In this document: positions 1 to 64,000 of the stretch, piece after piece
How positions within the stretch are numbered: position 1 is the stretch's first letter
Layout of the letters: each line of letters begins with the position of its first letter
Virus record (IMG/VR): IMGVR_UViG_3300044991_001618
Coordinates: 1-64,000 of that record
Length of the DNA stretch: 64,000 bases
Direction: 5' to 3' (one strand)
Origin: a virus
Notes under the pieces: generated by a model
The model's database searches: none
The model's input: only the letters and a program-made list of their open reading frames with translations
What the model was told of the DNA's origin: nothing
Translations under genes and position numbers: made by a program

Positions 1-444
1 CACTCAAATAAGAAAAAAATAGTTGGTTATGTCCCATATGATTCTTTGGATAAAATAAGATTTAAATATGAACAAAATAATGTTCATTATACTGATTATC
101 TTGATTTTTCAAAAGCTACATTTGAACAATTCACAGGTACAAGTAGAAATACACCAAATATGGTTAAAATAGTTTCAAGACCTTATCCATTTGATGACGC
201 TACCCAAGATATAATACTTGAGGAGTATTTAGATAGCTACTCTGGGACTATTACATCAACTGGGTCAACTATTTATCATAATAACAATTATTATAAACTA
301 ATATCATATGATGGAGGGAGTTGGGATCCCAATACAATGGTTGCAGGAGGAAGTGAAATATTTGATGGTAAAGTTGGTGGGAAAATTGATTCTTTTTATA
401 ATAAAATGAAAAATAAAAAATTTGTTATTACTAAAGTTGGGTAA
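1..444 (+). CDS. hypothetical protein, 5'-partial
   Basis: Frame 1 is open from base 1 (CAC TCA AAT AAG...) through the listed 46..444 ORF; no recognisable motif. Confidence 0.6.
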   Translation, partial: HSNKKKIVGYVPYDSLDKIRFKYEQNNVHYTDYLDFSKATFEQFTGTSRNTPNMVKIVSRPYPFDDATQDIILEEYLDSYSGTITSTGSTIYHNNNYYKLISYDGGSWDPNTMVAGGSEIFDGKVGGKIDSFYNKMKNKKFVITKVG

Positions 445-520
445 ATATTTGAATCCTACAGATAGCATCTGTTGATTATAAATCGGTTTTAAAAAAAAGA
501 GGAGGTATTTAAATTTTAGG

Positions 521-549
521 AGAAGGTTGGGATTTACCCAACCTTTTCT
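521..549. terminator. intrinsic terminator hairpin between convergent genes
   Basis: AGAAGGTTGGG-ATTTA-CCCAACCTTTTCT followed by a T tract. Confidence 0.65.
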
Positions 550-554
550 TTTTG

Positions 555-1211
555 TTATTTCTTTTTAGAAACAATAATCTCATCAATAATACCATAGGAT
601 AATGATTCATTAGCATCAAGCCATAAATCTCTACTAGCATCCAATTTAACTTGTTCTGCTGTTTTACCACAATAATCCCCCAACAATTTAAAAAGAATTT
701 CATTAGTTTTTTGCCATTCTTTCATTGTTATTTCAGCATCTTGGATATTACCATAAGCCCCCCCAGAACTTTGGTGTAGCATTGTTTTTGAAAACCTAAG
801 AGAAGTTCTTTTCCCTTTTGTTCCAGCACCAAGGATAATGGACCCCATTGATGCAGCCATTCCTGTGTTCACTGTACGCACATCACAAGCAATATAGTCC
901 ATAACATCAACAATTGACAAACCTGCCTTCACAGAGCCACCAGGGCTATCCACGTGCAATGTAACATCTGATTTATCAACAGAATCAAGGAACATTAATT
1001 GTGCTTGAATTATGGTTGCCATTCGATCTTCTACTGGTCCGGCAATCCAGATTAATCTATCTCTCATTAACCTTGAAAAGATGTCAATTTGTGTTGCCCT
1101 CATTTCCCTTTCTTCAAGAATGTAGGGTGTCATAGAGTTTTCAAAATAATCCAAATTTGATGATGGTTTTCCTAAATGGTTAACATAATAGGATTTGAAT
1201 TCGTTTTTCAT
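555..1211 (-). CDS. clpP: ATP-dependent Clp protease proteolytic subunit
   Basis: DIFSRLMRDR, SPGGSV, GMAASMG (catalytic Ser), MLHQ (His), RDLWL (Asp). Confidence 0.95.
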   Translation of the reverse strand: MKNEFKSYYVNHLGKPSSNLDYFENSMTPYILEEREMRATQIDIFSRLMRDRLIWIAGPVEDRMATIIQAQLMFLDSVDKSDVTLHVDSPGGSVKAGLSIVDVMDYIACDVRTVNTGMAASMGSIILGAGTKGKRTSLRFSKTMLHQSSGGAYGNIQDAEITMKEWQKTNEILFKLLGDYCGKTAEQVKLDASRDLWLDANESLSYGIIDEIIVSKKK

Positions 1212-1249
1212 ATTATTTTGGTTTTTTTATAAGTATAATACTTTTTTTG

Positions 1250-1738
1250 TTAAGAAACAAATGATGATTTATAATCTTCCCATACTTTTGCAACAGATGA
1301 TTCATTTGCGAATAAAGTTGGTGTTCTTGGCTGGAATCTTAGAGGCATTCTTGCTTCCTCTGGGGTTTTATCCCCCTTTCTTAAATTACAAGGTAAGCAA
1401 CAAGTTATGAGGTTATTCCAGGTATTCTTTCCCCCTCTTGATTTTGGCAATATGTGATCAATAGTTAAATCCTTTTTTGAACCGCAATAAACGCATTCAT
1501 TATTATCTCTTTTATATAATCTACTTCTATTGACCCTCAAATTCTTAATTTTATGTGAAATGTAATCAAAAAGTCTAATGATTAATGGTTTTGAATAAGT
1601 TATGCTTTCACTTCTGATGGTATTATCATCATTTTTTATGATTTCTGCTTTCCCTTTAATGACTAATATAATTGCTCTTTTAAAAGTTGTTATATTTAAG
1701 GGGGTATAATCTGAATTTAGCACTAAGATTGATTCCAT
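1250..1738 (-). CDS. HNH endonuclease
   Basis: RDNNECVYCG, TIDHILPKSRGG, WNNLITCCLPCN. Confidence 0.9.
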   Translation of the reverse strand: MESILVLNSDYTPLNITTFKRAIILVIKGKAEIIKNDDNTIRSESITYSKPLIIRLFDYISHKIKNLRVNRSRLYKRDNNECVYCGSKKDLTIDHILPKSRGGKNTWNNLITCCLPCNLRKGDKTPEEARMPLRFQPRTPTLFANESSVAKVWEDYKSSFVS

Positions 1739-1773
1739 GTTTTTTTTTATAAAAATATAATAAAATAAAAAAA

Positions 1774-1797
1774 GGGTTGCAAGTATTTCTGCAACCC
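1774..1797 (-). terminator. intrinsic terminator
   Basis: GGGTTGCA...TGCAACCC stem followed by a U tract on the minus strand; the same stem occurs at 32773. Confidence 0.65.
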
Positions 1798-1806
1798 AGT
1801 TTTATA

Positions 1807-1887
1807 TTAGTTTATGACGCTTGGTCGTTTTTCCAACAAATTTATCCAATTTACTCCAAAAAGACATAACAGGTTTGATATTTTCAT
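1807..1887 (-). CDS. possible 26-aa small ORF (MKISNLLCLFGVNWINLLEKRPSVIN)
   Basis: Lies between a TATTTAT motif (1907-1913) and a terminator; A-rich leader. Confidence 0.3.
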   Translation of the reverse strand: MKISNLLCLFGVNWINLLEKRPSVIN

Positions 1888-2007
1888 ATTATTTGTGTTA
1901 TATTTAATAAATATTATAAAATAAAAAAGTGGGTTAATATTTGAAACATAAAAGATATATTTTGGTTGTTTTTAATCTTTATTGTGTTATATTTATGTAA
2001 AAAAATT

Positions 2008-2328
2008 ATGGAACTAACAAAAGAACAACTTGTTGATAAAATAAACAATGGTGAGAAGATGGTTGTGGATTTTTATTCTACCACTTGCGGACCATGCAAA
2101 ATGTTAAAGCCAATGTATGAAAAGTTGGCAAATGAATTAAAAGAACAAAATTCTGAGGTATCTTTATACACCTTTAATGTTCAGAATGATGTAGAATATG
2201 CTGTGAATGTTGCTGGAGTTAGGGGTGTTCCTACAATTAAAAGTTATACATCATCTTTGGTTAAAGATACAATTGTTGGATTACCAAGTTTAAATGAATT
2301 GAATGAATTAATTAATAGTTTAAAATAA
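2008..2328 (+). CDS. thioredoxin
   Basis: VVDFYSTTCGPC motif and cis-Pro VPT; the ATG at 2008 after an A-rich leader is preferred to the TTG at 1966. Confidence 0.88.
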   Translation: MELTKEQLVDKINNGEKMVVDFYSTTCGPCKMLKPMYEKLANELKEQNSEVSLYTFNVQNDVEYAVNVAGVRGVPTIKSYTSSLVKDTIVGLPSLNELNELINSLK

Positions 2329-2333
2329 ATTTT

Positions 2334-3047
2334 ATGACAGACAACAAAGCAATATTAATAGGTCATTATGGTGGAGACAAGACGCATTGTTTAGCTGCTT
2401 GGAGTTCAACATTCCTTGAATTAAATCTGGAAATGCCAAAGCAAATAGAAGATAGGGTTGATGTAATTATTAATTACATTTTAGCAAATTCAAAAAGGAT
2501 TAGAAACATTGAGCAATTGTTGGAATTTTTGGCATCAGAAGGCCACACATCACCTTTTAGATTTAGTACCTTACACTTTGTCACCACAACTGAAATAGCC
2601 ACTCACATCCAATTTCTGAAGCATTCTGTGGCGTTAGGTGCAGAGAACGCAGAATCAGCCAGATATAAAGAACTAAAAGAAGATAAATTCTACTTGCCAA
2701 ACGATTGGCTTGAATATGGTGAAAAAGGTGAATTTTGGCATAACACATTAAAAACACAAAGTGAGAAACTCAATAAAATGTATCACAATTGCTTAAATGA
2801 TTTAATACAGGCTGGAATGCCCAAAGCCAGGGCAAAAGAATCAGCAAGATTTTTTAAGATGTACAATTCTCAATTGAATAGCAATAAGATAATGTCTTTT
2901 GATGGATTTATGCAAATATATAAGAAAAGAAATTTGTTATCCCCCTCCCAAAAAGAAATTGGAGATGTTCTGGAACAAATGTTAAATGAGATAAAATCAA
3001 TACCAGATAACCCATTTAAGGATTCATTAAAAGCATTTGGAGTATAA
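2334..3047 (+). CDS. thyX: FAD-dependent thymidylate synthase-like protein
   Basis: GHTSPF, ESARY, KESARFF, SQKEI; the RHR motif is deviant (KHS). Confidence 0.8.
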   Translation: MTDNKAILIGHYGGDKTHCLAAWSSTFLELNLEMPKQIEDRVDVIINYILANSKRIRNIEQLLEFLASEGHTSPFRFSTLHFVTTTEIATHIQFLKHSVALGAENAESARYKELKEDKFYLPNDWLEYGEKGEFWHNTLKTQSEKLNKMYHNCLNDLIQAGMPKARAKESARFFKMYNSQLNSNKIMSFDGFMQIYKKRNLLSPSQKEIGDVLEQMLNEIKSIPDNPFKDSLKAFGV

Positions 3048-3049
3048 TA

Positions 3050-3080
3050 AAAAGGGCTTATAGTGATATAAGCCCTTTTT
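3050..3080. terminator. bidirectional intrinsic terminator
   Basis: AAAAGGGCTTATA-GTGA-TATAAGCCCTTTTT between convergent genes. Confidence 0.8.
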
Positions 3081-3112
3081 TAATTTGGTAAGTTTGATTA
3101 TCTACCTTTTTT

Positions 3113-3295
3113 TTAAACTTTTGGAGTTACAACTGGTTTTTTAGCAATAAAAGACCATACGGCACCAATTAATGTTGAAACACCACCAATTACCTCAGTT
3201 ACAATTGTTTCATCAATAAGACCTTTTGTAATTAAAAATCCACCAATGAATGTAAGTATGTGTCTAACAATACCTAAAATTTGTTCTTTATTCAT
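3113..3295 (-). CDS. small two-TM holin-like protein
   Basis: 60 aa, two hydrophobic helices, basic tail, GIVRHILTFIGG motif. Confidence 0.6.
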   Translation of the reverse strand: MNKEQILGIVRHILTFIGGFLITKGLIDETIVTEVIGGVSTLIGAVWSFIAKKPVVTPKV

Positions 3296-3374
3296 TTTAT
3301 TTATTTTTTAATAAAAATGTTTATATATAGCAATAATGCTATATTTATAAATATATATAAAAATATAAAAATTT

Positions 3375-5084
3375 ATGGAGAGAGTGAATATGTTTGATTT
3401 TATTTTATTAAATGAGGGTAGAACTGCTAAAAAATTTAAATTTATAACAGCAAATGAATTTGAGTTTATTTATAACTGTGTAGATGACAATGGTAAATAT
3501 TCTAAATGGGTTTCATCAAAGGATAAAAATAAATTAATAAATAAAATTGTAAATTATTTAAATGTTAATACCACTTTTACCGAAGACCTTAGTAGTTTTA
3601 AAGATTGTGAAGAAGCCAGAAGAAAAAACATAGAAGCTGCAGGGGGGGATAAAAGAAGAAAAAATTATGTAAAAGGAGAGGTTGGCAAAAAGAAAGAGGG
3701 TGAAGATGATGTACAATTGTTCTGTGATGCTGTGCCTAAATTTATGAATGAATTAGTTCCATTATTATTTAATAATATTAATGAATATCCTATTGAGGAT
3801 AAAGATAAAGGTAGGTTAAATGAATTTATTTCATTACATATTGATGTTTTTGTTAATTTTTTTGAAAATAGACATAGAGGACAGTCAAAAGAATTGCCAA
3901 GAAATTTATTATATCGACAATTAGTTGATGTTTACATGAGTAAACCATTTAAAAAAGTTGAAATCCCAGATACCTCTCCAAAAGAAGTAATTACAAAGCC
4001 AGGTAAAACACAAAAGAAACCAAAAATAGAAACAGAAAATCTTTATATATTTCAATTAGAAAACCAAAATCCCAATCACATTTATAAATTATATAATTAT
4101 GTATTAAGTGGGGGGGTATCAAAAAAGAATATTGGTTATTTGTATGATTGTACTAAAAAAACTGAACCAATAGATAAATTATTATGTGTTTTAACACATG
4201 ACAGAGATTTTGCTGCATCTTTTGCTTTTGAAAAAACATTTGAACATTCAGTACAATTTAAACCATACAAAGGAAATATATCATTTAAGATAACAACAAA
4301 GGATTTGAGGGCTGAAATAGATAGAATGGAAAGTATAGAGAAAGGTAGTAGTGATAATTTAGATTATAATATAAAAAAATTATATGTTGAATTATTTAAT
4401 ATAATTTTTAGAGATAAAGATATGATATATTTATTTAATAATTGTCTAAATCTTAGTGGTTCAACATCAACAAGTGTTACTTTTTGTTACCCAAAAGAAA
4501 AAGTTTCAAAAAAATTAGAAGAAAAATTGTCAGATGAATTGGGTATTAAACTAAAAAAAGATAATGATAATAAGGCAAAAGGTGATATTAAAGTAATTAA
4601 ACCAGTTTATAGTTGTAGTGATAGTTCACGTGTGGTTATAAACCCAAATTCTAAAATTGAACTAAAATTTTTTACTACTGATCAAATTAAAAAGAAAGAA
4701 AATAATTTACATATTACAAGAATACTAGAGCCAGATAGAAATTATATATTTTCTAATATAACTGGTTTGTCCAACTTTAATAAAAATTCAGAAGAATTTA
4801 ATACTTTTTTTAATTTAACACTGAATTCAGTAATAGAAGTTGTTAAGAACAAAGTTATTGAATTTAAAAAAGACATTGAGCGATTTTCCAGACCTACTTC
4901 TGGATTATTTATAGCTGGACCAAAATACATACCAAAGGATGGTGATTGGGCTTATAAAATTTATAAAGGACCAGGATTACAACAAGGTGAAGGTGTTGGA
5001 ATTAAACTAAAATTACCTGACAACTACAAATCATATGATATAGAGTATAGTTATGAAACTAGACAATTTTGTATAAAAGATTAA
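3375..5084 (+). CDS. hypothetical protein (possible C-terminal PD-(D/E)XK-like fold)
   Basis: 569-aa ORF; weak GDIK...IELK motif. Confidence 0.6.
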   Translation: MERVNMFDFILLNEGRTAKKFKFITANEFEFIYNCVDDNGKYSKWVSSKDKNKLINKIVNYLNVNTTFTEDLSSFKDCEEARRKNIEAAGGDKRRKNYVKGEVGKKKEGEDDVQLFCDAVPKFMNELVPLLFNNINEYPIEDKDKGRLNEFISLHIDVFVNFFENRHRGQSKELPRNLLYRQLVDVYMSKPFKKVEIPDTSPKEVITKPGKTQKKPKIETENLYIFQLENQNPNHIYKLYNYVLSGGVSKKNIGYLYDCTKKTEPIDKLLCVLTHDRDFAASFAFEKTFEHSVQFKPYKGNISFKITTKDLRAEIDRMESIEKGSSDNLDYNIKKLYVELFNIIFRDKDMIYLFNNCLNLSGSTSTSVTFCYPKEKVSKKLEEKLSDELGIKLKKDNDNKAKGDIKVIKPVYSCSDSSRVVINPNSKIELKFFTTDQIKKKENNLHITRILEPDRNYIFSNITGLSNFNKNSEEFNTFFNLTLNSVIEVVKNKVIEFKKDIERFSRPTSGLFIAGPKYIPKDGDWAYKIYKGPGLQQGEGVGIKLKLPDNYKSYDIEYSYETRQFCIKD

Positions 5085-5317
5085 GGTTTGGTGTTTTTAT
5101 TGCTAATGAAATCTGCAAATTTTTCACTAGCAATAAATCCAAGTCCAGCAATTGCCAGCCAGACTAATCCTTCAAATACATAATCTGTTATGGTGTAGCT
5201 TGAAAACAAATCAACAATTGACGCAAATATTATTGTTAGTGATGCAGAAATACCAATAGAACGTTTACTTGATATTTCACCATTTGCACTTAATAATGAT
5301 TTAAAAAATCTTTTCAT
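5081..5317 (-). CDS. small two-TM membrane protein, holin-like
   Basis: ISSKR followed by two TM helices; coupled to the M23 gene. Confidence 0.55.
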   Translation of the reverse strand: MKRFFKSLLSANGEISSKRSIGISASLTIIFASIVDLFSSYTITDYVFEGLVWLAIAGLGFIASEKFADFISNKNTKP

Positions 5318-6939
5318 ATCATTAATTTTTTAATTTTATTAATATTTTCATCAATCTTTTTAATATCTAATCTACTTGCTCCACTAGTTTTACTAGGAAT
5401 TAAAGCAATATTTGATTTCATTGTGTCTATATCAAAATTGGATTTACCTTTAGCACTATTTGAACTTGAATATGATTTCACATCTGGTTTTGTTGCCATA
5501 TTTGTTTTACCTGATATTAATTTAGCATCACTTCTACTTTTTTTCGCCTCTGTTCCATTTATAGGTATATTAGTAAATCCAATATATGCTGTGAATGTTA
5601 ATTTATCTTTATATTTACCAATAACCTCACCTAACGCAACATTAGATTTTGAATCATTTAATTCACCACCTATTTTTAAATTAAATTCAATATCTGGATT
5701 AATTGTACATCTATATTCTGTAGAAGTTGAATATCTTCTTTTTTCACATGTATCAAAAGTTGATTTTAATTTTTTTTCTACGCCATTAGCATCTATAACA
5801 TATTTATATTCTCCTATTTTTTCACCATCACCTAATTTATATATTTTTGATGCAATAATTTCATTTCTAGTTGGTTCAGGTGCTTCTATAATTATATTTA
5901 GTCTATTTGCTATTGATGTTAATTGGAGCGTTGGGTTTGTTGCCATATTGGTCTTTGCACTAAAAACACCACTTTGTTTTGAATCATTATTTGCATTATA
6001 ACTTCCATTTATAAAATTAATTGGATCAACATTTTTACCATTATCTATAACTTCAAAATGAAGATGTGGACCAGTAGAATTACCCTTATACTCATCATTT
6101 TCTCCCCCTCCACTTAACCCAATAACTGCACCTGCTTTAACAGCATCACCTTCATTAACTTTTCTACTTTTAATATGGCAATATCTTGTAAATAACACTT
6201 CACTATGTTTTATTGATATTAGCCCACCACAGCCATCAGTAGTGTCTCTACTACTTATGACTGTACCATCCATTGGTGCCAAAACATTAGTCCCAGATGC
6301 AATAGCAATATCAATACCTGAATGTTTTCTACCTTCTTTAGCCCCAGTTTCATCAAATGATGATGAGATTAAATTTTCAGAAAAATTTGGAACAGGGGCA
6401 TTAAAAATAGATGTTGTGGTTTCAAACAAATGTAATATTTTTGATTTTGTTATAAAATAATTCTCTCCAACTCTACCCTTACTCATTACATCAGGAGTTG
6501 TACTCATATTTGTTCTGCCACTACCATATTTAGAAAAGACATCAGGATTTGTACTCATATTTGTTCTACCTGTGCTAAAATTAGTATTTGTTTGGGTAGA
6601 TGATGCTTGGGGTTTTTCAACATTACAGATGTATATCTGAGTAGAACTTACTACCTTAAAATATTTTAATTCATTTGGATTTTGGGTTAAACTAGTGACT
6701 TCTTTAAATTGGTTTTCTACCAAAAATTTACGTAAATCTTCAATGTTTGTTATGTTAGTAACATATATACCATTTCCATTTTTATATTCAATATTATTTG
6801 GATTAAAATCAATATTAATTGTTATGTTTTTTTTTGTTGCAAAATCATTTAATACATTAATAATATTTTTATTAATATTAGTTATAGTTTTATTACCAAC
6901 AACTTTAATTTTACTAACCTGTTCTTTTATAAGTTTCAT
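5314..6939 (-). CDS. M23 family peptidase domain protein
   Basis: HSGIDI, YCH and STGPHLHFEV zinc motifs. Confidence 0.88.
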   Translation of the reverse strand: MKLIKEQVSKIKVVGNKTITNINKNIINVLNDFATKKNITINIDFNPNNIEYKNGNGIYVTNITNIEDLRKFLVENQFKEVTSLTQNPNELKYFKVVSSTQIYICNVEKPQASSTQTNTNFSTGRTNMSTNPDVFSKYGSGRTNMSTTPDVMSKGRVGENYFITKSKILHLFETTTSIFNAPVPNFSENLISSSFDETGAKEGRKHSGIDIAIASGTNVLAPMDGTVISSRDTTDGCGGLISIKHSEVLFTRYCHIKSRKVNEGDAVKAGAVIGLSGGGENDEYKGNSTGPHLHFEVIDNGKNVDPINFINGSYNANNDSKQSGVFSAKTNMATNPTLQLTSIANRLNIIIEAPEPTRNEIIASKIYKLGDGEKIGEYKYVIDANGVEKKLKSTFDTCEKRRYSTSTEYRCTINPDIEFNLKIGGELNDSKSNVALGEVIGKYKDKLTFTAYIGFTNIPINGTEAKKSRSDAKLISGKTNMATKPDVKSYSSSNSAKGKSNFDIDTMKSNIALIPSKTSGASRLDIKKIDENINKIKKLMI

Positions 6940-6970
6940 ATTTATTTTTTACAATAAATATTACAAACAT

Positions 6971-7576
6971 CTAAACTATTCTTTTTGATTTGATTATTTC
7001 ACATAATTTTTCATTATACTCATATATGTCAATACTTTTTTTGTATTTTTTATATGAATCATAATTTTTATTTATTATAGATTCATTTTCATTTATAATT
7101 TTCTTAACAAAGAAAACATAATTTGAATCTTCTGCATATATTCTACTTAAAAAACTAAAATACTCTTCTCTTGATTTTTCTTTTTTTCTAAGTAAAAATT
7201 CTTGAAATAATTTATAATCTTTCACGCTATCTGTCCAGCATTCATACATTGAATATCCTCTATTTTCATCAATAGCAGTAGTTTCTCTTCTTTCTGGATA
7301 TCTCATACCAAATAAATTTTTATTTTCTGTAAAAATATAACTGGTCATATATCCACTTTCCAATAATGCTTGAGCAAAAACTATGTCTGGATATTTTATG
7401 TCATTATCCAATATTTCAAAATATAAAAATAATAATTTTGAATTATCCTCATTAAAAAGTTGTTGTTCATTGATTTTTATATCATTGATTTCATTCTTTT
7501 GAATTTTAACATTTTCTGTTAAAATAATTAAACTAATTGCAATTAATGCAATTGATGCATATATTAATTTTTTCAT
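6971..7576 (-). CDS. GH73-like glucosaminidase/muramidase with N-terminal TM segment (SAR-like)
   Basis: AQALLESG, NLFGMR, YAED motifs; hydrophobic N-terminus. Confidence 0.75.
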   Translation of the reverse strand: MKKLIYASIALIAISLIILTENVKIQKNEINDIKINEQQLFNEDNSKLLFLYFEILDNDIKYPDIVFAQALLESGYMTSYIFTENKNLFGMRYPERRETTAIDENRGYSMYECWTDSVKDYKLFQEFLLRKKEKSREEYFSFLSRIYAEDSNYVFFVKKIINENESIINKNYDSYKKYKKSIDIYEYNEKLCEIIKSKRIV

Positions 7577-7682
7577 AAATTTTTATTTTTGTTATGTAAA
7601 TAATTTGGTGCAAAGATAATGCAAACCAATTAGACTTTATTGATAAATACCAATAATAGTCATTTTTTTGTTTAAAACAAAT

Positions 7683-7711
7683 AGAAAGTGCCACAAAACG
7701 TGGCACTTTCT
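7683..7711 (-). terminator. terminator hairpin directly after tmRNA
   Basis: Perfect 12-bp stem AGAAAGTGCCAC/GTGGCACTTTCT abutting the CCA end. Confidence 0.75.
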
Positions 7712-7712
7712 T

Positions 7713-8134
7713 TGGTGGAGACGCAGGGAATTGAACCCTGGTCTTGCTCGTAATTTAATAAAAAGACTACATGTTTATTCCATAGATTCTGTATGGACAC
7801 ATAAGACAGTTCATATTTTTCCATTTTTACTGCCAACTGTGGGGGGTTCACTTTCACTATTTACATAGACTAACAGGTAGCACCCCAAACCAAAACCTTT
7901 GACACAATAAGTAGTATCACACTATGAGGCTTCTGTTCCTGGGTTATATGCCCACCGACCCGGGGTTGTTATGACTACTAAGCCGCAACAACAGCATCTT
8001 CACGTACTAGACCTAAAGTTGCTAAAGTTTCTAAAGTGTTGCCAGTTAAAGGCTTGAACCAGTTGTTAATGAGGTTAATTCAGCCCCAACATGCCTTCTT
8101 ACCCAATCCACGCCAATCGATCCCTTTCGCCCCC
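7713..8134 (-). ncRNA. ssrA: transfer-messenger RNA (tmRNA), 422 nt
   Basis: 5' GGGGGCG pairs with 3' CGTCTCC-A-CCA (G3:U70); T-arm CAGGG-TTCAATT-CCCTG; internal tag frame ending in AA-stop. Confidence 0.93.
7978..8043 (-). other. tmRNA tag reading frame (A)GNTLETLATLGLVREDAVVAA*
   Basis: Resume context TTAACT-GGC; ends GTT GTT GCG GCT TAG. Confidence 0.8.
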
Positions 8135-8169
8135 TTGTTTTATAAATATCATCATTTCTGTTGATGACA

Positions 8170-8201
8170 CAAATATAGATCCCTTTTTTTGATTTTCCAA
8201 A
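8170..8201 (-). promoter_or_regulatory. Bacteroidota-type primary-sigma promoter of tmRNA
   Basis: TTTG-N20-TATATTTG matches the -33/-7 consensus. Confidence 0.65.
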
Positions 8202-8294
8202 TGGTTTTTTCATTTTCTTTTAAAAGAATTTGATTTGCTGTTTTGTGGATGGAATAATAATATTTAGTTATATTTATATATTAATATATGAATT

Positions 8295-8798
8295 ATGGAA
8301 AAAGAAACATTAAAAAAGATATTCAATTTTCTTGAAAAGAATGATAACAGAAATGTACCATTTACTTGGAAATTATTAAATAATGAACCATTAACAGAAA
8401 AAGATTTAAATATTAAAGGTGATTTGGATTTAACAGAGACAAATATTAAATCATTACCAAATGGATTGAAAATTACTGGGAATTTGATTTTAACTGAAAC
8501 AGATATGAGATTCTTACCAGAAGGACTATTAGTTGGTGGCCATTTGGATTTATATGCTTCAAAAATAGACTCATTACCAAAGGGCTTGAAGGTTGGTGGG
8601 GATTTGAATATTGAAGGCACTTACATAGAATTATTACCAAGTGGCTTACAAGTTGGTGGTGATTTATATTTGAATGATAGTGATTTGCATCACAGCATAG
8701 ATTATAATGATAGTAATGAATTAAGGGATATTGTAAAAAAAATGGTTGAACCTGGTTTTATTAAAGGTAAGGTAATTTTTGATGACGATGATGATTGA
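8295..8798 (+). CDS. LRR family protein, array 1 gene 1
   Basis: MEKETLKKIF N-cap, LPxGLxVxGxLxL repeats, MVEPGFIKG C-cap. Confidence 0.85.
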   Translation: MEKETLKKIFNFLEKNDNRNVPFTWKLLNNEPLTEKDLNIKGDLDLTETNIKSLPNGLKITGNLILTETDMRFLPEGLLVGGHLDLYASKIDSLPKGLKVGGDLNIEGTYIELLPSGLQVGGDLYLNDSDLHHSIDYNDSNELRDIVKKMVEPGFIKGKVIFDDDDD

Positions 8799-8815
8799 TT
8801 TAAATTAAATATATT

Positions 8816-9286
8816 ATGGAAAAAGAAACAATAAAAAAGATATTTGATTTTCTTGAAGAAAATGGTGAGCATAATGCACCACTTATGTGGAAATTAAAAA
8901 ATAATGAACCAATAACAGAAGATGATTTGATTGTTAATGGTGATTTGAATTTGGGTCATTCAAAAATAACTTCACTACCAGAAGGCTTGGAAGTTGGTGG
9001 GTTTTTGGATTTAAGTTATTCACTTATAAACTCATTACCAGAAGGTTTAAAAGTTGGTGGGAGTTTATCTTTATTTGATTGTGCAATTATAACTTCACTA
9101 CCAGAAGGCTTGAAGGTTGGGCGTAATTTAGATTTAGGTTTTACAAAAATAATCTCATTACCAAGAGGGTTAAAAGTTGAGGGTTTTATAGATTTGAATG
9201 GTACAAAATTAACAGAATACACAGATGATGAATTAAGAAAAATGATTAAACCTGGATATATAAAAGGAAGAATAATTAAAGTTTAG
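8816..9286 (+). CDS. LRR family protein, array 1 gene 2
   Basis: Same caps and repeats. Confidence 0.85.
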   Translation: MEKETIKKIFDFLEENGEHNAPLMWKLKNNEPITEDDLIVNGDLNLGHSKITSLPEGLEVGGFLDLSYSLINSLPEGLKVGGSLSLFDCAIITSLPEGLKVGRNLDLGFTKIISLPRGLKVEGFIDLNGTKLTEYTDDELRKMIKPGYIKGRIIKV

Positions 9287-9289
9287 TTA

Positions 9290-9640
9290 ATGGAAAAAGA
9301 AACACTAAAAAAAATACTTGATTTTCTTAAACAGAATGAGAATAGAAATATTCCAATTGCTTGGAAATTAATAAATAATGAACCATTAACAGAAAAGGAA
9401 TTAACTATTGATCGTGATTTGGATTTAAAAGGTTCAACTATAAAATCCTTACCAGAATATTTAAATATTAAAGATGATTTGGATTTATCTCACACAAAAA
9501 TAACCTCATTACCAAAAGGATTAAAAGTTGGTGAAAATTTATATATTAAAAACAGCCCATTAACTAAATATTCAGATTATGAAATAATAAAAATGATTGC
9601 GCCTGGATATATTCAAGGTAAAATAGATAGAAGTTGGTAA
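9290..9640 (+). CDS. LRR family protein, array 1 gene 3 (shortest)
   Basis: Same caps, about 2 repeats. Confidence 0.85.
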   Translation: MEKETLKKILDFLKQNENRNIPIAWKLINNEPLTEKELTIDRDLDLKGSTIKSLPEYLNIKDDLDLSHTKITSLPKGLKVGENLYIKNSPLTKYSDYEIIKMIAPGYIQGKIDRSW

Positions 9641-9643
9641 ATT

Positions 9644-10189
9644 ATGGAAAAAGAAACATTAAAAAAGATATTTGATTTTATCAAAACAAAAGATAATAGA
9701 AATATTCCATTTATGTGGAAATTAAAAAATAATGAGCCAATAACAGAAGATGATTTGATTGTTAATGGTGATTTGGATTTGAGACCTAGTAGCATAGATT
9801 ACATGGATATAGAATCATTACCAGAAGGATTAAAAGTTTCTGGTCGTTTAGACCTTATGGGCTCAGATATGCAATTTTTACCAAAAGGCTTGGAAGTTGG
9901 TGGGTATTTGGATTTAAGTTATTCACTTATAAAATCATTACCAGAAGGATTAAAAGTTGGGGGGAGTTTATCTTTATTTGATTGTGCAAATATAACTTCA
10001 CTACCAGAAGGCTTGAAGGTTGGGGGCAATTTAGATTTAGGGGCTACAAATATAACATTATTACCAAGAGGGTTAAAAGTTGAGGGTTATATAGAGTTGA
10101 ATGGTACAAAATTAACAGGATACTCAGATGGTGAATTAAGAAATATGGTCAAACCTGGATATATAAAAGGAAGAATAATTAAATTTTAG
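9644..10189 (+). CDS. LRR family protein, array 1 gene 4
   Basis: Same caps and repeats; 3' half resembles gene 2. Confidence 0.85.
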   Translation: MEKETLKKIFDFIKTKDNRNIPFMWKLKNNEPITEDDLIVNGDLDLRPSSIDYMDIESLPEGLKVSGRLDLMGSDMQFLPKGLEVGGYLDLSYSLIKSLPEGLKVGGSLSLFDCANITSLPEGLKVGGNLDLGATNITLLPRGLKVEGYIELNGTKLTGYSDGELRNMVKPGYIKGRIIKF

Positions 10190-10192
10190 TTA

Positions 10193-10717
10193 ATGGAAAA
10201 AGAAACACTAAAAAAAATATTCAATTTTCTTGAAGAAAATGAAAGACATCAAACTCCATTTTTGTGGAAATGGGTAAATAATATACCATTAACAGAAAAA
10301 GATTTAAATATTGAAGGTAATTTGGATTTAACAGACACAGATATTAAATCATTACCAGATGGATTGAAAGTTGCTGGGAATTTGAATTTAACTGAAACAG
10401 ATATGGAATCATTACCAGAAAGATTGGAAGTTGCTGGTAATTTATATTTGGATCACAGTTTTATAAAATCATTACCAAAGGACTTGAAGGTTGGGGGGTA
10501 TTTGAGTATTGAAGCCACTTACATAAAATCATTACCAAGAGGCTTACAAGTTGGTGGTGATTTATATTTGAATGATAGTAAATTACTTAATAATATAGAT
10601 TATAATGATAGTAATGAATTAAGGGATATTGTAAAAAAAATGGTTGAACCTGGTTTTATTAAAGGTAATGTAATTTTTGATGAAGAAGGTGAGAATTGGC
10701 TTAAATCAGACATGTAA
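10193..10717 (+). CDS. LRR family protein, array 1 gene 5
   Basis: Same caps and repeats; closely resembles gene 1. Confidence 0.85.
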   Translation: MEKETLKKIFNFLEENERHQTPFLWKWVNNIPLTEKDLNIEGNLDLTDTDIKSLPDGLKVAGNLNLTETDMESLPERLEVAGNLYLDHSFIKSLPKDLKVGGYLSIEATYIKSLPRGLQVGGDLYLNDSKLLNNIDYNDSNELRDIVKKMVEPGFIKGNVIFDEEGENWLKSDM

Positions 10718-11268
10718 TGGAAAAAGAAACACTAAAAAACATACTTGATTTTCTTAAAGAAAAGGAAGGGAAATCATCTATTAGATGGAAATTATTACAT
10801 AATGAACCATTTACAGAAGAAGAGTTAAATGTTGATGGTAAGTTTATTTTTGATGGATTTTTGGATTTATCAGGCAAAAATATAACATCATTACCAAAAG
10901 GATTGGAAGTTAGGGGTAATTTATATTTAAGAAACTGTAAAAGTTTAACATCCTTACCAGAAGGATTGTCTGTTTGGGGGACTTTGGATTTAAAAGGTTC
11001 AACTATAAAATCCTTACCAGAAGGACTACTCCTTGGTGGTTTGAATTTAACAAATTGCAAAAGTTTAACATCCTTACCAGAAGGAATGAAAGTTGGTCGT
11101 GGTGGTTTGAATTTAACAAATTGCAAAAGTTTAACCTCATTACCAAAAGGATTAAAAGTTGGTGAAAATTTATATATTAAAAACAGCCCATTAGCAAAAT
11201 TTTCAGATGAGAGTTTAAAAGATATGATTGGATTAAATGGATATATAAAAGGAAAAATAGTTAGATAA
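10717..11268 (+). CDS. LRR family protein, array 1 gene 6
   Basis: Same caps; LxNCKSLTSLP repeats; TAATG overlap. Confidence 0.85.
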   Translation: MEKETLKNILDFLKEKEGKSSIRWKLLHNEPFTEEELNVDGKFIFDGFLDLSGKNITSLPKGLEVRGNLYLRNCKSLTSLPEGLSVWGTLDLKGSTIKSLPEGLLLGGLNLTNCKSLTSLPEGMKVGRGGLNLTNCKSLTSLPKGLKVGENLYIKNSPLAKFSDESLKDMIGLNGYIKGKIVR

Positions 11269-11747
11269 TGAAAAAAGAAACACTAAAAAAGATATTTGAT
11301 TTTCTTGAAGAAAATCATAATAAAAGAAAACCACTTATGTGGAAATTAAAAAACAATATACCAATAACAGAAAAAGATGATTTGATTGTTAAAGGTAGTT
11401 TGGATTTATCTAGTTCAAACATAACCTCACTACCAAAAGGTTTGGAAGTTAAAGGTGGTTTAAGTTTATATGAATCAGAAATAATCTCCTTACCAGAAGG
11501 CTTGAAGGTTGGGGGTGATTTAGATTTAAGAAATTCATATATAGAAAGTTTACCAGAAGGATTGGAAGTTGGGGATGAATTGGATTTAGCATATACATAC
11601 ATAACATCACTACCAAAAGGTTTAAAAGTTGGGAGTATTTTGATTATAATTGAGAGTGAATTATTAAAATATTCAGATAAAGAAATAAGAAAAATGATTG
11701 AACCTGGGTATATTAAAGGGAAAATAATTAGAGAATATTATAGATAA
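11268..11747 (+). CDS. LRR family protein, array 1 gene 7
   Basis: Same caps and repeats; TAATG overlap. Confidence 0.85.
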   Translation: MKKETLKKIFDFLEENHNKRKPLMWKLKNNIPITEKDDLIVKGSLDLSSSNITSLPKGLEVKGGLSLYESEIISLPEGLKVGGDLDLRNSYIESLPEGLEVGDELDLAYTYITSLPKGLKVGSILIIIESELLKYSDKEIRKMIEPGYIKGKIIREYYR

Positions 11748-11771
11748 TTTACTATATTTACACAAAAAAAC

Positions 11772-12569
11772 ATGGACAAAGAACTTTTAAAAGAAATATT
11801 ATCAATCCCCTCCTATTCGGGTGATGAAACAAAATTGGTTAATTTTATTACCAGTTATTTAGATGCTAACGATATCAAATACACATTAGATGAAATGAAA
11901 AACATTTATTGTGTGAAAGGTGAAGCAGAGTATTATCCTTGTGTCGTAGCACACACAGATACTGTCCATAACAACACTTTTATAGATGTTAGAACTGAAC
12001 TTAAACCAAACTCCAAAAGAGTCTTAAAAGAGGCGTATAAGGGTTATGATGTAAAAGGAAACCCAACAGGAATTGGTGGTGATGATAAGGCTGGAGTATT
12101 TGCTTGTCTTACTTTATTAAAGGAATTACCAGTAATAAAAGCGGCCTTTTTTGTTTCAGAAGAAATTGGTTGCGTGGGATCATTAAACGCTGATGCAAAT
12201 TTTTTCCTAGATGTGGGTTATGCAATTCAATTTGATGCCCCCTTTGATTGGATGGTAAGTGAAATATCTTCTGGAGTTAGATTATTTGACAGAGATAGCA
12301 AGTTCTTCACAAAGATAGATAAGGTATTAACAGAAAACACAAACCCCCAATATCAATCACACCCATATACCGATATATTTGCCTTAAAGAAATTATTTGA
12401 TTTTAGTTGTGTTAATATATCAATAGGATATTATGATTACCACACAAAGGATGAATATGTTGTTTTAGAAGATGTGGAGAAAGGAATTAAAATGGGCAGA
12501 GAAATGATAGAAAGTTTAGGATACAAGAAATATTACAAAAAATATAAACCATTAAGAATATTAGGATAA
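11772..12569 (+). CDS. M20/M28/M42-clan zinc aminopeptidase
   Basis: AHTDTV, GGDDKAG, EEIG, YH metal ligands. Confidence 0.85.
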   Translation: MDKELLKEILSIPSYSGDETKLVNFITSYLDANDIKYTLDEMKNIYCVKGEAEYYPCVVAHTDTVHNNTFIDVRTELKPNSKRVLKEAYKGYDVKGNPTGIGGDDKAGVFACLTLLKELPVIKAAFFVSEEIGCVGSLNADANFFLDVGYAIQFDAPFDWMVSEISSGVRLFDRDSKFFTKIDKVLTENTNPQYQSHPYTDIFALKKLFDFSCVNISIGYYDYHTKDEYVVLEDVEKGIKMGREMIESLGYKKYYKKYKPLRILG

Positions 12570-12573
12570 AAAG

Positions 12574-12600
12574 AAATGGGGGTTGTTAGCCCCCATTTTT
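12574..12600. terminator. bidirectional terminator
   Basis: AAATGGGGG...CCCCCATTTTT between convergent genes. Confidence 0.7.
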
Positions 12601-12602
12601 GT

Positions 12603-14603
12603 TTAGTTTAGAATAACATTTTCATCTTTTGCAGTTAATTGGTATTTACCCCCTTCTTTAACCACATCATTTAATACTTCATCAGAAATTAAATCTTCAA
12701 TTTTATCTTGAATTGCTCGTTTTATTGGTCTTGCACCATAAGTTTCATCAAACCCAATTTTTGATATTAAATCAACAACACTATCATCATAAGTGAAATT
12801 GTATTTTGATTCTTTTAGTCTATCAATCAACTTGTTAAGTTCAATTCTTGTGATTTTCTTAACATTATCATCATTTAATGTATTGAATACAACTGTATCA
12901 TCAATACGATTTAAGAATTCTGGTGAGAAAAACTTTTTAAGTTCAGCCATTAGCATAGATTTTTTTGCTTCTTCATTACCATATTTTGAACTAGTGAAAC
13001 TAATACCTGTACCAAAGTCAGAGAATTTCTTAATACCCAAGTTTGATGTTAAAATGATTATGGTATTTTTAAAATTAATTGTTTTTCCCATAGCATCAGT
13101 AAGATGACCATCATCCAGAATTTGCAATAATAAATGGAATACATCTTTATGTGCTTTTTCTATCTCATCAAATAAAATAACAGAATAAGGATTGTTTTTA
13201 ACTTTTTCAGTTAATTGACCACCTTCATCATGTGAAACATATCCTGGAGGTGAACCAATTAATCTTGATATGGTATGCTTTTCTTGGTATTCACTCATAT
13301 CAACACGAATTAGTGATTTTTCATTCCCAAACAATTGTTTTGCAAGTTGTTTTGCAAGATGCGTCTTACCAACACCTGTGGATCCCAAACAAATAAAACT
13401 ACCAATTGGTCGGTTGGGGTCTTTTATGTTTAATCTATTTCTCTTAATTGCTTTAACAATTGAATCAACTGCTTGGTCTTGCCCAATAACTTTATCTTTA
13501 ATCTTTTTATCAATATTGATAAGTTTTTGCTTTTCATCAAGATTTAATTGTTCAATTGGGATGTTTGTCATAATTGATACAACAGAATAAACATCTTCTT
13601 CATCAATTTTTCTTTTGTTTTTAATATTATCTTCTTCAAACTTTTTTGTTTCAGCATCAAGTTTGGTTAATAATTTTAATTCCTTATCCCTAATTTCAGC
13701 AGCCAATTCATATTCTTGGTTGATAACAACTCTTGTTTTTTCTTGTTTTAGTTCAGAAATTTTTTCTTTTAACTTTTTGATTGATTCTGGAATTTTAACT
13801 TCAACTTGTTGCCTTGCACCAACTTCATCAATAACATCAAATCCCTTATCTGGGAATGCTCTGTCTGTGATATATCTATCAGCCAATCTAACACATAATT
13901 CAATTATCTCATCACTATATATTGATTTATGAAATGATTCATATTTATCAATGGATTGTTTAATGATTGTTATTGTTTCTGCTATTGAGGGTTGTTCAAG
14001 TTTGATTTTTTGAAATCTTCTTGCTAATGCCCCATCTTTCTCAATTGATTTTTTATATTCATCAAATGTGGTTGCCCCAATGCATTGAATATCCCCAGAT
14101 GCTAATGCTGGCTTGAATATATTTGCACCATCCATAGAATTTGAAGAATTACCAGAGCCAATTAATGTGTGAATTTCATCAATAAACACAACCACATTTG
14201 GATTTGATGTTAATTCATCAATAATAACTTTCATTCTTTCTTCAAACTGACCCCTATATTTGGTTCCAGCAACAACAGATGTTAAATCCAAATTAACAAT
14301 TCTTTTGTTCAATAAATTTTGCGGACCTTCACCTTTTGAAATCATTAAAGCAACGCCTTCAATTAAGTTAGTTTTACCACAACCAGCCTCACCAAGGATT
14401 AATGGGTTGTTCTTTTTTCGTCTTGATAAGATTTGAGCCAATCTCTTAACCTCTTTCTCTCTACCAATTGACGCATCCAATTTCCCCATTTCAGCTAGTT
14501 TGGATAAATCCCTACTAAAATTGTCTAAGACTGGGGTTTTTGAACTTGAGGTATTTTTCTTACCTCTTGTTGTTTTTTCATCATCAAAATAGTCAACATT
14601 CAT
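12603..14603 (-). CDS. clpC: ClpC-type Hsp100 AAA+ ATPase lacking the N-terminal domain
   Basis: Two Walker A motifs (GEAGCGKT, GSTGVGKT), KYRGQFEER, UVR-like YELAAEIRD, GARP. Confidence 0.88.
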   Translation of the reverse strand: MNVDYFDDEKTTRGKKNTSSSKTPVLDNFSRDLSKLAEMGKLDASIGREKEVKRLAQILSRRKKNNPLILGEAGCGKTNLIEGVALMISKGEGPQNLLNKRIVNLDLTSVVAGTKYRGQFEERMKVIIDELTSNPNVVVFIDEIHTLIGSGNSSNSMDGANIFKPALASGDIQCIGATTFDEYKKSIEKDGALARRFQKIKLEQPSIAETITIIKQSIDKYESFHKSIYSDEIIELCVRLADRYITDRAFPDKGFDVIDEVGARQQVEVKIPESIKKLKEKISELKQEKTRVVINQEYELAAEIRDKELKLLTKLDAETKKFEEDNIKNKRKIDEEDVYSVVSIMTNIPIEQLNLDEKQKLINIDKKIKDKVIGQDQAVDSIVKAIKRNRLNIKDPNRPIGSFICLGSTGVGKTHLAKQLAKQLFGNEKSLIRVDMSEYQEKHTISRLIGSPPGYVSHDEGGQLTEKVKNNPYSVILFDEIEKAHKDVFHLLLQILDDGHLTDAMGKTINFKNTIIILTSNLGIKKFSDFGTGISFTSSKYGNEEAKKSMLMAELKKFFSPEFLNRIDDTVVFNTLNDDNVKKITRIELNKLIDRLKESKYNFTYDDSVVDLISKIGFDETYGARPIKRAIQDKIEDLISDEVLNDVVKEGGKYQLTAKDENVILN

Positions 14604-14656
14604 ATCTTATGTTTTTTTATAAATATGCTACAAATTTTGTACTAATCAAATAGTTT

Positions 14657-14731
14657 TGACAAATTGTCTTATAATTTCATTGTATTATGACAAATTGTCT
14701 TATTGATATATATATAACTGCCATTTTGTCA
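14657..14731. promoter_or_regulatory. three phased TGACA-N3-TGTC-like operator boxes
   Basis: TGACAAATTGTCTTAT at 14657 and 14688, TGCCATTTTGTCA at 14719; 31-bp period, between divergent clpC and hsp20. Confidence 0.6.
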
Positions 14732-14745
14732 TATAAAAATATATT

Positions 14746-14760
14746 TGGCATTATATTTGA
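14746..14760 (+). promoter_or_regulatory. sigma54-like -24/-12 element upstream of hsp20
   Basis: TGGCATTATATTTGA versus consensus TGGCACG-N4-TTGC. Confidence 0.4.
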
Positions 14761-14801
14761 CTTTATCATAAAAAAAATAAACATTTATAAAAATTAAAAT
14801 T

Positions 14802-15215
14802 ATGAAAGACAGAGATTATTTAGCAGAGCTATTATTTGGATTATCAAATCCATTTGGCTTATCAAGTTCAGTACCGTTTGCATCAGATTCCACTTATGGT
14901 CATTATGGGATTAAACATAGCGCCTATGATAGTGAATATGATATTGAATTAACTAAGGATGGTGCATACATATCCTTTGAAGTTCCAGGTTTTACCAAAG
15001 ATAACTTAGAAATATCTATAGAAGATAGGGTAGTCATAATTAAAGGTGAAAGGGTTGTCAATAAGAAAGGCGAAGTTAAGAAAATACTTCACAAATACAA
15101 AGTTGATAGCAACTTTAATGAATCAAATATTGAAGCAACAGTATCAAATGGTATTTTAACATTATTCTTGCCAAATTATATTGCTAAACCTAAAAAAACA
15201 ATAACAATTAACTAA
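14802..15215 (+). CDS. small heat-shock protein (Hsp20/alpha-crystallin)
   Basis: [27 protein letters not shown]. Confidence 0.9.
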
Positions 15216-15646
15216 TGACAAAAGTAAAAATTGAAACAGCAAAGGGGGTGATGATTGCTGAATTGTATGACAATGAAACCCCAATTACCGTTGATAATTT
15301 TAAGAAATTAATCAATGAAGGATTTTATAATGGATTAAATTTCCATAGGGTTATTCCCAACTTTATGATACAAGGTGGTTGCCCAAATGGTGTTGGAAAT
15401 GGTGGACCAGGATATAATATTAAGTGTGAGGTTAATGCTGATAAACAACAACACGATAGGGGTGTATTGAGTATGGCTCATGCTGGTAGGGATACTGGGG
15501 GATCACAATTCTTCATATGTCATAATAGGCAAGGTGTTGCTCATTTGGATGGAAATCATACATGCTTTGGTAAAGTTGTTGATGGGTTGGATGTAATTGA
15601 TTCAATTAGCCAAGGTGATTTAATAAATAGTATTTCAATAATTTAA
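15215..15646 (+). CDS. cyclophilin-type peptidyl-prolyl isomerase
   Basis: [34 protein letters not shown]. Confidence 0.95.
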
Positions 15647-15651
15647 CAAAG

Positions 15652-16116
15652 ATGAAAAATTTTATATTATTTTTGGGTTTAATATCCATTTTTTCTTGTG
15701 AAAAAGAAGTTGTGCAAACAAAAGATGTTGTGAAAGCAAAGCAAATAAATGCTGTTATTTTAACAATTGATTCAATTACAAAATATTCTAGCATAAATGA
15801 AGATTGGTTTTCAATTGCCTCAAATAAATCTTATAATGTTTCAACTGAATTTTTTAATAATGATTCATTGGGTAATATCACCAACTTAACAAATATCATA
15901 ATTGATAGTAATTATACTGTTGAGTATAAACTATATCCATCAACCAAAAGTAATATAACTATTCTGGATAAGAATAAAATTGGGAATAATTTGGGATTAC
16001 TTTTCAATATAAAGACAACAACACCTGAATTTGGTTTTATGGATGTTAAAGTTTATAACAATAAATGTGAATCTATTTTCAAATATCAATATTCATTTAT
16101 TGTAGCAACACCTTAA
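15652..16116 (+). CDS. putative lipoprotein
   Basis: Signal peptide with IFSC lipobox. Confidence 0.7.
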   Translation: MKNFILFLGLISIFSCEKEVVQTKDVVKAKQINAVILTIDSITKYSSINEDWFSIASNKSYNVSTEFFNNDSLGNITNLTNIIIDSNYTVEYKLYPSTKSNITILDKNKIGNNLGLLFNIKTTTPEFGFMDVKVYNNKCESIFKYQYSFIVATP

Positions 16117-16143
16117 TATTATTTAAGTGTATTTTTCCATTCC

Positions 16144-16175
16144 ACCCCCATTCTTAATTAGTCTGGGGGTTTTTT
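16144..16175 (+). terminator. intrinsic terminator (copy 1 of a duplicated element)
   Basis: ACCCCCA-TTCTTAATTAGTC-TGGGGGT-TTTTT. Confidence 0.75.
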
Positions 16176-16208
16176 ATTTTTGGTATATTTATATATAAAA
16201 TTCAATTT

Positions 16209-16451
16209 ATGGGAATTACAAAAGAAATTATAAGTGGAACTAAAATCATTAATGAGATTAAATCTAGTAATATTAAGAAAAGTGAATATGACTTAAATAC
16301 AAAAAAGTTATTGATTACATTCAATAATGATATTATGTATGAGTATGATGATGTTCCGCATAAATTATATACTCAATTTAGATTATCAGAATCACAAGGT
16401 AAATTCTTTAGCACAAATATTGCTAAAAGTTTTAAATATGTTAAAAAATGA
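16209..16451 (+). CDS. KTSC domain protein
   Basis: SSNI...YD...L.ITF...YEYDDVP...SQGKFF. Confidence 0.85.
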   Translation: MGITKEIISGTKIINEIKSSNIKKSEYDLNTKKLLITFNNDIMYEYDDVPHKLYTQFRLSESQGKFFSTNIAKSFKYVKK

Positions 16452-17191
16452 AAGATAATATAATTCAAAGTTTTGTTGTTAAAGATACATTGAATCCCAA
16501 GGTCTGGGAAACTCCAAATGATATAAAGAAAGCAAAAATTAAATCTGAAATTAAAAAGGGTTTATTAGATATTGCAAAAGAATTTATTGAATTTCTGGAT
16601 GAAGAAGTCTTTATTGAGGACATTATATTAACTGGCTCAATATCCAATTATAATTGGTCAGAATATTCTGATTTTGATTTACATATTGTTATTGATTTGG
16701 ATCAATTTGATGATGATGGTGAAATATATTTAAAATTATTTTCAGCAAAAAAATTAATATTTAACGAAAAACATAATTTAACCATAAAAGGTTATGATGT
16801 TGAGGTTTTTCCACAAGATTCAAAAGAGAAACATTCAGGTGAAGGACAATATTCATTAATGAATAGTGAATGGCTTGTTATCCCCAAAAAAGAAAAACCA
16901 CCAGTTAATAAAGCAAAATTAAAGTTAAAAATTGACCATTGGGTTGGGGTTGTTAAAAAAACATTAATAGATGCAGATAAGTCTTCATTAAAAGTTGCAA
17001 AAAGTAATATAAAAAAATTAACAGATAAATTAAGGAAGTTTAGGCAAGGTGGATTGGAAAAGGGAGGTGAATTTTCAAATGAAAATTTGGTTTATAAGTA
17101 TTTAAGGCGAAGTGGGCTATTAGATAAGGTGTTTAATTATCAATATAAGAAAAGAACCAAAGAGTTATCCATTGAAAATGAAATTTATTAA
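16448..17191 (+). CDS. Pol-beta-like nucleotidyltransferase
   Basis: LTGS...SDFDLH...YDVE catalytic motif. Confidence 0.75.
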   Translation: MKDNIIQSFVVKDTLNPKVWETPNDIKKAKIKSEIKKGLLDIAKEFIEFLDEEVFIEDIILTGSISNYNWSEYSDFDLHIVIDLDQFDDDGEIYLKLFSAKKLIFNEKHNLTIKGYDVEVFPQDSKEKHSGEGQYSLMNSEWLVIPKKEKPPVNKAKLKLKIDHWVGVVKKTLIDADKSSLKVAKSNIKKLTDKLRKFRQGGLEKGGEFSNENLVYKYLRRSGLLDKVFNYQYKKRTKELSIENEIY

Positions 17192-17254
17192 ATTTTATTT
17201 TTACTATATTAATATTTGACATAATAGATATATTTATATATAAATAAAATAAAA

Positions 17255-17449
17255 ATGGCAGTAGTTAGTGCAAACACGTTTTATGAATATACCAGAGGTA
17301 TGTTTGGGTTTTTTAATGGAAACCCTCTAACCGGAACAACACAAGTACCGCATCCACAAGCAGTTGTTAGAAATGCAACAGGAGGGACTGATACAGTTAT
17401 TGAAATGTCAGCAGTTGCATTAGGTGGAATAAATGGTTTAAATAATTAA
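17255..17449 (+). CDS. hypothetical small virion-like protein
   Basis: 64 aa, Gly/Thr-rich, preceded by TATTTAT and an A-rich leader. Confidence 0.6.
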   Translation: MAVVSANTFYEYTRGMFGFFNGNPLTGTTQVPHPQAVVRNATGGTDTVIEMSAVALGGINGLNN

Positions 17450-17463
17450 AAAAAATATAAAAA

Positions 17464-18819
17464 ATGAGTAAATTAAAACCAATTGGTAGTGAAAAACTAC
17501 AAGGTAGTGCAAAGCTAAATAGAATGTTAGAAATTGCTATGTATAAGGAAGTTGATAGACAAAATATCAATGAAACTAGCTCAAAAGAATATGATATAAA
17601 TCTACCTGATGGTAATAAATATTTTATTATTAAGGAAAAAGTTGGATATATAATCAAAAGAGGATTAACCGAATCAACATTGGATTATATTGAGCCAATG
17701 AAAAATAGAACATACTATAGATCATATTCACAAGCATTAAAGAAGTTAAATTTAATTACCAAAGAATTAAATGAAATTTATGATAACCCAGATGGTATTT
17801 CATTATTTGGTGAGCAAAAGAAATATACATTAAAAACACCAAAACCACCTGTTGATGATATGGGTGACGTTCCTATGCCACCACCAGCACCACCAGCAGT
17901 TCCACAGCCAGAATTACCCCCATCTCCATTGGATGGTGGAGGTGATATGGGTGATATGGGTATGCCACCACCAGAAGGGGGTGAAATGCCTCCTATGGAT
18001 GATATGGGTGGTGAAATGCCAGATATGGGTGATGATGAAATGGGTGATGATATGTCAGATATGGGCGATGATGAAATGGGTGATAAATCAAAAAAAGGTG
18101 AAGAACAAATTACATTTAAAACCATACAAAAATTAACAGGCAGATTAACACAGAAAATCAGAGCATTAGAAAATGAAGAAGGTTTAACTTCAGAAGAAAT
18201 TAAATATGTTATTAATATGGTTATTTCATCATTAAATATTGAAGCCCTTGATGAAGAGGATCTTGATGATATTATGTCAAAATTTGAAGGGGGTGAAGAT
18301 ATGGGCGATGAAGATATGGGTGAAATGCCTGATATGGGTGATGAGGATATGGGTGAAATGCCTGATATGGGTGATGAGGATATGGGTGAAATGCCTGATA
18401 TGGGTGATGAGGATATGGGTGAAATGCCTTATATGGGTCAAATGCCACCACCAGCAAATGGGGGTAATAGGGCAAGTATGGGTCAAATGCCACCACCACC
18501 AGGGGGTGATGAAAGTTATGCACCAAAAAAGAGATATTCTGAATCCAAAGTGGACAACATTTTATCAAGATACTTTGAATTAACCCCACAAGAAAAAATA
18601 TTAGCAGAACAAAGGAAGAATAAAAATGCAAAATTCTTAAAAGAAAATTTAAAATCAATAAATGTTTTATCTGAAACCAGAAACCAATATTTAGCTGCTG
18701 AAAGTTTTTTAAATAAATATAAAAGATTTAAAGTTATGGGCAAATCAAACTTGGGTAATATTATATTGAAATTAAACGAAAGAACAGTTAAGATAAATAA
18801 AAAAGGAGATATCATATAA
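17464..18819 (+). CDS. hypothetical protein with Pro/Met/Asp-rich repeats (probable head-associated)
   Basis: 451-aa ORF upstream of terminase; many (L/I)xE motifs. Confidence 0.7.
   Translation: MSKLKPIGSEKLQGSAKLNRMLEIAMYKEVDRQNINETSSKEYDINLPDGNKYFIIKEKVGYIIKRGLTESTLDYIEPMKNRTYYRSYSQALKKLNLITKELNEIYDNPDGISLFGEQKKYTLKTPKPPVDDMGDVPMPPPAPPAVPQPELPPSPLDGGGDMGDMGMPPPEGGEMPPMDDMGGEMPDMGDDEMGDDMSDMGDDEMGDKSKKGEEQITFKTIQKLTGRLTQKIRALENEEGLTSEEIKYVINMVISSLNIEALDEEDLDDIMSKFEGGEDMGDEDMGEMPDMGDEDMGEMPDMGDEDMGEMPDMGDEDMGEMPYMGQMPPPANGGNRASMGQMPPPPGGDESYAPKKRYSESKVDNILSRYFELTPQEKILAEQRKNKNAKFLKENLKSINVLSETRNQYLAAESFLNKYKRFKVMGKSNLGNIILKLNERTVKINKKGDII
18297..18440 (+). repeat. 33-bp tandem repeat encoding (MPDMGDEDMGE)n, about 4 copies
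   Basis: GATATGGGTGATGAGGATATGGGTGAAATGCCT units. Confidence 0.9.
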
Positions 18820-19211
18820 TGAATAGATTAATTTTCATAAACTCATTAGGCATCAATTATAAAGGTGATTTTATATATGAATTTATATTTTCATCTTCTG
18901 ATTCAGTTTGGGGGGAAAGTTGGGAAGCCAAACCATCAAATGGATATCCAAAGCCACCAGAATTAAAATATATTACAAAAGTTGGACAATTAACAACAGA
19001 AGATGTATCATTATATTTAATACAAAATTCAGATTATTTTTCAATGATAGATTCTGTTGATGGAGTTATTGCACTAGGTTGGGAAGTAAATGAAGATGTT
19101 AAAAATAGATTGGTATTCAAGTTTGGTGAAACTGAACAAGAAATAAAAAATAAACTATATGAAAGAGATTTAGTATTAGAATTTGAAAAAATTATGACTT
19201 ATGAAAATTAA
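18819..19211 (+). CDS. hypothetical protein
   Basis: Coupled ORF within the operon. Confidence 0.7.
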   Translation: MNRLIFINSLGINYKGDFIYEFIFSSSDSVWGESWEAKPSNGYPKPPELKYITKVGQLTTEDVSLYLIQNSDYFSMIDSVDGVIALGWEVNEDVKNRLVFKFGETEQEIKNKLYERDLVLEFEKIMTYEN

Positions 19212-19980
19212 TAAAAAAGTAATATCACTTTTAGAGGGTGGATTTTCAATGCAAACTTTAAGAGGTATGAGTGAGAACAATATAAATTATTTATATTCAA
19301 AATTAGTGACAGAGCAAACTACATCAACCAAGGGTAGTATTATAACTAAAAATGAACCAAAGGCAATGCAATTAGTTGCTAAAGGTTATAATGTTAGACT
19401 TGAGAAAAAGGAAATGGGTGAGGCAAAGAAAAAATCTCAAACAAAAAATCCTTTTGCAATTTGTACAGCACAATTAAAAAAAGAATTTGGAACATCTGAA
19501 AGAAGTGAGTGGACAAAATCACAACTTAAAAAATATGAAAGATGTGTTATGGATGTTAAGAAAGGTGTGAAAGAAGGCGTAAATCCAATTGATGTTTTTA
19601 TTGAAAATGAAATGGATAGAATGATTGAATCTTATTCAAAACCAAAAGTAACAAAAAGTGCATTATTGAGGCATTTAAGAGAATATGATACACCAACTAC
19701 TAAGCCAGTTGTAAAGCCAGCAAAACCAACTACAAAACCAACAAGAAGGGATAATCCATTCATCAACCCAAATCCAAAAGTTAATCCAGACCCAAAAGCA
19801 AATACTGAAACAAAGCCAGTTGTAAAACCAGCAAAACCAACAACAAAACCAACAAGGAGAGATAACCCATTTATTAACCCAAACCCAAAAGTTAATACAA
19901 CACCAAAAGCAATTTCACCTGAAAAGGCAAAAAACGCTATTATAGATAACATTATGCAATTACTAAATTTTGAAAACTAA
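19201..19980 (+). CDS. hypothetical protein with a 37-aa Pro/Lys/Thr duplication
   Basis: KPVVKPAKPTTKPTRRDNPFINPNPKVN occurs twice (111-bp period, 19702 and 19813). Confidence 0.7.
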   Translation: MKINKKVISLLEGGFSMQTLRGMSENNINYLYSKLVTEQTTSTKGSIITKNEPKAMQLVAKGYNVRLEKKEMGEAKKKSQTKNPFAICTAQLKKEFGTSERSEWTKSQLKKYERCVMDVKKGVKEGVNPIDVFIENEMDRMIESYSKPKVTKSALLRHLREYDTPTTKPVVKPAKPTTKPTRRDNPFINPNPKVNPDPKANTETKPVVKPAKPTTKPTRRDNPFINPNPKVNTTPKAISPEKAKNAIIDNIMQLLNFEN

Positions 19981-21326
19981 TGAAGGATATTAATAAATTA
20001 ATAAAAAGAAAACTAAAGGAGCAATTAGATTATAGTGGTTCTGAAAGAATGGATCCAAGACTTGAAAAGAAATTGGCTGACCCTGAAAGTATGTTTGCTA
20101 AAAACCCAGCCTTTAAGAGGGGTGCTGCTGATGTTCAAAAATTATATAGTGATTCATTTAATGACTTGGTTGAAAAGGTTAGAGATGTAGTTGGTAAGGA
20201 TGATTTGACACCAAATGAATTGGCTAGCATAATATCAACCACTATGTTTAGAAATGTTAGAGCAATTCAAGAGATTGAACAATCAAATAGTGATGAATTA
20301 GTAGAGTTAGCAATTGAAGGGACATTAAATGAAATGGAAATTTCTGATGAAACATTTACTATTAATGCAACATTAGATATGCCAGGTAATGATGTGGTTG
20401 GCAAAATGAAACAAAATAAAGAGGAAATAGAGGATGAATTAACTTTTGAGGAACAAGAGGTGTTGGATGATGAAGTATTTAAAAGAGATATTATTAATGC
20501 TTTAATTGGTGGTACAGGGAAAAAAGTCCAATACATTTATGAAAAGCCAGAAATAAAAGCAAGATTGGATGAAATTAATCCAAGATTATTTCAATTATAT
20601 AAATCAACATTACCATTAATTGATCTTCATTTTTATTATTTAAATGAAGATTATATGGATATGGCTAGTGGTGGTGGTGGAGTTGCTGGTGCTGTTGAAG
20701 TTGATGATGAAGAAGATAAGGAAACAAATGAATTAAAAACTGTTATAAATGCTGCTGGATTTATTTTTCCAGTTCTATGCCATGAAATAGGTAAGGGAGT
20801 TCAAGAAGCATTAGCAAGACAAGGTTATCCTTCTGATACTGATACAGCTAATATGACATTAGGTCAAGCAGATACATTAAAAGCAGAAACAGAGGGTTTA
20901 AGAATTGGGCCAGCCATCTTAAAGAAGATAAGAAATATTTTACCAATGGATGTATTGGACAAATCAGATATTGGATTAATTAATTTCTTTTTTGTTGAAT
21001 TGTATAAAATACCTGCAAAAGAATTTCTTAACTTAATGAAATATGTTATATCAACTAATCCTAGTGATAATTCATATGCTCAAAATGAATTTAAAGACTT
21101 AGTTGCTGCTGCAAGAGAAGGTAAGCAAAGATATCTTGATTATTTAATGAGTCAATTTGATGATGGTGGTTTAGGTGACCAAGATGATGATGATGATGAT
21201 ACAAATACCCCAGACAACACATATTCTGGTGGTAAACAAGTTAAAAATTTTGACCCAAATGACTATATGGATGTCAGTTTACCTGAATTACTTAAAAATT
21301 TGAGAGATGCAAATATGTTAAATTAA
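19980..21326 (+). CDS. hypothetical acidic protein
   Basis: 448-aa coupled ORF containing HEIGKG. Confidence 0.7.
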   Translation: MKDINKLIKRKLKEQLDYSGSERMDPRLEKKLADPESMFAKNPAFKRGAADVQKLYSDSFNDLVEKVRDVVGKDDLTPNELASIISTTMFRNVRAIQEIEQSNSDELVELAIEGTLNEMEISDETFTINATLDMPGNDVVGKMKQNKEEIEDELTFEEQEVLDDEVFKRDIINALIGGTGKKVQYIYEKPEIKARLDEINPRLFQLYKSTLPLIDLHFYYLNEDYMDMASGGGGVAGAVEVDDEEDKETNELKTVINAAGFIFPVLCHEIGKGVQEALARQGYPSDTDTANMTLGQADTLKAETEGLRIGPAILKKIRNILPMDVLDKSDIGLINFFFVELYKIPAKEFLNLMKYVISTNPSDNSYAQNEFKDLVAAAREGKQRYLDYLMSQFDDGGLGDQDDDDDDTNTPDNTYSGGKQVKNFDPNDYMDVSLPELLKNLRDANMLN

Positions 21327-21347
21327 TTTTTATTTTTCATAGAATTA

Positions 21348-21380
21348 ACCCCCATTCTTAATTAGTTTGGGGGTTTTTTT
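21348..21380 (+). terminator. intrinsic terminator (copy 2 of a duplicated element)
   Basis: ACCCCCA-TTCTTAATTAGTT-TGGGGGT-TTTTTT. Confidence 0.75.
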
Positions 21381-21410
21381 ATTTTGTATGTATTTATAAA
21401 AAAACAAAAT

Positions 21411-23162
21411 ATGACAAGAGATCAAGTATTGATTGAATCAGCCAAATGTATAAAAAGCACACCATATTGTTTAAAGACATATTTACAAACATATGACAAT
21501 ACAGTTAAAAGATATGTACCATTAGATTTATTTCCAGACCAAGTAAAATTGATTGAGGATTTTGATTCATATAATGAAAATATTGCATTAAAGTATAGGC
21601 AGGCTGGGGTGTCAACGGTTACAGCTGCTTGGATATCAAAAAAATTAGCATTTGCAAATAAGAATAAACCTGAAAAAGTGTTAATTATTGCCAACAAATT
21701 GGATACCGCAGTTGAGATGGCTAATAAGGTTAGACATTTTACAGAACAATGGCCTAATTGGGTTGGTATTGGATTTTCATCTGAAAAAAATTCAGCAAGG
21801 CATTTTAAATTAAACAATGATTGTGAGGTTAAAGCAGTGGCAACATCAAAAGATGCGTTAAGGGGTTATACACCCACCACATTGATATTTGATGAGGCAG
21901 CCTATATTGATGCTGACCCCGACTTTTGGGCAGCCTCTATGGCATCGCTATCAACAGGGGGTAAGGTTGTGGTAATATCAACACCAAATGGTTATGATAG
22001 GATATATTATGAGATATATGACCAAGCATTGCGTAATATGAATGAGTTCAAGATTACTGAAATGGTTTGGTATAGGGATCCAAGATATACAAAAGATTTA
22101 TTTTTGGTAAAGACAAAAGATATGATTCATTATCTTTTAAATAAAGAAGAATATACCAAAGATGATATATTAGATTTATCACATGAGAATTCATACGAAA
22201 GAGACCATCAAGTAGTGATTGACCATATTGAAGAAGGTTATAAACCATGTTCATCTTGGTATGAGGGTATGGTGAAGAAATTAAAATATGATAAAAGAAA
22301 AGTTTCACAAGAGATTGAAAGTAATTTCTTGGGGTCAGGTGATAATGTATTTGATTCAGAATTATTAACAAATATCTTAAAGAACCAATTGGCAAACCCC
22401 ATATCAAAATTGATGGGAAATAGTTTATGGATGTTTAAAGAGCCAGAAAATGGTCATAGGTATGTTGCAGGTGTTGATGTATCAAGGGGCGATTCAGAAG
22501 ATTTTTCAACAATTCAGATTATTGATTTTGATACACAAGAACAAGTTTTGGAATATGTTGGCAAAATACCCCCAGATATATTAGCAGAAGTTGTGTATAA
22601 ATGGTGTACAATGTATAGGGCATTTGTTGTTGTCGATTTGACTGGTGGAATGGGAGTTGCAACATCTAGGAAATTACAAGAAATGAATTATCCAAGTTTA
22701 TATTATGATAATGTTGATACAAATAATAAATGGAAGTATGACCCAAAAATGTATGAAAGGATTCCTGGAATAAATTTCAATAACAAAAGAGTTCAAATGA
22801 TTGCATCTTATGAAGAAGCATTAAGACATGGTTTTAAAATTTATTCAAATAGACTATACAATGAAATGAATACCTTTATATATATAAATGGGAGACCTGA
22901 TCACCAGAAGGGGCATCATGATGATTGTATTATGGCAATAGCAATGGCTACTTATGTTGCAGAAAAGTCTTTTCAAGTTTTGGAAAAAGTAACAAACCAC
23001 ACAAAAGCAATGATTAATTCTTGGAGTACACATACAAATACATATACTGAACAATCACTCTATTTTAATCCAATGATATCAAATGCCAATGGTAAAGATG
23101 GAATAAATACCCCAAATGTAAATGATTACCAAAAATATAATTGGTTATTTGGTGGAAGATAA
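21411..23162 (+). CDS. terL: terminase large subunit (T4 gp17-like)
   Basis: KYRQAGVST Walker A, IFDEAA Walker B, ISTPNG, GVDVSRG, HDDCIMA; ATG at 21411 preferred. Confidence 0.95.
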   Translation: MTRDQVLIESAKCIKSTPYCLKTYLQTYDNTVKRYVPLDLFPDQVKLIEDFDSYNENIALKYRQAGVSTVTAAWISKKLAFANKNKPEKVLIIANKLDTAVEMANKVRHFTEQWPNWVGIGFSSEKNSARHFKLNNDCEVKAVATSKDALRGYTPTTLIFDEAAYIDADPDFWAASMASLSTGGKVVVISTPNGYDRIYYEIYDQALRNMNEFKITEMVWYRDPRYTKDLFLVKTKDMIHYLLNKEEYTKDDILDLSHENSYERDHQVVIDHIEEGYKPCSSWYEGMVKKLKYDKRKVSQEIESNFLGSGDNVFDSELLTNILKNQLANPISKLMGNSLWMFKEPENGHRYVAGVDVSRGDSEDFSTIQIIDFDTQEQVLEYVGKIPPDILAEVVYKWCTMYRAFVVVDLTGGMGVATSRKLQEMNYPSLYYDNVDTNNKWKYDPKMYERIPGINFNNKRVQMIASYEEALRHGFKIYSNRLYNEMNTFIYINGRPDHQKGHHDDCIMAIAMATYVAEKSFQVLEKVTNHTKAMINSWSTHTNTYTEQSLYFNPMISNANGKDGINTPNVNDYQKYNWLFGGR

Positions 23163-23174
23163 ATATAATATATT

Positions 23175-25028
23175 ATGAGTAATAATGAAAATCTAACAGT
23201 TTGGCAAAGGTTATCTGCAACTTTTGGACCAAATTCTCTTTTAAATCAAGATATCCCAACATATAAATTTGATAAGAAGGAGTTATTAAGAACGCAAAAT
23301 AAAGATGAATATCAAAGGGAAAAATTACAAGCCCAGCAATCATTTTATCTATCAAATCAATGGGCAAAGATTGATAACCACTTATATACCCAAGCAGTAT
23401 ATTATGAACCAACAAGATTAGCATCAGTCTATGATTTTGAAAGTATGGAGTATACGCCAGAAATAGGGGCAGCATTAGATATATATGCTGAAGAATCAAC
23501 AACAGCAAATGAAGATGGTCATATGCTACAAATATATTCTGAATCAAAAAGAATTAAATCGGTGCTAACTGATTTATTTAATAATGTTTTGGATATAAAC
23601 ACATCATTGCCTATGTGGACTAGGAATACAGCTAAGTTTGGTGATAATTTTGTCTATTTAAAGTTAGACCCAGAAAAAGGCATTGTTGGTTGCAATCAAT
23701 TACCTAATATAGAAATAGAAAGATTAGAACCAGGTAGTACTGAAAAATCACCAAATTATGGTGAAATGTCATCAGAAAATCAATCCCTTAAATTCAAATG
23801 GAAAAATAAACAGATGGAATTTCAGCCTTGGGAAGTTGCTCACTTTAGAATATTGGGAGATGATAGAAAATTACCTTATGGTACATCTTTATTGGAAAAA
23901 GCGAGGCGTATTTGGAAACAACTTTTATTGGCAGAAGATGCTATGTTAATATATAGAACATCAAGAGCACCAGAACGTAGGGTATTTAAAGTTTTTGTTG
24001 GTAATATGGATGATAATGATGTTGAGTCATATGTACAGCGTGTTGCAAATAAATTCAAACGAGAACAAATTGTTGATAGTAAAACGGGTAATGTGGATAT
24101 GAGATATAATCAAATGGCTGTTGACCAAGATTATTTTATACCAGTAAGAGACCCCGGGCAAGGTAGTCCCATTGAAACTTTACCTGGCGGAACAAATCTT
24201 GGAGAAATTGCAGATATAGAGTATATCCAGAAAAAATTGGTTACAGCATTAAGGATACCAAAAACATTCTTGGGTTTTGAAGATGTGGCTGGTGAAGGAA
24301 AAACTTTAGCGTTACAAGATATTAGATTTGCAAGAACAATAAATAGAATACAAAAATGTATGATATCTGAATTGAATAAAATTGCAATTATTCATTTATT
24401 TTTATTGGGTTTTGAGGATGAAATATCTAATTTTACTTTGGGATTAACCAATCCATCAACACAATCAGATTTATTAAAGATTGATGTTTGGAAAGAAAAG
24501 GTTGGTCTTTATAGGGATGCAGTTGCGGATCCTGGTACAGGTATTTCACCAGTTTCAGCAACATGGGCTAAAAAACATATTTTTGGTTTCTCTGATGAGG
24601 AGATTAGATTAGATTTACAACAACAGAGAATTGAAAGAGCAGTTGGTGAAGAATTAAAACAAACCCCTCTCATTATTAAGAAAACTGGATTATTTGATAA
24701 TATTGATAAGTTATATGGTACAGTAAGTGGTGGTACAACAACTGCTGGAGCACCACCACCTCCAATGGGGGATGATATGGGTGGTATGGATATGGGTGGT
24801 ATGGATATGGGTGCACCACCACCTCCAATGGGGGATGATATGGGTGGTATGGATATGGGGATACCTCCACCAGCAGAGTCAGGTTTAGCACCAGAATCAA
24901 GAGATAGAAATTTGAATATTTTGCTTGAACATAGCAAGTTTAATGGAACAAATTATATTCCATTATCAAAAGGTCAAAAATCTTTGGGGGATTTAGAAAA
25001 CGAACTAAAAAAGTTATTAGGTTCATAA
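23175..25028 (+). CDS. portal protein (T4 gp20-like)
   Basis: EDAMLIYRTSRAPERRVF, DYFIPVR, IETLPGG, DIRFARTI. Confidence 0.95.
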   Translation: MSNNENLTVWQRLSATFGPNSLLNQDIPTYKFDKKELLRTQNKDEYQREKLQAQQSFYLSNQWAKIDNHLYTQAVYYEPTRLASVYDFESMEYTPEIGAALDIYAEESTTANEDGHMLQIYSESKRIKSVLTDLFNNVLDINTSLPMWTRNTAKFGDNFVYLKLDPEKGIVGCNQLPNIEIERLEPGSTEKSPNYGEMSSENQSLKFKWKNKQMEFQPWEVAHFRILGDDRKLPYGTSLLEKARRIWKQLLLAEDAMLIYRTSRAPERRVFKVFVGNMDDNDVESYVQRVANKFKREQIVDSKTGNVDMRYNQMAVDQDYFIPVRDPGQGSPIETLPGGTNLGEIADIEYIQKKLVTALRIPKTFLGFEDVAGEGKTLALQDIRFARTINRIQKCMISELNKIAIIHLFLLGFEDEISNFTLGLTNPSTQSDLLKIDVWKEKVGLYRDAVADPGTGISPVSATWAKKHIFGFSDEEIRLDLQQQRIERAVGEELKQTPLIIKKTGLFDNIDKLYGTVSGGTTTAGAPPPPMGDDMGGMDMGGMDMGAPPPPMGDDMGGMDMGIPPPAESGLAPESRDRNLNILLEHSKFNGTNYIPLSKGQKSLGDLENELKKLLGS

Positions 25029-25049
25029 TATTTATAAAAAAAGAAAAAT

Positions 25050-25754
25050 ATGAAATTTGGTAGAGTAAAAACAATTATTGAAAATAATCTTTCAGAATCT
25101 GTAAAAGATAAGAAGATTTTTAAAGAAAACATAAAAAATTTTAAAAAGCATATTTTAAAGGATAAAAATTTATCCAAATTATATGTATTATATGGTGATT
25201 TATCAAAGCCAAGGGGTTTAACTGAAAGTGAGGCAAAAACTTATCTGGATGAGGGCATTGATTGGGCTAAGAAATTAATTAGTAAATCTAAAATACCAGT
25301 CATCCTAAATAAACTTGATAATAATGAATATGGAAATATTGATAAATTAGTTTATGAATCAACAAAAAGTATTGAAGAATTGGTTGAAATCAAAAAGAAT
25401 ATTTTAACTGTATTAGTACAACCAATTAAAATTAATGAGAATAAAATTAACTTACCAATAAGTTCAATGGTTAAAGTTGTTAATACAAAAGTTAATGAAT
25501 ATATTAATTCATTAAATGAGGAAACAAAAAAGGAAATTTTATCATTATTAAAAGAAGATAAGAATAAATTAAATGCTGATTTTATAACATTAAAATCTGA
25601 TACAGAGAAGAAACTAGTTGAATTGTCTTTGACCGAAACAAATGCTGAAGTTAAGACAAAAATATTAAAGGCAATTGATAAGGTTAAAACTGATAAGTTT
25701 GATATATTGAATTATTATGAAATAAAAAATTTAAATAAATCATTAAATGGGTAA
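25050..25754 (+). CDS. hypothetical head-module protein
   Basis: Helical 234-aa ORF between portal and protease. Confidence 0.7.
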   Translation: MKFGRVKTIIENNLSESVKDKKIFKENIKNFKKHILKDKNLSKLYVLYGDLSKPRGLTESEAKTYLDEGIDWAKKLISKSKIPVILNKLDNNEYGNIDKLVYESTKSIEELVEIKKNILTVLVQPIKINENKINLPISSMVKVVNTKVNEYINSLNEETKKEILSLLKEDKNKLNADFITLKSDTEKKLVELSLTETNAEVKTKILKAIDKVKTDKFDILNYYEIKNLNKSLNG

Positions 25755-25810
25755 TTTCATTTGATAATTATATTGTTTTTGTTTATTTTTAAATAAACAA
25801 TTAACAATCA

Positions 25811-26251
25811 ATGAAGAATGGGAAAAAAATAAGACTTAGGTTATTTAATGATTTAAAAGTATTTTACGGTACTATTGATTATATTGAATTAAAATCAATT
25901 TACATAAATATTCAATCTTGGGTTCAGCCAAAAGATGACTATACTAACTGGAAAAAAATTGTTTGCACCCAGTCAAGGGATATTAAGCACACAATATTAG
26001 ATGTCAATGATTTGAATTTATTTCATAAATCAACAATTGTTGATTTGGATATTAGACATAGTGGTCTTTCGTTAGATAAAAAATCTTTTATGAACCTTGA
26101 AATAACTTTATTTGCTAAAGTTGGGGTTGATTTTAAATCAAATGAATTAAAGGACTCTGTTAGAAAAATAATAAAAGAAATATATAATAAAAATATTTCT
26201 AAAAACAAATATTTTGATTTTTTCATAACAAAAAGAGATTTAATTCAATAA
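25811..26251 (+). CDS. hypothetical protein
   Basis: 146-aa ORF with an upstream TTTG-N20-TATTTTTA. Confidence 0.7.
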   Translation: MKNGKKIRLRLFNDLKVFYGTIDYIELKSIYINIQSWVQPKDDYTNWKKIVCTQSRDIKHTILDVNDLNLFHKSTIVDLDIRHSGLSLDKKSFMNLEITLFAKVGVDFKSNELKDSVRKIIKEIYNKNISKNKYFDFFITKRDLIQ

Positions 26252-26289
26252 AACAAAACATTTTATATATTTATTATATAAAATATAAT

Positions 26290-26991
26290 ATGAATAGTTT
26301 AAGAATATTAGAATCAAATGAAATTGGTCATGGAATATTAATTGAGGCTGATGCTGGTTGGATTAATCCCAAAGACCAATTAAATGTTAATTTAATACAA
26401 GAAAACAAAAAGTTAGATTATAAGAACCCTTTTGAATTTTATGCTGTATTGCAAAAGCATGATGTACCAAATAGAAATGGTAGAACATATCCTGAAAAAA
26501 TATTAAAAAGGGAGGCTGAAAGATATAAGCAAATTATTGAAAAGGGTTTATCTACTTCTGAATTAAATCACCCCGAATCATCCTTAATTGACTTAGATAG
26601 AGTTGCCCACTTAATAACAGAAATTTGGTGGGATGGCAATATACTAATGGGTAAATTATTGCTATTAACCTCTCCTGGCTTTCACCAGAGCGGTGTTGTG
26701 TCAACCAAGGGTGATGTTGCCGCAAATCTAATGAGGCAAGGAGTGAGCCTAGGAATCAGTTCTAGGGGGGTTGGATCACTTAAAAAAGTTGGGGAGAAAA
26801 ATGAGGTTCAAGATGATTTTGAATTGATTTGTTTTGATTTGGTTTCATCCCCATCAACACCCGGGGCATACCTATTCTCAAATAAGGAAGATAGGCATAA
26901 GTATGATGAAAAACTAGAAGAAGAAAAGAAAATTGACCCCTCAACTAATATATTAAAATTAATGAATAAACTTGATAGTTATTTGAAATAA
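26290..26991 (+). CDS. prohead core protease (T4 gp21-like)
   Basis: NRNGRTY, ELNHP, GISSRGVGS, DLVSSPSTPGA. Confidence 0.95.
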   Translation: MNSLRILESNEIGHGILIEADAGWINPKDQLNVNLIQENKKLDYKNPFEFYAVLQKHDVPNRNGRTYPEKILKREAERYKQIIEKGLSTSELNHPESSLIDLDRVAHLITEIWWDGNILMGKLLLLTSPGFHQSGVVSTKGDVAANLMRQGVSLGISSRGVGSLKKVGEKNEVQDDFELICFDLVSSPSTPGAYLFSNKEDRHKYDEKLEEEKKIDPSTNILKLMNKLDSYLK

Positions 26992-26992
26992 A

Positions 26993-27754
26993 ATGGAAAT
27001 AGCAACATTAGGAAAGATATTTGAATTTATCAAAGAAAAGGGTGAACAAAATTTACCATTATTTTGGAAAATGAAAAATAATATGCCATTAACAGAAGAA
27101 GATTTGAATGTTAAAGGTGATTTGCATTTATCAAATAGAAACATAACCTCACTACCAAAAGGCTTGAAAGTTTATGGGAATATGAGTTTAGGGTATAGTA
27201 AAGTAAGATCATTACCAGAAGGATTAGAAGTTGGCGGTACGTTAAATGTTTCTGATAGTATGATAAGCAAATTACCAAAAGGATTAAAAGTTGGTGGTTC
27301 TCTGGTTATATCTTATACAAGTATAGGAATACTACCAAAAGGATTGGAAGTTGGTGGAGTTATCTATGCAATAAATAGTCATATATTTAATATAGACGAA
27401 ATACCAAAAGGTGTAATAACTGAAGGAATTGTAACTATCAACAAATTAATACTTAATTCAAATTTAACAATAAGTAGTGATTTGCATTTACAACATACAA
27501 AAATACCCTCATTACCAGAAGGATTGAAAGTTGGGAAGCATTTGTTTTTAGGATATTCAGAAATAACATCCTTACCAGAAGGATTAAACGTTGGGGAGCA
27601 TTTGTTTTTAGGATATTCAAAAATAACCTCATTACCAAAAGGGTTGGAAGTTTTTGGTGGTTTGTATATTAAAAATGCACCATTAACAAAATACACAGAT
27701 GAGCAATTAAGAGAAATGGTTAAACCTGGACATATAAATAGGATAATGAGATAA
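26993..27754 (+). CDS. LRR family protein, array 2 gene 1
   Basis: MEIATLGKIFEFIKE cap and repeats; starts immediately after the protease stop. Confidence 0.85.
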   Translation: MEIATLGKIFEFIKEKGEQNLPLFWKMKNNMPLTEEDLNVKGDLHLSNRNITSLPKGLKVYGNMSLGYSKVRSLPEGLEVGGTLNVSDSMISKLPKGLKVGGSLVISYTSIGILPKGLEVGGVIYAINSHIFNIDEIPKGVITEGIVTINKLILNSNLTISSDLHLQHTKIPSLPEGLKVGKHLFLGYSEITSLPEGLNVGEHLFLGYSKITSLPKGLEVFGGLYIKNAPLTKYTDEQLREMVKPGHINRIMR

Positions 27755-28155
27755 TGGAAATAGCAACATTAAAAAACATATTTAATTTCCTTGAAGTAAA
27801 TGAAAAAAAATTATCCATAAAATGGAAAATGATGAATAAAATCCCCTTTACTAAAGAACAATTATATGTCAAAGGTGATTTGGATTTACAAGGGGAAGAC
27901 ATAGAACAATTGCCAGCAGGGTTATATATTAAACGTAATTTATTGTTAAATGCCACACCAATAAAAAAATTACCAAAAGGTTTAAGAGTTGGTGGTGATT
28001 TGCAGTTACAAGATTGTGAAAATTTAAAATCCCTACCAAAAGATTTAAAAGTTCGGGGTAATATATGGCTTGGTGGCACACCATTAGGGAGAATGTCAGA
28101 TGAGAAAATATTAAATATGGTAAAACCAGATGGCTATATAGGTAACATATATTAA
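27754..28155 (+). CDS. LRR family protein, array 2 gene 2
   Basis: Caps and repeats; AGATAATG overlap. Confidence 0.85.
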   Translation: MEIATLKNIFNFLEVNEKKLSIKWKMMNKIPFTKEQLYVKGDLDLQGEDIEQLPAGLYIKRNLLLNATPIKKLPKGLRVGGDLQLQDCENLKSLPKDLKVRGNIWLGGTPLGRMSDEKILNMVKPDGYIGNIY

Positions 28156-28156
28156 A

Positions 28157-28747
28157 ATGAAAGAAGAAACATTAGGAAAGATATTTGAATTTATCAAAGA
28201 AAAGAGCAAACAAAATTTACCATTATTTTGGAAATTGAAAAATGATATACCATTAACAGAAGAAGATTTGACTTTTAAAGGTGATTTAAATTTAGAAAAT
28301 TCAAAAATAACCTCCTTACCAGATGGTTTGAAAGTTGAGGGTGATTTGATGTTAACCTTTTCAGAAATAAGCTCATTACCAGATGATTTACAAGTTGGTG
28401 GTCATTTAAACATAATTGGTTGTGATGCCATAAACTCATTACCAAAAGGATTAAAAGTTGGTGACAGCATTCAATTATCACCAAAACGAATAGTTTCCAT
28501 TGGGGAAGGATTGTTTGTTGGTGGGGATTTAAATTTATTTAATAGCCAAATAAAATCATTACCCCAAGGAGTTAAAATTGGGGGAGAGTTAATATTATCC
28601 TTTACAAAAATAGAAACATTACCAAAAGGTTTGATAGTTAAAGGTGGTTTGGATATTGCTGGAACACCATTAGAAAAATATTCAGATGATGAATTAAGAA
28701 AAATGGTTAAACCTGGAGTTATAAAAGGTTCAATAATTAGAGATTAA
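28157..28747 (+). CDS. LRR family protein, array 2 gene 3
   Basis: Caps and repeats. Confidence 0.85.
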   Translation: MKEETLGKIFEFIKEKSKQNLPLFWKLKNDIPLTEEDLTFKGDLNLENSKITSLPDGLKVEGDLMLTFSEISSLPDDLQVGGHLNIIGCDAINSLPKGLKVGDSIQLSPKRIVSIGEGLFVGGDLNLFNSQIKSLPQGVKIGGELILSFTKIETLPKGLIVKGGLDIAGTPLEKYSDDELRKMVKPGVIKGSIIRD

Positions 28748-28807
28748 AAAATTTGATTTTACAAAAAAAACAACTATATTTATACAAACAAATAAAAAAC
28801 AATACCT

Positions 28808-29017
28808 ATGGATGAAAAATTCTTTGTTGCCAGATTAACTTTTTCTCTACCTGATGAGAATACTGGTAAAATGAAAAAAGTAAGAGAAGAGAAATTAGTT
28901 AAAGGTTATTCTGTAACAGATGTTGAAGCAAAAGTTACAGAAAAGTATAAAAACTTTTCCCAAGATTGGAGAATAACAGCAGTTTCAGAATCAAAAATTG
29001 ATGAGGTTTTTGTTTAA
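28808..29017 (+). CDS. DUF4494-like small protein
   Basis: GKMKKVREEKLV...SVTDVEAKV...ITAVSESKI resembles the Bacteroidota family. Confidence 0.65.
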   Translation: MDEKFFVARLTFSLPDENTGKMKKVREEKLVKGYSVTDVEAKVTEKYKNFSQDWRITAVSESKIDEVFV

Positions 29018-29036
29018 AACAAATAACTTTTATCGT

Positions 29037-29070
29037 AAACCCCTAGCATAAATAATGTTAGGGGTTTTTT
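29037..29070 (+). terminator. intrinsic terminator
   Basis: AAACCCCTAGCAT...ATGTTAGGGGTTTTTT. Confidence 0.75.
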
Positions 29071-29145
29071 TATTTTAAAAATAATAATGATAATCAGTAA
29101 CTTTTTTACTTTTTGATATATTTATTATAAAAATAAATAAAAATT

Positions 29146-30930
29146 ATGCAATCTGAAAAAAATTTAGTAGAAGAAGCACTAATTCAAATGAAACAAATTG
29201 AAGATGTGCTTGCAGAAAACGCAAAAGGAATACTTGCTTCAACAATGAAGGAAGAAATCGAAGAATTAGTTAAAGAATCTTTAAATGAGCAAGCAGATAT
29301 TGAAGATGATGAAACTGATTTAGATATGGAAGATGATATGGATATGGAAGATGATATGGATATGGAGGATGATATGGAAGATGATATGGAAGATGATATG
29401 GATATGGAAGATGATATGGATATGGAAGATGATATGGATATGGAAGATGATATGGATATGGAGGATGATGTTATTGATATGAGGGGAGCATCACAAAGTG
29501 AACTTTTAAAAGTATTTAAAGCAATGGATGATGAAGATGGTATAATTATATCAAAAGATGGTAATGATATCTCATTAACTGATGATGGTGATGAATATTT
29601 AATAAGACTAGGAGAACAAATAGAAGATTTTGATTCAGATATGGGGAAAGGTAAACAATATTCACGTATGGTTCGTCATCTTAGTAATCAAATGGATGAT
29701 GGTGATGATGATTTAGAGGATGATTATATCAAGTCAAGTTATGGTGATGAAGAAGATGATGCTCAAGAATATGGTATGAGATATTTTAATGACGACGATG
29801 AAGAAGGTGATTTTGAACCTTTTGATGACGAAAACGAAGATATTGATGTGGACTATGCTATGAGCAAAAGACTTGGTTTGAAATATTTTAATGACAACAA
29901 AGAAGAAGATGATGATATGGAAGATGATATGGAGTTAGAAGAAGATGATACGCAATCAACAATTGATAAAATTTTTGAAAAAGCAAATAAACATAGCAAT
30001 GTTATTTATGAAATAGAAATGGAAGACGAAGAAGAGTTTGATGTAGAAGATGATGGTTATGAGATGGAAGATGAGGATTATGAAATGGAAGATGATGATT
30101 ATGAAATGGAAGATGATGAAGATTTTGATTGTTCTAATTTTAGCACTTCAGATTATTTAGCCAAAAATCCAAAAGCAACTATTTCTGATGTGTATGATTA
30201 CTTGAAAGAAAAAGGTTGTTTAAATGGTGGCGATGGTAATGTTGGAGAGAATTATAATTATTTAGGTGAGGCTAAAAAGACTTCCAAATTTAAGTACAAG
30301 ATGGCTAAAAACGGTTTTAATGAAAAAATGAAAGAGGGTCCTAAAAAAATGGGAACAGGTAAAGCCAAATTTAACTATGACAAATCCGCAGCAAATGTTG
30401 ATGGGAAAATGAAAAAAGTTACAACTGGTAAAAAACAAGAAACCAAAGAAGCATCAAGAACTTACGGAATGGGAAGTAAAGCAGGTAGAGGTCTTAGAAA
30501 AGGCGTAACACCAAATAGAAATTTACATTTAGAGGCTCTGGAAAACCAAGTTTCTGAATTAAAACAAACAAATAATGATTATAAAAAATCATTAAACATT
30601 TTTAGAGAGAAACTAAATGATGTTGCAGTTTTCAATGCTAATTTAGCATATGCAACAAGATTGTTTACTGAACACTCAACTACTAAAAAAGAAAAAATAA
30701 ACATTTTAAGACGATTTGATAATATTCAGACATTACAAGAATCTAAAAACTTGTATTCTGCTATTAACAATGAATTATCAAAAGATTCAAATTCGTCTTT
30801 AAATGAGTCTGTTAACCGTAAGATTTCAAATGTTGCGTCAACAGGTTCATCAGCTAACTTAATTGAATCAAAAACTTATGAAAATCCTCAATTTTTGAGG
30901 ATGAAGGATTTGATGGGTAAATTAGGTTAA
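29146..30930 (+). CDS. prohead core scaffold protein (gp22-like)
   Basis: Highly acidic, coiled-coil C-terminus, immediately upstream of the major capsid gene. Confidence 0.8.
   Translation: MQSEKNLVEEALIQMKQIEDVLAENAKGILASTMKEEIEELVKESLNEQADIEDDETDLDMEDDMDMEDDMDMEDDMEDDMEDDMDMEDDMDMEDDMDMEDDMDMEDDVIDMRGASQSELLKVFKAMDDEDGIIISKDGNDISLTDDGDEYLIRLGEQIEDFDSDMGKGKQYSRMVRHLSNQMDDGDDDLEDDYIKSSYGDEEDDAQEYGMRYFNDDDEEGDFEPFDDENEDIDVDYAMSKRLGLKYFNDNKEEDDDMEDDMELEEDDTQSTIDKIFEKANKHSNVIYEIEMEDEEEFDVEDDGYEMEDEDYEMEDDDYEMEDDEDFDCSNFSTSDYLAKNPKATISDVYDYLKEKGCLNGGDGNVGENYNYLGEAKKTSKFKYKMAKNGFNEKMKEGPKKMGTGKAKFNYDKSAANVDGKMKKVTTGKKQETKEASRTYGMGSKAGRGLRKGVTPNRNLHLEALENQVSELKQTNNDYKKSLNIFREKLNDVAVFNANLAYATRLFTEHSTTKKEKINILRRFDNIQTLQESKNLYSAINNELSKDSNSSLNESVNRKISNVASTGSSANLIESKTYENPQFLRMKDLMGKLG
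29322..29469 (+). repeat. GATATGGA(A/G)GATGATATG tandem repeat encoding (DMEDDM)n
   Basis: Directly visible 18/12-bp units. Confidence 0.9.
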
Positions 30931-30955
30931 TAAATTAAATAAAAAAAAATAGAAA

Positions 30956-32746
30956 ATGGGAGCATTATTAGAATCAGGTCTTGTTGGTAATATTGGGTTG
31001 AAACACCTAAAAGTTATCAAAGAAGATACAATTAACAAATGGAATAAATTAGGATTCCTTGAAGGCTTAAAAGGTCATTTAAAAGAGAATGTTGCACAGT
31101 TATATGAAAACCAAGCATCATATCTTATTAACGAAGCGGCTAGTACATCTGATACTGGTGCGTTTGAAACAGTTGTTTTCCCAATCGTTAGGAGAGTATT
31201 CTCTAAATTATTGGCTAATGATATTGTATCTGTACAGGCAATGAATTTACCAATTGGTAAACTGTTCTTCTTTGTACCTCAAATCCAAGAAGCAAATTCT
31301 GGTGCACACTATTCACCATATGGTGCTCCAGGTGCAGCAGATACTCAAACACCAACTACTGGTTATGGTAGTGGAAAAAATTTATATGATAGATTTTATG
31401 AAGGTAATGAGCCAAGCTTAAACCCAGAAGGTCTTTATGATTATTCAAAAGGACAATATAGTGCAGTTACTGCAACAGGTACTACAGTTGTTTGGAGTGA
31501 TGGTTCATTAGTTACTTCAGGTTATTCAGCAGGTAATTATAGAAGAGTTATACTAGCTTTGACAGGTTTTGGATCTGATGGTGAAGGTAAATTAATTGGA
31601 CCTGATGGTCATCCAATGGATAATGAAAGTTTCTTGGCTGGTTTGACTGTTTATGCAAGTACATCAGCAGGTGGTGCATTCTCTGGTGTTACAACAGCAT
31701 CTGGACTTGGCAATCCATTATTGTTTAGAGTTGTTACACAGAAATATGCAAAAGGGCTTGTTCAATATGGTTCTGAGAATACAATAACTTTCCCTAGTAG
31801 TAGAACAGGAGGTGGATCATACAATGATTTATCAACACCTGCTGGTGTTGTTTATCTTGAAGTTGATTTACAAAGACCTGCAACAGTTGGTGCAGATTCA
31901 TTAGATGGTTACACAGGTTTCACAACATCAATTTCAGGTACAGCCGCAACTGACTTTACAGCAACTTATAGAATTTACAAGAGTTTAGAATTTGAAGATA
32001 AAATTGGTGAGGTTTCTTTTGATTTACAATCAGTTACTGTTTCAGTTACAGAAAGAAAGTTAAGAGCACAATGGTCACCAGAAATGGCACAAGACGTTGC
32101 TGCATTCCATAACATTGATGCTGAAGCAGAATTAACTGCTTTATTATCAGAGCAAATTGCAGCTGAGATTGATAGAGAAATTTTAAGAGACCTTAGAAAA
32201 GGTGCTGCTTGGAATTTACGTTGGGATTACAATGGTTGGAAGAGATTGGGTACAAACGCTATCCCTTACACACAGAAAGACTGGAATCAAACATTAATCA
32301 CAACTATTAACCAAGTATCAGCACAAATCCACAAATCAACATTGAGAGGTGGTGCAAACTGGATTGTTGTTTCTTCTGAAGTTAGTGCAATTTTTGATGA
32401 TTTGGAATACTTCCACGTATCAAATGCATCTCCTGACCAAGACCAATACAACATGGGTATTGAAAGAGTTGGTACATTAGCAGGTCGTTACCAAGTATAT
32501 CGTGACCCTTACTTCCCAGCAAACCAAGTGTTAATGGGACACAAAGGAACATCATTATTAGACACTGGTTATATCTATGCACCATATGTACCATTACAAT
32601 TAACACCAACAATGTATAATCCATTCAACTTTACACCAATTAAAGGTATAATGACAAGATATGCTAAAAAACTAGTTAACAACCGTTTCTACGGTAGAAT
32701 TACGGTTGATGGTGTTAGAACATTTGACTTACAAGAGTTAAGATAA
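30956..32746 (+). CDS. major capsid protein (T4 gp23-like)
   Basis: FPIVRRVF, VSVQAM, RKLRAQWSPEMAQD, DAEAEL, YAPYVPL, GIMTRY. Confidence 0.97.
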   Translation: MGALLESGLVGNIGLKHLKVIKEDTINKWNKLGFLEGLKGHLKENVAQLYENQASYLINEAASTSDTGAFETVVFPIVRRVFSKLLANDIVSVQAMNLPIGKLFFFVPQIQEANSGAHYSPYGAPGAADTQTPTTGYGSGKNLYDRFYEGNEPSLNPEGLYDYSKGQYSAVTATGTTVVWSDGSLVTSGYSAGNYRRVILALTGFGSDGEGKLIGPDGHPMDNESFLAGLTVYASTSAGGAFSGVTTASGLGNPLLFRVVTQKYAKGLVQYGSENTITFPSSRTGGGSYNDLSTPAGVVYLEVDLQRPATVGADSLDGYTGFTTSISGTAATDFTATYRIYKSLEFEDKIGEVSFDLQSVTVSVTERKLRAQWSPEMAQDVAAFHNIDAEAELTALLSEQIAAEIDREILRDLRKGAAWNLRWDYNGWKRLGTNAIPYTQKDWNQTLITTINQVSAQIHKSTLRGGANWIVVSSEVSAIFDDLEYFHVSNASPDQDQYNMGIERVGTLAGRYQVYRDPYFPANQVLMGHKGTSLLDTGYIYAPYVPLQLTPTMYNPFNFTPIKGIMTRYAKKLVNNRFYGRITVDGVRTFDLQELR

Positions 32747-32770
32747 TCAATTTTATATTGATATAATAGG

Positions 32771-32801
32771 AAGGGTTGCATTTTTTTGCAACCCTTTTTT
32801 T
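32771..32801 (+). terminator. terminator after the capsid gene
   Basis: AAGGGTTGCA-T-rich loop-TGCAACCCTT-TTTTT. Confidence 0.8.
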
Positions 32802-32830
32802 ATTTGCATATATTTATTAATAAAAATTTT

Positions 32831-33184
32831 ATGGAAAATAAGCCATCATTTTTTAATGAAGATTTAAGAGTTTGGTTTGGTGATAAGAAAAAACCAAAAG
32901 GTAGCAATCAACCCAAAGGTCCTTGGGTTAATATATGTAGAAAAGATTCAAATGGTAAGCACCCCCCCTGTGGCAGAGAATCTGATGATAAGGGTGCATA
33001 TCCTAAATGTAAGGCGGCTGGTGTTGCTAGTAAGATGAGTGATGCTGAAAAGAAGTCAGCTTGTACAAAGAAAAGAGCGGCTGAAAAAAAGAATCCAAAA
33101 TCTGGAACGGGCAATAAACCAACAATGGTTACAAAGGAAAGTTTAATAAGAATTATTGAAGAGTTTTTAATTCATAATCATTAG
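32831..33184 (+). CDS. small Cys/Lys-rich hypothetical protein
   Basis: EDLRVWF...WVNIC...CGR...YPKC; ATG at 32831 follows TATTTAT. Confidence 0.7.
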   Translation: MENKPSFFNEDLRVWFGDKKKPKGSNQPKGPWVNICRKDSNGKHPPCGRESDDKGAYPKCKAAGVASKMSDAEKKSACTKKRAAEKKNPKSGTGNKPTMVTKESLIRIIEEFLIHNH

Positions 33185-34091
33185 CATTAACTTCATTTAC
33201 TAAATGAACATAATCTAAATTAATAAATGAACAATTTCCTTGTCCAGAAACCCTTTGTGATAATATAAATAAAATATTATCATTTTGGGTGAAAAAAAGA
33301 TACAAGTAACCATTTTGTGTAAGTAAATCAACTATAACATTATTATTTGGTATTTCATCAAAAGAAGCAAATTTATATTGTATTTTTTTACCACTTTTTA
33401 TAATAAAATTCCTCTTGGGTATTATATTAAATTCTTTCCAAGCATAACCTAATTCAGTCATCCTAAATATTGCAATAAATTCATCTTTTGTTATTTCAGT
33501 TATTTGTTTTTTTGTTGTAAATTCAGTTTCAATAATTGCTTTGGCTTCATTTTTTTTAGTATTGTTACTAGGGAATAAAAAATTATAAAGAATAGTAGCA
33601 TGGTTTTTTAGATAATAAAAAGTAGGGTATTTTATGTTTGAGTCGCTACCCTTCATAAAAGATTTAGGGGATAACCCTTCAATTTCAGGGAATTTAAATA
33701 TAGGAATAATGCTATCATAATTTTTTGCATCAAATACTTCATCCTCCCCATTAATTTGAATTAAATAATCACCCTTTAGTGTTGTTTGGGGTTTCATATT
33801 TTTAAATTTTCCCATTAATTGTATAAATAATTTTTTTATTGTTTTTCTTTCCTCACCATAAGAAGTTTTTGAATCAATATTTATAAATTTATTTTTATCA
33901 ATAGTTTTTTTGGTTAAATCAGAAAACAAATCTGTTTTTTTGAATAGTTCAAAAATATAGTTTTCAAAGTCTGTACCTTTTTCTGAAGCTGATGTTTTTT
34001 TTAGTTTATTTGAAATTTCATCTGCTTGATTAGGAGTTATAAGAATTTTTATTTTGCTCATAATGTTTTTAAATTTATATGATATTATCAT
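33153..34091 (-). CDS. putative PD-(D/E)XK (restriction-like) nuclease
   Basis: GTDFENYI...GDYLI...FDAKNY motif arrangement. Confidence 0.5.
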   Translation of the reverse strand: MIISYKFKNIMSKIKILITPNQADEISNKLKKTSASEKGTDFENYIFELFKKTDLFSDLTKKTIDKNKFINIDSKTSYGEERKTIKKLFIQLMGKFKNMKPQTTLKGDYLIQINGEDEVFDAKNYDSIIPIFKFPEIEGLSPKSFMKGSDSNIKYPTFYYLKNHATILYNFLFPSNNTKKNEAKAIIETEFTTKKQITEITKDEFIAIFRMTELGYAWKEFNIIPKRNFIIKSGKKIQYKFASFDEIPNNNVIVDLLTQNGYLYLFFTQNDNILFILSQRVSGQGNCSFINLDYVHLVNEVNANDYELKTLQ

Positions 34092-34103
34092 ATCTTTGTT
34101 AAC

Positions 34104-34490
34104 CTAAAAGGCTTCAACCTTAATTAAAAAGTTTTCTTTTAGATAATTTGACAACTCATAAAAGGTATCAAATTTTGATTGCATCTTATCATCAAACCTG
34201 CTGATAATATCAATATGTGTTTGATGGTGATTAATAAAAAACTTGAAAAGTTCATATTCATAAATCATATGAATTTCTCTATCATATATAATGATAAAGA
34301 TATTCTCATCTTCAAGATAAATTAATCTTTCTGGCGATTTTGATGAATAAGCAAGTTTGGCATCTGGATTGTCCAGCATTTTAAAGATAATATTTTTACA
34401 CCTAACTTCATCCTCTGTTGGGTCAGTTAATGCCAAGATGTTTTCTTTAAATGAATTAACTAGGGGGGTCAACCAAGATTTAATGTTCAT
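34104..34490 (-). CDS. hypothetical protein
   Basis: 128-aa ORF with its own host-type promoter. Confidence 0.65.
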   Translation of the reverse strand: MNIKSWLTPLVNSFKENILALTDPTEDEVRCKNIIFKMLDNPDAKLAYSSKSPERLIYLEDENIFIIIYDREIHMIYEYELFKFFINHHQTHIDIISRFDDKMQSKFDTFYELSNYLKENFLIKVEAF

Positions 34491-34503
34491 AGTTTTTTTA
34501 TTA

Positions 34504-34535
34504 CAAATATACTACAAGTTGAATTAAATAGCAAA
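34504..34535 (-). promoter_or_regulatory. Bacteroidota-type primary-sigma promoter
   Basis: TTTG-N20-TATATTTG. Confidence 0.6.
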
Positions 34536-35090
34536 TTCTGTTTCATCCCAATCAGGATCCTCATTTAATATAATACCTTTAATATATCCAGGTTTAACCA
34601 TTTTTTTTAATTGATTTTCAGTGTATTTGGTTAATTTTGTGTAAGTTATGTTTATTCCATCATCAACTTTCAATCCTTTTGGTAATGATTGTAATTTGTA
34701 ACAATGATTTAAATATAATGTACCATTAACTTTTAATCCTTCTGGTAATGATTCAAGTTTTTCACAGCCATATAAATCCAAATCACCCCCAACTTTCAAT
34801 AGTTCTGGTAATGATTTTATATTTGAATGTTCTAAAGATAACTCGCCCCCAACTTCCAAGTCTTCTGGTAATGAAGTTATTTTTGAATAATCTAAATTCA
34901 AATTGCCACTAACTTTCAATCCTTCTGGTAATGAAGTTATTTTAAAATTTGATAAATCCAAATCATCATTAACAATTAAATCTTCTTTTGTTAATGGTGA
35001 ACCATTTGTTATTTTCCATAAAAATGGAATTTTTGTACCATCTAACTTTTCAATAAAATTAAATATATTCTTTAGTGTTTCTTTTTCCAT
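34524..35090 (-). CDS. LRR family protein, array 3
   Basis: Caps and repeats. Confidence 0.85.
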   Translation of the reverse strand: MEKETLKNIFNFIEKLDGTKIPFLWKITNGSPLTKEDLIVNDDLDLSNFKITSLPEGLKVSGNLNLDYSKITSLPEDLEVGGELSLEHSNIKSLPELLKVGGDLDLYGCEKLESLPEGLKVNGTLYLNHCYKLQSLPKGLKVDDGINITYTKLTKYTENQLKKMVKPGYIKGIILNEDPDWDETEFAI

Positions 35091-35494
35091 TATCTAATTA
35101 TATTATTTATATATCCAGGATTAACCATTTGCCTTAATTCCTCAGTTGAATATTTTGTTAATGGTGTATTTTTAATAAACAAACGACCCCAAACTTTCAA
35201 CCCTTTTGGTAATGATGTTATATTTGAATGTCCCAAATCCAAATCCTCCCCAACTTTTAATCCTTCTGGTAATGATTGTATATTTTTACAACCATATAAA
35301 CTTAAAATATCCTCAACGTTCAATCCATCTGGTAATGATTCAATATCTGTTTCTGTTAAATCCAAATCCCCTTCAACAAATAACTCTTCATCTGTTAATG
35401 GTTCATTATTCATTAATTTCCACATAAATGGTTTATCCTTATTTTCTTCTTCTTCAAGGAATGTAAATATCTTTTTTAGTGTTTCTTTTTCCAT
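35090..35494 (-). CDS. LRR family protein, array 3
   Basis: Caps and repeats; TAATG overlap. Confidence 0.85.
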   Translation of the reverse strand: MEKETLKKIFTFLEEEENKDKPFMWKLMNNEPLTDEELFVEGDLDLTETDIESLPDGLNVEDILSLYGCKNIQSLPEGLKVGEDLDLGHSNITSLPKGLKVWGRLFIKNTPLTKYSTEELRQMVNPGYINNIIR

Positions 35495-36141
35495 TATCTT
35501 TCTATATTTCCAAGTATAAATCCTGGTTTAACCATTTTTCTTAATTCATTATCTGAAAATTTTGCTAACCCAGAGTCGTGAATGGCCAAATTACCATAAA
35601 CCTCCAACCCTTTTGGTAATGAAGTTAAATTTTTGCAACGCATTAAATCTAACAATCTATTAACTTTTAATCCTTTTGGTAAAAATCCTATCTCTGAATC
35701 CTCCAAAGATAATATACCAACTTCCATTCCTTCTGGTAATGATTCCAAATATGGGGTGGTATTTAAATTTAATTCACCTTCAATTTTTAATCCTTTTGGT
35801 AATGATTGTATTTGTGTATATGATAAATCCAAATCTAATTTAACTTTTAATCCTTTTGGTAATTTTCTTATTTCTGTATAATTTAAAACTAAATGCCCTC
35901 CAACTTCCAATCCTTCTGGTAATGATTTAATATCTGAATTTTGTAAAAACAAATCACCTTCAACTTTCAATCCTTCTGGCAATTCTTCTATCTCTAAATC
36001 TGATAAATTCAAATCACCTTTAACATGTAAATCATCTTCTGTGAATGGAAAACCATTTGACCATTTCCACCTAAGTGGCGTATTCCTATTATCCTTCTTT
36101 TCAAGGAAATTAAATATCTTCTTTAATGTTTCTTTTTCCAT
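35494..36141 (-). CDS. LRR family protein, array 3
   Basis: Caps and repeats. Confidence 0.85.
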   Translation of the reverse strand: MEKETLKKIFNFLEKKDNRNTPLRWKWSNGFPFTEDDLHVKGDLNLSDLEIEELPEGLKVEGDLFLQNSDIKSLPEGLEVGGHLVLNYTEIRKLPKGLKVKLDLDLSYTQIQSLPKGLKIEGELNLNTTPYLESLPEGMEVGILSLEDSEIGFLPKGLKVNRLLDLMRCKNLTSLPKGLEVYGNLAIHDSGLAKFSDNELRKMVKPGFILGNIER

Positions 36142-36605
36142 TATCTATATATATATCTATTTAAAAAACTAGGCTCAACCATTTTTATTAATTCATCATC
36201 TGAAAATTTTGCTAATGGTGTTCCACCAATAAACAAATTTTGCCCAACTTTCAATCCTTTTGGTAATGATGCTATTTCAGAGTAGGATAAATCCAAATCA
36301 ACCCCAACTTCTAATCCTTCTGGCATAGAAGTTATTCTTGTGTTTGATAAATCTAAATGTCTCCCAACTTTCAATCCTTTTGGTAATGATTTAATATCAG
36401 AAAATTGTAAATACAAGTCACCTTCAACATATAAATTATCTGGCAATGTTTCTATCCCTGAATCTGAAAAATCCAAATCACCTTTAATATGCAAATCATC
36501 TTCTGTTAATGGTTCACCACTTGACCATTTCCATAATAATGGTGCTCTTATTTCATCATTCTTTTCAAGAAATTTAAATATCTTCTTTAATGTTTCTTTT
36601 TCCAT
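36141..36605 (-). CDS. LRR family protein, array 3
   Basis: Caps and repeats. Confidence 0.85.
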   Translation of the reverse strand: MEKETLKKIFKFLEKNDEIRAPLLWKWSSGEPLTEDDLHIKGDLDFSDSGIETLPDNLYVEGDLYLQFSDIKSLPKGLKVGRHLDLSNTRITSMPEGLEVGVDLDLSYSEIASLPKGLKVGQNLFIGGTPLAKFSDDELIKMVEPSFLNRYIYR

Positions 36606-36608
36606 TAT

Positions 36609-37031
36609 CTATCCTTTCTTCCACTTTCCACCCAATTTCTTATACCTTTTTGCCGCAGCACCATTACAATATGCGCTTGGGCATACTTTATACCTAGACC
36701 TTGCCCAACTCAAACATTGACTCCATAACTTGGGATTTGTTGGTTTATTCTTTTTTTCCTTTGCTTCTGTTATGTTCTGGCTATCCCTATTTTCAAATTC
36801 ATTCATCATAAAATCAAAAACTTGATCCAAGTTTTCTTTTGCAACTGTCACATGGTCATCAGCCCAATCATGGCCATTGGTCAACAATTCATTAATTTCA
36901 TCAGGTTGAAATTCAAGCAATAATTCACATTGTCTTTTAATTTGTTTTAAGTTTCCAAAAAACATATAATTTTCTGTTGCTTGCTCATTTATTGCATTCT
37001 TAACAATTTTTTTAATTACTGGATGTATCAT
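36609..37031 (-). CDS. hypothetical protein with a C-terminal PSAY motif
   Basis: HDWADDH; KPTNPKLW...CPSAYCNG; preceded by TATTTAT. Confidence 0.7.
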   Translation of the reverse strand: MIHPVIKKIVKNAINEQATENYMFFGNLKQIKRQCELLLEFQPDEINELLTNGHDWADDHVTVAKENLDQVFDFMMNEFENRDSQNITEAKEKKNKPTNPKLWSQCLSWARSRYKVCPSAYCNGAAAKRYKKLGGKWKKG

Positions 37032-37170
37032 ATCTTATTTTTTATTATAAATATCATTATTCTTTATTTTGATTATGGCTCTCATATTTTGATTTTAAGG
37101 GACTTTTTGTTTTAGCCTATTACTATGTCATCTTTATTAAAATCTGCTGTTGTGGTTAAATTGTATGTGG

Positions 37171-37710
37171 TTATATCCTAATTATTCTACCTATACGCCC
37201 AGGTTTAACCATTTCTCTTAATTCAGCATCTGAAAATTTGTCTAAACTATCTCCAACACTCACGGCTAAATATCCATTAACTTCCAATCCTTTTGGTAAT
37301 CTTTTTATTGGTGTATCCATTATTGATAACCAAAGGTCAATTACTAGCCCTTCTGGTAATGAAGTTATTTTTGTATTATGCAAATACAAAGAAGCACCAA
37401 TTTTAATATCATTTGGTATGTTTTTTATAATTGAATGCGATAACTCCAGAGAACCATCAACTTTTAACCCTTTTGGTAATTCTTCTATTTTTGAAAATCT
37501 AGTAATCATTCTACCTTTAACTTCCAAATTATCTGGTAATGATTTTAAAGTTGAATCTGTTAAATCTAAATCACCATTAACAATTAAATCTTCTTTTGTT
37601 AGGGGATCACCAAGTTTTAATTTCCAAATAAAGGTATCTCTATCTTTATGTTTTTTGTTTTCTTTCTTTTCAAGGAAATCAAATATATTTTTTATTGCTT
37701 CTTTTTCCAT
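37171..37710 (-). CDS. LRR family protein, array 4
   Basis: Caps and repeats. Confidence 0.85.
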   Translation of the reverse strand: MEKEAIKNIFDFLEKKENKKHKDRDTFIWKLKLGDPLTKEDLIVNGDLDLTDSTLKSLPDNLEVKGRMITRFSKIEELPKGLKVDGSLELSHSIIKNIPNDIKIGASLYLHNTKITSLPEGLVIDLWLSIMDTPIKRLPKGLEVNGYLAVSVGDSLDKFSDAELREMVKPGRIGRIIRI

Positions 37711-38318
37711 TATCTAATTATTTGCTCCTTTATAAATCCAGGTTTAACCATATTTCTTAATTCTTCATCAGAAAATTTTACTAATGGTGATCCACTTATA
37801 ATTAAAATCCCCCTAACTTTCAACCCTTTTGGTAATGATGTTAAACTTGTGCAATTTTCTAAATACAAATCACGGCCAACTTCCAATCCTTCTGGCAAGG
37901 ATGTTAAACTTGTGCAATTTTCTAAATCTAAATTATGCGCAACTTTCAATCCTTTTGGTAAAGATATTAAATTTGTGGAATTTTCTAAATATAAAGACGC
38001 TCCAAGTTCTAATCCTCTTGGCAGTGAAATTAAATCTTCACAACCTTCTAAATCTAAACGACCCCCAACTTTTAAGTTATCAGGTAATGATTTAATAGAT
38101 GAATAATTTAAAATCAAATAACCACCAACTTTCAACCCATCTGGTAATGAGGTTATTTTTGAATATGATAAATCCAAATTACCTTTTACATTTAACTCTT
38201 CTTCTGTTATTGGTTCATCAAATTTTAATTTCCAAATAATGCTATCCCTATCTTTATGTTTTTTATTTTCTTTCTTTTCAAGGAAATCAAATATATTTTT
38301 TATTGCTTCTTTTTCCAT
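37710..38318 (-). CDS. LRR family protein, array 4
   Basis: Caps and repeats; first 25 aa identical to the 37171..37710 protein. Confidence 0.85.
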   Translation of the reverse strand: MEKEAIKNIFDFLEKKENKKHKDRDSIIWKLKFDEPITEEELNVKGNLDLSYSKITSLPDGLKVGGYLILNYSSIKSLPDNLKVGGRLDLEGCEDLISLPRGLELGASLYLENSTNLISLPKGLKVAHNLDLENCTSLTSLPEGLEVGRDLYLENCTSLTSLPKGLKVRGILIISGSPLVKFSDEELRNMVKPGFIKEQIIR

Positions 38319-38797
38319 TATCTAATTATTTTACCATTTATAAACCCATCTGGTTCAACCATTTCTCTTATTTTTTCATCTGAAAGTTTTGCTAATGGAG
38401 TTTTTACAATATGTAAATTACGTTCAACTTTTAAACCTTTTGATAATGTTTCTATATCTGAATATGTTAAATCTAAATCGCGACCAACATATAAATCACC
38501 TGGCAAGGATTTGAAACTTGTCCATTCAAAATTCAAATCACCCTCAACAAATAATTTTTCTGGGAATGTTTTTAAACTTGAGAACCGAAAATCAGCATTT
38601 CCTATAACTTTTAACCCTTTTGGTAAATGTTGTATATTTATGCCAGATATATCCAAATCGCCTCTAACAATTAAATCTTCTTTTGTTAATGGTTCATTAA
38701 ACATAAATTTCCACCTTAAAGTTCCTTTGTTTTTATGTTTTTTATTGTCTTCTTTTTCAAGAAAATCAAGTATATTTTTTAGTGTTTCTTTTTCCAT
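38318..38797 (-). CDS. LRR family protein, array 4
   Basis: Caps and repeats. Confidence 0.85.
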   Translation of the reverse strand: MEKETLKNILDFLEKEDNKKHKNKGTLRWKFMFNEPLTKEDLIVRGDLDISGINIQHLPKGLKVIGNADFRFSSLKTFPEKLFVEGDLNFEWTSFKSLPGDLYVGRDLDLTYSDIETLSKGLKVERNLHIVKTPLAKLSDEKIREMVEPDGFINGKIIR

Positions 38798-39267
38798 TAT
38801 CTAATTATATTTCCTTTAAATGAACCATTATTTAAATTTTTATTTCTTCTTATTTCAGCATCTGTATATTTTTTGGCAAGGAAGGATTCTCCTATATATA
38901 AATTACCACCAACATATAAATTTTTTGGGATTTCTTCTATATCTGAATGTCTAAAATACAAATCACCCCCAACATATAAATTGTCTGGTAATGATTCTAT
39001 ATTTGTATGGGATAAGTTAAAACTATCCTTAACATATAACCCTTCTGGTAATGAGTTTATTTCTGATCCCAACAACCACAATTTACCTTCAACTCTCATC
39101 CCATTAGGTAATGAGGTTATAGTTGTAAATTCCAAATTTAAATTGCCTTTTATATTTAAATCCTCTTTTGTTAGTTCATTATTTACCCATTTCCATAAAA
39201 ATGGTGTTTTGATATCATCATTTTCTTCAAGGAAATCAAATATTCTTTTTAATGTTTCTTTTTCCAT
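38797..39267 (-). CDS. LRR family protein, array 4
   Basis: Caps and repeats; variant C-cap EIRRNKNLNNGSFKGNIIR. Confidence 0.85.
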   Translation of the reverse strand: MEKETLKRIFDFLEENDDIKTPFLWKWVNNELTKEDLNIKGNLNLEFTTITSLPNGMRVEGKLWLLGSEINSLPEGLYVKDSFNLSHTNIESLPDNLYVGGDLYFRHSDIEEIPKNLYVGGNLYIGESFLAKKYTDAEIRRNKNLNNGSFKGNIIR

Positions 39268-39740
39268 TATCTAATTATATTTCCTTTAAATGAACCATTA
39301 TTTAAATTTTTATTTCTTCTTATTTCACCATCTGTATATTTTTTGGCGAGGGGGGTCTCTTCTATATCTAATTCACCACCAACGTATAAATTTTTTGGTA
39401 TTTCTCCTATATTTGAATATTTAAACCATAAATCACCCCCAACATATAAATTGTCTGGTAATGATTCAATATATGTATGTGATACATCCAAACTACCCTT
39501 AACATATAGCCCTTCTGGTAATGTTTTTATTGCTGATGCAAATAATGACAAATCACCTTGAACTCTCAATCCCTCTGGTAATGAGGTTATTGCTGAATGA
39601 TTTAAAATTAAATCCCCATCAAAATTTAATTCATCTTCTGTAAATGGGTGATTAATTTTTACTTTATAAGCAAAAGGTTTTGGTCTATTTTCCTCTTTCT
39701 CAAGGAATTCAATTATTTTTTTTAATGTTTCTATTTCCAT
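39267..39740 (-). CDS. LRR family protein, array 4
   Basis: Caps and repeats; same variant C-cap. Confidence 0.85.
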   Translation of the reverse strand: MEIETLKKIIEFLEKEENRPKPFAYKVKINHPFTEDELNFDGDLILNHSAITSLPEGLRVQGDLSLFASAIKTLPEGLYVKGSLDVSHTYIESLPDNLYVGGDLWFKYSNIGEIPKNLYVGGELDIEETPLAKKYTDGEIRRNKNLNNGSFKGNIIR

Positions 39741-40279
39741 TACTCTCTTAATATTCCTTTTATAAATCCAGGTTTAACCATTTCTTTTAATTCAGCATTA
39801 GAAAATTTGGATAAACTATCATTACTATTTAAAACTAAATAACCCTTAATTATCAATCCTTTTGGTAATGAAGTTATTTTTGTTTTCTGCAAATACAAAG
39901 AACCACCAATTTCAATATCATCAGGTATATTTTTTATTTTTGAGTTCCTTAAATTCAAATTACCACCAACTTTCAATCCTTTTGGTAGTGATTCTATATT
40001 TGAACTTGCTAAAGATAAATAATCCCCAACTTCTAACCCTTCTGGTAATGAGACTATTGCCGAACAACCCATTAAATTAACCCAACCCTTAACTCTTAAT
40101 CCTTCTGGTAATGATGTTACTTTTGTATATGATAATTCCAAATTACCATTAATATTTAATTCATCATATGTTAATTCATTAAATATAACCTTCCATTTAA
40201 AACTACCTTTATCTCGGGGCATTTTATTTTCTTCCTTTTCAAGAAAATCAAGTATTTTTTTAAATGTTTTATTTTCCAT
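39740..40279 (-). CDS. LRR family protein, array 4
   Basis: Caps and repeats. Confidence 0.85.
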   Translation of the reverse strand: MENKTFKKILDFLEKEENKMPRDKGSFKWKVIFNELTYDELNINGNLELSYTKVTSLPEGLRVKGWVNLMGCSAIVSLPEGLEVGDYLSLASSNIESLPKGLKVGGNLNLRNSKIKNIPDDIEIGGSLYLQKTKITSLPKGLIIKGYLVLNSNDSLSKFSNAELKEMVKPGFIKGILRE

Positions 40280-40282
40280 TAT

Positions 40283-40696
40283 CTACATATTTCCTATTAT
40301 TTCTCCTATATAACCATTTGGCTTTATCATATTCAATAATTCATTGTCTGAAATTTCTGTAAATTTTGTTCTGTAAATATATAAACTACCCCCAACTTTC
40401 AAGTCTTTTGGTAATGAGGTTAAACCCCAACACCCAGCTAACCATAAATTACCCTCAACTTCCAATCCTTCTGGTAATGTTTTTATATCTGAGTCTGTTA
40501 AATCTAAAACACGCCCAACTTTCAATCCTTCTGGTAATGAAGTTATTTTAAAATTTGATAAATCCAAATTACCTTCAATATTTAAATCTTTTTCTGTTAA
40601 GGGTTCATTATTTTTTACTTTATAAGCAAAAGGTTTTTTTCTATTTTCTTCCTTCTCAAGGAATTCAAGTATTCTTTTTAATGTTTCTTCTTTCAC
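40283..40696 (-). CDS. LRR family protein, array 4
   Basis: Caps and repeats; GTG start overlaps the upstream TGA. Confidence 0.85.
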   Translation of the reverse strand: MKEETLKRILEFLEKEENRKKPFAYKVKNNEPLTEKDLNIEGNLDLSNFKITSLPEGLKVGRVLDLTDSDIKTLPEGLEVEGNLWLAGCWGLTSLPKDLKVGGSLYIYRTKFTEISDNELLNMIKPNGYIGEIIGNM

Positions 40697-41289
40697 AATC
40701 TTGATATTTTTTCTTTTATAAATCCAGGATAAACCATTTCTCTTAATTGTCCATCTGTGTATTTTCGTAATGGGGTATTTTCTATATACAATACCCCCCT
40801 AACTTCTAACCCTTTTGGTAATGATGTTATTTTTGTATCTTTTAAATTCAAATATTTACCAACTTTTAATCCTTCTGGTAGTGAAATTAAATCTTTGCAA
40901 GAATATAAATCCAAAAAACCCCTAATTTTTAAGTCATTAGGTAATGAACTAATGGATGTATAATTTAAATGCAAATTACCACCAACTTTCAATCCTTTTG
41001 GTAATGAGGTTATTTTTGAATATGCTAAAAACAAATGCTTCCCAACTTTTAATCCTTCTGGTAATGATTGTATTCTTGAAAATGTTAAAATTAAGTCCCC
41101 CTCAACTTTTAACCCTTCTGGTAATGATTCTATACTTGAGTACATTAAATTCAAATCATCTTTTATATTTAATTCATCTTTTGTTAATGGTTTATTAAAT
41201 AATAACTTCCACCTTAAATTATTTTTAGGTATTACCCCTTCCTTTTCTTCAAGAAAATCAAGTATTTTTTCAATTGTTTCTTTTTCCAT
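40693..41289 (-). CDS. LRR family protein, array 4
   Basis: Caps and repeats. Confidence 0.85.
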   Translation of the reverse strand: MEKETIEKILDFLEEKEGVIPKNNLRWKLLFNKPLTKDELNIKDDLNLMYSSIESLPEGLKVEGDLILTFSRIQSLPEGLKVGKHLFLAYSKITSLPKGLKVGGNLHLNYTSISSLPNDLKIRGFLDLYSCKDLISLPEGLKVGKYLNLKDTKITSLPKGLEVRGVLYIENTPLRKYTDGQLREMVYPGFIKEKISRL

Positions 41290-41996
41290 TATCTAACTAT
41301 TTTTCCTTTTATAAATCCAGGTTGAATCATCTTTCTTAATCTATAATTACTAATTTCATCTAAATGGGAAAGATTCAACATTATAGATCCATAAACTTTC
41401 AATCCTTTTGGTAATGAGGTTAAATCTGTTAGTCTTAAATCCAAATCACCACCAACTTTTAAACCTTCTGGCAATGATTGTATATTTTTACAACCAAATA
41501 ACACCAAATCTTTCCTAACTTCAAGTCCTTCTGGTAATGAAGTTATTTTTGTATTATTTAAAACTAAATGCCCTCCAACTTTCAATCCTTCTGGTAATGA
41601 AGTTATTTTTGTATTATTTAAATACAAATCCCTACCAACTTTCAATCCTTTTGGTAGCAAGGTTATATCTGTATTAGATGAAAACAAATCACCACCAACT
41701 TCCAATCCTTCAGGTAATGATGTTATTTTTGTTGAACCTAAATTCAAATTACCCCCAACTTTCAAACCTTCTGGCAATGAGGTTATTTTTGATCTTCTTA
41801 AATCGAAATTACCACCAACTTTCAAACCTTCTGGTAATGAGGTTATTGTTGTTTCATAAAACCACAAATTACCTATAACATCTAAATCTTCTTTGGTTAT
41901 TGGCTCATTATTTAATATTTTCCATTTAAATGGTGCTCTATGTTCTCCTTTCTCTTCAAGGAATTCAAATATTCTTTTTAATGTTTCTTTTTCCAT
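41289..41996 (-). CDS. LRR family protein, array 4 (about 8 repeats)
   Basis: Near-identical 60-bp KITSLPEGLKVGG units. Confidence 0.85.
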   Translation of the reverse strand: MEKETLKRIFEFLEEKGEHRAPFKWKILNNEPITKEDLDVIGNLWFYETTITSLPEGLKVGGNFDLRRSKITSLPEGLKVGGNLNLGSTKITSLPEGLEVGGDLFSSNTDITLLPKGLKVGRDLYLNNTKITSLPEGLKVGGHLVLNNTKITSLPEGLEVRKDLVLFGCKNIQSLPEGLKVGGDLDLRLTDLTSLPKGLKVYGSIMLNLSHLDEISNYRLRKMIQPGFIKGKIVR

Positions 41997-42003
41997 TATC
42001 TAA

Positions 42004-43506
42004 TTATTTTTTATTTATAATAAAAAAGTGCAATTGTTTTTTATAAGTGGTAATCTCCCCAGCAATTTGAACCTTTAAATCAACAAAATATTTATTTGGT
42101 ATTTTATCTCTTGTGTCAAAATTAAAATAATATTCATTTGGTGTTCTGTTAAATTCTGTCCAATCTTGAACTTGAACTTGGGTTTCCCCCTCCTTAACAT
42201 AAACACGATAAAATCCTTTAATGTTTGTTAATAATTCACTTGTGCTATATGCTTTTTTAATTATAACCCCAATCTTTCTAACATCAGTATTGAGTATTTT
42301 TTCCCCTTGCATAATGTTATAGAAATCAAAATTATATGTTTCACTTTCTGTTGTCTTTGTTCCAGTTTTAATTCGATTATTTACATCATATAATACAAAT
42401 TCATTTTCAACATTGGGTAATGTAATTCCATTTAAGGTCATCCCACTCCAAACATCAGTAAATACCATAGGTGCTGTATATCCACTAAATACATTTGGTA
42501 CAGATACCTCATACACACCCTTGGTAATTAATTTTGTTGATAAGTTTGTGCAACCAGTAACAACATTCCCATCATTGTCAAATATATTAACAATTGGATT
42601 GTTATCCAAATTTGAATACGAATCTTCATCTGTTACATAAAGATATAATTTATTTACCCTATTCTTAACAAAATTATTTCTATCATCCTTAATCAAATCA
42701 TCATAAGTTGTTAATAGATAAGGTTCATAAAATGTCTGGGTGTGCCTTGAAAAAAAGCCAACAGAATAGCTTTCCGTTAACCCTGTTGCATTTTCATAAG
42801 ATGGGGTATAAGCAATGCCCCAACCAGAATAAGATGTGGTAGAACCGCTTAAAATGGCGTTTATTTCATTTGTCATGTTAAATGAAACATCTTCATTACC
42901 AAATTCAAAATGTTTGGTATCAAGAATGGTCAATCCGCTATAATTAACATTTCCCGTATTTTTATTGTTATAAATACCAGGTTCAGTCCATCCGCTTAAT
43001 GTTTGAGCATTATACCAATTTGAGGGGGTTGATGCAAATGAATTATCATTCTTTATAACTAGGGGATATTTCGCCCCTGACCCTGAATTTAAGTTTTTTG
43101 AATAATCTGTATAATCATAACCTACACCTTCATCCCAATTTTGAACATACCCTGTGCTACCACTACTCAATGGAATTCTAAATAAAACCAAATCAAAGGA
43201 AGATGCTCTACGTTTTTGATTTGGCATTTTCCCATTTAATAAGGATTCATCAAAAGATGCTGAATTTTTTAAGACTAATGTATGTGTGACACTTGACAAT
43301 GAACCGCTAAAAATGATATCATCATTAACTTTATCAATTAGAGGTTCTAAATCTAAATCAAAAATTAGCCTTGTTGGTCCATATGCTGGGATTAAGTAAT
43401 CTGTTGCACCATAAGTTAATTCAATAACAGGGTTTCTACCTGTATTTATTTTTGAATTTGCAATTAAAGTGTTGTTTCTATTAAAATAAGATAGATGAAT
43501 TGACAT
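42004..43506 (-). CDS. putative virion structural protein
   Basis: Beta-rich 500 aa; WDEGVGYD, FFSRHT motifs; preceded by TATTTAT. Confidence 0.55.
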   Translation of the reverse strand: MSIHLSYFNRNNTLIANSKINTGRNPVIELTYGATDYLIPAYGPTRLIFDLDLEPLIDKVNDDIIFSGSLSSVTHTLVLKNSASFDESLLNGKMPNQKRRASSFDLVLFRIPLSSGSTGYVQNWDEGVGYDYTDYSKNLNSGSGAKYPLVIKNDNSFASTPSNWYNAQTLSGWTEPGIYNNKNTGNVNYSGLTILDTKHFEFGNEDVSFNMTNEINAILSGSTTSYSGWGIAYTPSYENATGLTESYSVGFFSRHTQTFYEPYLLTTYDDLIKDDRNNFVKNRVNKLYLYVTDEDSYSNLDNNPIVNIFDNDGNVVTGCTNLSTKLITKGVYEVSVPNVFSGYTAPMVFTDVWSGMTLNGITLPNVENEFVLYDVNNRIKTGTKTTESETYNFDFYNIMQGEKILNTDVRKIGVIIKKAYSTSELLTNIKGFYRVYVKEGETQVQVQDWTEFNRTPNEYYFNFDTRDKIPNKYFVDLKVQIAGEITTYKKQLHFFIINKK

Positions 43507-43524
43507 TTTTTTATTTAATAAATA

Positions 43525-45033
43525 TCAATTAATCCTAATTTTTTTGTTTAATATTTTTGTTGTTGCAAGTGAAAACTCACGTAATAGATTTTGAATTGTT
43601 GATCCATCTTCTGTAACAGAAACTGGTGCCTCCCCGGGAAATGGATGTGCATGTGTAACCAAAAATCTAATGATTAAATTAATCAATTCAAGAAGTTCTT
43701 CTCCCCTAATAATTGAAGATGTATTGGGGTCAATACTATCAACAATTTTATCATTATCAATACCATATAAAGTATCTGTTAAATCAATTTTGGATTTGTT
43801 AGGTGAAGGAGTAGTATTGTGGCTTAATAAATAAATTGTGTCAGCACCAATTAAAGCAGATGAATTTTCTTCGTTTATTATTGTATTACCAATAACAACA
43901 CCACTTTCAGTAAAAGTAGGAACAATTGTACTATCTTTTGAATAAATAAATCCTGAACCCCTTTTATTTGAAAATTTATCAAACTTTATTTCATTATATA
44001 TGTCAATAACATTTGTAGATGGTGTTTTAGATAAAAATGTTCCACTCAATCTTAAATAAGTTGAATATCCTGGTCTAAAAAATATTGGGAATTTTATTTC
44101 ATTTTCAAAAAATAATTGTGTTCCATCATCAAGTTTTACACCTGAATTGCATTTTTGAATAAAATCATTAATAAATTTAATTGTATTTTCTTTACTTAAT
44201 TGATTAAACTTAACCCTACATCTAAATATTTTTAAATCATCAATAGTACTATTAATATCCAAATTTTTAATAGCTACTCTTTCATTTTGAATTAAATTAT
44301 ATAAATTAATAAATCCATCAAATTTATCATTTGTAGCATCAGGATTTTGGATAACCCATTCAATCAAGAATTTTGTTCCTAATGTTTTTTCTCTTTCAAG
44401 TTCAATAACTTCTGGGGGATTTTTTACTTTCCTTGATTTAAACTGTGATACTTGAACAAATGACCTATTATAATTTGGTGTAGGAAACTCATTTGGATTC
44501 ATTGACCCCTTGTATTTACCTGCCCTAATTATAACATCATCCTCTTTAACTAAAATGTCAGATGATCCCCTACCAATAATACCAGTATCATTAGGTTCAA
44601 CAAATATGCCTTTAACTTTTGATTTCCTATATGAACCATCAAGATTTTTTAATGTTAATGTTCTTTTAAATCTTCTACCTGAACCAGTTAATATACGAGA
44701 TTCTGTCACAGTATTAGAATCCGCTCGCATAGGAGAATTAAAATCAGATTGAATATAATATTGATTATCAAACTTAAAATCTTTATTTGCATAAATAACC
44801 AATATTCTTTCTCCAGCACTCAAGGGAGCATTTATATAATAAGGCAATAATGGTTTAAATATGAAAGGATCCCTATCCCCCCAGATGTCTGTTTTTTCAT
44901 TAAAATTTGGGTTACTAATTGAATTTAATATATCATCATTTCTATCTGAATCAACCCTAGCCCTAACCCTATTTAATCCTAATGGGTCTTCAATATCAAT
45001 TATCTCCGCTGGAAATAGTACTCTATTGTCCAT
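43525..45033 (-). CDS. baseplate hub/spike-like protein (gp5-like)
   Basis: N-terminal OB-like DIEDPLGLNRVRARV; C-terminal RGEEL...THAHP (HxH tip motif). Confidence 0.6.
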   Translation of the reverse strand: MDNRVLFPAEIIDIEDPLGLNRVRARVDSDRNDDILNSISNPNFNEKTDIWGDRDPFIFKPLLPYYINAPLSAGERILVIYANKDFKFDNQYYIQSDFNSPMRADSNTVTESRILTGSGRRFKRTLTLKNLDGSYRKSKVKGIFVEPNDTGIIGRGSSDILVKEDDVIIRAGKYKGSMNPNEFPTPNYNRSFVQVSQFKSRKVKNPPEVIELEREKTLGTKFLIEWVIQNPDATNDKFDGFINLYNLIQNERVAIKNLDINSTIDDLKIFRCRVKFNQLSKENTIKFINDFIQKCNSGVKLDDGTQLFFENEIKFPIFFRPGYSTYLRLSGTFLSKTPSTNVIDIYNEIKFDKFSNKRGSGFIYSKDSTIVPTFTESGVVIGNTIINEENSSALIGADTIYLLSHNTTPSPNKSKIDLTDTLYGIDNDKIVDSIDPNTSSIIRGEELLELINLIIRFLVTHAHPFPGEAPVSVTEDGSTIQNLLREFSLATTKILNKKIRIN

Positions 45034-45256
45034 AATTATTTCTTGAATTATATTCTTCTAAAATTTTAGAATAAGCCCCCTCAATCTCATCTAATTTATA
45101 AGTCAGATTGATAACTATATTTTTTGTTTCATTAAATTCCTCAGTCAAACTATCCAAAACATTAATAATTTCACTATTACTTTTATTTTTAATATCCTTA
45201 CAGAATTCAATAATATTTTCATTATTTTTCATATTAACCATGTCTTTTTTTAGCAA
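45023..45256 (-). CDS. hypothetical coiled-coil protein
   Basis: Coupled small ORF. Confidence 0.6.
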   Translation of the reverse strand: MLKKDMVNMKNNENIIEFCKDIKNKSNSEIINVLDSLTEEFNETKNIVINLTYKLDEIEGAYSKILEEYNSRNNYGQ

Positions 45257-47276
45257 AAACCCTTCCTGTTAATAGGGGGTCAATAAAACCATCAACTGCA
45301 CCATTTGTAATTTCTTCAGAATCCATGCCATTTATAAGTGATTCAGCAAACAATAAAACTCTATTTGGTGAACCATCTAACAAGTTTTCAGTTTTTAAAC
45401 CCAAATTTTGCATTTCAGAAATAACATTTATTTTAGCTCGTTCACTTGAATACCCAGGTAAAAATTGAGCACCAAGTAATAATGGTGCTGGTATTGGTAT
45501 AATTGCTCTTTTACTTAAAACATTAATTGAATTTAATATTTGTCCAATAGATTCAATTACACTTTTACATTTTTTTAAATCAACCTTAATTGATAATATA
45601 CCAAATAAAGATGAAGTCAATGCAAGTATTATTCTTTTTTGTTTGTTGGTGTATTTTTCAAAAATACCTCCAACCACTTTTGACACCATCTTTTTTAATT
45701 TACCCTTCAATATGTTAAATAATTCTTTTAAGAATAATTCCAATATTTTTTTGGTAACATTTTGAATATAAACTTTATATTTTTTTGCAAATATTTCAGC
45801 ACTCCCAATTACTTCTTTTGCATATGATAAATTACTTTTAGCCTCATTTAAATTTTTTTCAGCTTGGTCTTTTAGTTCATTATATTTATCATTAATTGTC
45901 CCTTCAATAACTTGACCCAACACCATTATTGGAAATAATAATTTTGGGCTAATAATAGATTCAATGGTTGCTTTAACAAAAGAAAATAAAGTTGCATTAT
46001 TATTTTGTAAATTATTATTTTGTAATATACTTAATATTCCCTCATTTATTGCATTACTTTTTTCTTGTTCAGATAATCCATCAAATGTATCAATAATATC
46101 TTTTGCAAAATCTCTTATAATCTCATAATCAATTGGCTGATTTAATACCCCACAACTCTCATAATCAATTATTTTATTTTGATAATTATTTATATTCCTA
46201 TCTATTTTTCTTAAATCAATTTCAGAAAATGTGAAAAAATCATCAGTATCATTATCTAGTTCTGATATTTTAGAAATGCCACTAACATTTATTTCTTCAC
46301 TATTGTCAATACATTTATTACAAAATCTTTCAATTAATAACATAAATTTACTTTTCTCCTTTATGTCTGTTTCTGTACTACTTTCTGTAATATCTGCACC
46401 ATCAATAAGATAACTAAATATGTTTTTTATAATATTATTAAAATCAATGATGTCTAATGTATCGTAATAATCAAATATAAATTTACTATAAGAATTAAAT
46501 GTATTATCACCATCCCCCAACAAAGCAACCGCAATAAAATCCCCATCTACATCTAAATCATTTTTTGTTTCATATGAAAAATCAAATAAATCCAATCCAG
46601 AATATCCTTTATAATTTGTACCATATTTTTGATAAAAAGTTTCTTTCTCATTACTTAATCGCTCATATAACTCACGATTAAATGAAAACCCTAAATTGCC
46701 ACCATATCCTTTATATTTATCATTTGTAATGTTTTGACCTATTGTGGTGTTTTTTAGATTTTCATAAAAAAATATACCAGATGTAGAATCTGGACTTTTT
46801 GTTAAATTACCAAATAAATCTAAATTCTTAATAGGGACAAAAACTTTTGATTTTTTGTCCATTTTAAATGATGGCTTAATATATTCATTTTTAGGTATAA
46901 CTGGAAATGTTTGGTCATCTCTACAACCTAATAATTTAATTGCCTCATCAGATAATATTTTTTTTATTTCTGAAAGGTTTTTAACTGTAATATCTGAAAA
47001 TGTCTTTAATAATTTGTTATTAGTATCCAATCCCTCACCATCTATTTTTTTTATATAACTAATTATTTGTTCAAAAACAGAGGGGGCTTTATTGGTCTTT
47101 AAATTGCTTGGGGCTTTATTTATATTAATTGAATTACTTACATTAGAAACAACTTTATCAAAAAAGATTTCACTCTGTCTTCTAGCTGTTTTTGACGCAT
47201 TGTTACTATCTAAGTAAGTTGTATATGCATCAATTTTTTTGCTAATGTTCTTATATTCATTAATTAAATTTGGCAT
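45234..47276 (-). CDS. hypothetical protein (possibly structural)
   Basis: 680-aa ORF within the operon. Confidence 0.65.
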   Translation of the reverse strand: MPNLINEYKNISKKIDAYTTYLDSNNASKTARRQSEIFFDKVVSNVSNSININKAPSNLKTNKAPSVFEQIISYIKKIDGEGLDTNNKLLKTFSDITVKNLSEIKKILSDEAIKLLGCRDDQTFPVIPKNEYIKPSFKMDKKSKVFVPIKNLDLFGNLTKSPDSTSGIFFYENLKNTTIGQNITNDKYKGYGGNLGFSFNRELYERLSNEKETFYQKYGTNYKGYSGLDLFDFSYETKNDLDVDGDFIAVALLGDGDNTFNSYSKFIFDYYDTLDIIDFNNIIKNIFSYLIDGADITESSTETDIKEKSKFMLLIERFCNKCIDNSEEINVSGISKISELDNDTDDFFTFSEIDLRKIDRNINNYQNKIIDYESCGVLNQPIDYEIIRDFAKDIIDTFDGLSEQEKSNAINEGILSILQNNNLQNNNATLFSFVKATIESIISPKLLFPIMVLGQVIEGTINDKYNELKDQAEKNLNEAKSNLSYAKEVIGSAEIFAKKYKVYIQNVTKKILELFLKELFNILKGKLKKMVSKVVGGIFEKYTNKQKRIILALTSSLFGILSIKVDLKKCKSVIESIGQILNSINVLSKRAIIPIPAPLLLGAQFLPGYSSERAKINVISEMQNLGLKTENLLDGSPNRVLLFAESLINGMDSEEITNGAVDGFIDPLLTGRVFAKKRHG

Positions 47277-47280
47277 ACCA

Positions 47281-47649
47281 TTACTTTAATGTGTAATTAT
47301 TTGTTAAATCATTATTTATGTCTTTATTTAATAAATTTTCTAATACAGTTTCATCCAAATCTGCAAATGAATAAGATGTTTCATCTTTACTCATTTTTTC
47401 CCAGATACTTGATTGTAATTTAGATAAACTTAATTTTTTTTCAACACACTCATTAATAATTTTTTGTTGCTTTTCAATAACAGGTCCAATCATTGTCATA
47501 TCTTCTGGATCCTTTAACATTGTTAGCATTTTGTTTTGTATTCTAATGGCAGTTGTCCTCTGCTCAACAAGTTCATTGTATATTTCTTGCATTAGATTTA
47601 GAATTGATTCCTTATTAAAAGAAATTTCTTTTTTAACTGGTCTAGCCAT
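47281..47649 (-). CDS. hypothetical protein
   Basis: 122-aa helical ORF after the sigma-like gene. Confidence 0.65.
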   Translation of the reverse strand: MARPVKKEISFNKESILNLMQEIYNELVEQRTTAIRIQNKMLTMLKDPEDMTMIGPVIEKQQKIINECVEKKLSLSKLQSSIWEKMSKDETSYSFADLDETVLENLLNKDINNDLTNNYTLK

Positions 47650-47651
47650 AA

Positions 47652-48386
47652 TTAAACAATTTTATTTATAATAAAAATATAAAGAGATTTAAATTTCTTT
47701 AACGAAACTCGAATCTCTTTAGTTGTTAAGTTTGTCATTTCACGCAATGACAACAAAATTAAATTTTTATTAAACTTTGAATTATCTGTTGCTGTAAATA
47801 TTGTTTCATATTTTTCAAAAACATCTATTAATGCTAATCCTAATTTTCTTTCATTATCAGTTAAAGATTGGGTTTCAACAAAATCTTTTAGTTTAATAGT
47901 ATATTCAACAATAATTAAATCTAAATCAACCACATCATCATCTATGTTATATAACATATCTGGGCGTTCTTCTATTGATGCTGAAATATCTTCATAAGAT
48001 ACCTTTCTGTTGGTTTCTTTTTGGTCTTTTAATATTTGACCCATCAAATAATTTTTACATATCGTACCAAAGTATGAATATGCTTTTTTATTTTTGGATG
48101 GTTTAAATTTATCTACTTTGGTCATAAGAAAAGAATGAACATCAGTATGAATCTCATTGAAGTCCATATCTTTTCTATATAACCTGTATCGTCTAATTAT
48201 TGACGATATCATTTTATCTAAAGGCTTTCTAAGAAATTGGTTGTATATTTTGTTTTTTTCATGTAAAGTATTTGCTGTTAGAAAATCTACAACAGCCTTT
48301 TCTTCCCTTATGTCAAAATAGTTTTCTTTTGGGGTTTTCTTTGTTTTCTTAGTATCATCTATTACATCAATAGTTTGGGTTGTCAT
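47652..48386 (-). CDS. phage late sigma factor (T4 gp55-like)
   Basis: NYF at the N-terminus; KFKPSKNKKAYSYFGTICKNYL resembles gp55/sigma region 2. Confidence 0.65.
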   Translation of the reverse strand: MTTQTIDVIDDTKKTKKTPKENYFDIREEKAVVDFLTANTLHEKNKIYNQFLRKPLDKMISSIIRRYRLYRKDMDFNEIHTDVHSFLMTKVDKFKPSKNKKAYSYFGTICKNYLMGQILKDQKETNRKVSYEDISASIEERPDMLYNIDDDVVDLDLIIVEYTIKLKDFVETQSLTDNERKLGLALIDVFEKYETIFTATDNSKFNKNLILLSLREMTNLTTKEIRVSLKKFKSLYIFIINKIV

Positions 48387-49192
48387 TAAGAATTTTGAAT
48401 TTCGTACTTTATTTTTCTATCAGTTGTAAAAAAATATTCTTTTTTAGCAGTTTGAAGCCAAAATTTAACTTCATCTTCAGTAATTTTATTATCATCATAC
48501 TTATAATTCCAAAATATTGACCCCTCCCTTAAATTGGTATGTTTATATCCCAATCTTGGTATTGTCATAACTGATGTTGAATTATAAGTTAACCTCAATA
48601 AAAATTCATAACTAAATGTTAATTTTATTGATGGCTTAAATCCACCTGTGCTAATAAATATATCCTTTTTCAAAATAATTCCAGAAGTTTGAAAATTTTG
48701 ATATTCTTGTAGGATGTCATTTGTTAAAACTCCCATTTCTTGGGTGAAATTTGCCGCAAATGTTGCTTCATTTGTAAAACCAGCAAATGTTTCTTTTGCA
48801 TCAACATCAACAACAACAGGTAAAAATGCCCCATATTCAGGATAAACTTCTGCATACTTTTTAAAATTCTTAAACCAAATATTTGAATACTCATCATCAA
48901 ATTCAAATAATGAAATCCATTCTGATGAAGCGTTTTCAACGCCATAATTAATTTGCTCACAATAATTTGGTTCAGAATCCCAAGCTAATTTTTTAACATT
49001 AATAGATTTAAAATCATATTCATTTAAATATTTAACAAGAGAATCTTCTTTTGTATGGATAATAACCAATTCATCAAAATCATTTTCTTGTTTCTCCAAT
49101 GACGCAATTGCTTTGGTGAAAAACATATCAAAGTCTTTAACTTTTGATGATTTAATTGGTAATATAATTGATAGTGATAATTTTTTGCTCAT
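48386..49192 (-). CDS. GT2-like glycosyltransferase
   Basis: LSIILP, NYGV, FEFDDE (DxD-like). Confidence 0.75.
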   Translation of the reverse strand: MSKKLSLSIILPIKSSKVKDFDMFFTKAIASLEKQENDFDELVIIHTKEDSLVKYLNEYDFKSINVKKLAWDSEPNYCEQINYGVENASSEWISLFEFDDEYSNIWFKNFKKYAEVYPEYGAFLPVVVDVDAKETFAGFTNEATFAANFTQEMGVLTNDILQEYQNFQTSGIILKKDIFISTGGFKPSIKLTFSYEFLLRLTYNSTSVMTIPRLGYKHTNLREGSIFWNYKYDDNKITEDEVKFWLQTAKKEYFFTTDRKIKYEIQNS

Positions 49193-49193
49193 T

Positions 49194-50240
49194 TTATAAT
49201 TTGTTTAGTTGCTCTTGAAATGCGTTTATTCTATTATCAAAATATGAATTAAAACAATTGATAACTGTTGATGTGAATTTATCCTTATCTTTATACATAT
49301 TAGATGTCTTTTCTATCTCTTCATATAGTTCAGGTGTTATACTGTCTTCCAACCAATTCTGAATAAATTCGGCAATATAATCAACCATTTTTAATTTGTC
49401 TTGTATCCAAATGCCGTTTTTATCATTCATCCATTCAGGTATTAAATCTGGTATTCTACCAATAACTGGAATACCACAAGCCATAGATTCTAATGGATAT
49501 GTTCCAAAACCACTAATATCATCAATCCAAACGCTTAAAAAACAATTCTTTAAAGAATTAGCAAATTCACTTTGGCTAAGACCCCTCATATCCCTAAATG
49601 TGAACCACCTAAATTGGGGGTATTTTAAATAAAATTGTTTAACAATATTAATTGTATCAGTCTGCTCTCTTGTGTGAACAGCAATAATTGGCATTGGGGG
49701 TACTTTTGGTTTATCAAATAAATCTGAAATTACTGGGGTAATAATGTCATAAGACATTTTCTTCATATATGAATCTAGTTCATCCTTTTGTTTTTCAGAA
49801 GTTGTTATACATTTTAAAAATCCTAATGAAGGCCAACTTTGCCCTGGTTGTAATGTATCTAAAACATAAGAGTAAGATTGCATCAATACAATTTTACCAC
49901 AAGGCAAATCTTTTATTTGTTCCATAATAAATCCATATATTTCTGGAAGTACAATAAAATCTTCTGGACTAATTTCCAAATTCTCCCCCTCAATTGAACG
50001 GTGGGGTAATGAGGTCATATAACTTTCGTCAAGCCAAGAAGCAACACCTGAATAATCTTTCTTTTCGTGTAATATAATAGGATTGAAGCCGTTATCTTTT
50101 AATGATAATGCCACATCGTATATATATTTTATGGATGCCCTAGCATTTCCTTTTGTGTCTTGAGCCACAAAATAAATCCTTGATTTCTTATCTTTTAAGA
50201 TATTTAAAGAATTTTCAATTTTTGGTTTAATATCATTCAT
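49194..50240 (-). CDS. GT-B (GT4-like) glycosyltransferase
   Basis: GFGTYPLESMACGIPVIG. Confidence 0.75.
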   Translation of the reverse strand: MNDIKPKIENSLNILKDKKSRIYFVAQDTKGNARASIKYIYDVALSLKDNGFNPIILHEKKDYSGVASWLDESYMTSLPHRSIEGENLEISPEDFIVLPEIYGFIMEQIKDLPCGKIVLMQSYSYVLDTLQPGQSWPSLGFLKCITTSEKQKDELDSYMKKMSYDIITPVISDLFDKPKVPPMPIIAVHTREQTDTINIVKQFYLKYPQFRWFTFRDMRGLSQSEFANSLKNCFLSVWIDDISGFGTYPLESMACGIPVIGRIPDLIPEWMNDKNGIWIQDKLKMVDYIAEFIQNWLEDSITPELYEEIEKTSNMYKDKDKFTSTVINCFNSYFDNRINAFQEQLNKL

Positions 50241-50241
50241 G

Positions 50242-50520
50242 TTAATATTTGTTTATTATCTTTTTGTTTAATAATGTATTAAATGCCAATTTAAATGGTA
50301 GAGTCAAGTTATTACCTGAACTTAATCCAAGTTTTTCATCAATGTCATCATTCTCTGTTAGAATAACATCTAACATTAGTTTTACAAGTTCATATTTTAT
50401 AATATTTATTTTTGTATCTGTTGTACCTGTTATTTCTATTGATGCAACTTCTGTCATATCAACATACTTTTCAACAATATCTAAATCAACATAATAATGT
50501 TCTCCTAAAATTTTTAACAT
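50242..50520 (-). CDS. hypothetical protein
   Basis: 92-aa coupled ORF. Confidence 0.65.
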   Translation of the reverse strand: MLKILGEHYYVDLDIVEKYVDMTEVASIEITGTTDTKINIIKYELVKLMLDVILTENDDIDEKLGLSSGNNLTLPFKLAFNTLLNKKIINKY

Positions 50521-51101
50521 AGTTCTAAAATTTTGTCTTTAAATTCTCTTAGTTTATTTATGCTATGTTTGGTTTTAATATTTTTATTGTATTCTTGTTC
50601 ATACTTAATTATAACCAAATTGTTTGGCACATCTAATAATAGGTTAGGATTAGCCGTAAGTAAAACATCTATTGGTTTAATCATCTCATTTTTTGTTTGT
50701 TCGCTATAAAATTTGATATTTTCAATCAAACAAGAAAATTTTGATAAAAAGAACAATGTTGCTGGCTTTGATTTTCCAATTTCATCGGAAACAATAATAA
50801 TCTCATGATTATCTCTCATATCCAAATAAAAATCATTCAAATCATTCATCCCTGTATATTCAACAGATGCTGCATGCCCAAATATCTCCATTGGATGTTC
50901 AATGTATAAAAAATTATACAAATCATCATCCAATGGAAATTTAAAATGATTTAAAAGATTTAAGGAATCAATTGGGTAATTTATTTCATATTTAAATTCT
51001 GATTCATTATCTTCATTTGCAACATAAAACTTATCATAAACTTGTTCTATCTTCCCAAGAGTGTCCCTTAATATTCCATTTAAATCAATTGCTATTGTCA
51101 T
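50514..51101 (-). CDS. HAD-like 5'(3')-deoxyribonucleotidase-related protein
   Basis: IAIDLNGILRD HAD motif I (second Asp replaced by Asn). Confidence 0.6.
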   Translation of the reverse strand: MTIAIDLNGILRDTLGKIEQVYDKFYVANEDNESEFKYEINYPIDSLNLLNHFKFPLDDDLYNFLYIEHPMEIFGHAASVEYTGMNDLNDFYLDMRDNHEIIIVSDEIGKSKPATLFFLSKFSCLIENIKFYSEQTKNEMIKPIDVLLTANPNLLLDVPNNLVIIKYEQEYNKNIKTKHSINKLREFKDKILELC

Positions 51102-51816
51102 ACTTTTTTAAAATTTTGCTTATGATGGGGTTTCTAACAATATCCTCACTATAAAATTCATGGTGAGCAATATCTGAGATGCCTTGTAATCTTTCCATAG
51201 CATCATATAATCCAGTTCCCCTCTTGTCTTTATATCTATCAGTTTGTTCCAAATCTCCAGATATAAAGAATTTAGTATTAAAACCTATTCTTGTCAATAG
51301 TAATTTCATTTGATTTGGTGTGGTATTTTGTGCCTCTTCTAATACCAAGATGGTGTTGTCAATGTTTAAACCCCTCATATAAGCAAGAGCCATAACCTCA
51401 ATAACCTCCATATCCATTAATTTCTCACGGATATTTTTGCCAATTATTTTGTTAATTAAATAAAATGATGGATAAATATATGGATCCATCTTCTCATTTA
51501 CATTTCCAGGTAACGCCCCTAGTTTCTCTTCTGCTTCAACTGCTGGTTTAACAATCACCAACTTGTCATATGTATTGCTGGGGTCTGCAAGTAAGTCAAT
51601 GGCTGCTTTCATAGACATATAACTCTTTCCAGTTCCAGCAGGACCAATGCAAATTGTAATTTGGTTATTTAACAATTTGTCATAATAAACCACTTGATTG
51701 TCATTTAGGAATTTTTCTTTTGTTTTCTTTTTAAGTAAACTACAAATTTGGCTTTTCCTAGATTGGGGAGCTAACTCAACCTCATCTTCTTTTTTCACAA
51801 ATCTTCTTCTCGTCAT
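51085..51816 (-). CDS. phoH: PhoH-like ATPase
   Basis: GPAGTGKS, LGALPG, AYMRG, EEAQN, GDLEQ, VRNP. Confidence 0.92.
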   Translation of the reverse strand: MTRRRFVKKEDEVELAPQSRKSQICSLLKKKTKEKFLNDNQVVYYDKLLNNQITICIGPAGTGKSYMSMKAAIDLLADPSNTYDKLVIVKPAVEAEEKLGALPGNVNEKMDPYIYPSFYLINKIIGKNIREKLMDMEVIEVMALAYMRGLNIDNTILVLEEAQNTTPNQMKLLLTRIGFNTKFFISGDLEQTDRYKDKRGTGLYDAMERLQGISDIAHHEFYSEDIVRNPIISKILKKYDNSN

Positions 51817-51850
51817 TAAGTTGTTTTTATTTAATAATAAATAATAGGAA

Positions 51851-52852
51851 CTAGAATTTAGTAGTCAAATTTTCATCATTAAATTTATGTAACCAATATT
51901 CTATCATTTCATCAAGCATTGTTTCAAATGTATATTTTGGTTGCCAGTTAATTGTTTTCCTTAATTTTGTTGCATCTCCTTTTAAATCATATAGTTCTTC
52001 TGGTCTATAAAATTTTTCATCTTGTTTTACATAATCCATATAATTTAACCCCAAGTATGAAAAAACATATTCACACAATTCTCTAACAGAATGGGATACC
52101 CCTGTGGCACACACAAAGTCATCAGGATTATCTAATTGCAATATTGACCACATTGCCTCCACATAATCTTTTGCGTGTCCCCAGTCCCTTGTAGCATCCA
52201 AATTACCCAAACTTAATGAATTAGCTAATCCCAATTTTATTTTAACTGCTTGTTTAACCACCTTGTTTGTTACAAAGTTTGTCCCCCTTCTTGGGGATTC
52301 GTGATTAAATAAAATCCCATTTGATATAAACATACCATATGAATTTCTATAATTTCTTGCAATATTATACCCAAATACTTTTGAACAACCATAGGGTGAT
52401 ACCGGATTTAAAGGCGTTGTTTCCCTTTGAAATCCATCAGCATCAATTGAATTACCAAACATTTCAGATGATGATGCCTGGTATATTTTAATTGACTTAT
52501 CTACAAGTTTAACCGCTTCAAGTAAGTTTAAAACGCCAAGTCCAGTTGCATTTGCTGTGTAAATGGGTTGGTCAAATGATATTCTTACATGAGATTGTGC
52601 TGCCAAATTATATATCTCATTAGGTCTAACATCTTGTATTACTCTAATTAATGATGATAAGTCAGTCAAATCAGCATAATGTAATTTTAACTTATCATAT
52701 ATATTATCCAATCTTGATGTTTGATTTTCTGCAACTGAATTTCTTTTCAATGTTCCATGAACTTCATATCCTTTCTCAATCAATAATTCTGCTAAGTATG
52801 ATCCATCTTGACCATTTATCCCAGATATCAATGCTATTTTATTTTCTTGCAT
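51851..52852 (-). CDS. gmd: GDP-mannose 4,6-dehydratase (copy 1)
   Basis: GINGQDGSYL, AAQSHV, YQASSSEMFG, NHESPRRG; start MQENK at 52852. Confidence 0.95.
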   Translation of the reverse strand: MQENKIALISGINGQDGSYLAELLIEKGYEVHGTLKRNSVAENQTSRLDNIYDKLKLHYADLTDLSSLIRVIQDVRPNEIYNLAAQSHVRISFDQPIYTANATGLGVLNLLEAVKLVDKSIKIYQASSSEMFGNSIDADGFQRETTPLNPVSPYGCSKVFGYNIARNYRNSYGMFISNGILFNHESPRRGTNFVTNKVVKQAVKIKLGLANSLSLGNLDATRDWGHAKDYVEAMWSILQLDNPDDFVCATGVSHSVRELCEYVFSYLGLNYMDYVKQDEKFYRPEELYDLKGDATKLRKTINWQPKYTFETMLDEMIEYWLHKFNDENLTTKF

Positions 52853-53741
52853 AAGTATAATTTTCAATAAACCACTCAACTGTTTCCTTCAACCCCTCCT
52901 CAATTGGGGTGAATTTAAAATCTGGTAAATATGACATCAATTTGCTATTATCAGATGGCTTTCTAAATTGTCCATCAGGTTTAGAATCATCAAATATTAC
53001 CTTACCCTTAAAGTTAAAATAATTTACCAATAAGTCAACCAAATCTCTTATACTAATTTCAGATGAGGGACTCAAAATAATTGGTTCAGATTCATTGTAA
53101 TTATTTAAAACCCATTCACTTAATCTTGCAACATCTTTAACATAAATAAATTCTCTTAATGGTTTACCAGATCCCCAAACAATAAAATCAGTTTTTGTTT
53201 CTTTTGCCAAAAATAATTTATGAATTAACATAGGAATAACATGACCATGCTCTAATGAGAAATTATCATTAGAACCATATATGTTTGTTGGTATTACTGA
53301 TTTATAATTTAACCCATATTGTTCTCTATATGCCCTAATTTGTATATCTGCCATTCTCTTGGCATAAGCATAGGGATAATTTGATGAATGAGGCTCACCC
53401 AAATGTATCTTCTTTTCAGTTAGGGGGTAATCAATATTATCTGGAAATACACAAGTGGATAAGAAACAAACCAAATTTTCAACTCCAACCTTCCTTGCTG
53501 ATTCTATAACATTTGTGTTTATCATAATGTTATCATAGAAATATTCACCCTTATACTTCATATTACCCCCAAGTCCACCAACTTTACCAGCACAATGAAT
53601 AATATGTGTTGGTTTATGCTTTTCAAAGGCTTCATATGTAAGGTGGGGGTTTGTTAAATCAATTTCACTTCCAATCTTAATATCTGATTTAATATGTGAA
53701 CCAACTAAACCATATCCACCAGTTACTAACAATTTTAGCAT
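52839..53741 (-). CDS. fcl: GDP-L-fucose synthase
   Basis: GGYGLVG, AGKVGG, STCVFP, YAYAKR, WGSGKPLREF. Confidence 0.93.
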   Translation of the reverse strand: MLKLLVTGGYGLVGSHIKSDIKIGSEIDLTNPHLTYEAFEKHKPTHIIHCAGKVGGLGGNMKYKGEYFYDNIMINTNVIESARKVGVENLVCFLSTCVFPDNIDYPLTEKKIHLGEPHSSNYPYAYAKRMADIQIRAYREQYGLNYKSVIPTNIYGSNDNFSLEHGHVIPMLIHKLFLAKETKTDFIVWGSGKPLREFIYVKDVARLSEWVLNNYNESEPIILSPSSEISIRDLVDLLVNYFNFKGKVIFDDSKPDGQFRKPSDNSKLMSYLPDFKFTPIEEGLKETVEWFIENYTYARK

Positions 53742-53746
53742 ATAAA

Positions 53747-54745
53747 CTAATATTTTTTATTATTAATCATTTTAGTAATCCTAACTTGTTCATCCCAATG
53801 CTCAATCATTTCATCCATTAACATTTCAAAAGTATATTCTGGCTTCCAACCAAATTCTTTTCTAATTTTAGTAGAATCACCTTTAAGATATTTTAATTCT
53901 TCAGGTCTCATAAATTCTTGGTCTTGGACAACATATAGATTATAATCAAGTTCTAGTTTAGTAAATACATAATCAATCATTTCTCTAACTGAATGAGTTT
54001 TCATTGTTGATACAACATAATCATCTGGTGTATTGTGGTTTAATAATAAGTGCATTGCTTTTACATAATCTTTAGAATGACCCCAATCTCTATATGAATC
54101 CATATTGCCAATGACTAGTTTATTTGCTAATCCATGTTTTATTTCAAGAGCAGTTTTAATAACTTTGCTTGTTACAAAATTGGATCCCCTTCTTGGGGAT
54201 TCATGATTGAATAGTATTCCATTTACAGCATGTAATCCATAACCCCTTCTGTAACTTCTAACTAATGAATATGCAGATAATTTAGAACACCCATATGGTG
54301 ATACTGGTATCATTGGTGTTGTTTCTCGTTGAAAGCCATCACTATCAACAGAGTTTCCAAACATTTCTGATGATGATGCTTGATAAAATTTAGCATTTGG
54401 ACAACTTCTTCTATAGGCTTCTAACATATTTAAAACACCATTTGAATTTGTTTGTAATGTAAATTCTGGTATATCAAAACTTATTCTAACATGACTTTGT
54501 GCTGCTAAATTATATATTTCATCAGGTTGTATTTTATCTAATAATTTTTGTAAATTTGTTTGGTCTAAAACATCCCCATAATAAACATACATTCTATCTT
54601 TTATGGATTCAATACGGCTTTGTTGGTGTTCAGGTACTGAATTTCTTCTAACAATGCCATAAACTTCATATCCTAAAGACAATAAATATTCTGATAAGTA
54701 TGAGCCATCTTGCCCATTAATTCCTGTAATAAATGCTTTTTTCAT
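53747..54745 (-). CDS. gmd: GDP-mannose 4,6-dehydratase (copy 2)
   Basis: Same Gmd motifs. Confidence 0.95.
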   Translation of the reverse strand: MKKAFITGINGQDGSYLSEYLLSLGYEVYGIVRRNSVPEHQQSRIESIKDRMYVYYGDVLDQTNLQKLLDKIQPDEIYNLAAQSHVRISFDIPEFTLQTNSNGVLNMLEAYRRSCPNAKFYQASSSEMFGNSVDSDGFQRETTPMIPVSPYGCSKLSAYSLVRSYRRGYGLHAVNGILFNHESPRRGSNFVTSKVIKTALEIKHGLANKLVIGNMDSYRDWGHSKDYVKAMHLLLNHNTPDDYVVSTMKTHSVREMIDYVFTKLELDYNLYVVQDQEFMRPEELKYLKGDSTKIRKEFGWKPEYTFEMLMDEMIEHWDEQVRITKMINNKKY

Positions 54746-54746
54746 A

Positions 54747-55346
54747 TTATTTTTTAAAAATTTTCATTTTAGTTAAATCAGGCCAATCAGTAACTACCCA
54801 TTGCCTTGGTGGGGTATTGATTGCATCTTGTAATTTATTTAGTCCTAATTGTGCAATCTCAGGTGTCATATAATAATGAAATCCAAGAGTGTCTATATCT
54901 TGGTCTCTCCACGGTATGTTAGGTAATCTTCCATCATAAGACATTTTCTTTAATGAAATATAATCAATTTCATTATCAAGTAAAATAATACCCCCTCTAC
55001 CTAATGAAAGATGTTTTTGATATTGAAAACTAACACACATAAATGTGTTGGGAATATAACTATTTTTTTTCCACAATACTGCTGCATCAATAATTCTTTT
55101 ATCACCATAATTAAGTGTATAATAATTTTCCCAATCTTCATATCTCCATTCTAGTTCTATACCTATTTTTTCTGCCAAAAATGGTACAGACAAATATGTT
55201 CTTGTAGGTACATTAATTTTGGTTTCTTTAACATATCTTAAACATAATTCTAACCCATGTGTACAACTATCAACAGCAACTGCATAAGAAGAACCAAAAA
55301 ACTCTGATATTTTATTTTCAAAAGTTGAAACTACTTCAAAATTCAT
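54747..55346 (-). CDS. short DegT/DnrJ-like PLP sugar aminotransferase
   Basis: AVAVDSCTHGL, DAA, SFQYQKHL (catalytic Lys), GRGG. Confidence 0.75.
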   Translation of the reverse strand: MNFEVVSTFENKISEFFGSSYAVAVDSCTHGLELCLRYVKETKINVPTRTYLSVPFLAEKIGIELEWRYEDWENYYTLNYGDKRIIDAAVLWKKNSYIPNTFMCVSFQYQKHLSLGRGGIILLDNEIDYISLKKMSYDGRLPNIPWRDQDIDTLGFHYYMTPEIAQLGLNKLQDAINTPPRQWVVTDWPDLTKMKIFKK

Positions 55347-56245
55347 TTTTTATCATTTAAATAGGTTTTAATATTGTTGTTATCATCACACCATTTAAGT
55401 GCGTATTGACCTTCTAACGGTCTTGAAAACATTGGATGGTAATGTTTGGCACACCCCTCAAAAAAATAATGATTGGCTTGAGTTAATCTAGTTTTATTAA
55501 AATCTGTAACACCTTCAACATTACAGCCACCATGCAACATATTTGAAGCCCATATTAAAGCTTGTCCTTTTTTTAAACTTACGTTTTTTTCAGAGGCTTT
55601 TTTACTTTTTATTAATTCAATTAAAAAATCTTCATATATTTTATAATTATTAGATTCCCCATTTTCAATAGTATCAGGGTGAGGTAAATTAAGATTATGG
55701 TATTCATATACTGGCCATTTATGACTACCCGGTATTATTTTTAAAGTGCCATTAGTTTCATCAACATCTTCAAATGCTACCCACACACCAACCATCCAAA
55801 GATGTGGTATTGTGTGAAAATGTATTGTATCACTATGTAGTGGTTGATTACTACCTTTAATAAAATTAATAGTTGAAAATGGAAATGGCGTTTTTCCATA
55901 TAAATAACTAAGAGTATTAATAATTTTAGGGTGTATTGTTAAATTAGCAATTGAGTCACTTTTTTTCCAATGTTCAAATATTCTTTTACTTTCTGTATAT
56001 TGAAAGTGGTCAGCATGATATGTAGTATTTTCATTATTTAGTGCACTATACGTGTCATTTACTATTGGTAATATATCATCATCAGTTAATTCTAAATCAA
56101 TAATAAGATAACCATTTTCATTATAAAATTTACAATTTTCTTTTTGTTTATTGGTTAGCCCTGAATCATCCAATAATTCGTGAAAAAATGGTGATTCAAT
56201 CCATGGAATGTCTAATGAGTTGTTTGATGGTTTAAAATTATTCAT
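55343..56245 (-). CDS. PhyH-like 2OG-Fe(II) dioxygenase
   Basis: LHSD, VWVAFED...NGTL..IPGSH, MLHGG. Confidence 0.85.
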   Translation of the reverse strand: MNNFKPSNNSLDIPWIESPFFHELLDDSGLTNKQKENCKFYNENGYLIIDLELTDDDILPIVNDTYSALNNENTTYHADHFQYTESKRIFEHWKKSDSIANLTIHPKIINTLSYLYGKTPFPFSTINFIKGSNQPLHSDTIHFHTIPHLWMVGVWVAFEDVDETNGTLKIIPGSHKWPVYEYHNLNLPHPDTIENGESNNYKIYEDFLIELIKSKKASEKNVSLKKGQALIWASNMLHGGCNVEGVTDFNKTRLTQANHYFFEGCAKHYHPMFSRPLEGQYALKWCDDNNNIKTYLNDKK

Positions 56246-56768
56246 AGTTCATAAGTTTTTTAGCACTTTCTAATATTTGTTTTGAATCTCTCGTTTTGAT
56301 TGGTTTTGCTGGTGATCCAGCATATACTGTCCAAGGTTCTGTATCTTTAGTAACAACAGACCCAGCTCCAACTATTGACCCTTCACCTAATGTTACACCA
56401 GGTAAAACAGTACAATTAACACCTAAAGTAGAGTATCTTTTAAATATTACTGGTTTATTTATGACCATTCGATGTTCTAATGGAACAACAGGCGATATTA
56501 ATCCTTGAGTAAAATCATCACTTGCGCAGACAATTCTACTTCCAGAACCAATGTTAGTAAAATCTTCCATAACAATTAATGCTGGCGCACCACCTATAAT
56601 TGAAACACTTGGTGCAATATGAATATAATCCCCCAATATTGCTTGAGTTGATATATAAGTCCACATATCAATTGCTACATGATTACCTATTTCAACTAAT
56701 TCAGGTCTTGATATTATTGCTAAATTACTAACCCTAACATCTTTCCCCACTTTTTTTAATTTTTTCAT
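56238..56768 (-). CDS. hexapeptide-repeat acyl/acetyltransferase
   Basis: VLPGVTLGEGSIVGAGSVVTKD, YAGSPAK. Confidence 0.9.
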   Translation of the reverse strand: MKKLKKVGKDVRVSNLAIISRPELVEIGNHVAIDMWTYISTQAILGDYIHIAPSVSIIGGAPALIVMEDFTNIGSGSRIVCASDDFTQGLISPVVPLEHRMVINKPVIFKRYSTLGVNCTVLPGVTLGEGSIVGAGSVVTKDTEPWTVYAGSPAKPIKTRDSKQILESAKKLMNYE

Positions 56769-56777
56769 TTTTTATAT

Positions 56778-57428
56778 TTATAATCCACCATTTATTTTTA
56801 AATTACCACCACAAAAATATTCATTTTCTATAATATAATCAATAGTATTATATAATTCTTCAGTTTTACCAAACCTTTTTAAACCTATTTTTTCTTTTGC
56901 AATATCTTGATATTTAGATTCAACTCTATCACCCATTCCACCATCCCAATATCCTAGTTGTATTGTATTACATGTTATTCCATGTTTTATATTTTCTTTA
57001 TTAGCAACCGAAATTAATCTATCCAAAAAAGCTTTTGATGCACAATATAATGAATTTTTAGGTACATTCATTTCAGAAAAAATTGAAGATATTGATATCA
57101 CTCTACCCCATTTATTTTTAATCATATTTGGTAAGCATCCAGAAAGTATATTTATATTACCTTTTATGTTTACATTCAACATATCATCAATTTCTTTATA
57201 ATCATCCTCAGTAATACTATTTAAAAATACATCATATTTTTTACCTGACATATTTAAAACAATATCTACTTGATTTTCATTAAAAAAATTATTTACTTCT
57301 TTTGGGTTTGTTACATCAACGTCTTTACTACTTAAATCAATTACTTCATATTTTTTTTTAAGAAATGGTACTAATTTAGTTCCAAGACCACCTTTTCCAC
57401 CAAAAACAACTATTTTTTTCATAATCAT
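56778..57428 (-). CDS. FabG-like SDR oxidoreductase
   Basis: GGKGGLG, YCASK. Confidence 0.85.
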   Translation of the reverse strand: MIMKKIVVFGGKGGLGTKLVPFLKKKYEVIDLSSKDVDVTNPKEVNNFFNENQVDIVLNMSGKKYDVFLNSITEDDYKEIDDMLNVNIKGNINILSGCLPNMIKNKWGRVISISSIFSEMNVPKNSLYCASKAFLDRLISVANKENIKHGITCNTIQLGYWDGGMGDRVESKYQDIAKEKIGLKRFGKTEELYNTIDYIIENEYFCGGNLKINGGL

Positions 57429-58369
57429 TGATTATACTTAATTATCATTGAACCCCAAGCCCAACCAGCACCAACAGCTGATAATAATATATTATCACCA
57501 TAAGTTATTTCACCTGATTTAATTGCATCATCTAAAGCAATTGGTATTGATGCACCTGCAATATTACCATATTTATCCATTATTGTTTTTACTTTATGCA
57601 TTGGTAAACCAACATCTTTTGCAACCAACTTTAATATATTAATACTAGGTTGATGTGGTACTAACATATTAATATCATCAGCTGTTAAATTAGCTTCTTT
57701 TAAAACACTTTTAATTGATTCAGGTAATACTTTAGTTGCTTGTTCCCAAACTTCTTTGCCTACCATTTCAAATGGTTTATCTAATGGCATTCTAAAACCT
57801 GTCATACCAGTACCTTTACCATTAGACAATATTTCACTTACCATCCAACTATTATCTGAGGGTCCTAAAACTACAGCTCCAGCACCATCGCCAAAAAATA
57901 CACAATGACGATTATTTAAGTTAGTATGTTTAGAATATGTTTCACTAGCAACAATTAATATATTTTTATATATACCAGTACTAATTAATGTTGATGCAAA
58001 TGACATAGCATAGACAAACCCAGCACAAACTGCATTAATATCAAATGATGGTACATTTTTTTCAATATCTAATTTATTATGTAAAACACATGCAGTTGAT
58101 GGTGATATTTGATCAGGACTAGAAGTAACTACTATAATTAAATCTAAATCTTCTTTATTTATGTTAGCCGATTCTAAAGCATTTATGGCAGCATAGTAAG
58201 CTAAATCAGAAGTTTTCTCATCAGCAATAAATCTTCTTTCTAAAATACCTAATTTTTGTTCAACCCATTCTGGTGTTGTGTCTATGTTTTTACATAGTTC
58301 ACTATTACTCACAACCCTATTAGGTAGATAAGACCCAGTACCAATTATTGTTACTTTATCACTCTTCAT
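57425..58369 (-). CDS. fabH: 3-oxoacyl-ACP synthase III
   Basis: AVCAGF, FGDGAGA, PHQ, GN (Cys-His-Asn triad). Confidence 0.92.
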   Translation of the reverse strand: MKSDKVTIIGTGSYLPNRVVSNSELCKNIDTTPEWVEQKLGILERRFIADEKTSDLAYYAAINALESANINKEDLDLIIVVTSSPDQISPSTACVLHNKLDIEKNVPSFDINAVCAGFVYAMSFASTLISTGIYKNILIVASETYSKHTNLNNRHCVFFGDGAGAVVLGPSDNSWMVSEILSNGKGTGMTGFRMPLDKPFEMVGKEVWEQATKVLPESIKSVLKEANLTADDINMLVPHQPSINILKLVAKDVGLPMHKVKTIMDKYGNIAGASIPIALDDAIKSGEITYGDNILLSAVGAGWAWGSMIIKYNQ

Positions 58370-58452
58370 TTATAGAAATGTTTTATCTAATTCTTACCTT
58401 TTGCAGAAATCTGTTTTATATTCATATACTAATACCCAACTTTCTTGGATAA
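58370..58452 (-). pseudogene. internally deleted remnant of a WbuC-like cupin gene
   Basis: Reads IQESWV|LVYEYKTDFCKR*ELDKTFL*, matching two separate segments of the 59085..59498 protein. Confidence 0.7.
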
Positions 58453-59088
58453 TTACATTTTATTTTTTTCCCATGACTCCCAAACAAAAGGATAATCAAA
58501 TTTATTTTCAAATCCATTATAAATTAAGTTTTTTTGAATATTAATTCTTCTTTCTATATCATTTTCAATACCTAAATGAAACTGTATTTGTATATTTTTA
58601 AATTTATTAATAATTTTACTTTCAATCATATATTCCATTAATGCATATTCATCGCCCTCAATATTAATCTGAAGTAAATCTACTTGATTAATGTTATTAT
58701 CTGAAAGTATTTTATCAATAGGTAAGGTTTTAATTTGGATTACAGAATTACCATTTGTATTAAAATTTGTTGATGAGCCATCATTTGACAAATATAAAGA
58801 TTTAGTTGCCTCATTTTTATCTGTAGATACACCTACATTCATTACTTTTATTTTTTTATAATTTTCATATTTTGTAACTAAATGATTATAAAAGTCTGGG
58901 ACAGGTTCAACTAATATTATATTAGGAACATATGGGTTATTTTTTTTTAAAATTTCATCAATCCATAACCCATAATACCCCCCTAAATCAATAACAATTG
59001 AATTGTTATTTAATTCATAATTTATGTTATGGGTATAATCACCATTATCCCCAAACCACTTATTTAAACTTGTAATGTCTTGTCTCAT
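58453..59088 (-). CDS. FkbM-family methyltransferase
   Basis: VIDLGGYYG, VEP, INIEGDEY. Confidence 0.85.
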   Translation of the reverse strand: MRQDITSLNKWFGDNGDYTHNINYELNNNSIVIDLGGYYGLWIDEILKKNNPYVPNIILVEPVPDFYNHLVTKYENYKKIKVMNVGVSTDKNEATKSLYLSNDGSSTNFNTNGNSVIQIKTLPIDKILSDNNINQVDLLQINIEGDEYALMEYMIESKIINKFKNIQIQFHLGIENDIERRINIQKNLIYNGFENKFDYPFVWESWEKNKM

Positions 59089-59498
59089 AAAATAAAAGTT
59101 TTATCAAATTCTTGTCCTTCATAAGGACCTGTTTTATATTCATATACTAATGTGTTATCTTCTAATATTTCATAATTATGCCCACCTTCTAATGTAAATG
59201 ATGCATCACCAAAATATAAAATTTCTGTTGTTAAAATTGAATCATCAATATCGTAAAATATACATTTGACGCTCCCTTGTAATACCACCCAACTTTCTTG
59301 TGCAATTACATTTCTAGTTCTTTCTTTCCAAATATGTTTATGTGGTTTAAATGTTGTACCCTTAGTTAAATTTAATTTTGAACATTGGATAAAGTTATCC
59401 CCAGATATTATATCTTCTCTTCCTGGGGTTATTTCATTTTTTCTAACTATTATGTGTAGTAGTTTAGTTTCATTAATTTTTGAATATATCTTTTTCAT
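59085..59498 (-). CDS. WbuC-like cupin
   Basis: PHKH, QESWVVLQG, GGH, EYKTGPY. Confidence 0.75.
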   Translation of the reverse strand: MKKIYSKINETKLLHIIVRKNEITPGREDIISGDNFIQCSKLNLTKGTTFKPHKHIWKERTRNVIAQESWVVLQGSVKCIFYDIDDSILTTEILYFGDASFTLEGGHNYEILEDNTLVYEYKTGPYEGQEFDKTFIL

Positions 59499-59501
59499 TT
59501 T

Positions 59502-60314
59502 TTAAATTTTAATCCAATTATCAAGTAATATGTCAGAAGAGTTTAGATGTGACGCTGAGGGTCCAAACCAATTATTAGGTCCAATTATTTTTTTATCTTT
59601 ATTTTCATTTAAATAAGCACCCCACCAACCAAAAGTACTATTACATATTATATTGTGTTCACACATACTCATTGAGTATAAATCTAAATAATCTTTGCCC
59701 AAACTAACAAATTCTTTATTAGGTAAAAAATCAAACATACTTTTAACACCATTTAAATCATCACTAAATATTAAGTAATTTCTATCAAGACCAATCAAAT
59801 TAATAGCTGACATATAATACTCTATAGATTGTTGTGGATGGTAATTAGATGATGATAAATAATCACCTCTTCTAATATGAATTGAAACTGAATTTTGAAC
59901 ATTTGGTAATCTTTCCAAAATAATTTGTTTAATATTTATAGTTGGTTTAAAAAGATTGATAATATAATCTTTATTATTTATAAAATATTTTTCACTCTGA
60001 AAATAACCTTCAATTAATAAATTTTCACCTATGTTATATTTTATTTGCCCATAATTAAATGTTATAGGTTCTACATGTACTCTATATGGTAATAGTAATT
60101 TCTCTATAAAAGTAATATTACGTAATAAATTATCTTTATAAACACTATAATCAGGGTCAAACCCTGGTTTTGGCGTCTCAGTACTAATTGGTCTTAAAAA
60201 TTCATTTGAAAAAATATAATCAACATTATTATCCAAAGCCAAACTAATTGATGCAGATAATTTAAACATAACATTACATATCCCACCTTGATGATTTGTA
60301 GTTATAAAATTCAT
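59502..60314 (-). CDS. alpha-1,2-fucosyltransferase (GT11)
   Basis: GYFQSEKYF, HIRRGDY, FSDD, NSTFGWWGA. Confidence 0.9.
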   Translation of the reverse strand: MNFITTNHQGGICNVMFKLSASISLALDNNVDYIFSNEFLRPISTETPKPGFDPDYSVYKDNLLRNITFIEKLLLPYRVHVEPITFNYGQIKYNIGENLLIEGYFQSEKYFINNKDYIINLFKPTINIKQIILERLPNVQNSVSIHIRRGDYLSSSNYHPQQSIEYYMSAINLIGLDRNYLIFSDDLNGVKSMFDFLPNKEFVSLGKDYLDLYSMSMCEHNIICNSTFGWWGAYLNENKDKKIIGPNNWFGPSASHLNSSDILLDNWIKI

Positions 60315-61159
60315 ATTTTTGTGGTATATAGATTTATTAAAGTTTCACATCTTTTTTCATATGTATGCTTTTTTGACAACTCCAATCCAGATTTACCAAT
60401 AGACTCTCTTAATTTATCATTAGATAGTAATTGTTTTATTTTTAAAATCATTTCATTATTATCTTTATACATCATAACATTTACACCATCAATAAAACCC
60501 AATTCTTCATACTGGTAATTATAGTTAGTCACTAAGGGTATGCCACATCCTATGGTCTCAAAACTTCTATAATTAATATCATTTGATAAGTTACAATTCC
60601 AATGTATTTTGTAGGAATTTATTGCATTAACCATAGAGTCACCAATAACAAAATTATCAAATATAAAACTAAAATTACTTGATAATAAATCTATATAGTT
60701 GTTTCTATTAAGTAAGTTACCACAAAACCCAAGGTCACATTTTTTAGCAGCATTTCTTGGAGAGATTAATGTATCATCAAATGAGTTTGGAAACCAAATC
60801 TTATAATCTTTATTAACATAATCTTTAGTTGAGTGTAATAAAATGTCATAATTACCTCTATTATATTCTTTTATATACCCTTCTTCCCCTTTTACATGCG
60901 CATCAATACTCCATAAAAATTTTGTTGTTTTAACTTTAGATAAATTTGGAACCCATCCTGTCTCATTATAATTTTCTAAATTTATTATTAAATCATATGA
61001 TTCATAATCTATATTATCATTAAAATTATTGTGACCTAAACCCCAAACATCACATTCTTGATTTAACTTAATAAATGCTCTTTGTAAACAAAAACATTCT
61101 CTAAAATGTCTATTTTCATTATGTCTGCCATTCTCTTGTATTAAAAGTATTTTTAACAT
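60311..61159 (-). CDS. GT-B glycosyltransferase (CgeB-like)
   Basis: GFCG, NYRSFETIGCG, HTYEKR. Confidence 0.75.
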   Translation of the reverse strand: MLKILLIQENGRHNENRHFRECFCLQRAFIKLNQECDVWGLGHNNFNDNIDYESYDLIINLENYNETGWVPNLSKVKTTKFLWSIDAHVKGEEGYIKEYNRGNYDILLHSTKDYVNKDYKIWFPNSFDDTLISPRNAAKKCDLGFCGNLLNRNNYIDLLSSNFSFIFDNFVIGDSMVNAINSYKIHWNCNLSNDINYRSFETIGCGIPLVTNYNYQYEELGFIDGVNVMMYKDNNEMILKIKQLLSNDKLRESIGKSGLELSKKHTYEKRCETLINLYTTKI

Positions 61160-61160
61160 A

Positions 61161-61952
61161 TTAATAATTTGTTATAATTTTATTGATAACCCCATTTATT
61201 AAATTATTATTTAAGTGATTCCCTTCGGTTAATGGTTGGATATTATTTTTTTGAGTAAACAATTCAATATTGTCTTTATGTACAAAAATATGGTCAGAAG
61301 GATAATCATATTCTAAATAAAAAGGAATGTATCCAATATCTTTAAGTAATTTAAAAATATTGGAATCATCATATCCAAATTTGGTTAATTGAAAATTTTC
61401 TAACTCTACAATCAATGTTGGTTTATCTTTCTTTATTGTCTCAACCCCACCTTCTAACACAAATTTTTCATATCCCTGAACATCAATTTTAATAAAATCT
61501 ATTTTTGGTAAATCTAAACTATCAATTGTTTTTATATTAATTTCTTCACCACCAGCACCAACACTTAAATCACCAATATTAATCCAAGGAGAATTGTAAT
61601 TAATTTGATTCATTTTAGATACAATATTTTCATTACCTAATCCAAAATTATATACAATTATGTTTTTAATGTTGTTATCATTAATTGATAATGTTTGGAT
61701 ATCAAACATAATTTTTTGAGGTTCAAAACTATAAACTATATTACAATACTTAGAGGCAATTATTGAATGCCACCCATAATTACTTCCAACGTCTATAAAG
61801 GTTGAGTCACTATCTAAATTAGTTTTTAAAAATTCAATAATATGTTTTTCCCAAATTTTTCCGTTAATTATATCCCCACCAATACCATCATTTTTGAAAG
61901 TATATATTTCAAACCAATCTACTTTAGTTTTAATTATATTATCTATTATCAT
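61161..61952 (-). CDS. FkbM-family methyltransferase
   Basis: IDVGSNYG, FEPQ, KIDVQGYE. Confidence 0.88.
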   Translation of the reverse strand: MIIDNIIKTKVDWFEIYTFKNDGIGGDIINGKIWEKHIIEFLKTNLDSDSTFIDVGSNYGWHSIIASKYCNIVYSFEPQKIMFDIQTLSINDNNIKNIIVYNFGLGNENIVSKMNQINYNSPWINIGDLSVGAGGEEINIKTIDSLDLPKIDFIKIDVQGYEKFVLEGGVETIKKDKPTLIVELENFQLTKFGYDDSNIFKLLKDIGYIPFYLEYDYPSDHIFVHKDNIELFTQKNNIQPLTEGNHLNNNLINGVINKIITNY

Positions 61953-62994
61953 ATAATTTTTGATATAAAGTTTCCCATTCTAATGTTATTTTTTTTTCTT
62001 CAAAATCTATTGCCCTGTTTTTTGCATTATAGGACATTGTTTTATATAATTCTTTGTCATTACAAAGGTTTGTAATAGATTCTACATATTCGTTTTCATT
62101 TTTACATACAAATCCACCATCTTTTATAATTTCATCTTGAGCATTATATCCAGCAAAATGAGAAATAATTGGTTTACCATAAATCATAGATTGTGCTATT
62201 GCAGTTCCAAATGTTTCTCCATCACTTCTATAGTGTAAAAACATATCAATAGTATTATGGAATTTATGTATTAATTCATCATCATTTGTTGGGTCAATAA
62301 TTATACAATTATTATTTAATTCTAAACTATTAATTAAATTTATAGTTTGACAACATGCGCCAATTATAATGTATTTAAATTTATAACCATTATCTTTTAT
62401 TTTTTTTAATGAATTTAAAGCTATTGGATGAAAATTATCTTTTCTACCCGTTCTACCAAATACAAAATAATCTTTAGGGATATTATATTCTAATTTTAAA
62501 TTATCCTTTGAATTTAACGGAAAAGGAATTGGGTTGTAAATCATATAATCAGAACCATTTCTAATCTCTGTTACCTTATTACTAATTGTTACAGAACAAT
62601 CTAAAAATTCAGAAAAATCCTTACCACCAAATATATTTGTTTCAATTTGAATTGGGCAAATTCTTTGATTAAACGGCCATTCAAAATATCCACTTCTTGC
62701 AAAATGAATTATGTCAAAATTATATGATTTAACTATTTTGGTAAAATTATTTTCTCTATAAGGATAACCCATATCCGGGCCTAATTTATCTGTTGACGCC
62801 TCAAAAGGTATTAGTTGAGAATTGTTTAGTTTTGTTTTTAAAAAATTTAACCGATTATTGTCTTGGTTAGGATTATAACAAACGTATACATCAAATAAAT
62901 CAAGGTTTAAATTTAATAATATTCTTTCATGTGACCTCCAAGTACCCCCATAGTCTATGGTATGTGAGTAAAATAAAATTTTAATTTTATTCAT
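61939..62994 (-). CDS. GT4 glycosyltransferase
   Basis: YGG at the N-terminus; ETFGTAIAQSMIYGKPII. Confidence 0.8.
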   Translation of the reverse strand: MNKIKILFYSHTIDYGGTWRSHERILLNLNLDLFDVYVCYNPNQDNNRLNFLKTKLNNSQLIPFEASTDKLGPDMGYPYRENNFTKIVKSYNFDIIHFARSGYFEWPFNQRICPIQIETNIFGGKDFSEFLDCSVTISNKVTEIRNGSDYMIYNPIPFPLNSKDNLKLEYNIPKDYFVFGRTGRKDNFHPIALNSLKKIKDNGYKFKYIIIGACCQTINLINSLELNNNCIIIDPTNDDELIHKFHNTIDMFLHYRSDGETFGTAIAQSMIYGKPIISHFAGYNAQDEIIKDGGFVCKNENEYVESITNLCNDKELYKTMSYNAKNRAIDFEEKKITLEWETLYQKLYDNR

Positions 62995-62995
62995 A

Positions 62996-63646
62996 TTATC
63001 TAATAATACTAGTATTTAATCTATAAATATATAATCTTTCAGGTATTTGATAAAACTTATACCCATTATTAATGGCTCTTTGCCATAAATCCCAATCCTC
63101 CATACCTTTAATATCTCTATATCCACCTAATTCTAATAATGCATTTTTTCTAACTAACATAGAACCATGAGTTAATACATTCTCACTAAAAATTTTATTA
63201 AAAATATCTAAATGAGTTATATTGTCATTAACATCAAAACAACTTGGCAATAAATTATCATCATTTATTCCAGTAATATTCCAAGCATGTGTTCCTAAAA
63301 AATCAATTTCATTATTTTCTATGTAGTGAAGTTGCTTTTCAAGTTTGTCTGGTAAATATAAATCATCGCCATCCAAAAATCCAACCCATTCAGTTTCAAC
63401 ATGCTTTAAACCAAATTCTTTAGCATATGATAATCCTTGTTTTTTATCTTTTTTTAATATGGTTAAATCTAAATTGTAATTTGCTAATTCAATCATTTTT
63501 TGAGTATAATCCCAACATTCATCTAAAACAATAATAGTTTTAAAATTTTTATAAGTTTGATTAACCAATGAATTTATTGATTTATTCAATAACATATCAT
63601 AAAATTCATTTATACTATGCACACAAATTAAAATTGTTAATTTCAT
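62996..63646 (-). CDS. GT2 glycosyltransferase
   Basis: NQTY, FLDGDD, MEDWDLW. Confidence 0.88.
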   Translation of the reverse strand: MKLTILICVHSINEFYDMLLNKSINSLVNQTYKNFKTIIVLDECWDYTQKMIELANYNLDLTILKKDKKQGLSYAKEFGLKHVETEWVGFLDGDDLYLPDKLEKQLHYIENNEIDFLGTHAWNITGINDDNLLPSCFDVNDNITHLDIFNKIFSENVLTHGSMLVRKNALLELGGYRDIKGMEDWDLWQRAINNGYKFYQIPERLYIYRLNTSIIR

Positions 63647-63652
63647 AATTCT

Positions 63653-64000
63653 TTAATAAATTTCTAAATAAAATTTAGGATGTCTATTTTCATTCTCATC
63701 AAAAACATCGCCAACAAATTCATTATTCATTCTATTATTAGGAAATTTAACTGTATTTTTTTCTAAAGTAAAATATGAATCATGAACAAAAGAATTTTCT
63801 TTAACTTTATTGTAAATAATATCTTTTAGGAAATTTTGGTCAATTTGCCAAAAATCACCCTTAACATATTCATTAATTAAATTTTTAATATTTTTTAATA
63901 TTTTATTTCTGCATCCCCACATACCACCCATTATTAGTGCGTTGTGGTAAGGGTGATCTCTCATAATATGGAAATCTTTATTGGATTTTAGCCATTCATC
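63653..64000 (-). CDS. glycosylation-cluster protein, 5'-partial
   Basis: Frame is open to the window end (DEWLKSNKDFHIMRDHPYH...MGGMWG...DQNFL). Confidence 0.65.
   Translation of the reverse strand, partial: DEWLKSNKDFHIMRDHPYHNALIMGGMWGCRNKILKNIKNLINEYVKGDFWQIDQNFLKDIIYNKVKENSFVHDSYFTLEKNTVKFPNNRMNNEFVGDVFDENENRHPKFYLEIY

Follow-up and report, generated by a model that had tools for sequence, protein, structure and literature searches.

A family of small LRR proteins with variable repeat faces, encoded in tandem arrays of a large T4-like phage

Introduction

The closest solved relative of the proteins described here is FlrP of Vibrio alginolyticus (PDB 8z5u/8z5w/8z60), which carries a Sec signal, resides in the periplasm, binds the flagellar rod and is encoded by a gene present in single copy (bioRxiv 10.64898/2025.12.04.692373). 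Among phage proteins, the T-even internal proteins have been described as defence proteins of diverse kinds with only a capsid-targeting sequence in common, injected in counter-defence (PMC3012670). The jumbo phage Goslar encodes ten DUF7941 paralogues, proposed to be host-recognition fibres, whose ends are carbohydrate-binding, hydrolase or LRR/beta-helix modules. The VLRs of lampreys and hagfish arise by somatic assembly, in which donor cassettes complete a single incomplete gene, and each cell expresses one receptor.

Here we describe an LRR gene family in IMG/VR virus record IMGVR_UViG_3300044991_001618. The window, that is, the whole stretch of DNA analysed, comprises positions 1 to 64,000 of this record. 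A sequence-only reading of the window had likened the family to a VLR library and knew of no described phage system like it; our literature search likewise turned up no published description of a phage LRR family with these features. A search of cultured phages for homologues gave gp47 of phage Edno5 as the sole match and no cultured relative with the family. The Edno5 gene is located in a lambdoid early accessory region, which is non-structural.

Results

Arrays and source genome

The sequence-only reading had placed 23 paralogues of 116-253 aa in four arrays of 7, 3, 4 and 9 genes, and all were recovered as intact, uninterrupted ORFs at the right coordinates and on the right strands. Array 1 (8295-11747, + strand) is opened by g01 (8295..8798, 167 aa), which is supported by the family HMM and alignment A1, and continues with g02 (8816..9286, 156 aa) and g03 (9290..9640, 116 aa, the shortest member), both ORFs included in alignment A1. 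The ORFs g04 (9644..10189, 181 aa), g05 (10193..10717, 174 aa) and g06 (10717..11268, 183 aa, with Cys-type 21/22-aa repeats) follow, and g07 (11268..11747, 159 aa) closes the array. Array 2 (26993-28747, + strand) contains g08 (26993..27754, 253 aa), whose start lies one base past the stop codon of a prohead protease gene, g09 (27754..28155, 133 aa) and g10 (28157..28747, 196 aa), which closes it.

The other two arrays are on the minus strand. Array 3 (34524-36605) begins with g14 (36141..36605, 154 aa), directly after the gene at 36609-37031, and proceeds through g13 (35494..36141, 215 aa) and g12 (35090..35494, 134 aa) to its last member, g11 (34524..35090, 188 aa). Array 4 (37171-41996) begins with g23 (41289..41996, 235 aa), the member modelled by AF2, followed by g22 (40693..41289, 198 aa) and g21 (40283..40696, 137 aa), for which use of the longest ORF gives a GTG start at 40696. 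The remaining members are g20 (39740..40279, 179 aa), g19 (39267..39740, 157 aa), g18 (38797..39267, 156 aa), g17 (38318..38797, 159 aa), g16 (37710..38318, 202 aa) and, in last place, g15 (37171..37710, 179 aa).

The count of 23 holds for the window, but the family is larger. Past the window, 10 further genes form a fifth array (95758-101289 of the 112,963-bp virus record) and bring the total to 33 genes, or 15.6% of the record. A 270-kb relative, 90% complete, carries 41 LRR genes. The share of the genome given over to the family is 8-16%, and there are no pseudogenes among the 33-41 ORFs. Orthologues of g04 (81-99% identity) occur in many metagenomes, and LRR orthologues are kept across many samples. 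The source is a large T4-like (jumbo) phage, with a T4-type head module in which portal, terminase and major capsid genes have PHROG matches.

Protein architecture and predicted fold

The 33-sequence alignment A1 makes visible the constant caps that had been proposed from the window. The N-cap reads M-E-K-E-T-L-K-K-I-F-x-F-L-E ... W-K ... N-x-P-x-T-x-x-D-L and the C-cap S-D-x-E-L-R-x-M-V-x-P-G-x-I-K-G-x-I-I-R; both are helical and lack conserved Cys. Between them lie 2-8 LP-anchored units per protein, with repeat lengths of 20 aa (n=93), 21 aa (n=28, a variant with Cys) and 22 aa (n=1), in agreement with the 2-8 repeats of 20-22 aa claimed earlier. No two of the 121 units of 20 or 21 aa have the same sequence. 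The reported absence of export and membrane signals is borne out by hydropathy and by inspection of the N-termini: no TM-like stretch was found in the family (top 19-residue Kyte-Doolittle mean, 1.25), and no signal peptide, the N-terminus being a charged amphipathic helix. Across the family, pI ranges from 4.3 to 9.3.

With respect to fold, Pfam LRR matches from single sequences (six members) stay under curated cut-offs. The family profile matches Vibrio FlrP (8z5u) in the PDB with an E value of 1.6e-31, along with many other LRR proteins. The AF2 model of g23 (pLDDT 95.4, pTM 0.87) places two short strands in each repeat (positions 6-7 and 11-12) and has an N-terminal helix with pLDDT 83-85. 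Foldseek places this model closest to FlrP (8z5u_0; TM 0.83, rmsd 2.2 A), with IpaH/SspH1, Leptospira and VLR LRR domains next in rank; giant-virus LRR families are also among the fold matches. Profile, model and structural comparison concur on the LRR identity first read from the window, and the proteins are best modelled as solenoids of a short, 20/21-residue FlrP-like subclass with 3-9 turns between constant caps. NEL E3-ligase (PF14496) or PcfJ-like (PF14284) domains occur in longer, distant relatives built from this repeat type.

Variability within the repeat

Per-site entropy agrees with the near-fixed framework and variable x positions around LxL that had been described. Specifically, entropy exceeds 3 bits at repeat positions 10, 12, 14, 15 and 17 and falls below 1 bit at L1, P2, L5, V7, L11, L13 and I18, with values of 1.2 at T/S16 and 1.75 at S20. 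When the repeat is mapped by the canonical LRR motif and by the model's DSSP string, rather than by coordinates, the five variable positions are predicted to be the x positions of LxxLxLxxN, which form the beta-strand face together with the ascending loop, where LRR proteins canonically bind their ligands. The placing of variability on the concave face, as opposed to an even spread, is upheld in that entropy peaks at strand-face positions and the opposite face is restricted (positions 3, 6 and 8 are mostly K/E/G). The variable face is rich in D/N/S/Y/H/R and differs from protein to protein.

Diversifying selection found no such backing. The orthologue comparison gives a pN of 0.071 for the variable sites, against 0.015 for the framework sites, and a variable-site pN/pS of 0.79, so that relaxed constraint is as good an explanation of the variability as diversifying selection. 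The rate for the caps is similarly relaxed between orthologues (0.5-0.6). Paralogues give a ratio of 1.19, but near synonymous saturation in an AT-rich genome. Variation at exposed x positions is, to our knowledge, common to all LRR proteins. The LRR proteins do evolve fast: relative to the 270-kb phage, their pN is 0.245, against 0.089 for the backbone.

Turnover and recombination

Five insertion sites are conserved between phages, and array content differs at these sites in both gene counts (10 vs 8, 9 vs 6, 4 vs 0, 3 vs 3 and 7 vs 2) and members. Many members have been swapped for 45-65%-identical paralogues where the flanking proteins are 80-100% identical. Otherwise diverged paralogues, some of them in different arrays, share exact DNA blocks of 108, 74, 62, 61 and 53 nt. 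Unequal crossing-over, cassette replacement and gene conversion would each contribute to such repertoire turnover between strains, and the cassettes diverge unusually little at synonymous sites, which suggests that they pass between phage lineages more quickly than other parts of the genome. As for dedicated diversification machinery, a search for a diversity-generating retroelement gave no RVT_1 match in the 113-kb record, which is ~36% of a genome. Somatic assembly of the VLR type was rejected, since each of the 33 genes is a complete ORF that has its own start and both caps, and no cap-less LRR modules were found outside genes.

Operon context

Most intergene junctions are TAATG overlaps. 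Because the genes are complete and translationally coupled, the whole set would be co-expressed, as opposed to one variant per cell. A promoter-like motif, ATATTTAT, lies within 60 nt upstream of a same-strand start in 23 of its 70 copies (3.6% expected), with ~10-fold enrichment at 21-32 nt upstream of starts. It precedes the tail sheath, prohead protease and scaffold-like genes and every array or the array's leading gene. Its copies are found 25 nt 5' of g01 (8270..8277, +), 5' of the prohead protease gene and array 2 (26267..26274, +), 5' of the 36609-37031 gene and array 3 (37047..37054, -) and 5' of the 42004-43506 gene and array 4 (43518..43525, -).

Array 2 lies inside the head module, and arrays 3 and 4 come after probable baseplate genes. 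Immediately upstream of array 2 is a T4 gp21-type prohead protease gene (26290..26991, +; Pfam Peptidase_S77 2.5e-24, phrog_207 8.8e-43). Downstream, between array 2 and the major capsid gene, 29146..30930 (+) encodes a very acidic protein with long D/E/M-rich tracts; a comparison with the PDB and with the capsid protein gave no relative and no paralogy, and its putative scaffold role is suggested by position and composition. Array 2 sits between the Peptidase_S77 protease and the scaffold-like gene in all relatives. Array 1 adjoins genes for ClpP, a two-ring Clp ATPase without a Clp_N domain, Hsp20 and tmRNA.

The promoter context, together with the position of array 2 beside the prohead protease gene, would point to late expression. 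Nonetheless, since ATATTTAT also precedes non-structural genes (the Clp ATPase and an operon with DNA polymerase), late timing is at most suggested. A late-type context may be compatible with head packaging or virion display as well as with action in the cytoplasm.

Discussion

The reading that we prefer, and to which we assign about an even chance, is that of a germline, recombination-shuffled family of small soluble LRR binders, made together late in infection, which recognise many host molecules. The arrays would be transcribed as translationally coupled operons from the type of promoter that also drives head and tail genes, and the whole set would be produced jointly, late in infection. 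Each protein would offer a different surface on its ligand face to different host molecules, most likely as a host-range or counter-defence factor. Recognition would also be in keeping with the fast protein evolution, the pI spread of 4.3-9.3, the occurrence of this repeat type beside NEL or PcfJ-like domains and the early accessory location of the Edno5 homologue. The data bear out the fold, site-specific variability, recombination, strain turnover and operon context, and host-target binding, timing and location are what we infer.

With respect to location, the proteins could enter the prohead by way of the conserved N-terminal helix and be injected along with the DNA like T4 internal proteins, or they could act in the cytoplasm of the infected cell, and we consider these two variants about equally probable. 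The sequence-only reading had proposed cytoplasmic binders, for example inhibitors or decoys of host defence proteins, a role that would be one form of the second variant. The packaging variant would suit the conserved place of array 2 between the prohead protease and scaffold-like genes, and it has a parallel in the T-even internal proteins. The N-terminal helix is conserved in all members. Against packaging, F-[LI]-x-E, a candidate cleavage motif of the T4 type, occurs in only 37/74 N-termini from two genomes, the pLDDT of 83-85 would fit a helix that is an integral part of the fold, and the conservation of the C-cap is unexplained by a targeting peptide. A more ambitious form of the packaging variant is a heritable, antibody-like arsenal in which each injected binder neutralises a different host defence protein or sensor, with cassettes swapped between co-infecting phages and repertoires tracking local host immunity. 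We hold this to be unlikely.

Several features of the genomic context could also be explained if the proteins were displayed on the virion surface, with the caps docking on a common capsid or tail site and the variable faces forming a mixed set of adhesins that widens the adsorption range. The arrays share ATATTTAT with head and tail genes, array 2 lies within the head module and arrays 3 and 4 after the probable baseplate genes, virion proteins need no export signal, Goslar provides a precedent in its ten paralogues, each of which joins a constant DUF7941 module to a variable end, and FlrP is itself a structural LRR protein that binds a large assembly. The proteins, however, are very small, monomer-like solenoids that lack any fibre, trimerisation or known attachment domain, 30-40 competitors for a single docking site would be unusual, and the Edno5 homologue belongs to an early, non-structural region; on this evidence we regard display as unlikely. 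The rates between orthologues raise the further prospect of a neutral expansion, in which all members perform one structural or chaperone job (for instance as prohead core filler or assembly chaperone), the face is unconstrained and copy number drifts by unequal crossing-over. A variable-site pN/pS below 1, the similarly relaxed caps, the ease of recombination among tandem repeats whose ends are conserved, and the position of array 2 among prohead core genes are all in keeping with this. Set against it are the cost, were selection absent, of 33-41 intact coupled ORFs without pseudogenes taking up 8-16% of the genome, the confinement of variability to one face while the other exposed face remains K/E/G, the pI range of 4.3-9.3 and the retention of orthologues across many samples, which together make a neutral origin decidedly unlikely in our view.

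The neighbourhood of array 1 invites one more interpretation, namely that the proteins are adaptors whose caps attach to the phage's Clp machinery and whose variable faces hand over host proteins to be degraded, much like the F-box/LRR or ankyrin/PRANC proteins of eukaryotic viruses. ClpP, Clp ATPase, Hsp20 and tmRNA genes beside the array, and the fusion of related LRRs to NEL E3 ligases in other proteins, would suit such adaptors. This is nonetheless highly improbable, as Clp genes lie near one array of five only, no adaptor or degron motif was detected, and F-box, PRANC and NEL gave no Pfam match in six members.

Should the proteins of our preferred reading indeed bind host factors, no larger host-interaction family built on a single fold would be known in a phage; for comparison, a 35-copy zinc-ribbon expansion in phage G was called "unprecedented" by Iyer et al. 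(PMC7824862). Phages could then keep a broad, rapidly reshuffled germline recognition repertoire, in parallel with plant R-gene clusters and with the module logic of VLRs, and there would be a direct handle on host range and counter-defence in uncultured aquatic jumbo phages. An injected arsenal, if real, would put a single programmable scaffold at the base of a new class of phage counter-defence. The scaffold also bears on protein engineering, being very small (116-253 aa), Cys-poor and naturally diversified.

Among known systems, FlrP shares with the phage proteins the short-repeat consensus LPxGLxVxGxLxLxxTxI, 34% identity and a small single-domain solenoid; unlike FlrP, the phage proteins have no signal peptide, possess their own N-cap and C-cap and form a 33-41-gene family. 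The T-even proteins IPI, IPII and IPIII are likewise small, have a conserved N-terminus, belong to phages with a gp21-type protease and are polymorphic between related phages, and the F-[LI]-x-E motif in half of the LRR N-termini resembles E-F-I-A-E of T4. Internal proteins of T4, however, represent a few unrelated folds, whereas the phage LRRs use one scaffold dozens of times over and have their C-cap conserved as well, and their cleavage and packaging are putative.

The description of the family as VLR-like stands in part. Constant caps, a variable module count and a hypervariable concave strand face are common to both, but the VLRs' donor cassettes and incomplete germline gene have no counterpart among the complete, germline and co-expressed phage genes; Cys-knot LRRNT/LRRCT caps and 24-residue LRRV modules are replaced by Cys-free caps and 20/21-residue repeats. 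IpaH/SspH/SlrP LRR-NEL effectors share the short 20-residue-class LRR (fold TM ~0.55), which serves target recognition in those effectors, and PcfJ-like proteins have the same repeat type; the phage LRRs stand alone, with neither the NEL nor the PcfJ domain. In comparison with plant R-gene clusters and the LRR, F-box/LRR and ankyrin expansions of giant eukaryotic viruses, the phage family is bacteriophage-borne and its proteins are far smaller and devoid of NB-ARC, F-box or other effector domains, yet it shares with them birth-and-death evolution, mosaic paralogues, strain-specific copy number and variable exposed strand residues.

Gene family and virus

All 23 leucine-rich-repeat (LRR) genes that the sequence-only reading had claimed were found in the window, with intact ORFs and on the strands named. 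They lie in array 1 (8295–11747, +, seven genes), array 2 (26993–28747, +, three), array 3 (34524–36605, −, four) and array 4 (37171–41996, −, nine). Ten further members form array 5 at 95758–101289 of the full 112,963-bp virus record (CheckV completeness 36%), whose opening 64 kb make up the window, and the resulting family of 33 genes takes up 15.6% of the record's DNA. The virus is a distant T4-type myovirus; the record (28% GC) carries genes for a large terminase, a portal, a gp21-type prohead protease (Peptidase_S77; 26290–26991, +) and a major capsid protein, the nearest relatives of the latter being found in huge uncultured phages, a Microcystis phage, Flavobacterium phage immuto and Rhodothermus phage RM378.

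Several other features of the record were observed. Sugar-nucleotide and glycosyltransferase-like genes, some with N-termini like those of GDP-mannose dehydratases and epimerases, form two large islands, recognized by eye only, at 51851–63964 (−) of the window and at 64000–84500 of the full record. The phage also encodes a 1114-aa outer-membrane beta-barrel protein (86901–90245, −, of the record; 3901–7245 of locus L002, a part of it), which contains a CarboxypepD_reg domain, has an N-terminus resembling a signal peptide and is 87% conserved in a 270-kb relative. A Fe/Mn superoxide dismutase gene (95024–95725, −; L002:12024–12725) and array 5 are divergently transcribed.

Architecture and variable positions

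In an alignment of the 33 proteins, the conserved N-terminal region (N-cap) consists of a helix (residues 3–15), a linker variable in length and composition, and the motif W-K...N-x-P-x-T-x-x-D-L. The repeat block occupies the middle, and the conserved C-terminal region (C-cap) reads S-D-x-E-L-R-x-M-V-x-P-G-x-I-K-G-x-I-I-R. Each protein contains 2–8 LP-anchored units, together with one partial unit within the N-cap. The units measure 20 aa (93 units), 21 aa (28 units, with Cys at position 16) or 22 aa (one unit), and among the 121 units with 20 or 21 aa, no sequence occurs twice.

With respect to individual positions, the framework (L1, P2, L5, V7, L11, L13, T/S16, I18 and S20) mostly has an entropy below 1 bit, the exceptions being T/S16 (1.2 bits) and S20 (1.75 bits). 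Entropy rises above 3 bits at positions 10, 12, 14, 15 and 17, where D, N, S, Y, H and R are frequent; positions 3, 6 and 8 belong to the other strand and are mainly K, E or G. When V-G-G-x-L-x-L-x-x-T-x-I is aligned to the canonical LxxLxLxxNxL, the hypervariable residues fall at the classical ligand-contact positions. AlphaFold2, supplied with the family alignment, predicted a solenoid (pLDDT 95.4, pTM 0.87) with N-terminal helices at 3–15 and 23–28 and two short C-terminal helices, and the DSSP string of this model has strands at repeat positions 6–7 and 11–12. Established LRR knowledge and the predicted strands together place the variable residues on the canonical ligand-contact positions. 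The earlier proposal that variability is concentrated on the concave ligand face agrees with the per-position entropy, the face itself being mapped through the LRR motif and the model's DSSP string.

Homologues

The family profile matched chain 0 of PDB entry 8z5u (E 1.6e-31), to which Foldseek aligned the model with a TM-score of 0.83, an rmsd of 2.2 Å and 34% identity. The protein in this chain, FlrP, is an LRR protein exported by Sec to the periplasm, where it is bound to the rod of the polar flagellar motor of Vibrio; the next Foldseek matches were IpaH/SspH1/SlrP, Leptospira LRR proteins, SHOC2 and VLRs, the variable lymphocyte receptors of lampreys. The repeat type is widespread, with profile matches (E up to 0.001) to 10,368 clusters at the 50% identity level, which include many long proteins. 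PcfJ-like (PF14284) or NEL E3-ligase (PF14496) domains occur in longer relatives, and a Pfam scan of ten long relatives found little. Relatives in BFVD include 'uncultured Caudovirales' LRR proteins, podovirus LRR–E3-ligase proteins and giant-virus LRR families. At least 1,379 relatives of the small capped form occur in metagenomes, and the fourth gene of array 1 (g04; 9644–10189, +) has roughly 30 orthologues. In bacterial species genomes, the only matches were distant, repeat-only ones in Chlamydiae, and none had the caps.

Among cultured phages, a nucleotide search returned trivial matches only, and the sole homologue in a protein search was gp47 of Edwardsiella phage Edno5 (5992–6735 of its locus, L004). 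In this protein, seven almost identical 20-aa units of the family's LRR type are joined to an unrelated C-terminal domain of ~80 aa. Edno5 is a lambdoid temperate phage, and its gp47 gene belongs to the early accessory genes located between the repressor region and cIII/exo/bet.

Array turnover and sequence exchange

We compared 60 related loci and read the 270-kb relative (90% complete) in full. The latter has 41 family genes at nine places (22 kb, 8.2% of the genome), five of which are common to the record with unlike gene counts: the record and the relative have 7 versus 2 genes at the array 1 site, 3 versus 3 at array 2, 4 versus 0 at array 3, 9 versus 6 at array 4 and 10 versus 8 at array 5. 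In closer relatives, whose flanking proteins are 80–100% identical, members are absent, duplicated or swapped for paralogues of 45–65% identity, and one contig with 99% identical flanks carries 2 genes where the record has 10. The sequence-only reading, which likened the family to a VLR-type binder library, had regarded identical arrays in related phages as evidence against it; the arrays compared here are not identical, and vary among relatives in both gene number and content. Two family members of the 270-kb relative (205033–205371, −, and 224373–224888, −) keep the N-cap and differ at their C-terminal ends, and these may be truncated or chimeric forms.

Otherwise diverged paralogues have exact DNA blocks of 108, 74, 62, 61, 53 and 53 nt in common, some at unlike repeat positions and some shared between arrays that are separated by 30 kb or lie on opposite strands. 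In an orthologue sample biased by its identity cut-off (78 pairs, ≥75%), LRR genes had a dS of 0.085 and a dN/dS of 0.50, compared with 0.40 and 0.14 for 197 pairs of other genes, and the difference persists gene by gene inside single contigs. Across 69 unique orthologue pairs, pN/pS was 0.79 at variable, 0.49 at semi-variable and 0.21 at framework positions, 0.63 in the N-cap and 0.52 in the C-cap, with pS low in every class (0.07–0.10). A comparison with the 270-kb relative, made without such a cut-off, gave an LRR pS of 0.345 versus 0.51 for the backbone at only 60% LRR protein identity, and a pN of 0.245 versus 0.089.

Cassette exchange or sweeps in the recent past, or homogenization at the nucleotide level, may account for this low synonymous divergence. 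In our reading, the exposed face evolves rapidly at the protein level while cassette exchange or gene conversion holds synonymous divergence low; this falls short of proving positive selection. Between paralogues, dN/dS at variable sites was 1.19, an unreliable ratio that we do not use as evidence of selection because synonymous sites are near saturation at 28% GC. Diversification of the DGR type was rejected since a search of the 112,963-bp record found no reverse transcriptase, and somatic or cassette-type assembly since every LRR gene is complete. In the related loci L005–L064, LRR orthologues have diverged several-fold less at synonymous sites than their neighbors on the same contigs, and genes adjoining the arrays (11772–12569, 36609–37031 and 26290–26991) are intermediate.

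Genomic context and promoter-like motif

Junctions between LRR genes are mostly one-base TAATG overlaps inside a conserved AGATAATG, and a junction of this type also follows non-LRR upstream genes. Of the 70 copies of the octamer ATATTTAT in the record, 23 lie ≤60 nt upstream of a same-strand start (3.6% expected), mostly at 21–32 nt; in the 270-kb relative, the corresponding figure is 50 of 137 (2.9% expected). That genome has a 20-kb block of tiny genes, resembling an early region, in which the octamer is absent. Copies precede the genes for the tail sheath, prohead protease and scaffold-like protein and other head-module genes, and lie directly upstream of arrays 1 and 5 and upstream of the lead-in genes of arrays 2, 3 and 4. 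The octamer also precedes a Clp ATPase gene and the DNA polymerase operon and thus does not mark structural genes exclusively.

Array 2 begins one base past the protease stop codon; next come a scaffold-like gene (29146–30930, +) with a very acidic product and then the capsid gene, an order conserved in all relatives. The 594-aa scaffold-like product, for which family and PDB searches gave no match, contains very long tracts rich in D, E and M, is basic in its middle part, ends in a conserved, helical C-terminus and is probably the prohead scaffold; its identity as a capsid paralogue was tested and rejected.

Just upstream of array 1 is a tmRNA (7713–8134, −; ARAGORN, tag peptide ending AVVAA; Rfam RF00023, 82.6 bits). 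This tmRNA and array 1 adjoin proteostasis genes at 555–1211 (−), 12603–14603 (−), 14802–15215 (+) and 15215–15646 (+), a set comprising ClpP, a two-ring Clp ATPase without Clp_N, Hsp20 and, by eye only, a probable cyclophilin-type isomerase. Near-identical GC-rich hairpins, CCCCCATTCTTAATTAG-T-TGGGGG followed by a T run, recur at operon ends (~16117–16208 and ~21327–21383 in the window; near 93460–93486 and 111123–111232 in the record) and look like a conserved terminator element.

Role and relation to known systems

The data support a co-expressed repertoire of putative soluble binders, in which the recognition face differs per member and composition shifts quickly between strains. A uniform DNA-binding or charge-neutralizing role is unlikely because pI spans 4.3–9.3. 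The proteins could be loaded into the head and injected with the DNA, as suggested by the prohead-core position of array 2, the promoter-like motif common to arrays and head genes, and the conserved amphipathic N-terminal helix with its variable hydrophilic linker. T-even phages set a precedent, as their injected internal proteins are reported to be a diverse set of defense proteins with only a capsid-targeting sequence in common (PMC3012670). However, the T4-type F-[LI]-x-E motif occurs in just 37 of 74 N-termini, and a strict T4 cleavage motif was accordingly dropped as a family-wide feature. The C-cap is conserved as well, and the N-terminal helix is modeled fairly confidently (pLDDT 83–85), which would fit an integral cap element. 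A cytoplasmic role is favored by the early-region location of the Edno5 homologue, while a position on the virion surface would have a precedent, by analogy, in the Goslar DUF7941 family.

The sequence-only reading knew of no comparable phage system, and no account of a phage LRR multigene family turned up in our literature searches either. The LRR fold, the birth-and-death evolution of tandem families and the repeat-protein expansions of giant viruses are known; what is new is the combination of these components in a bacteriophage, at such scale.
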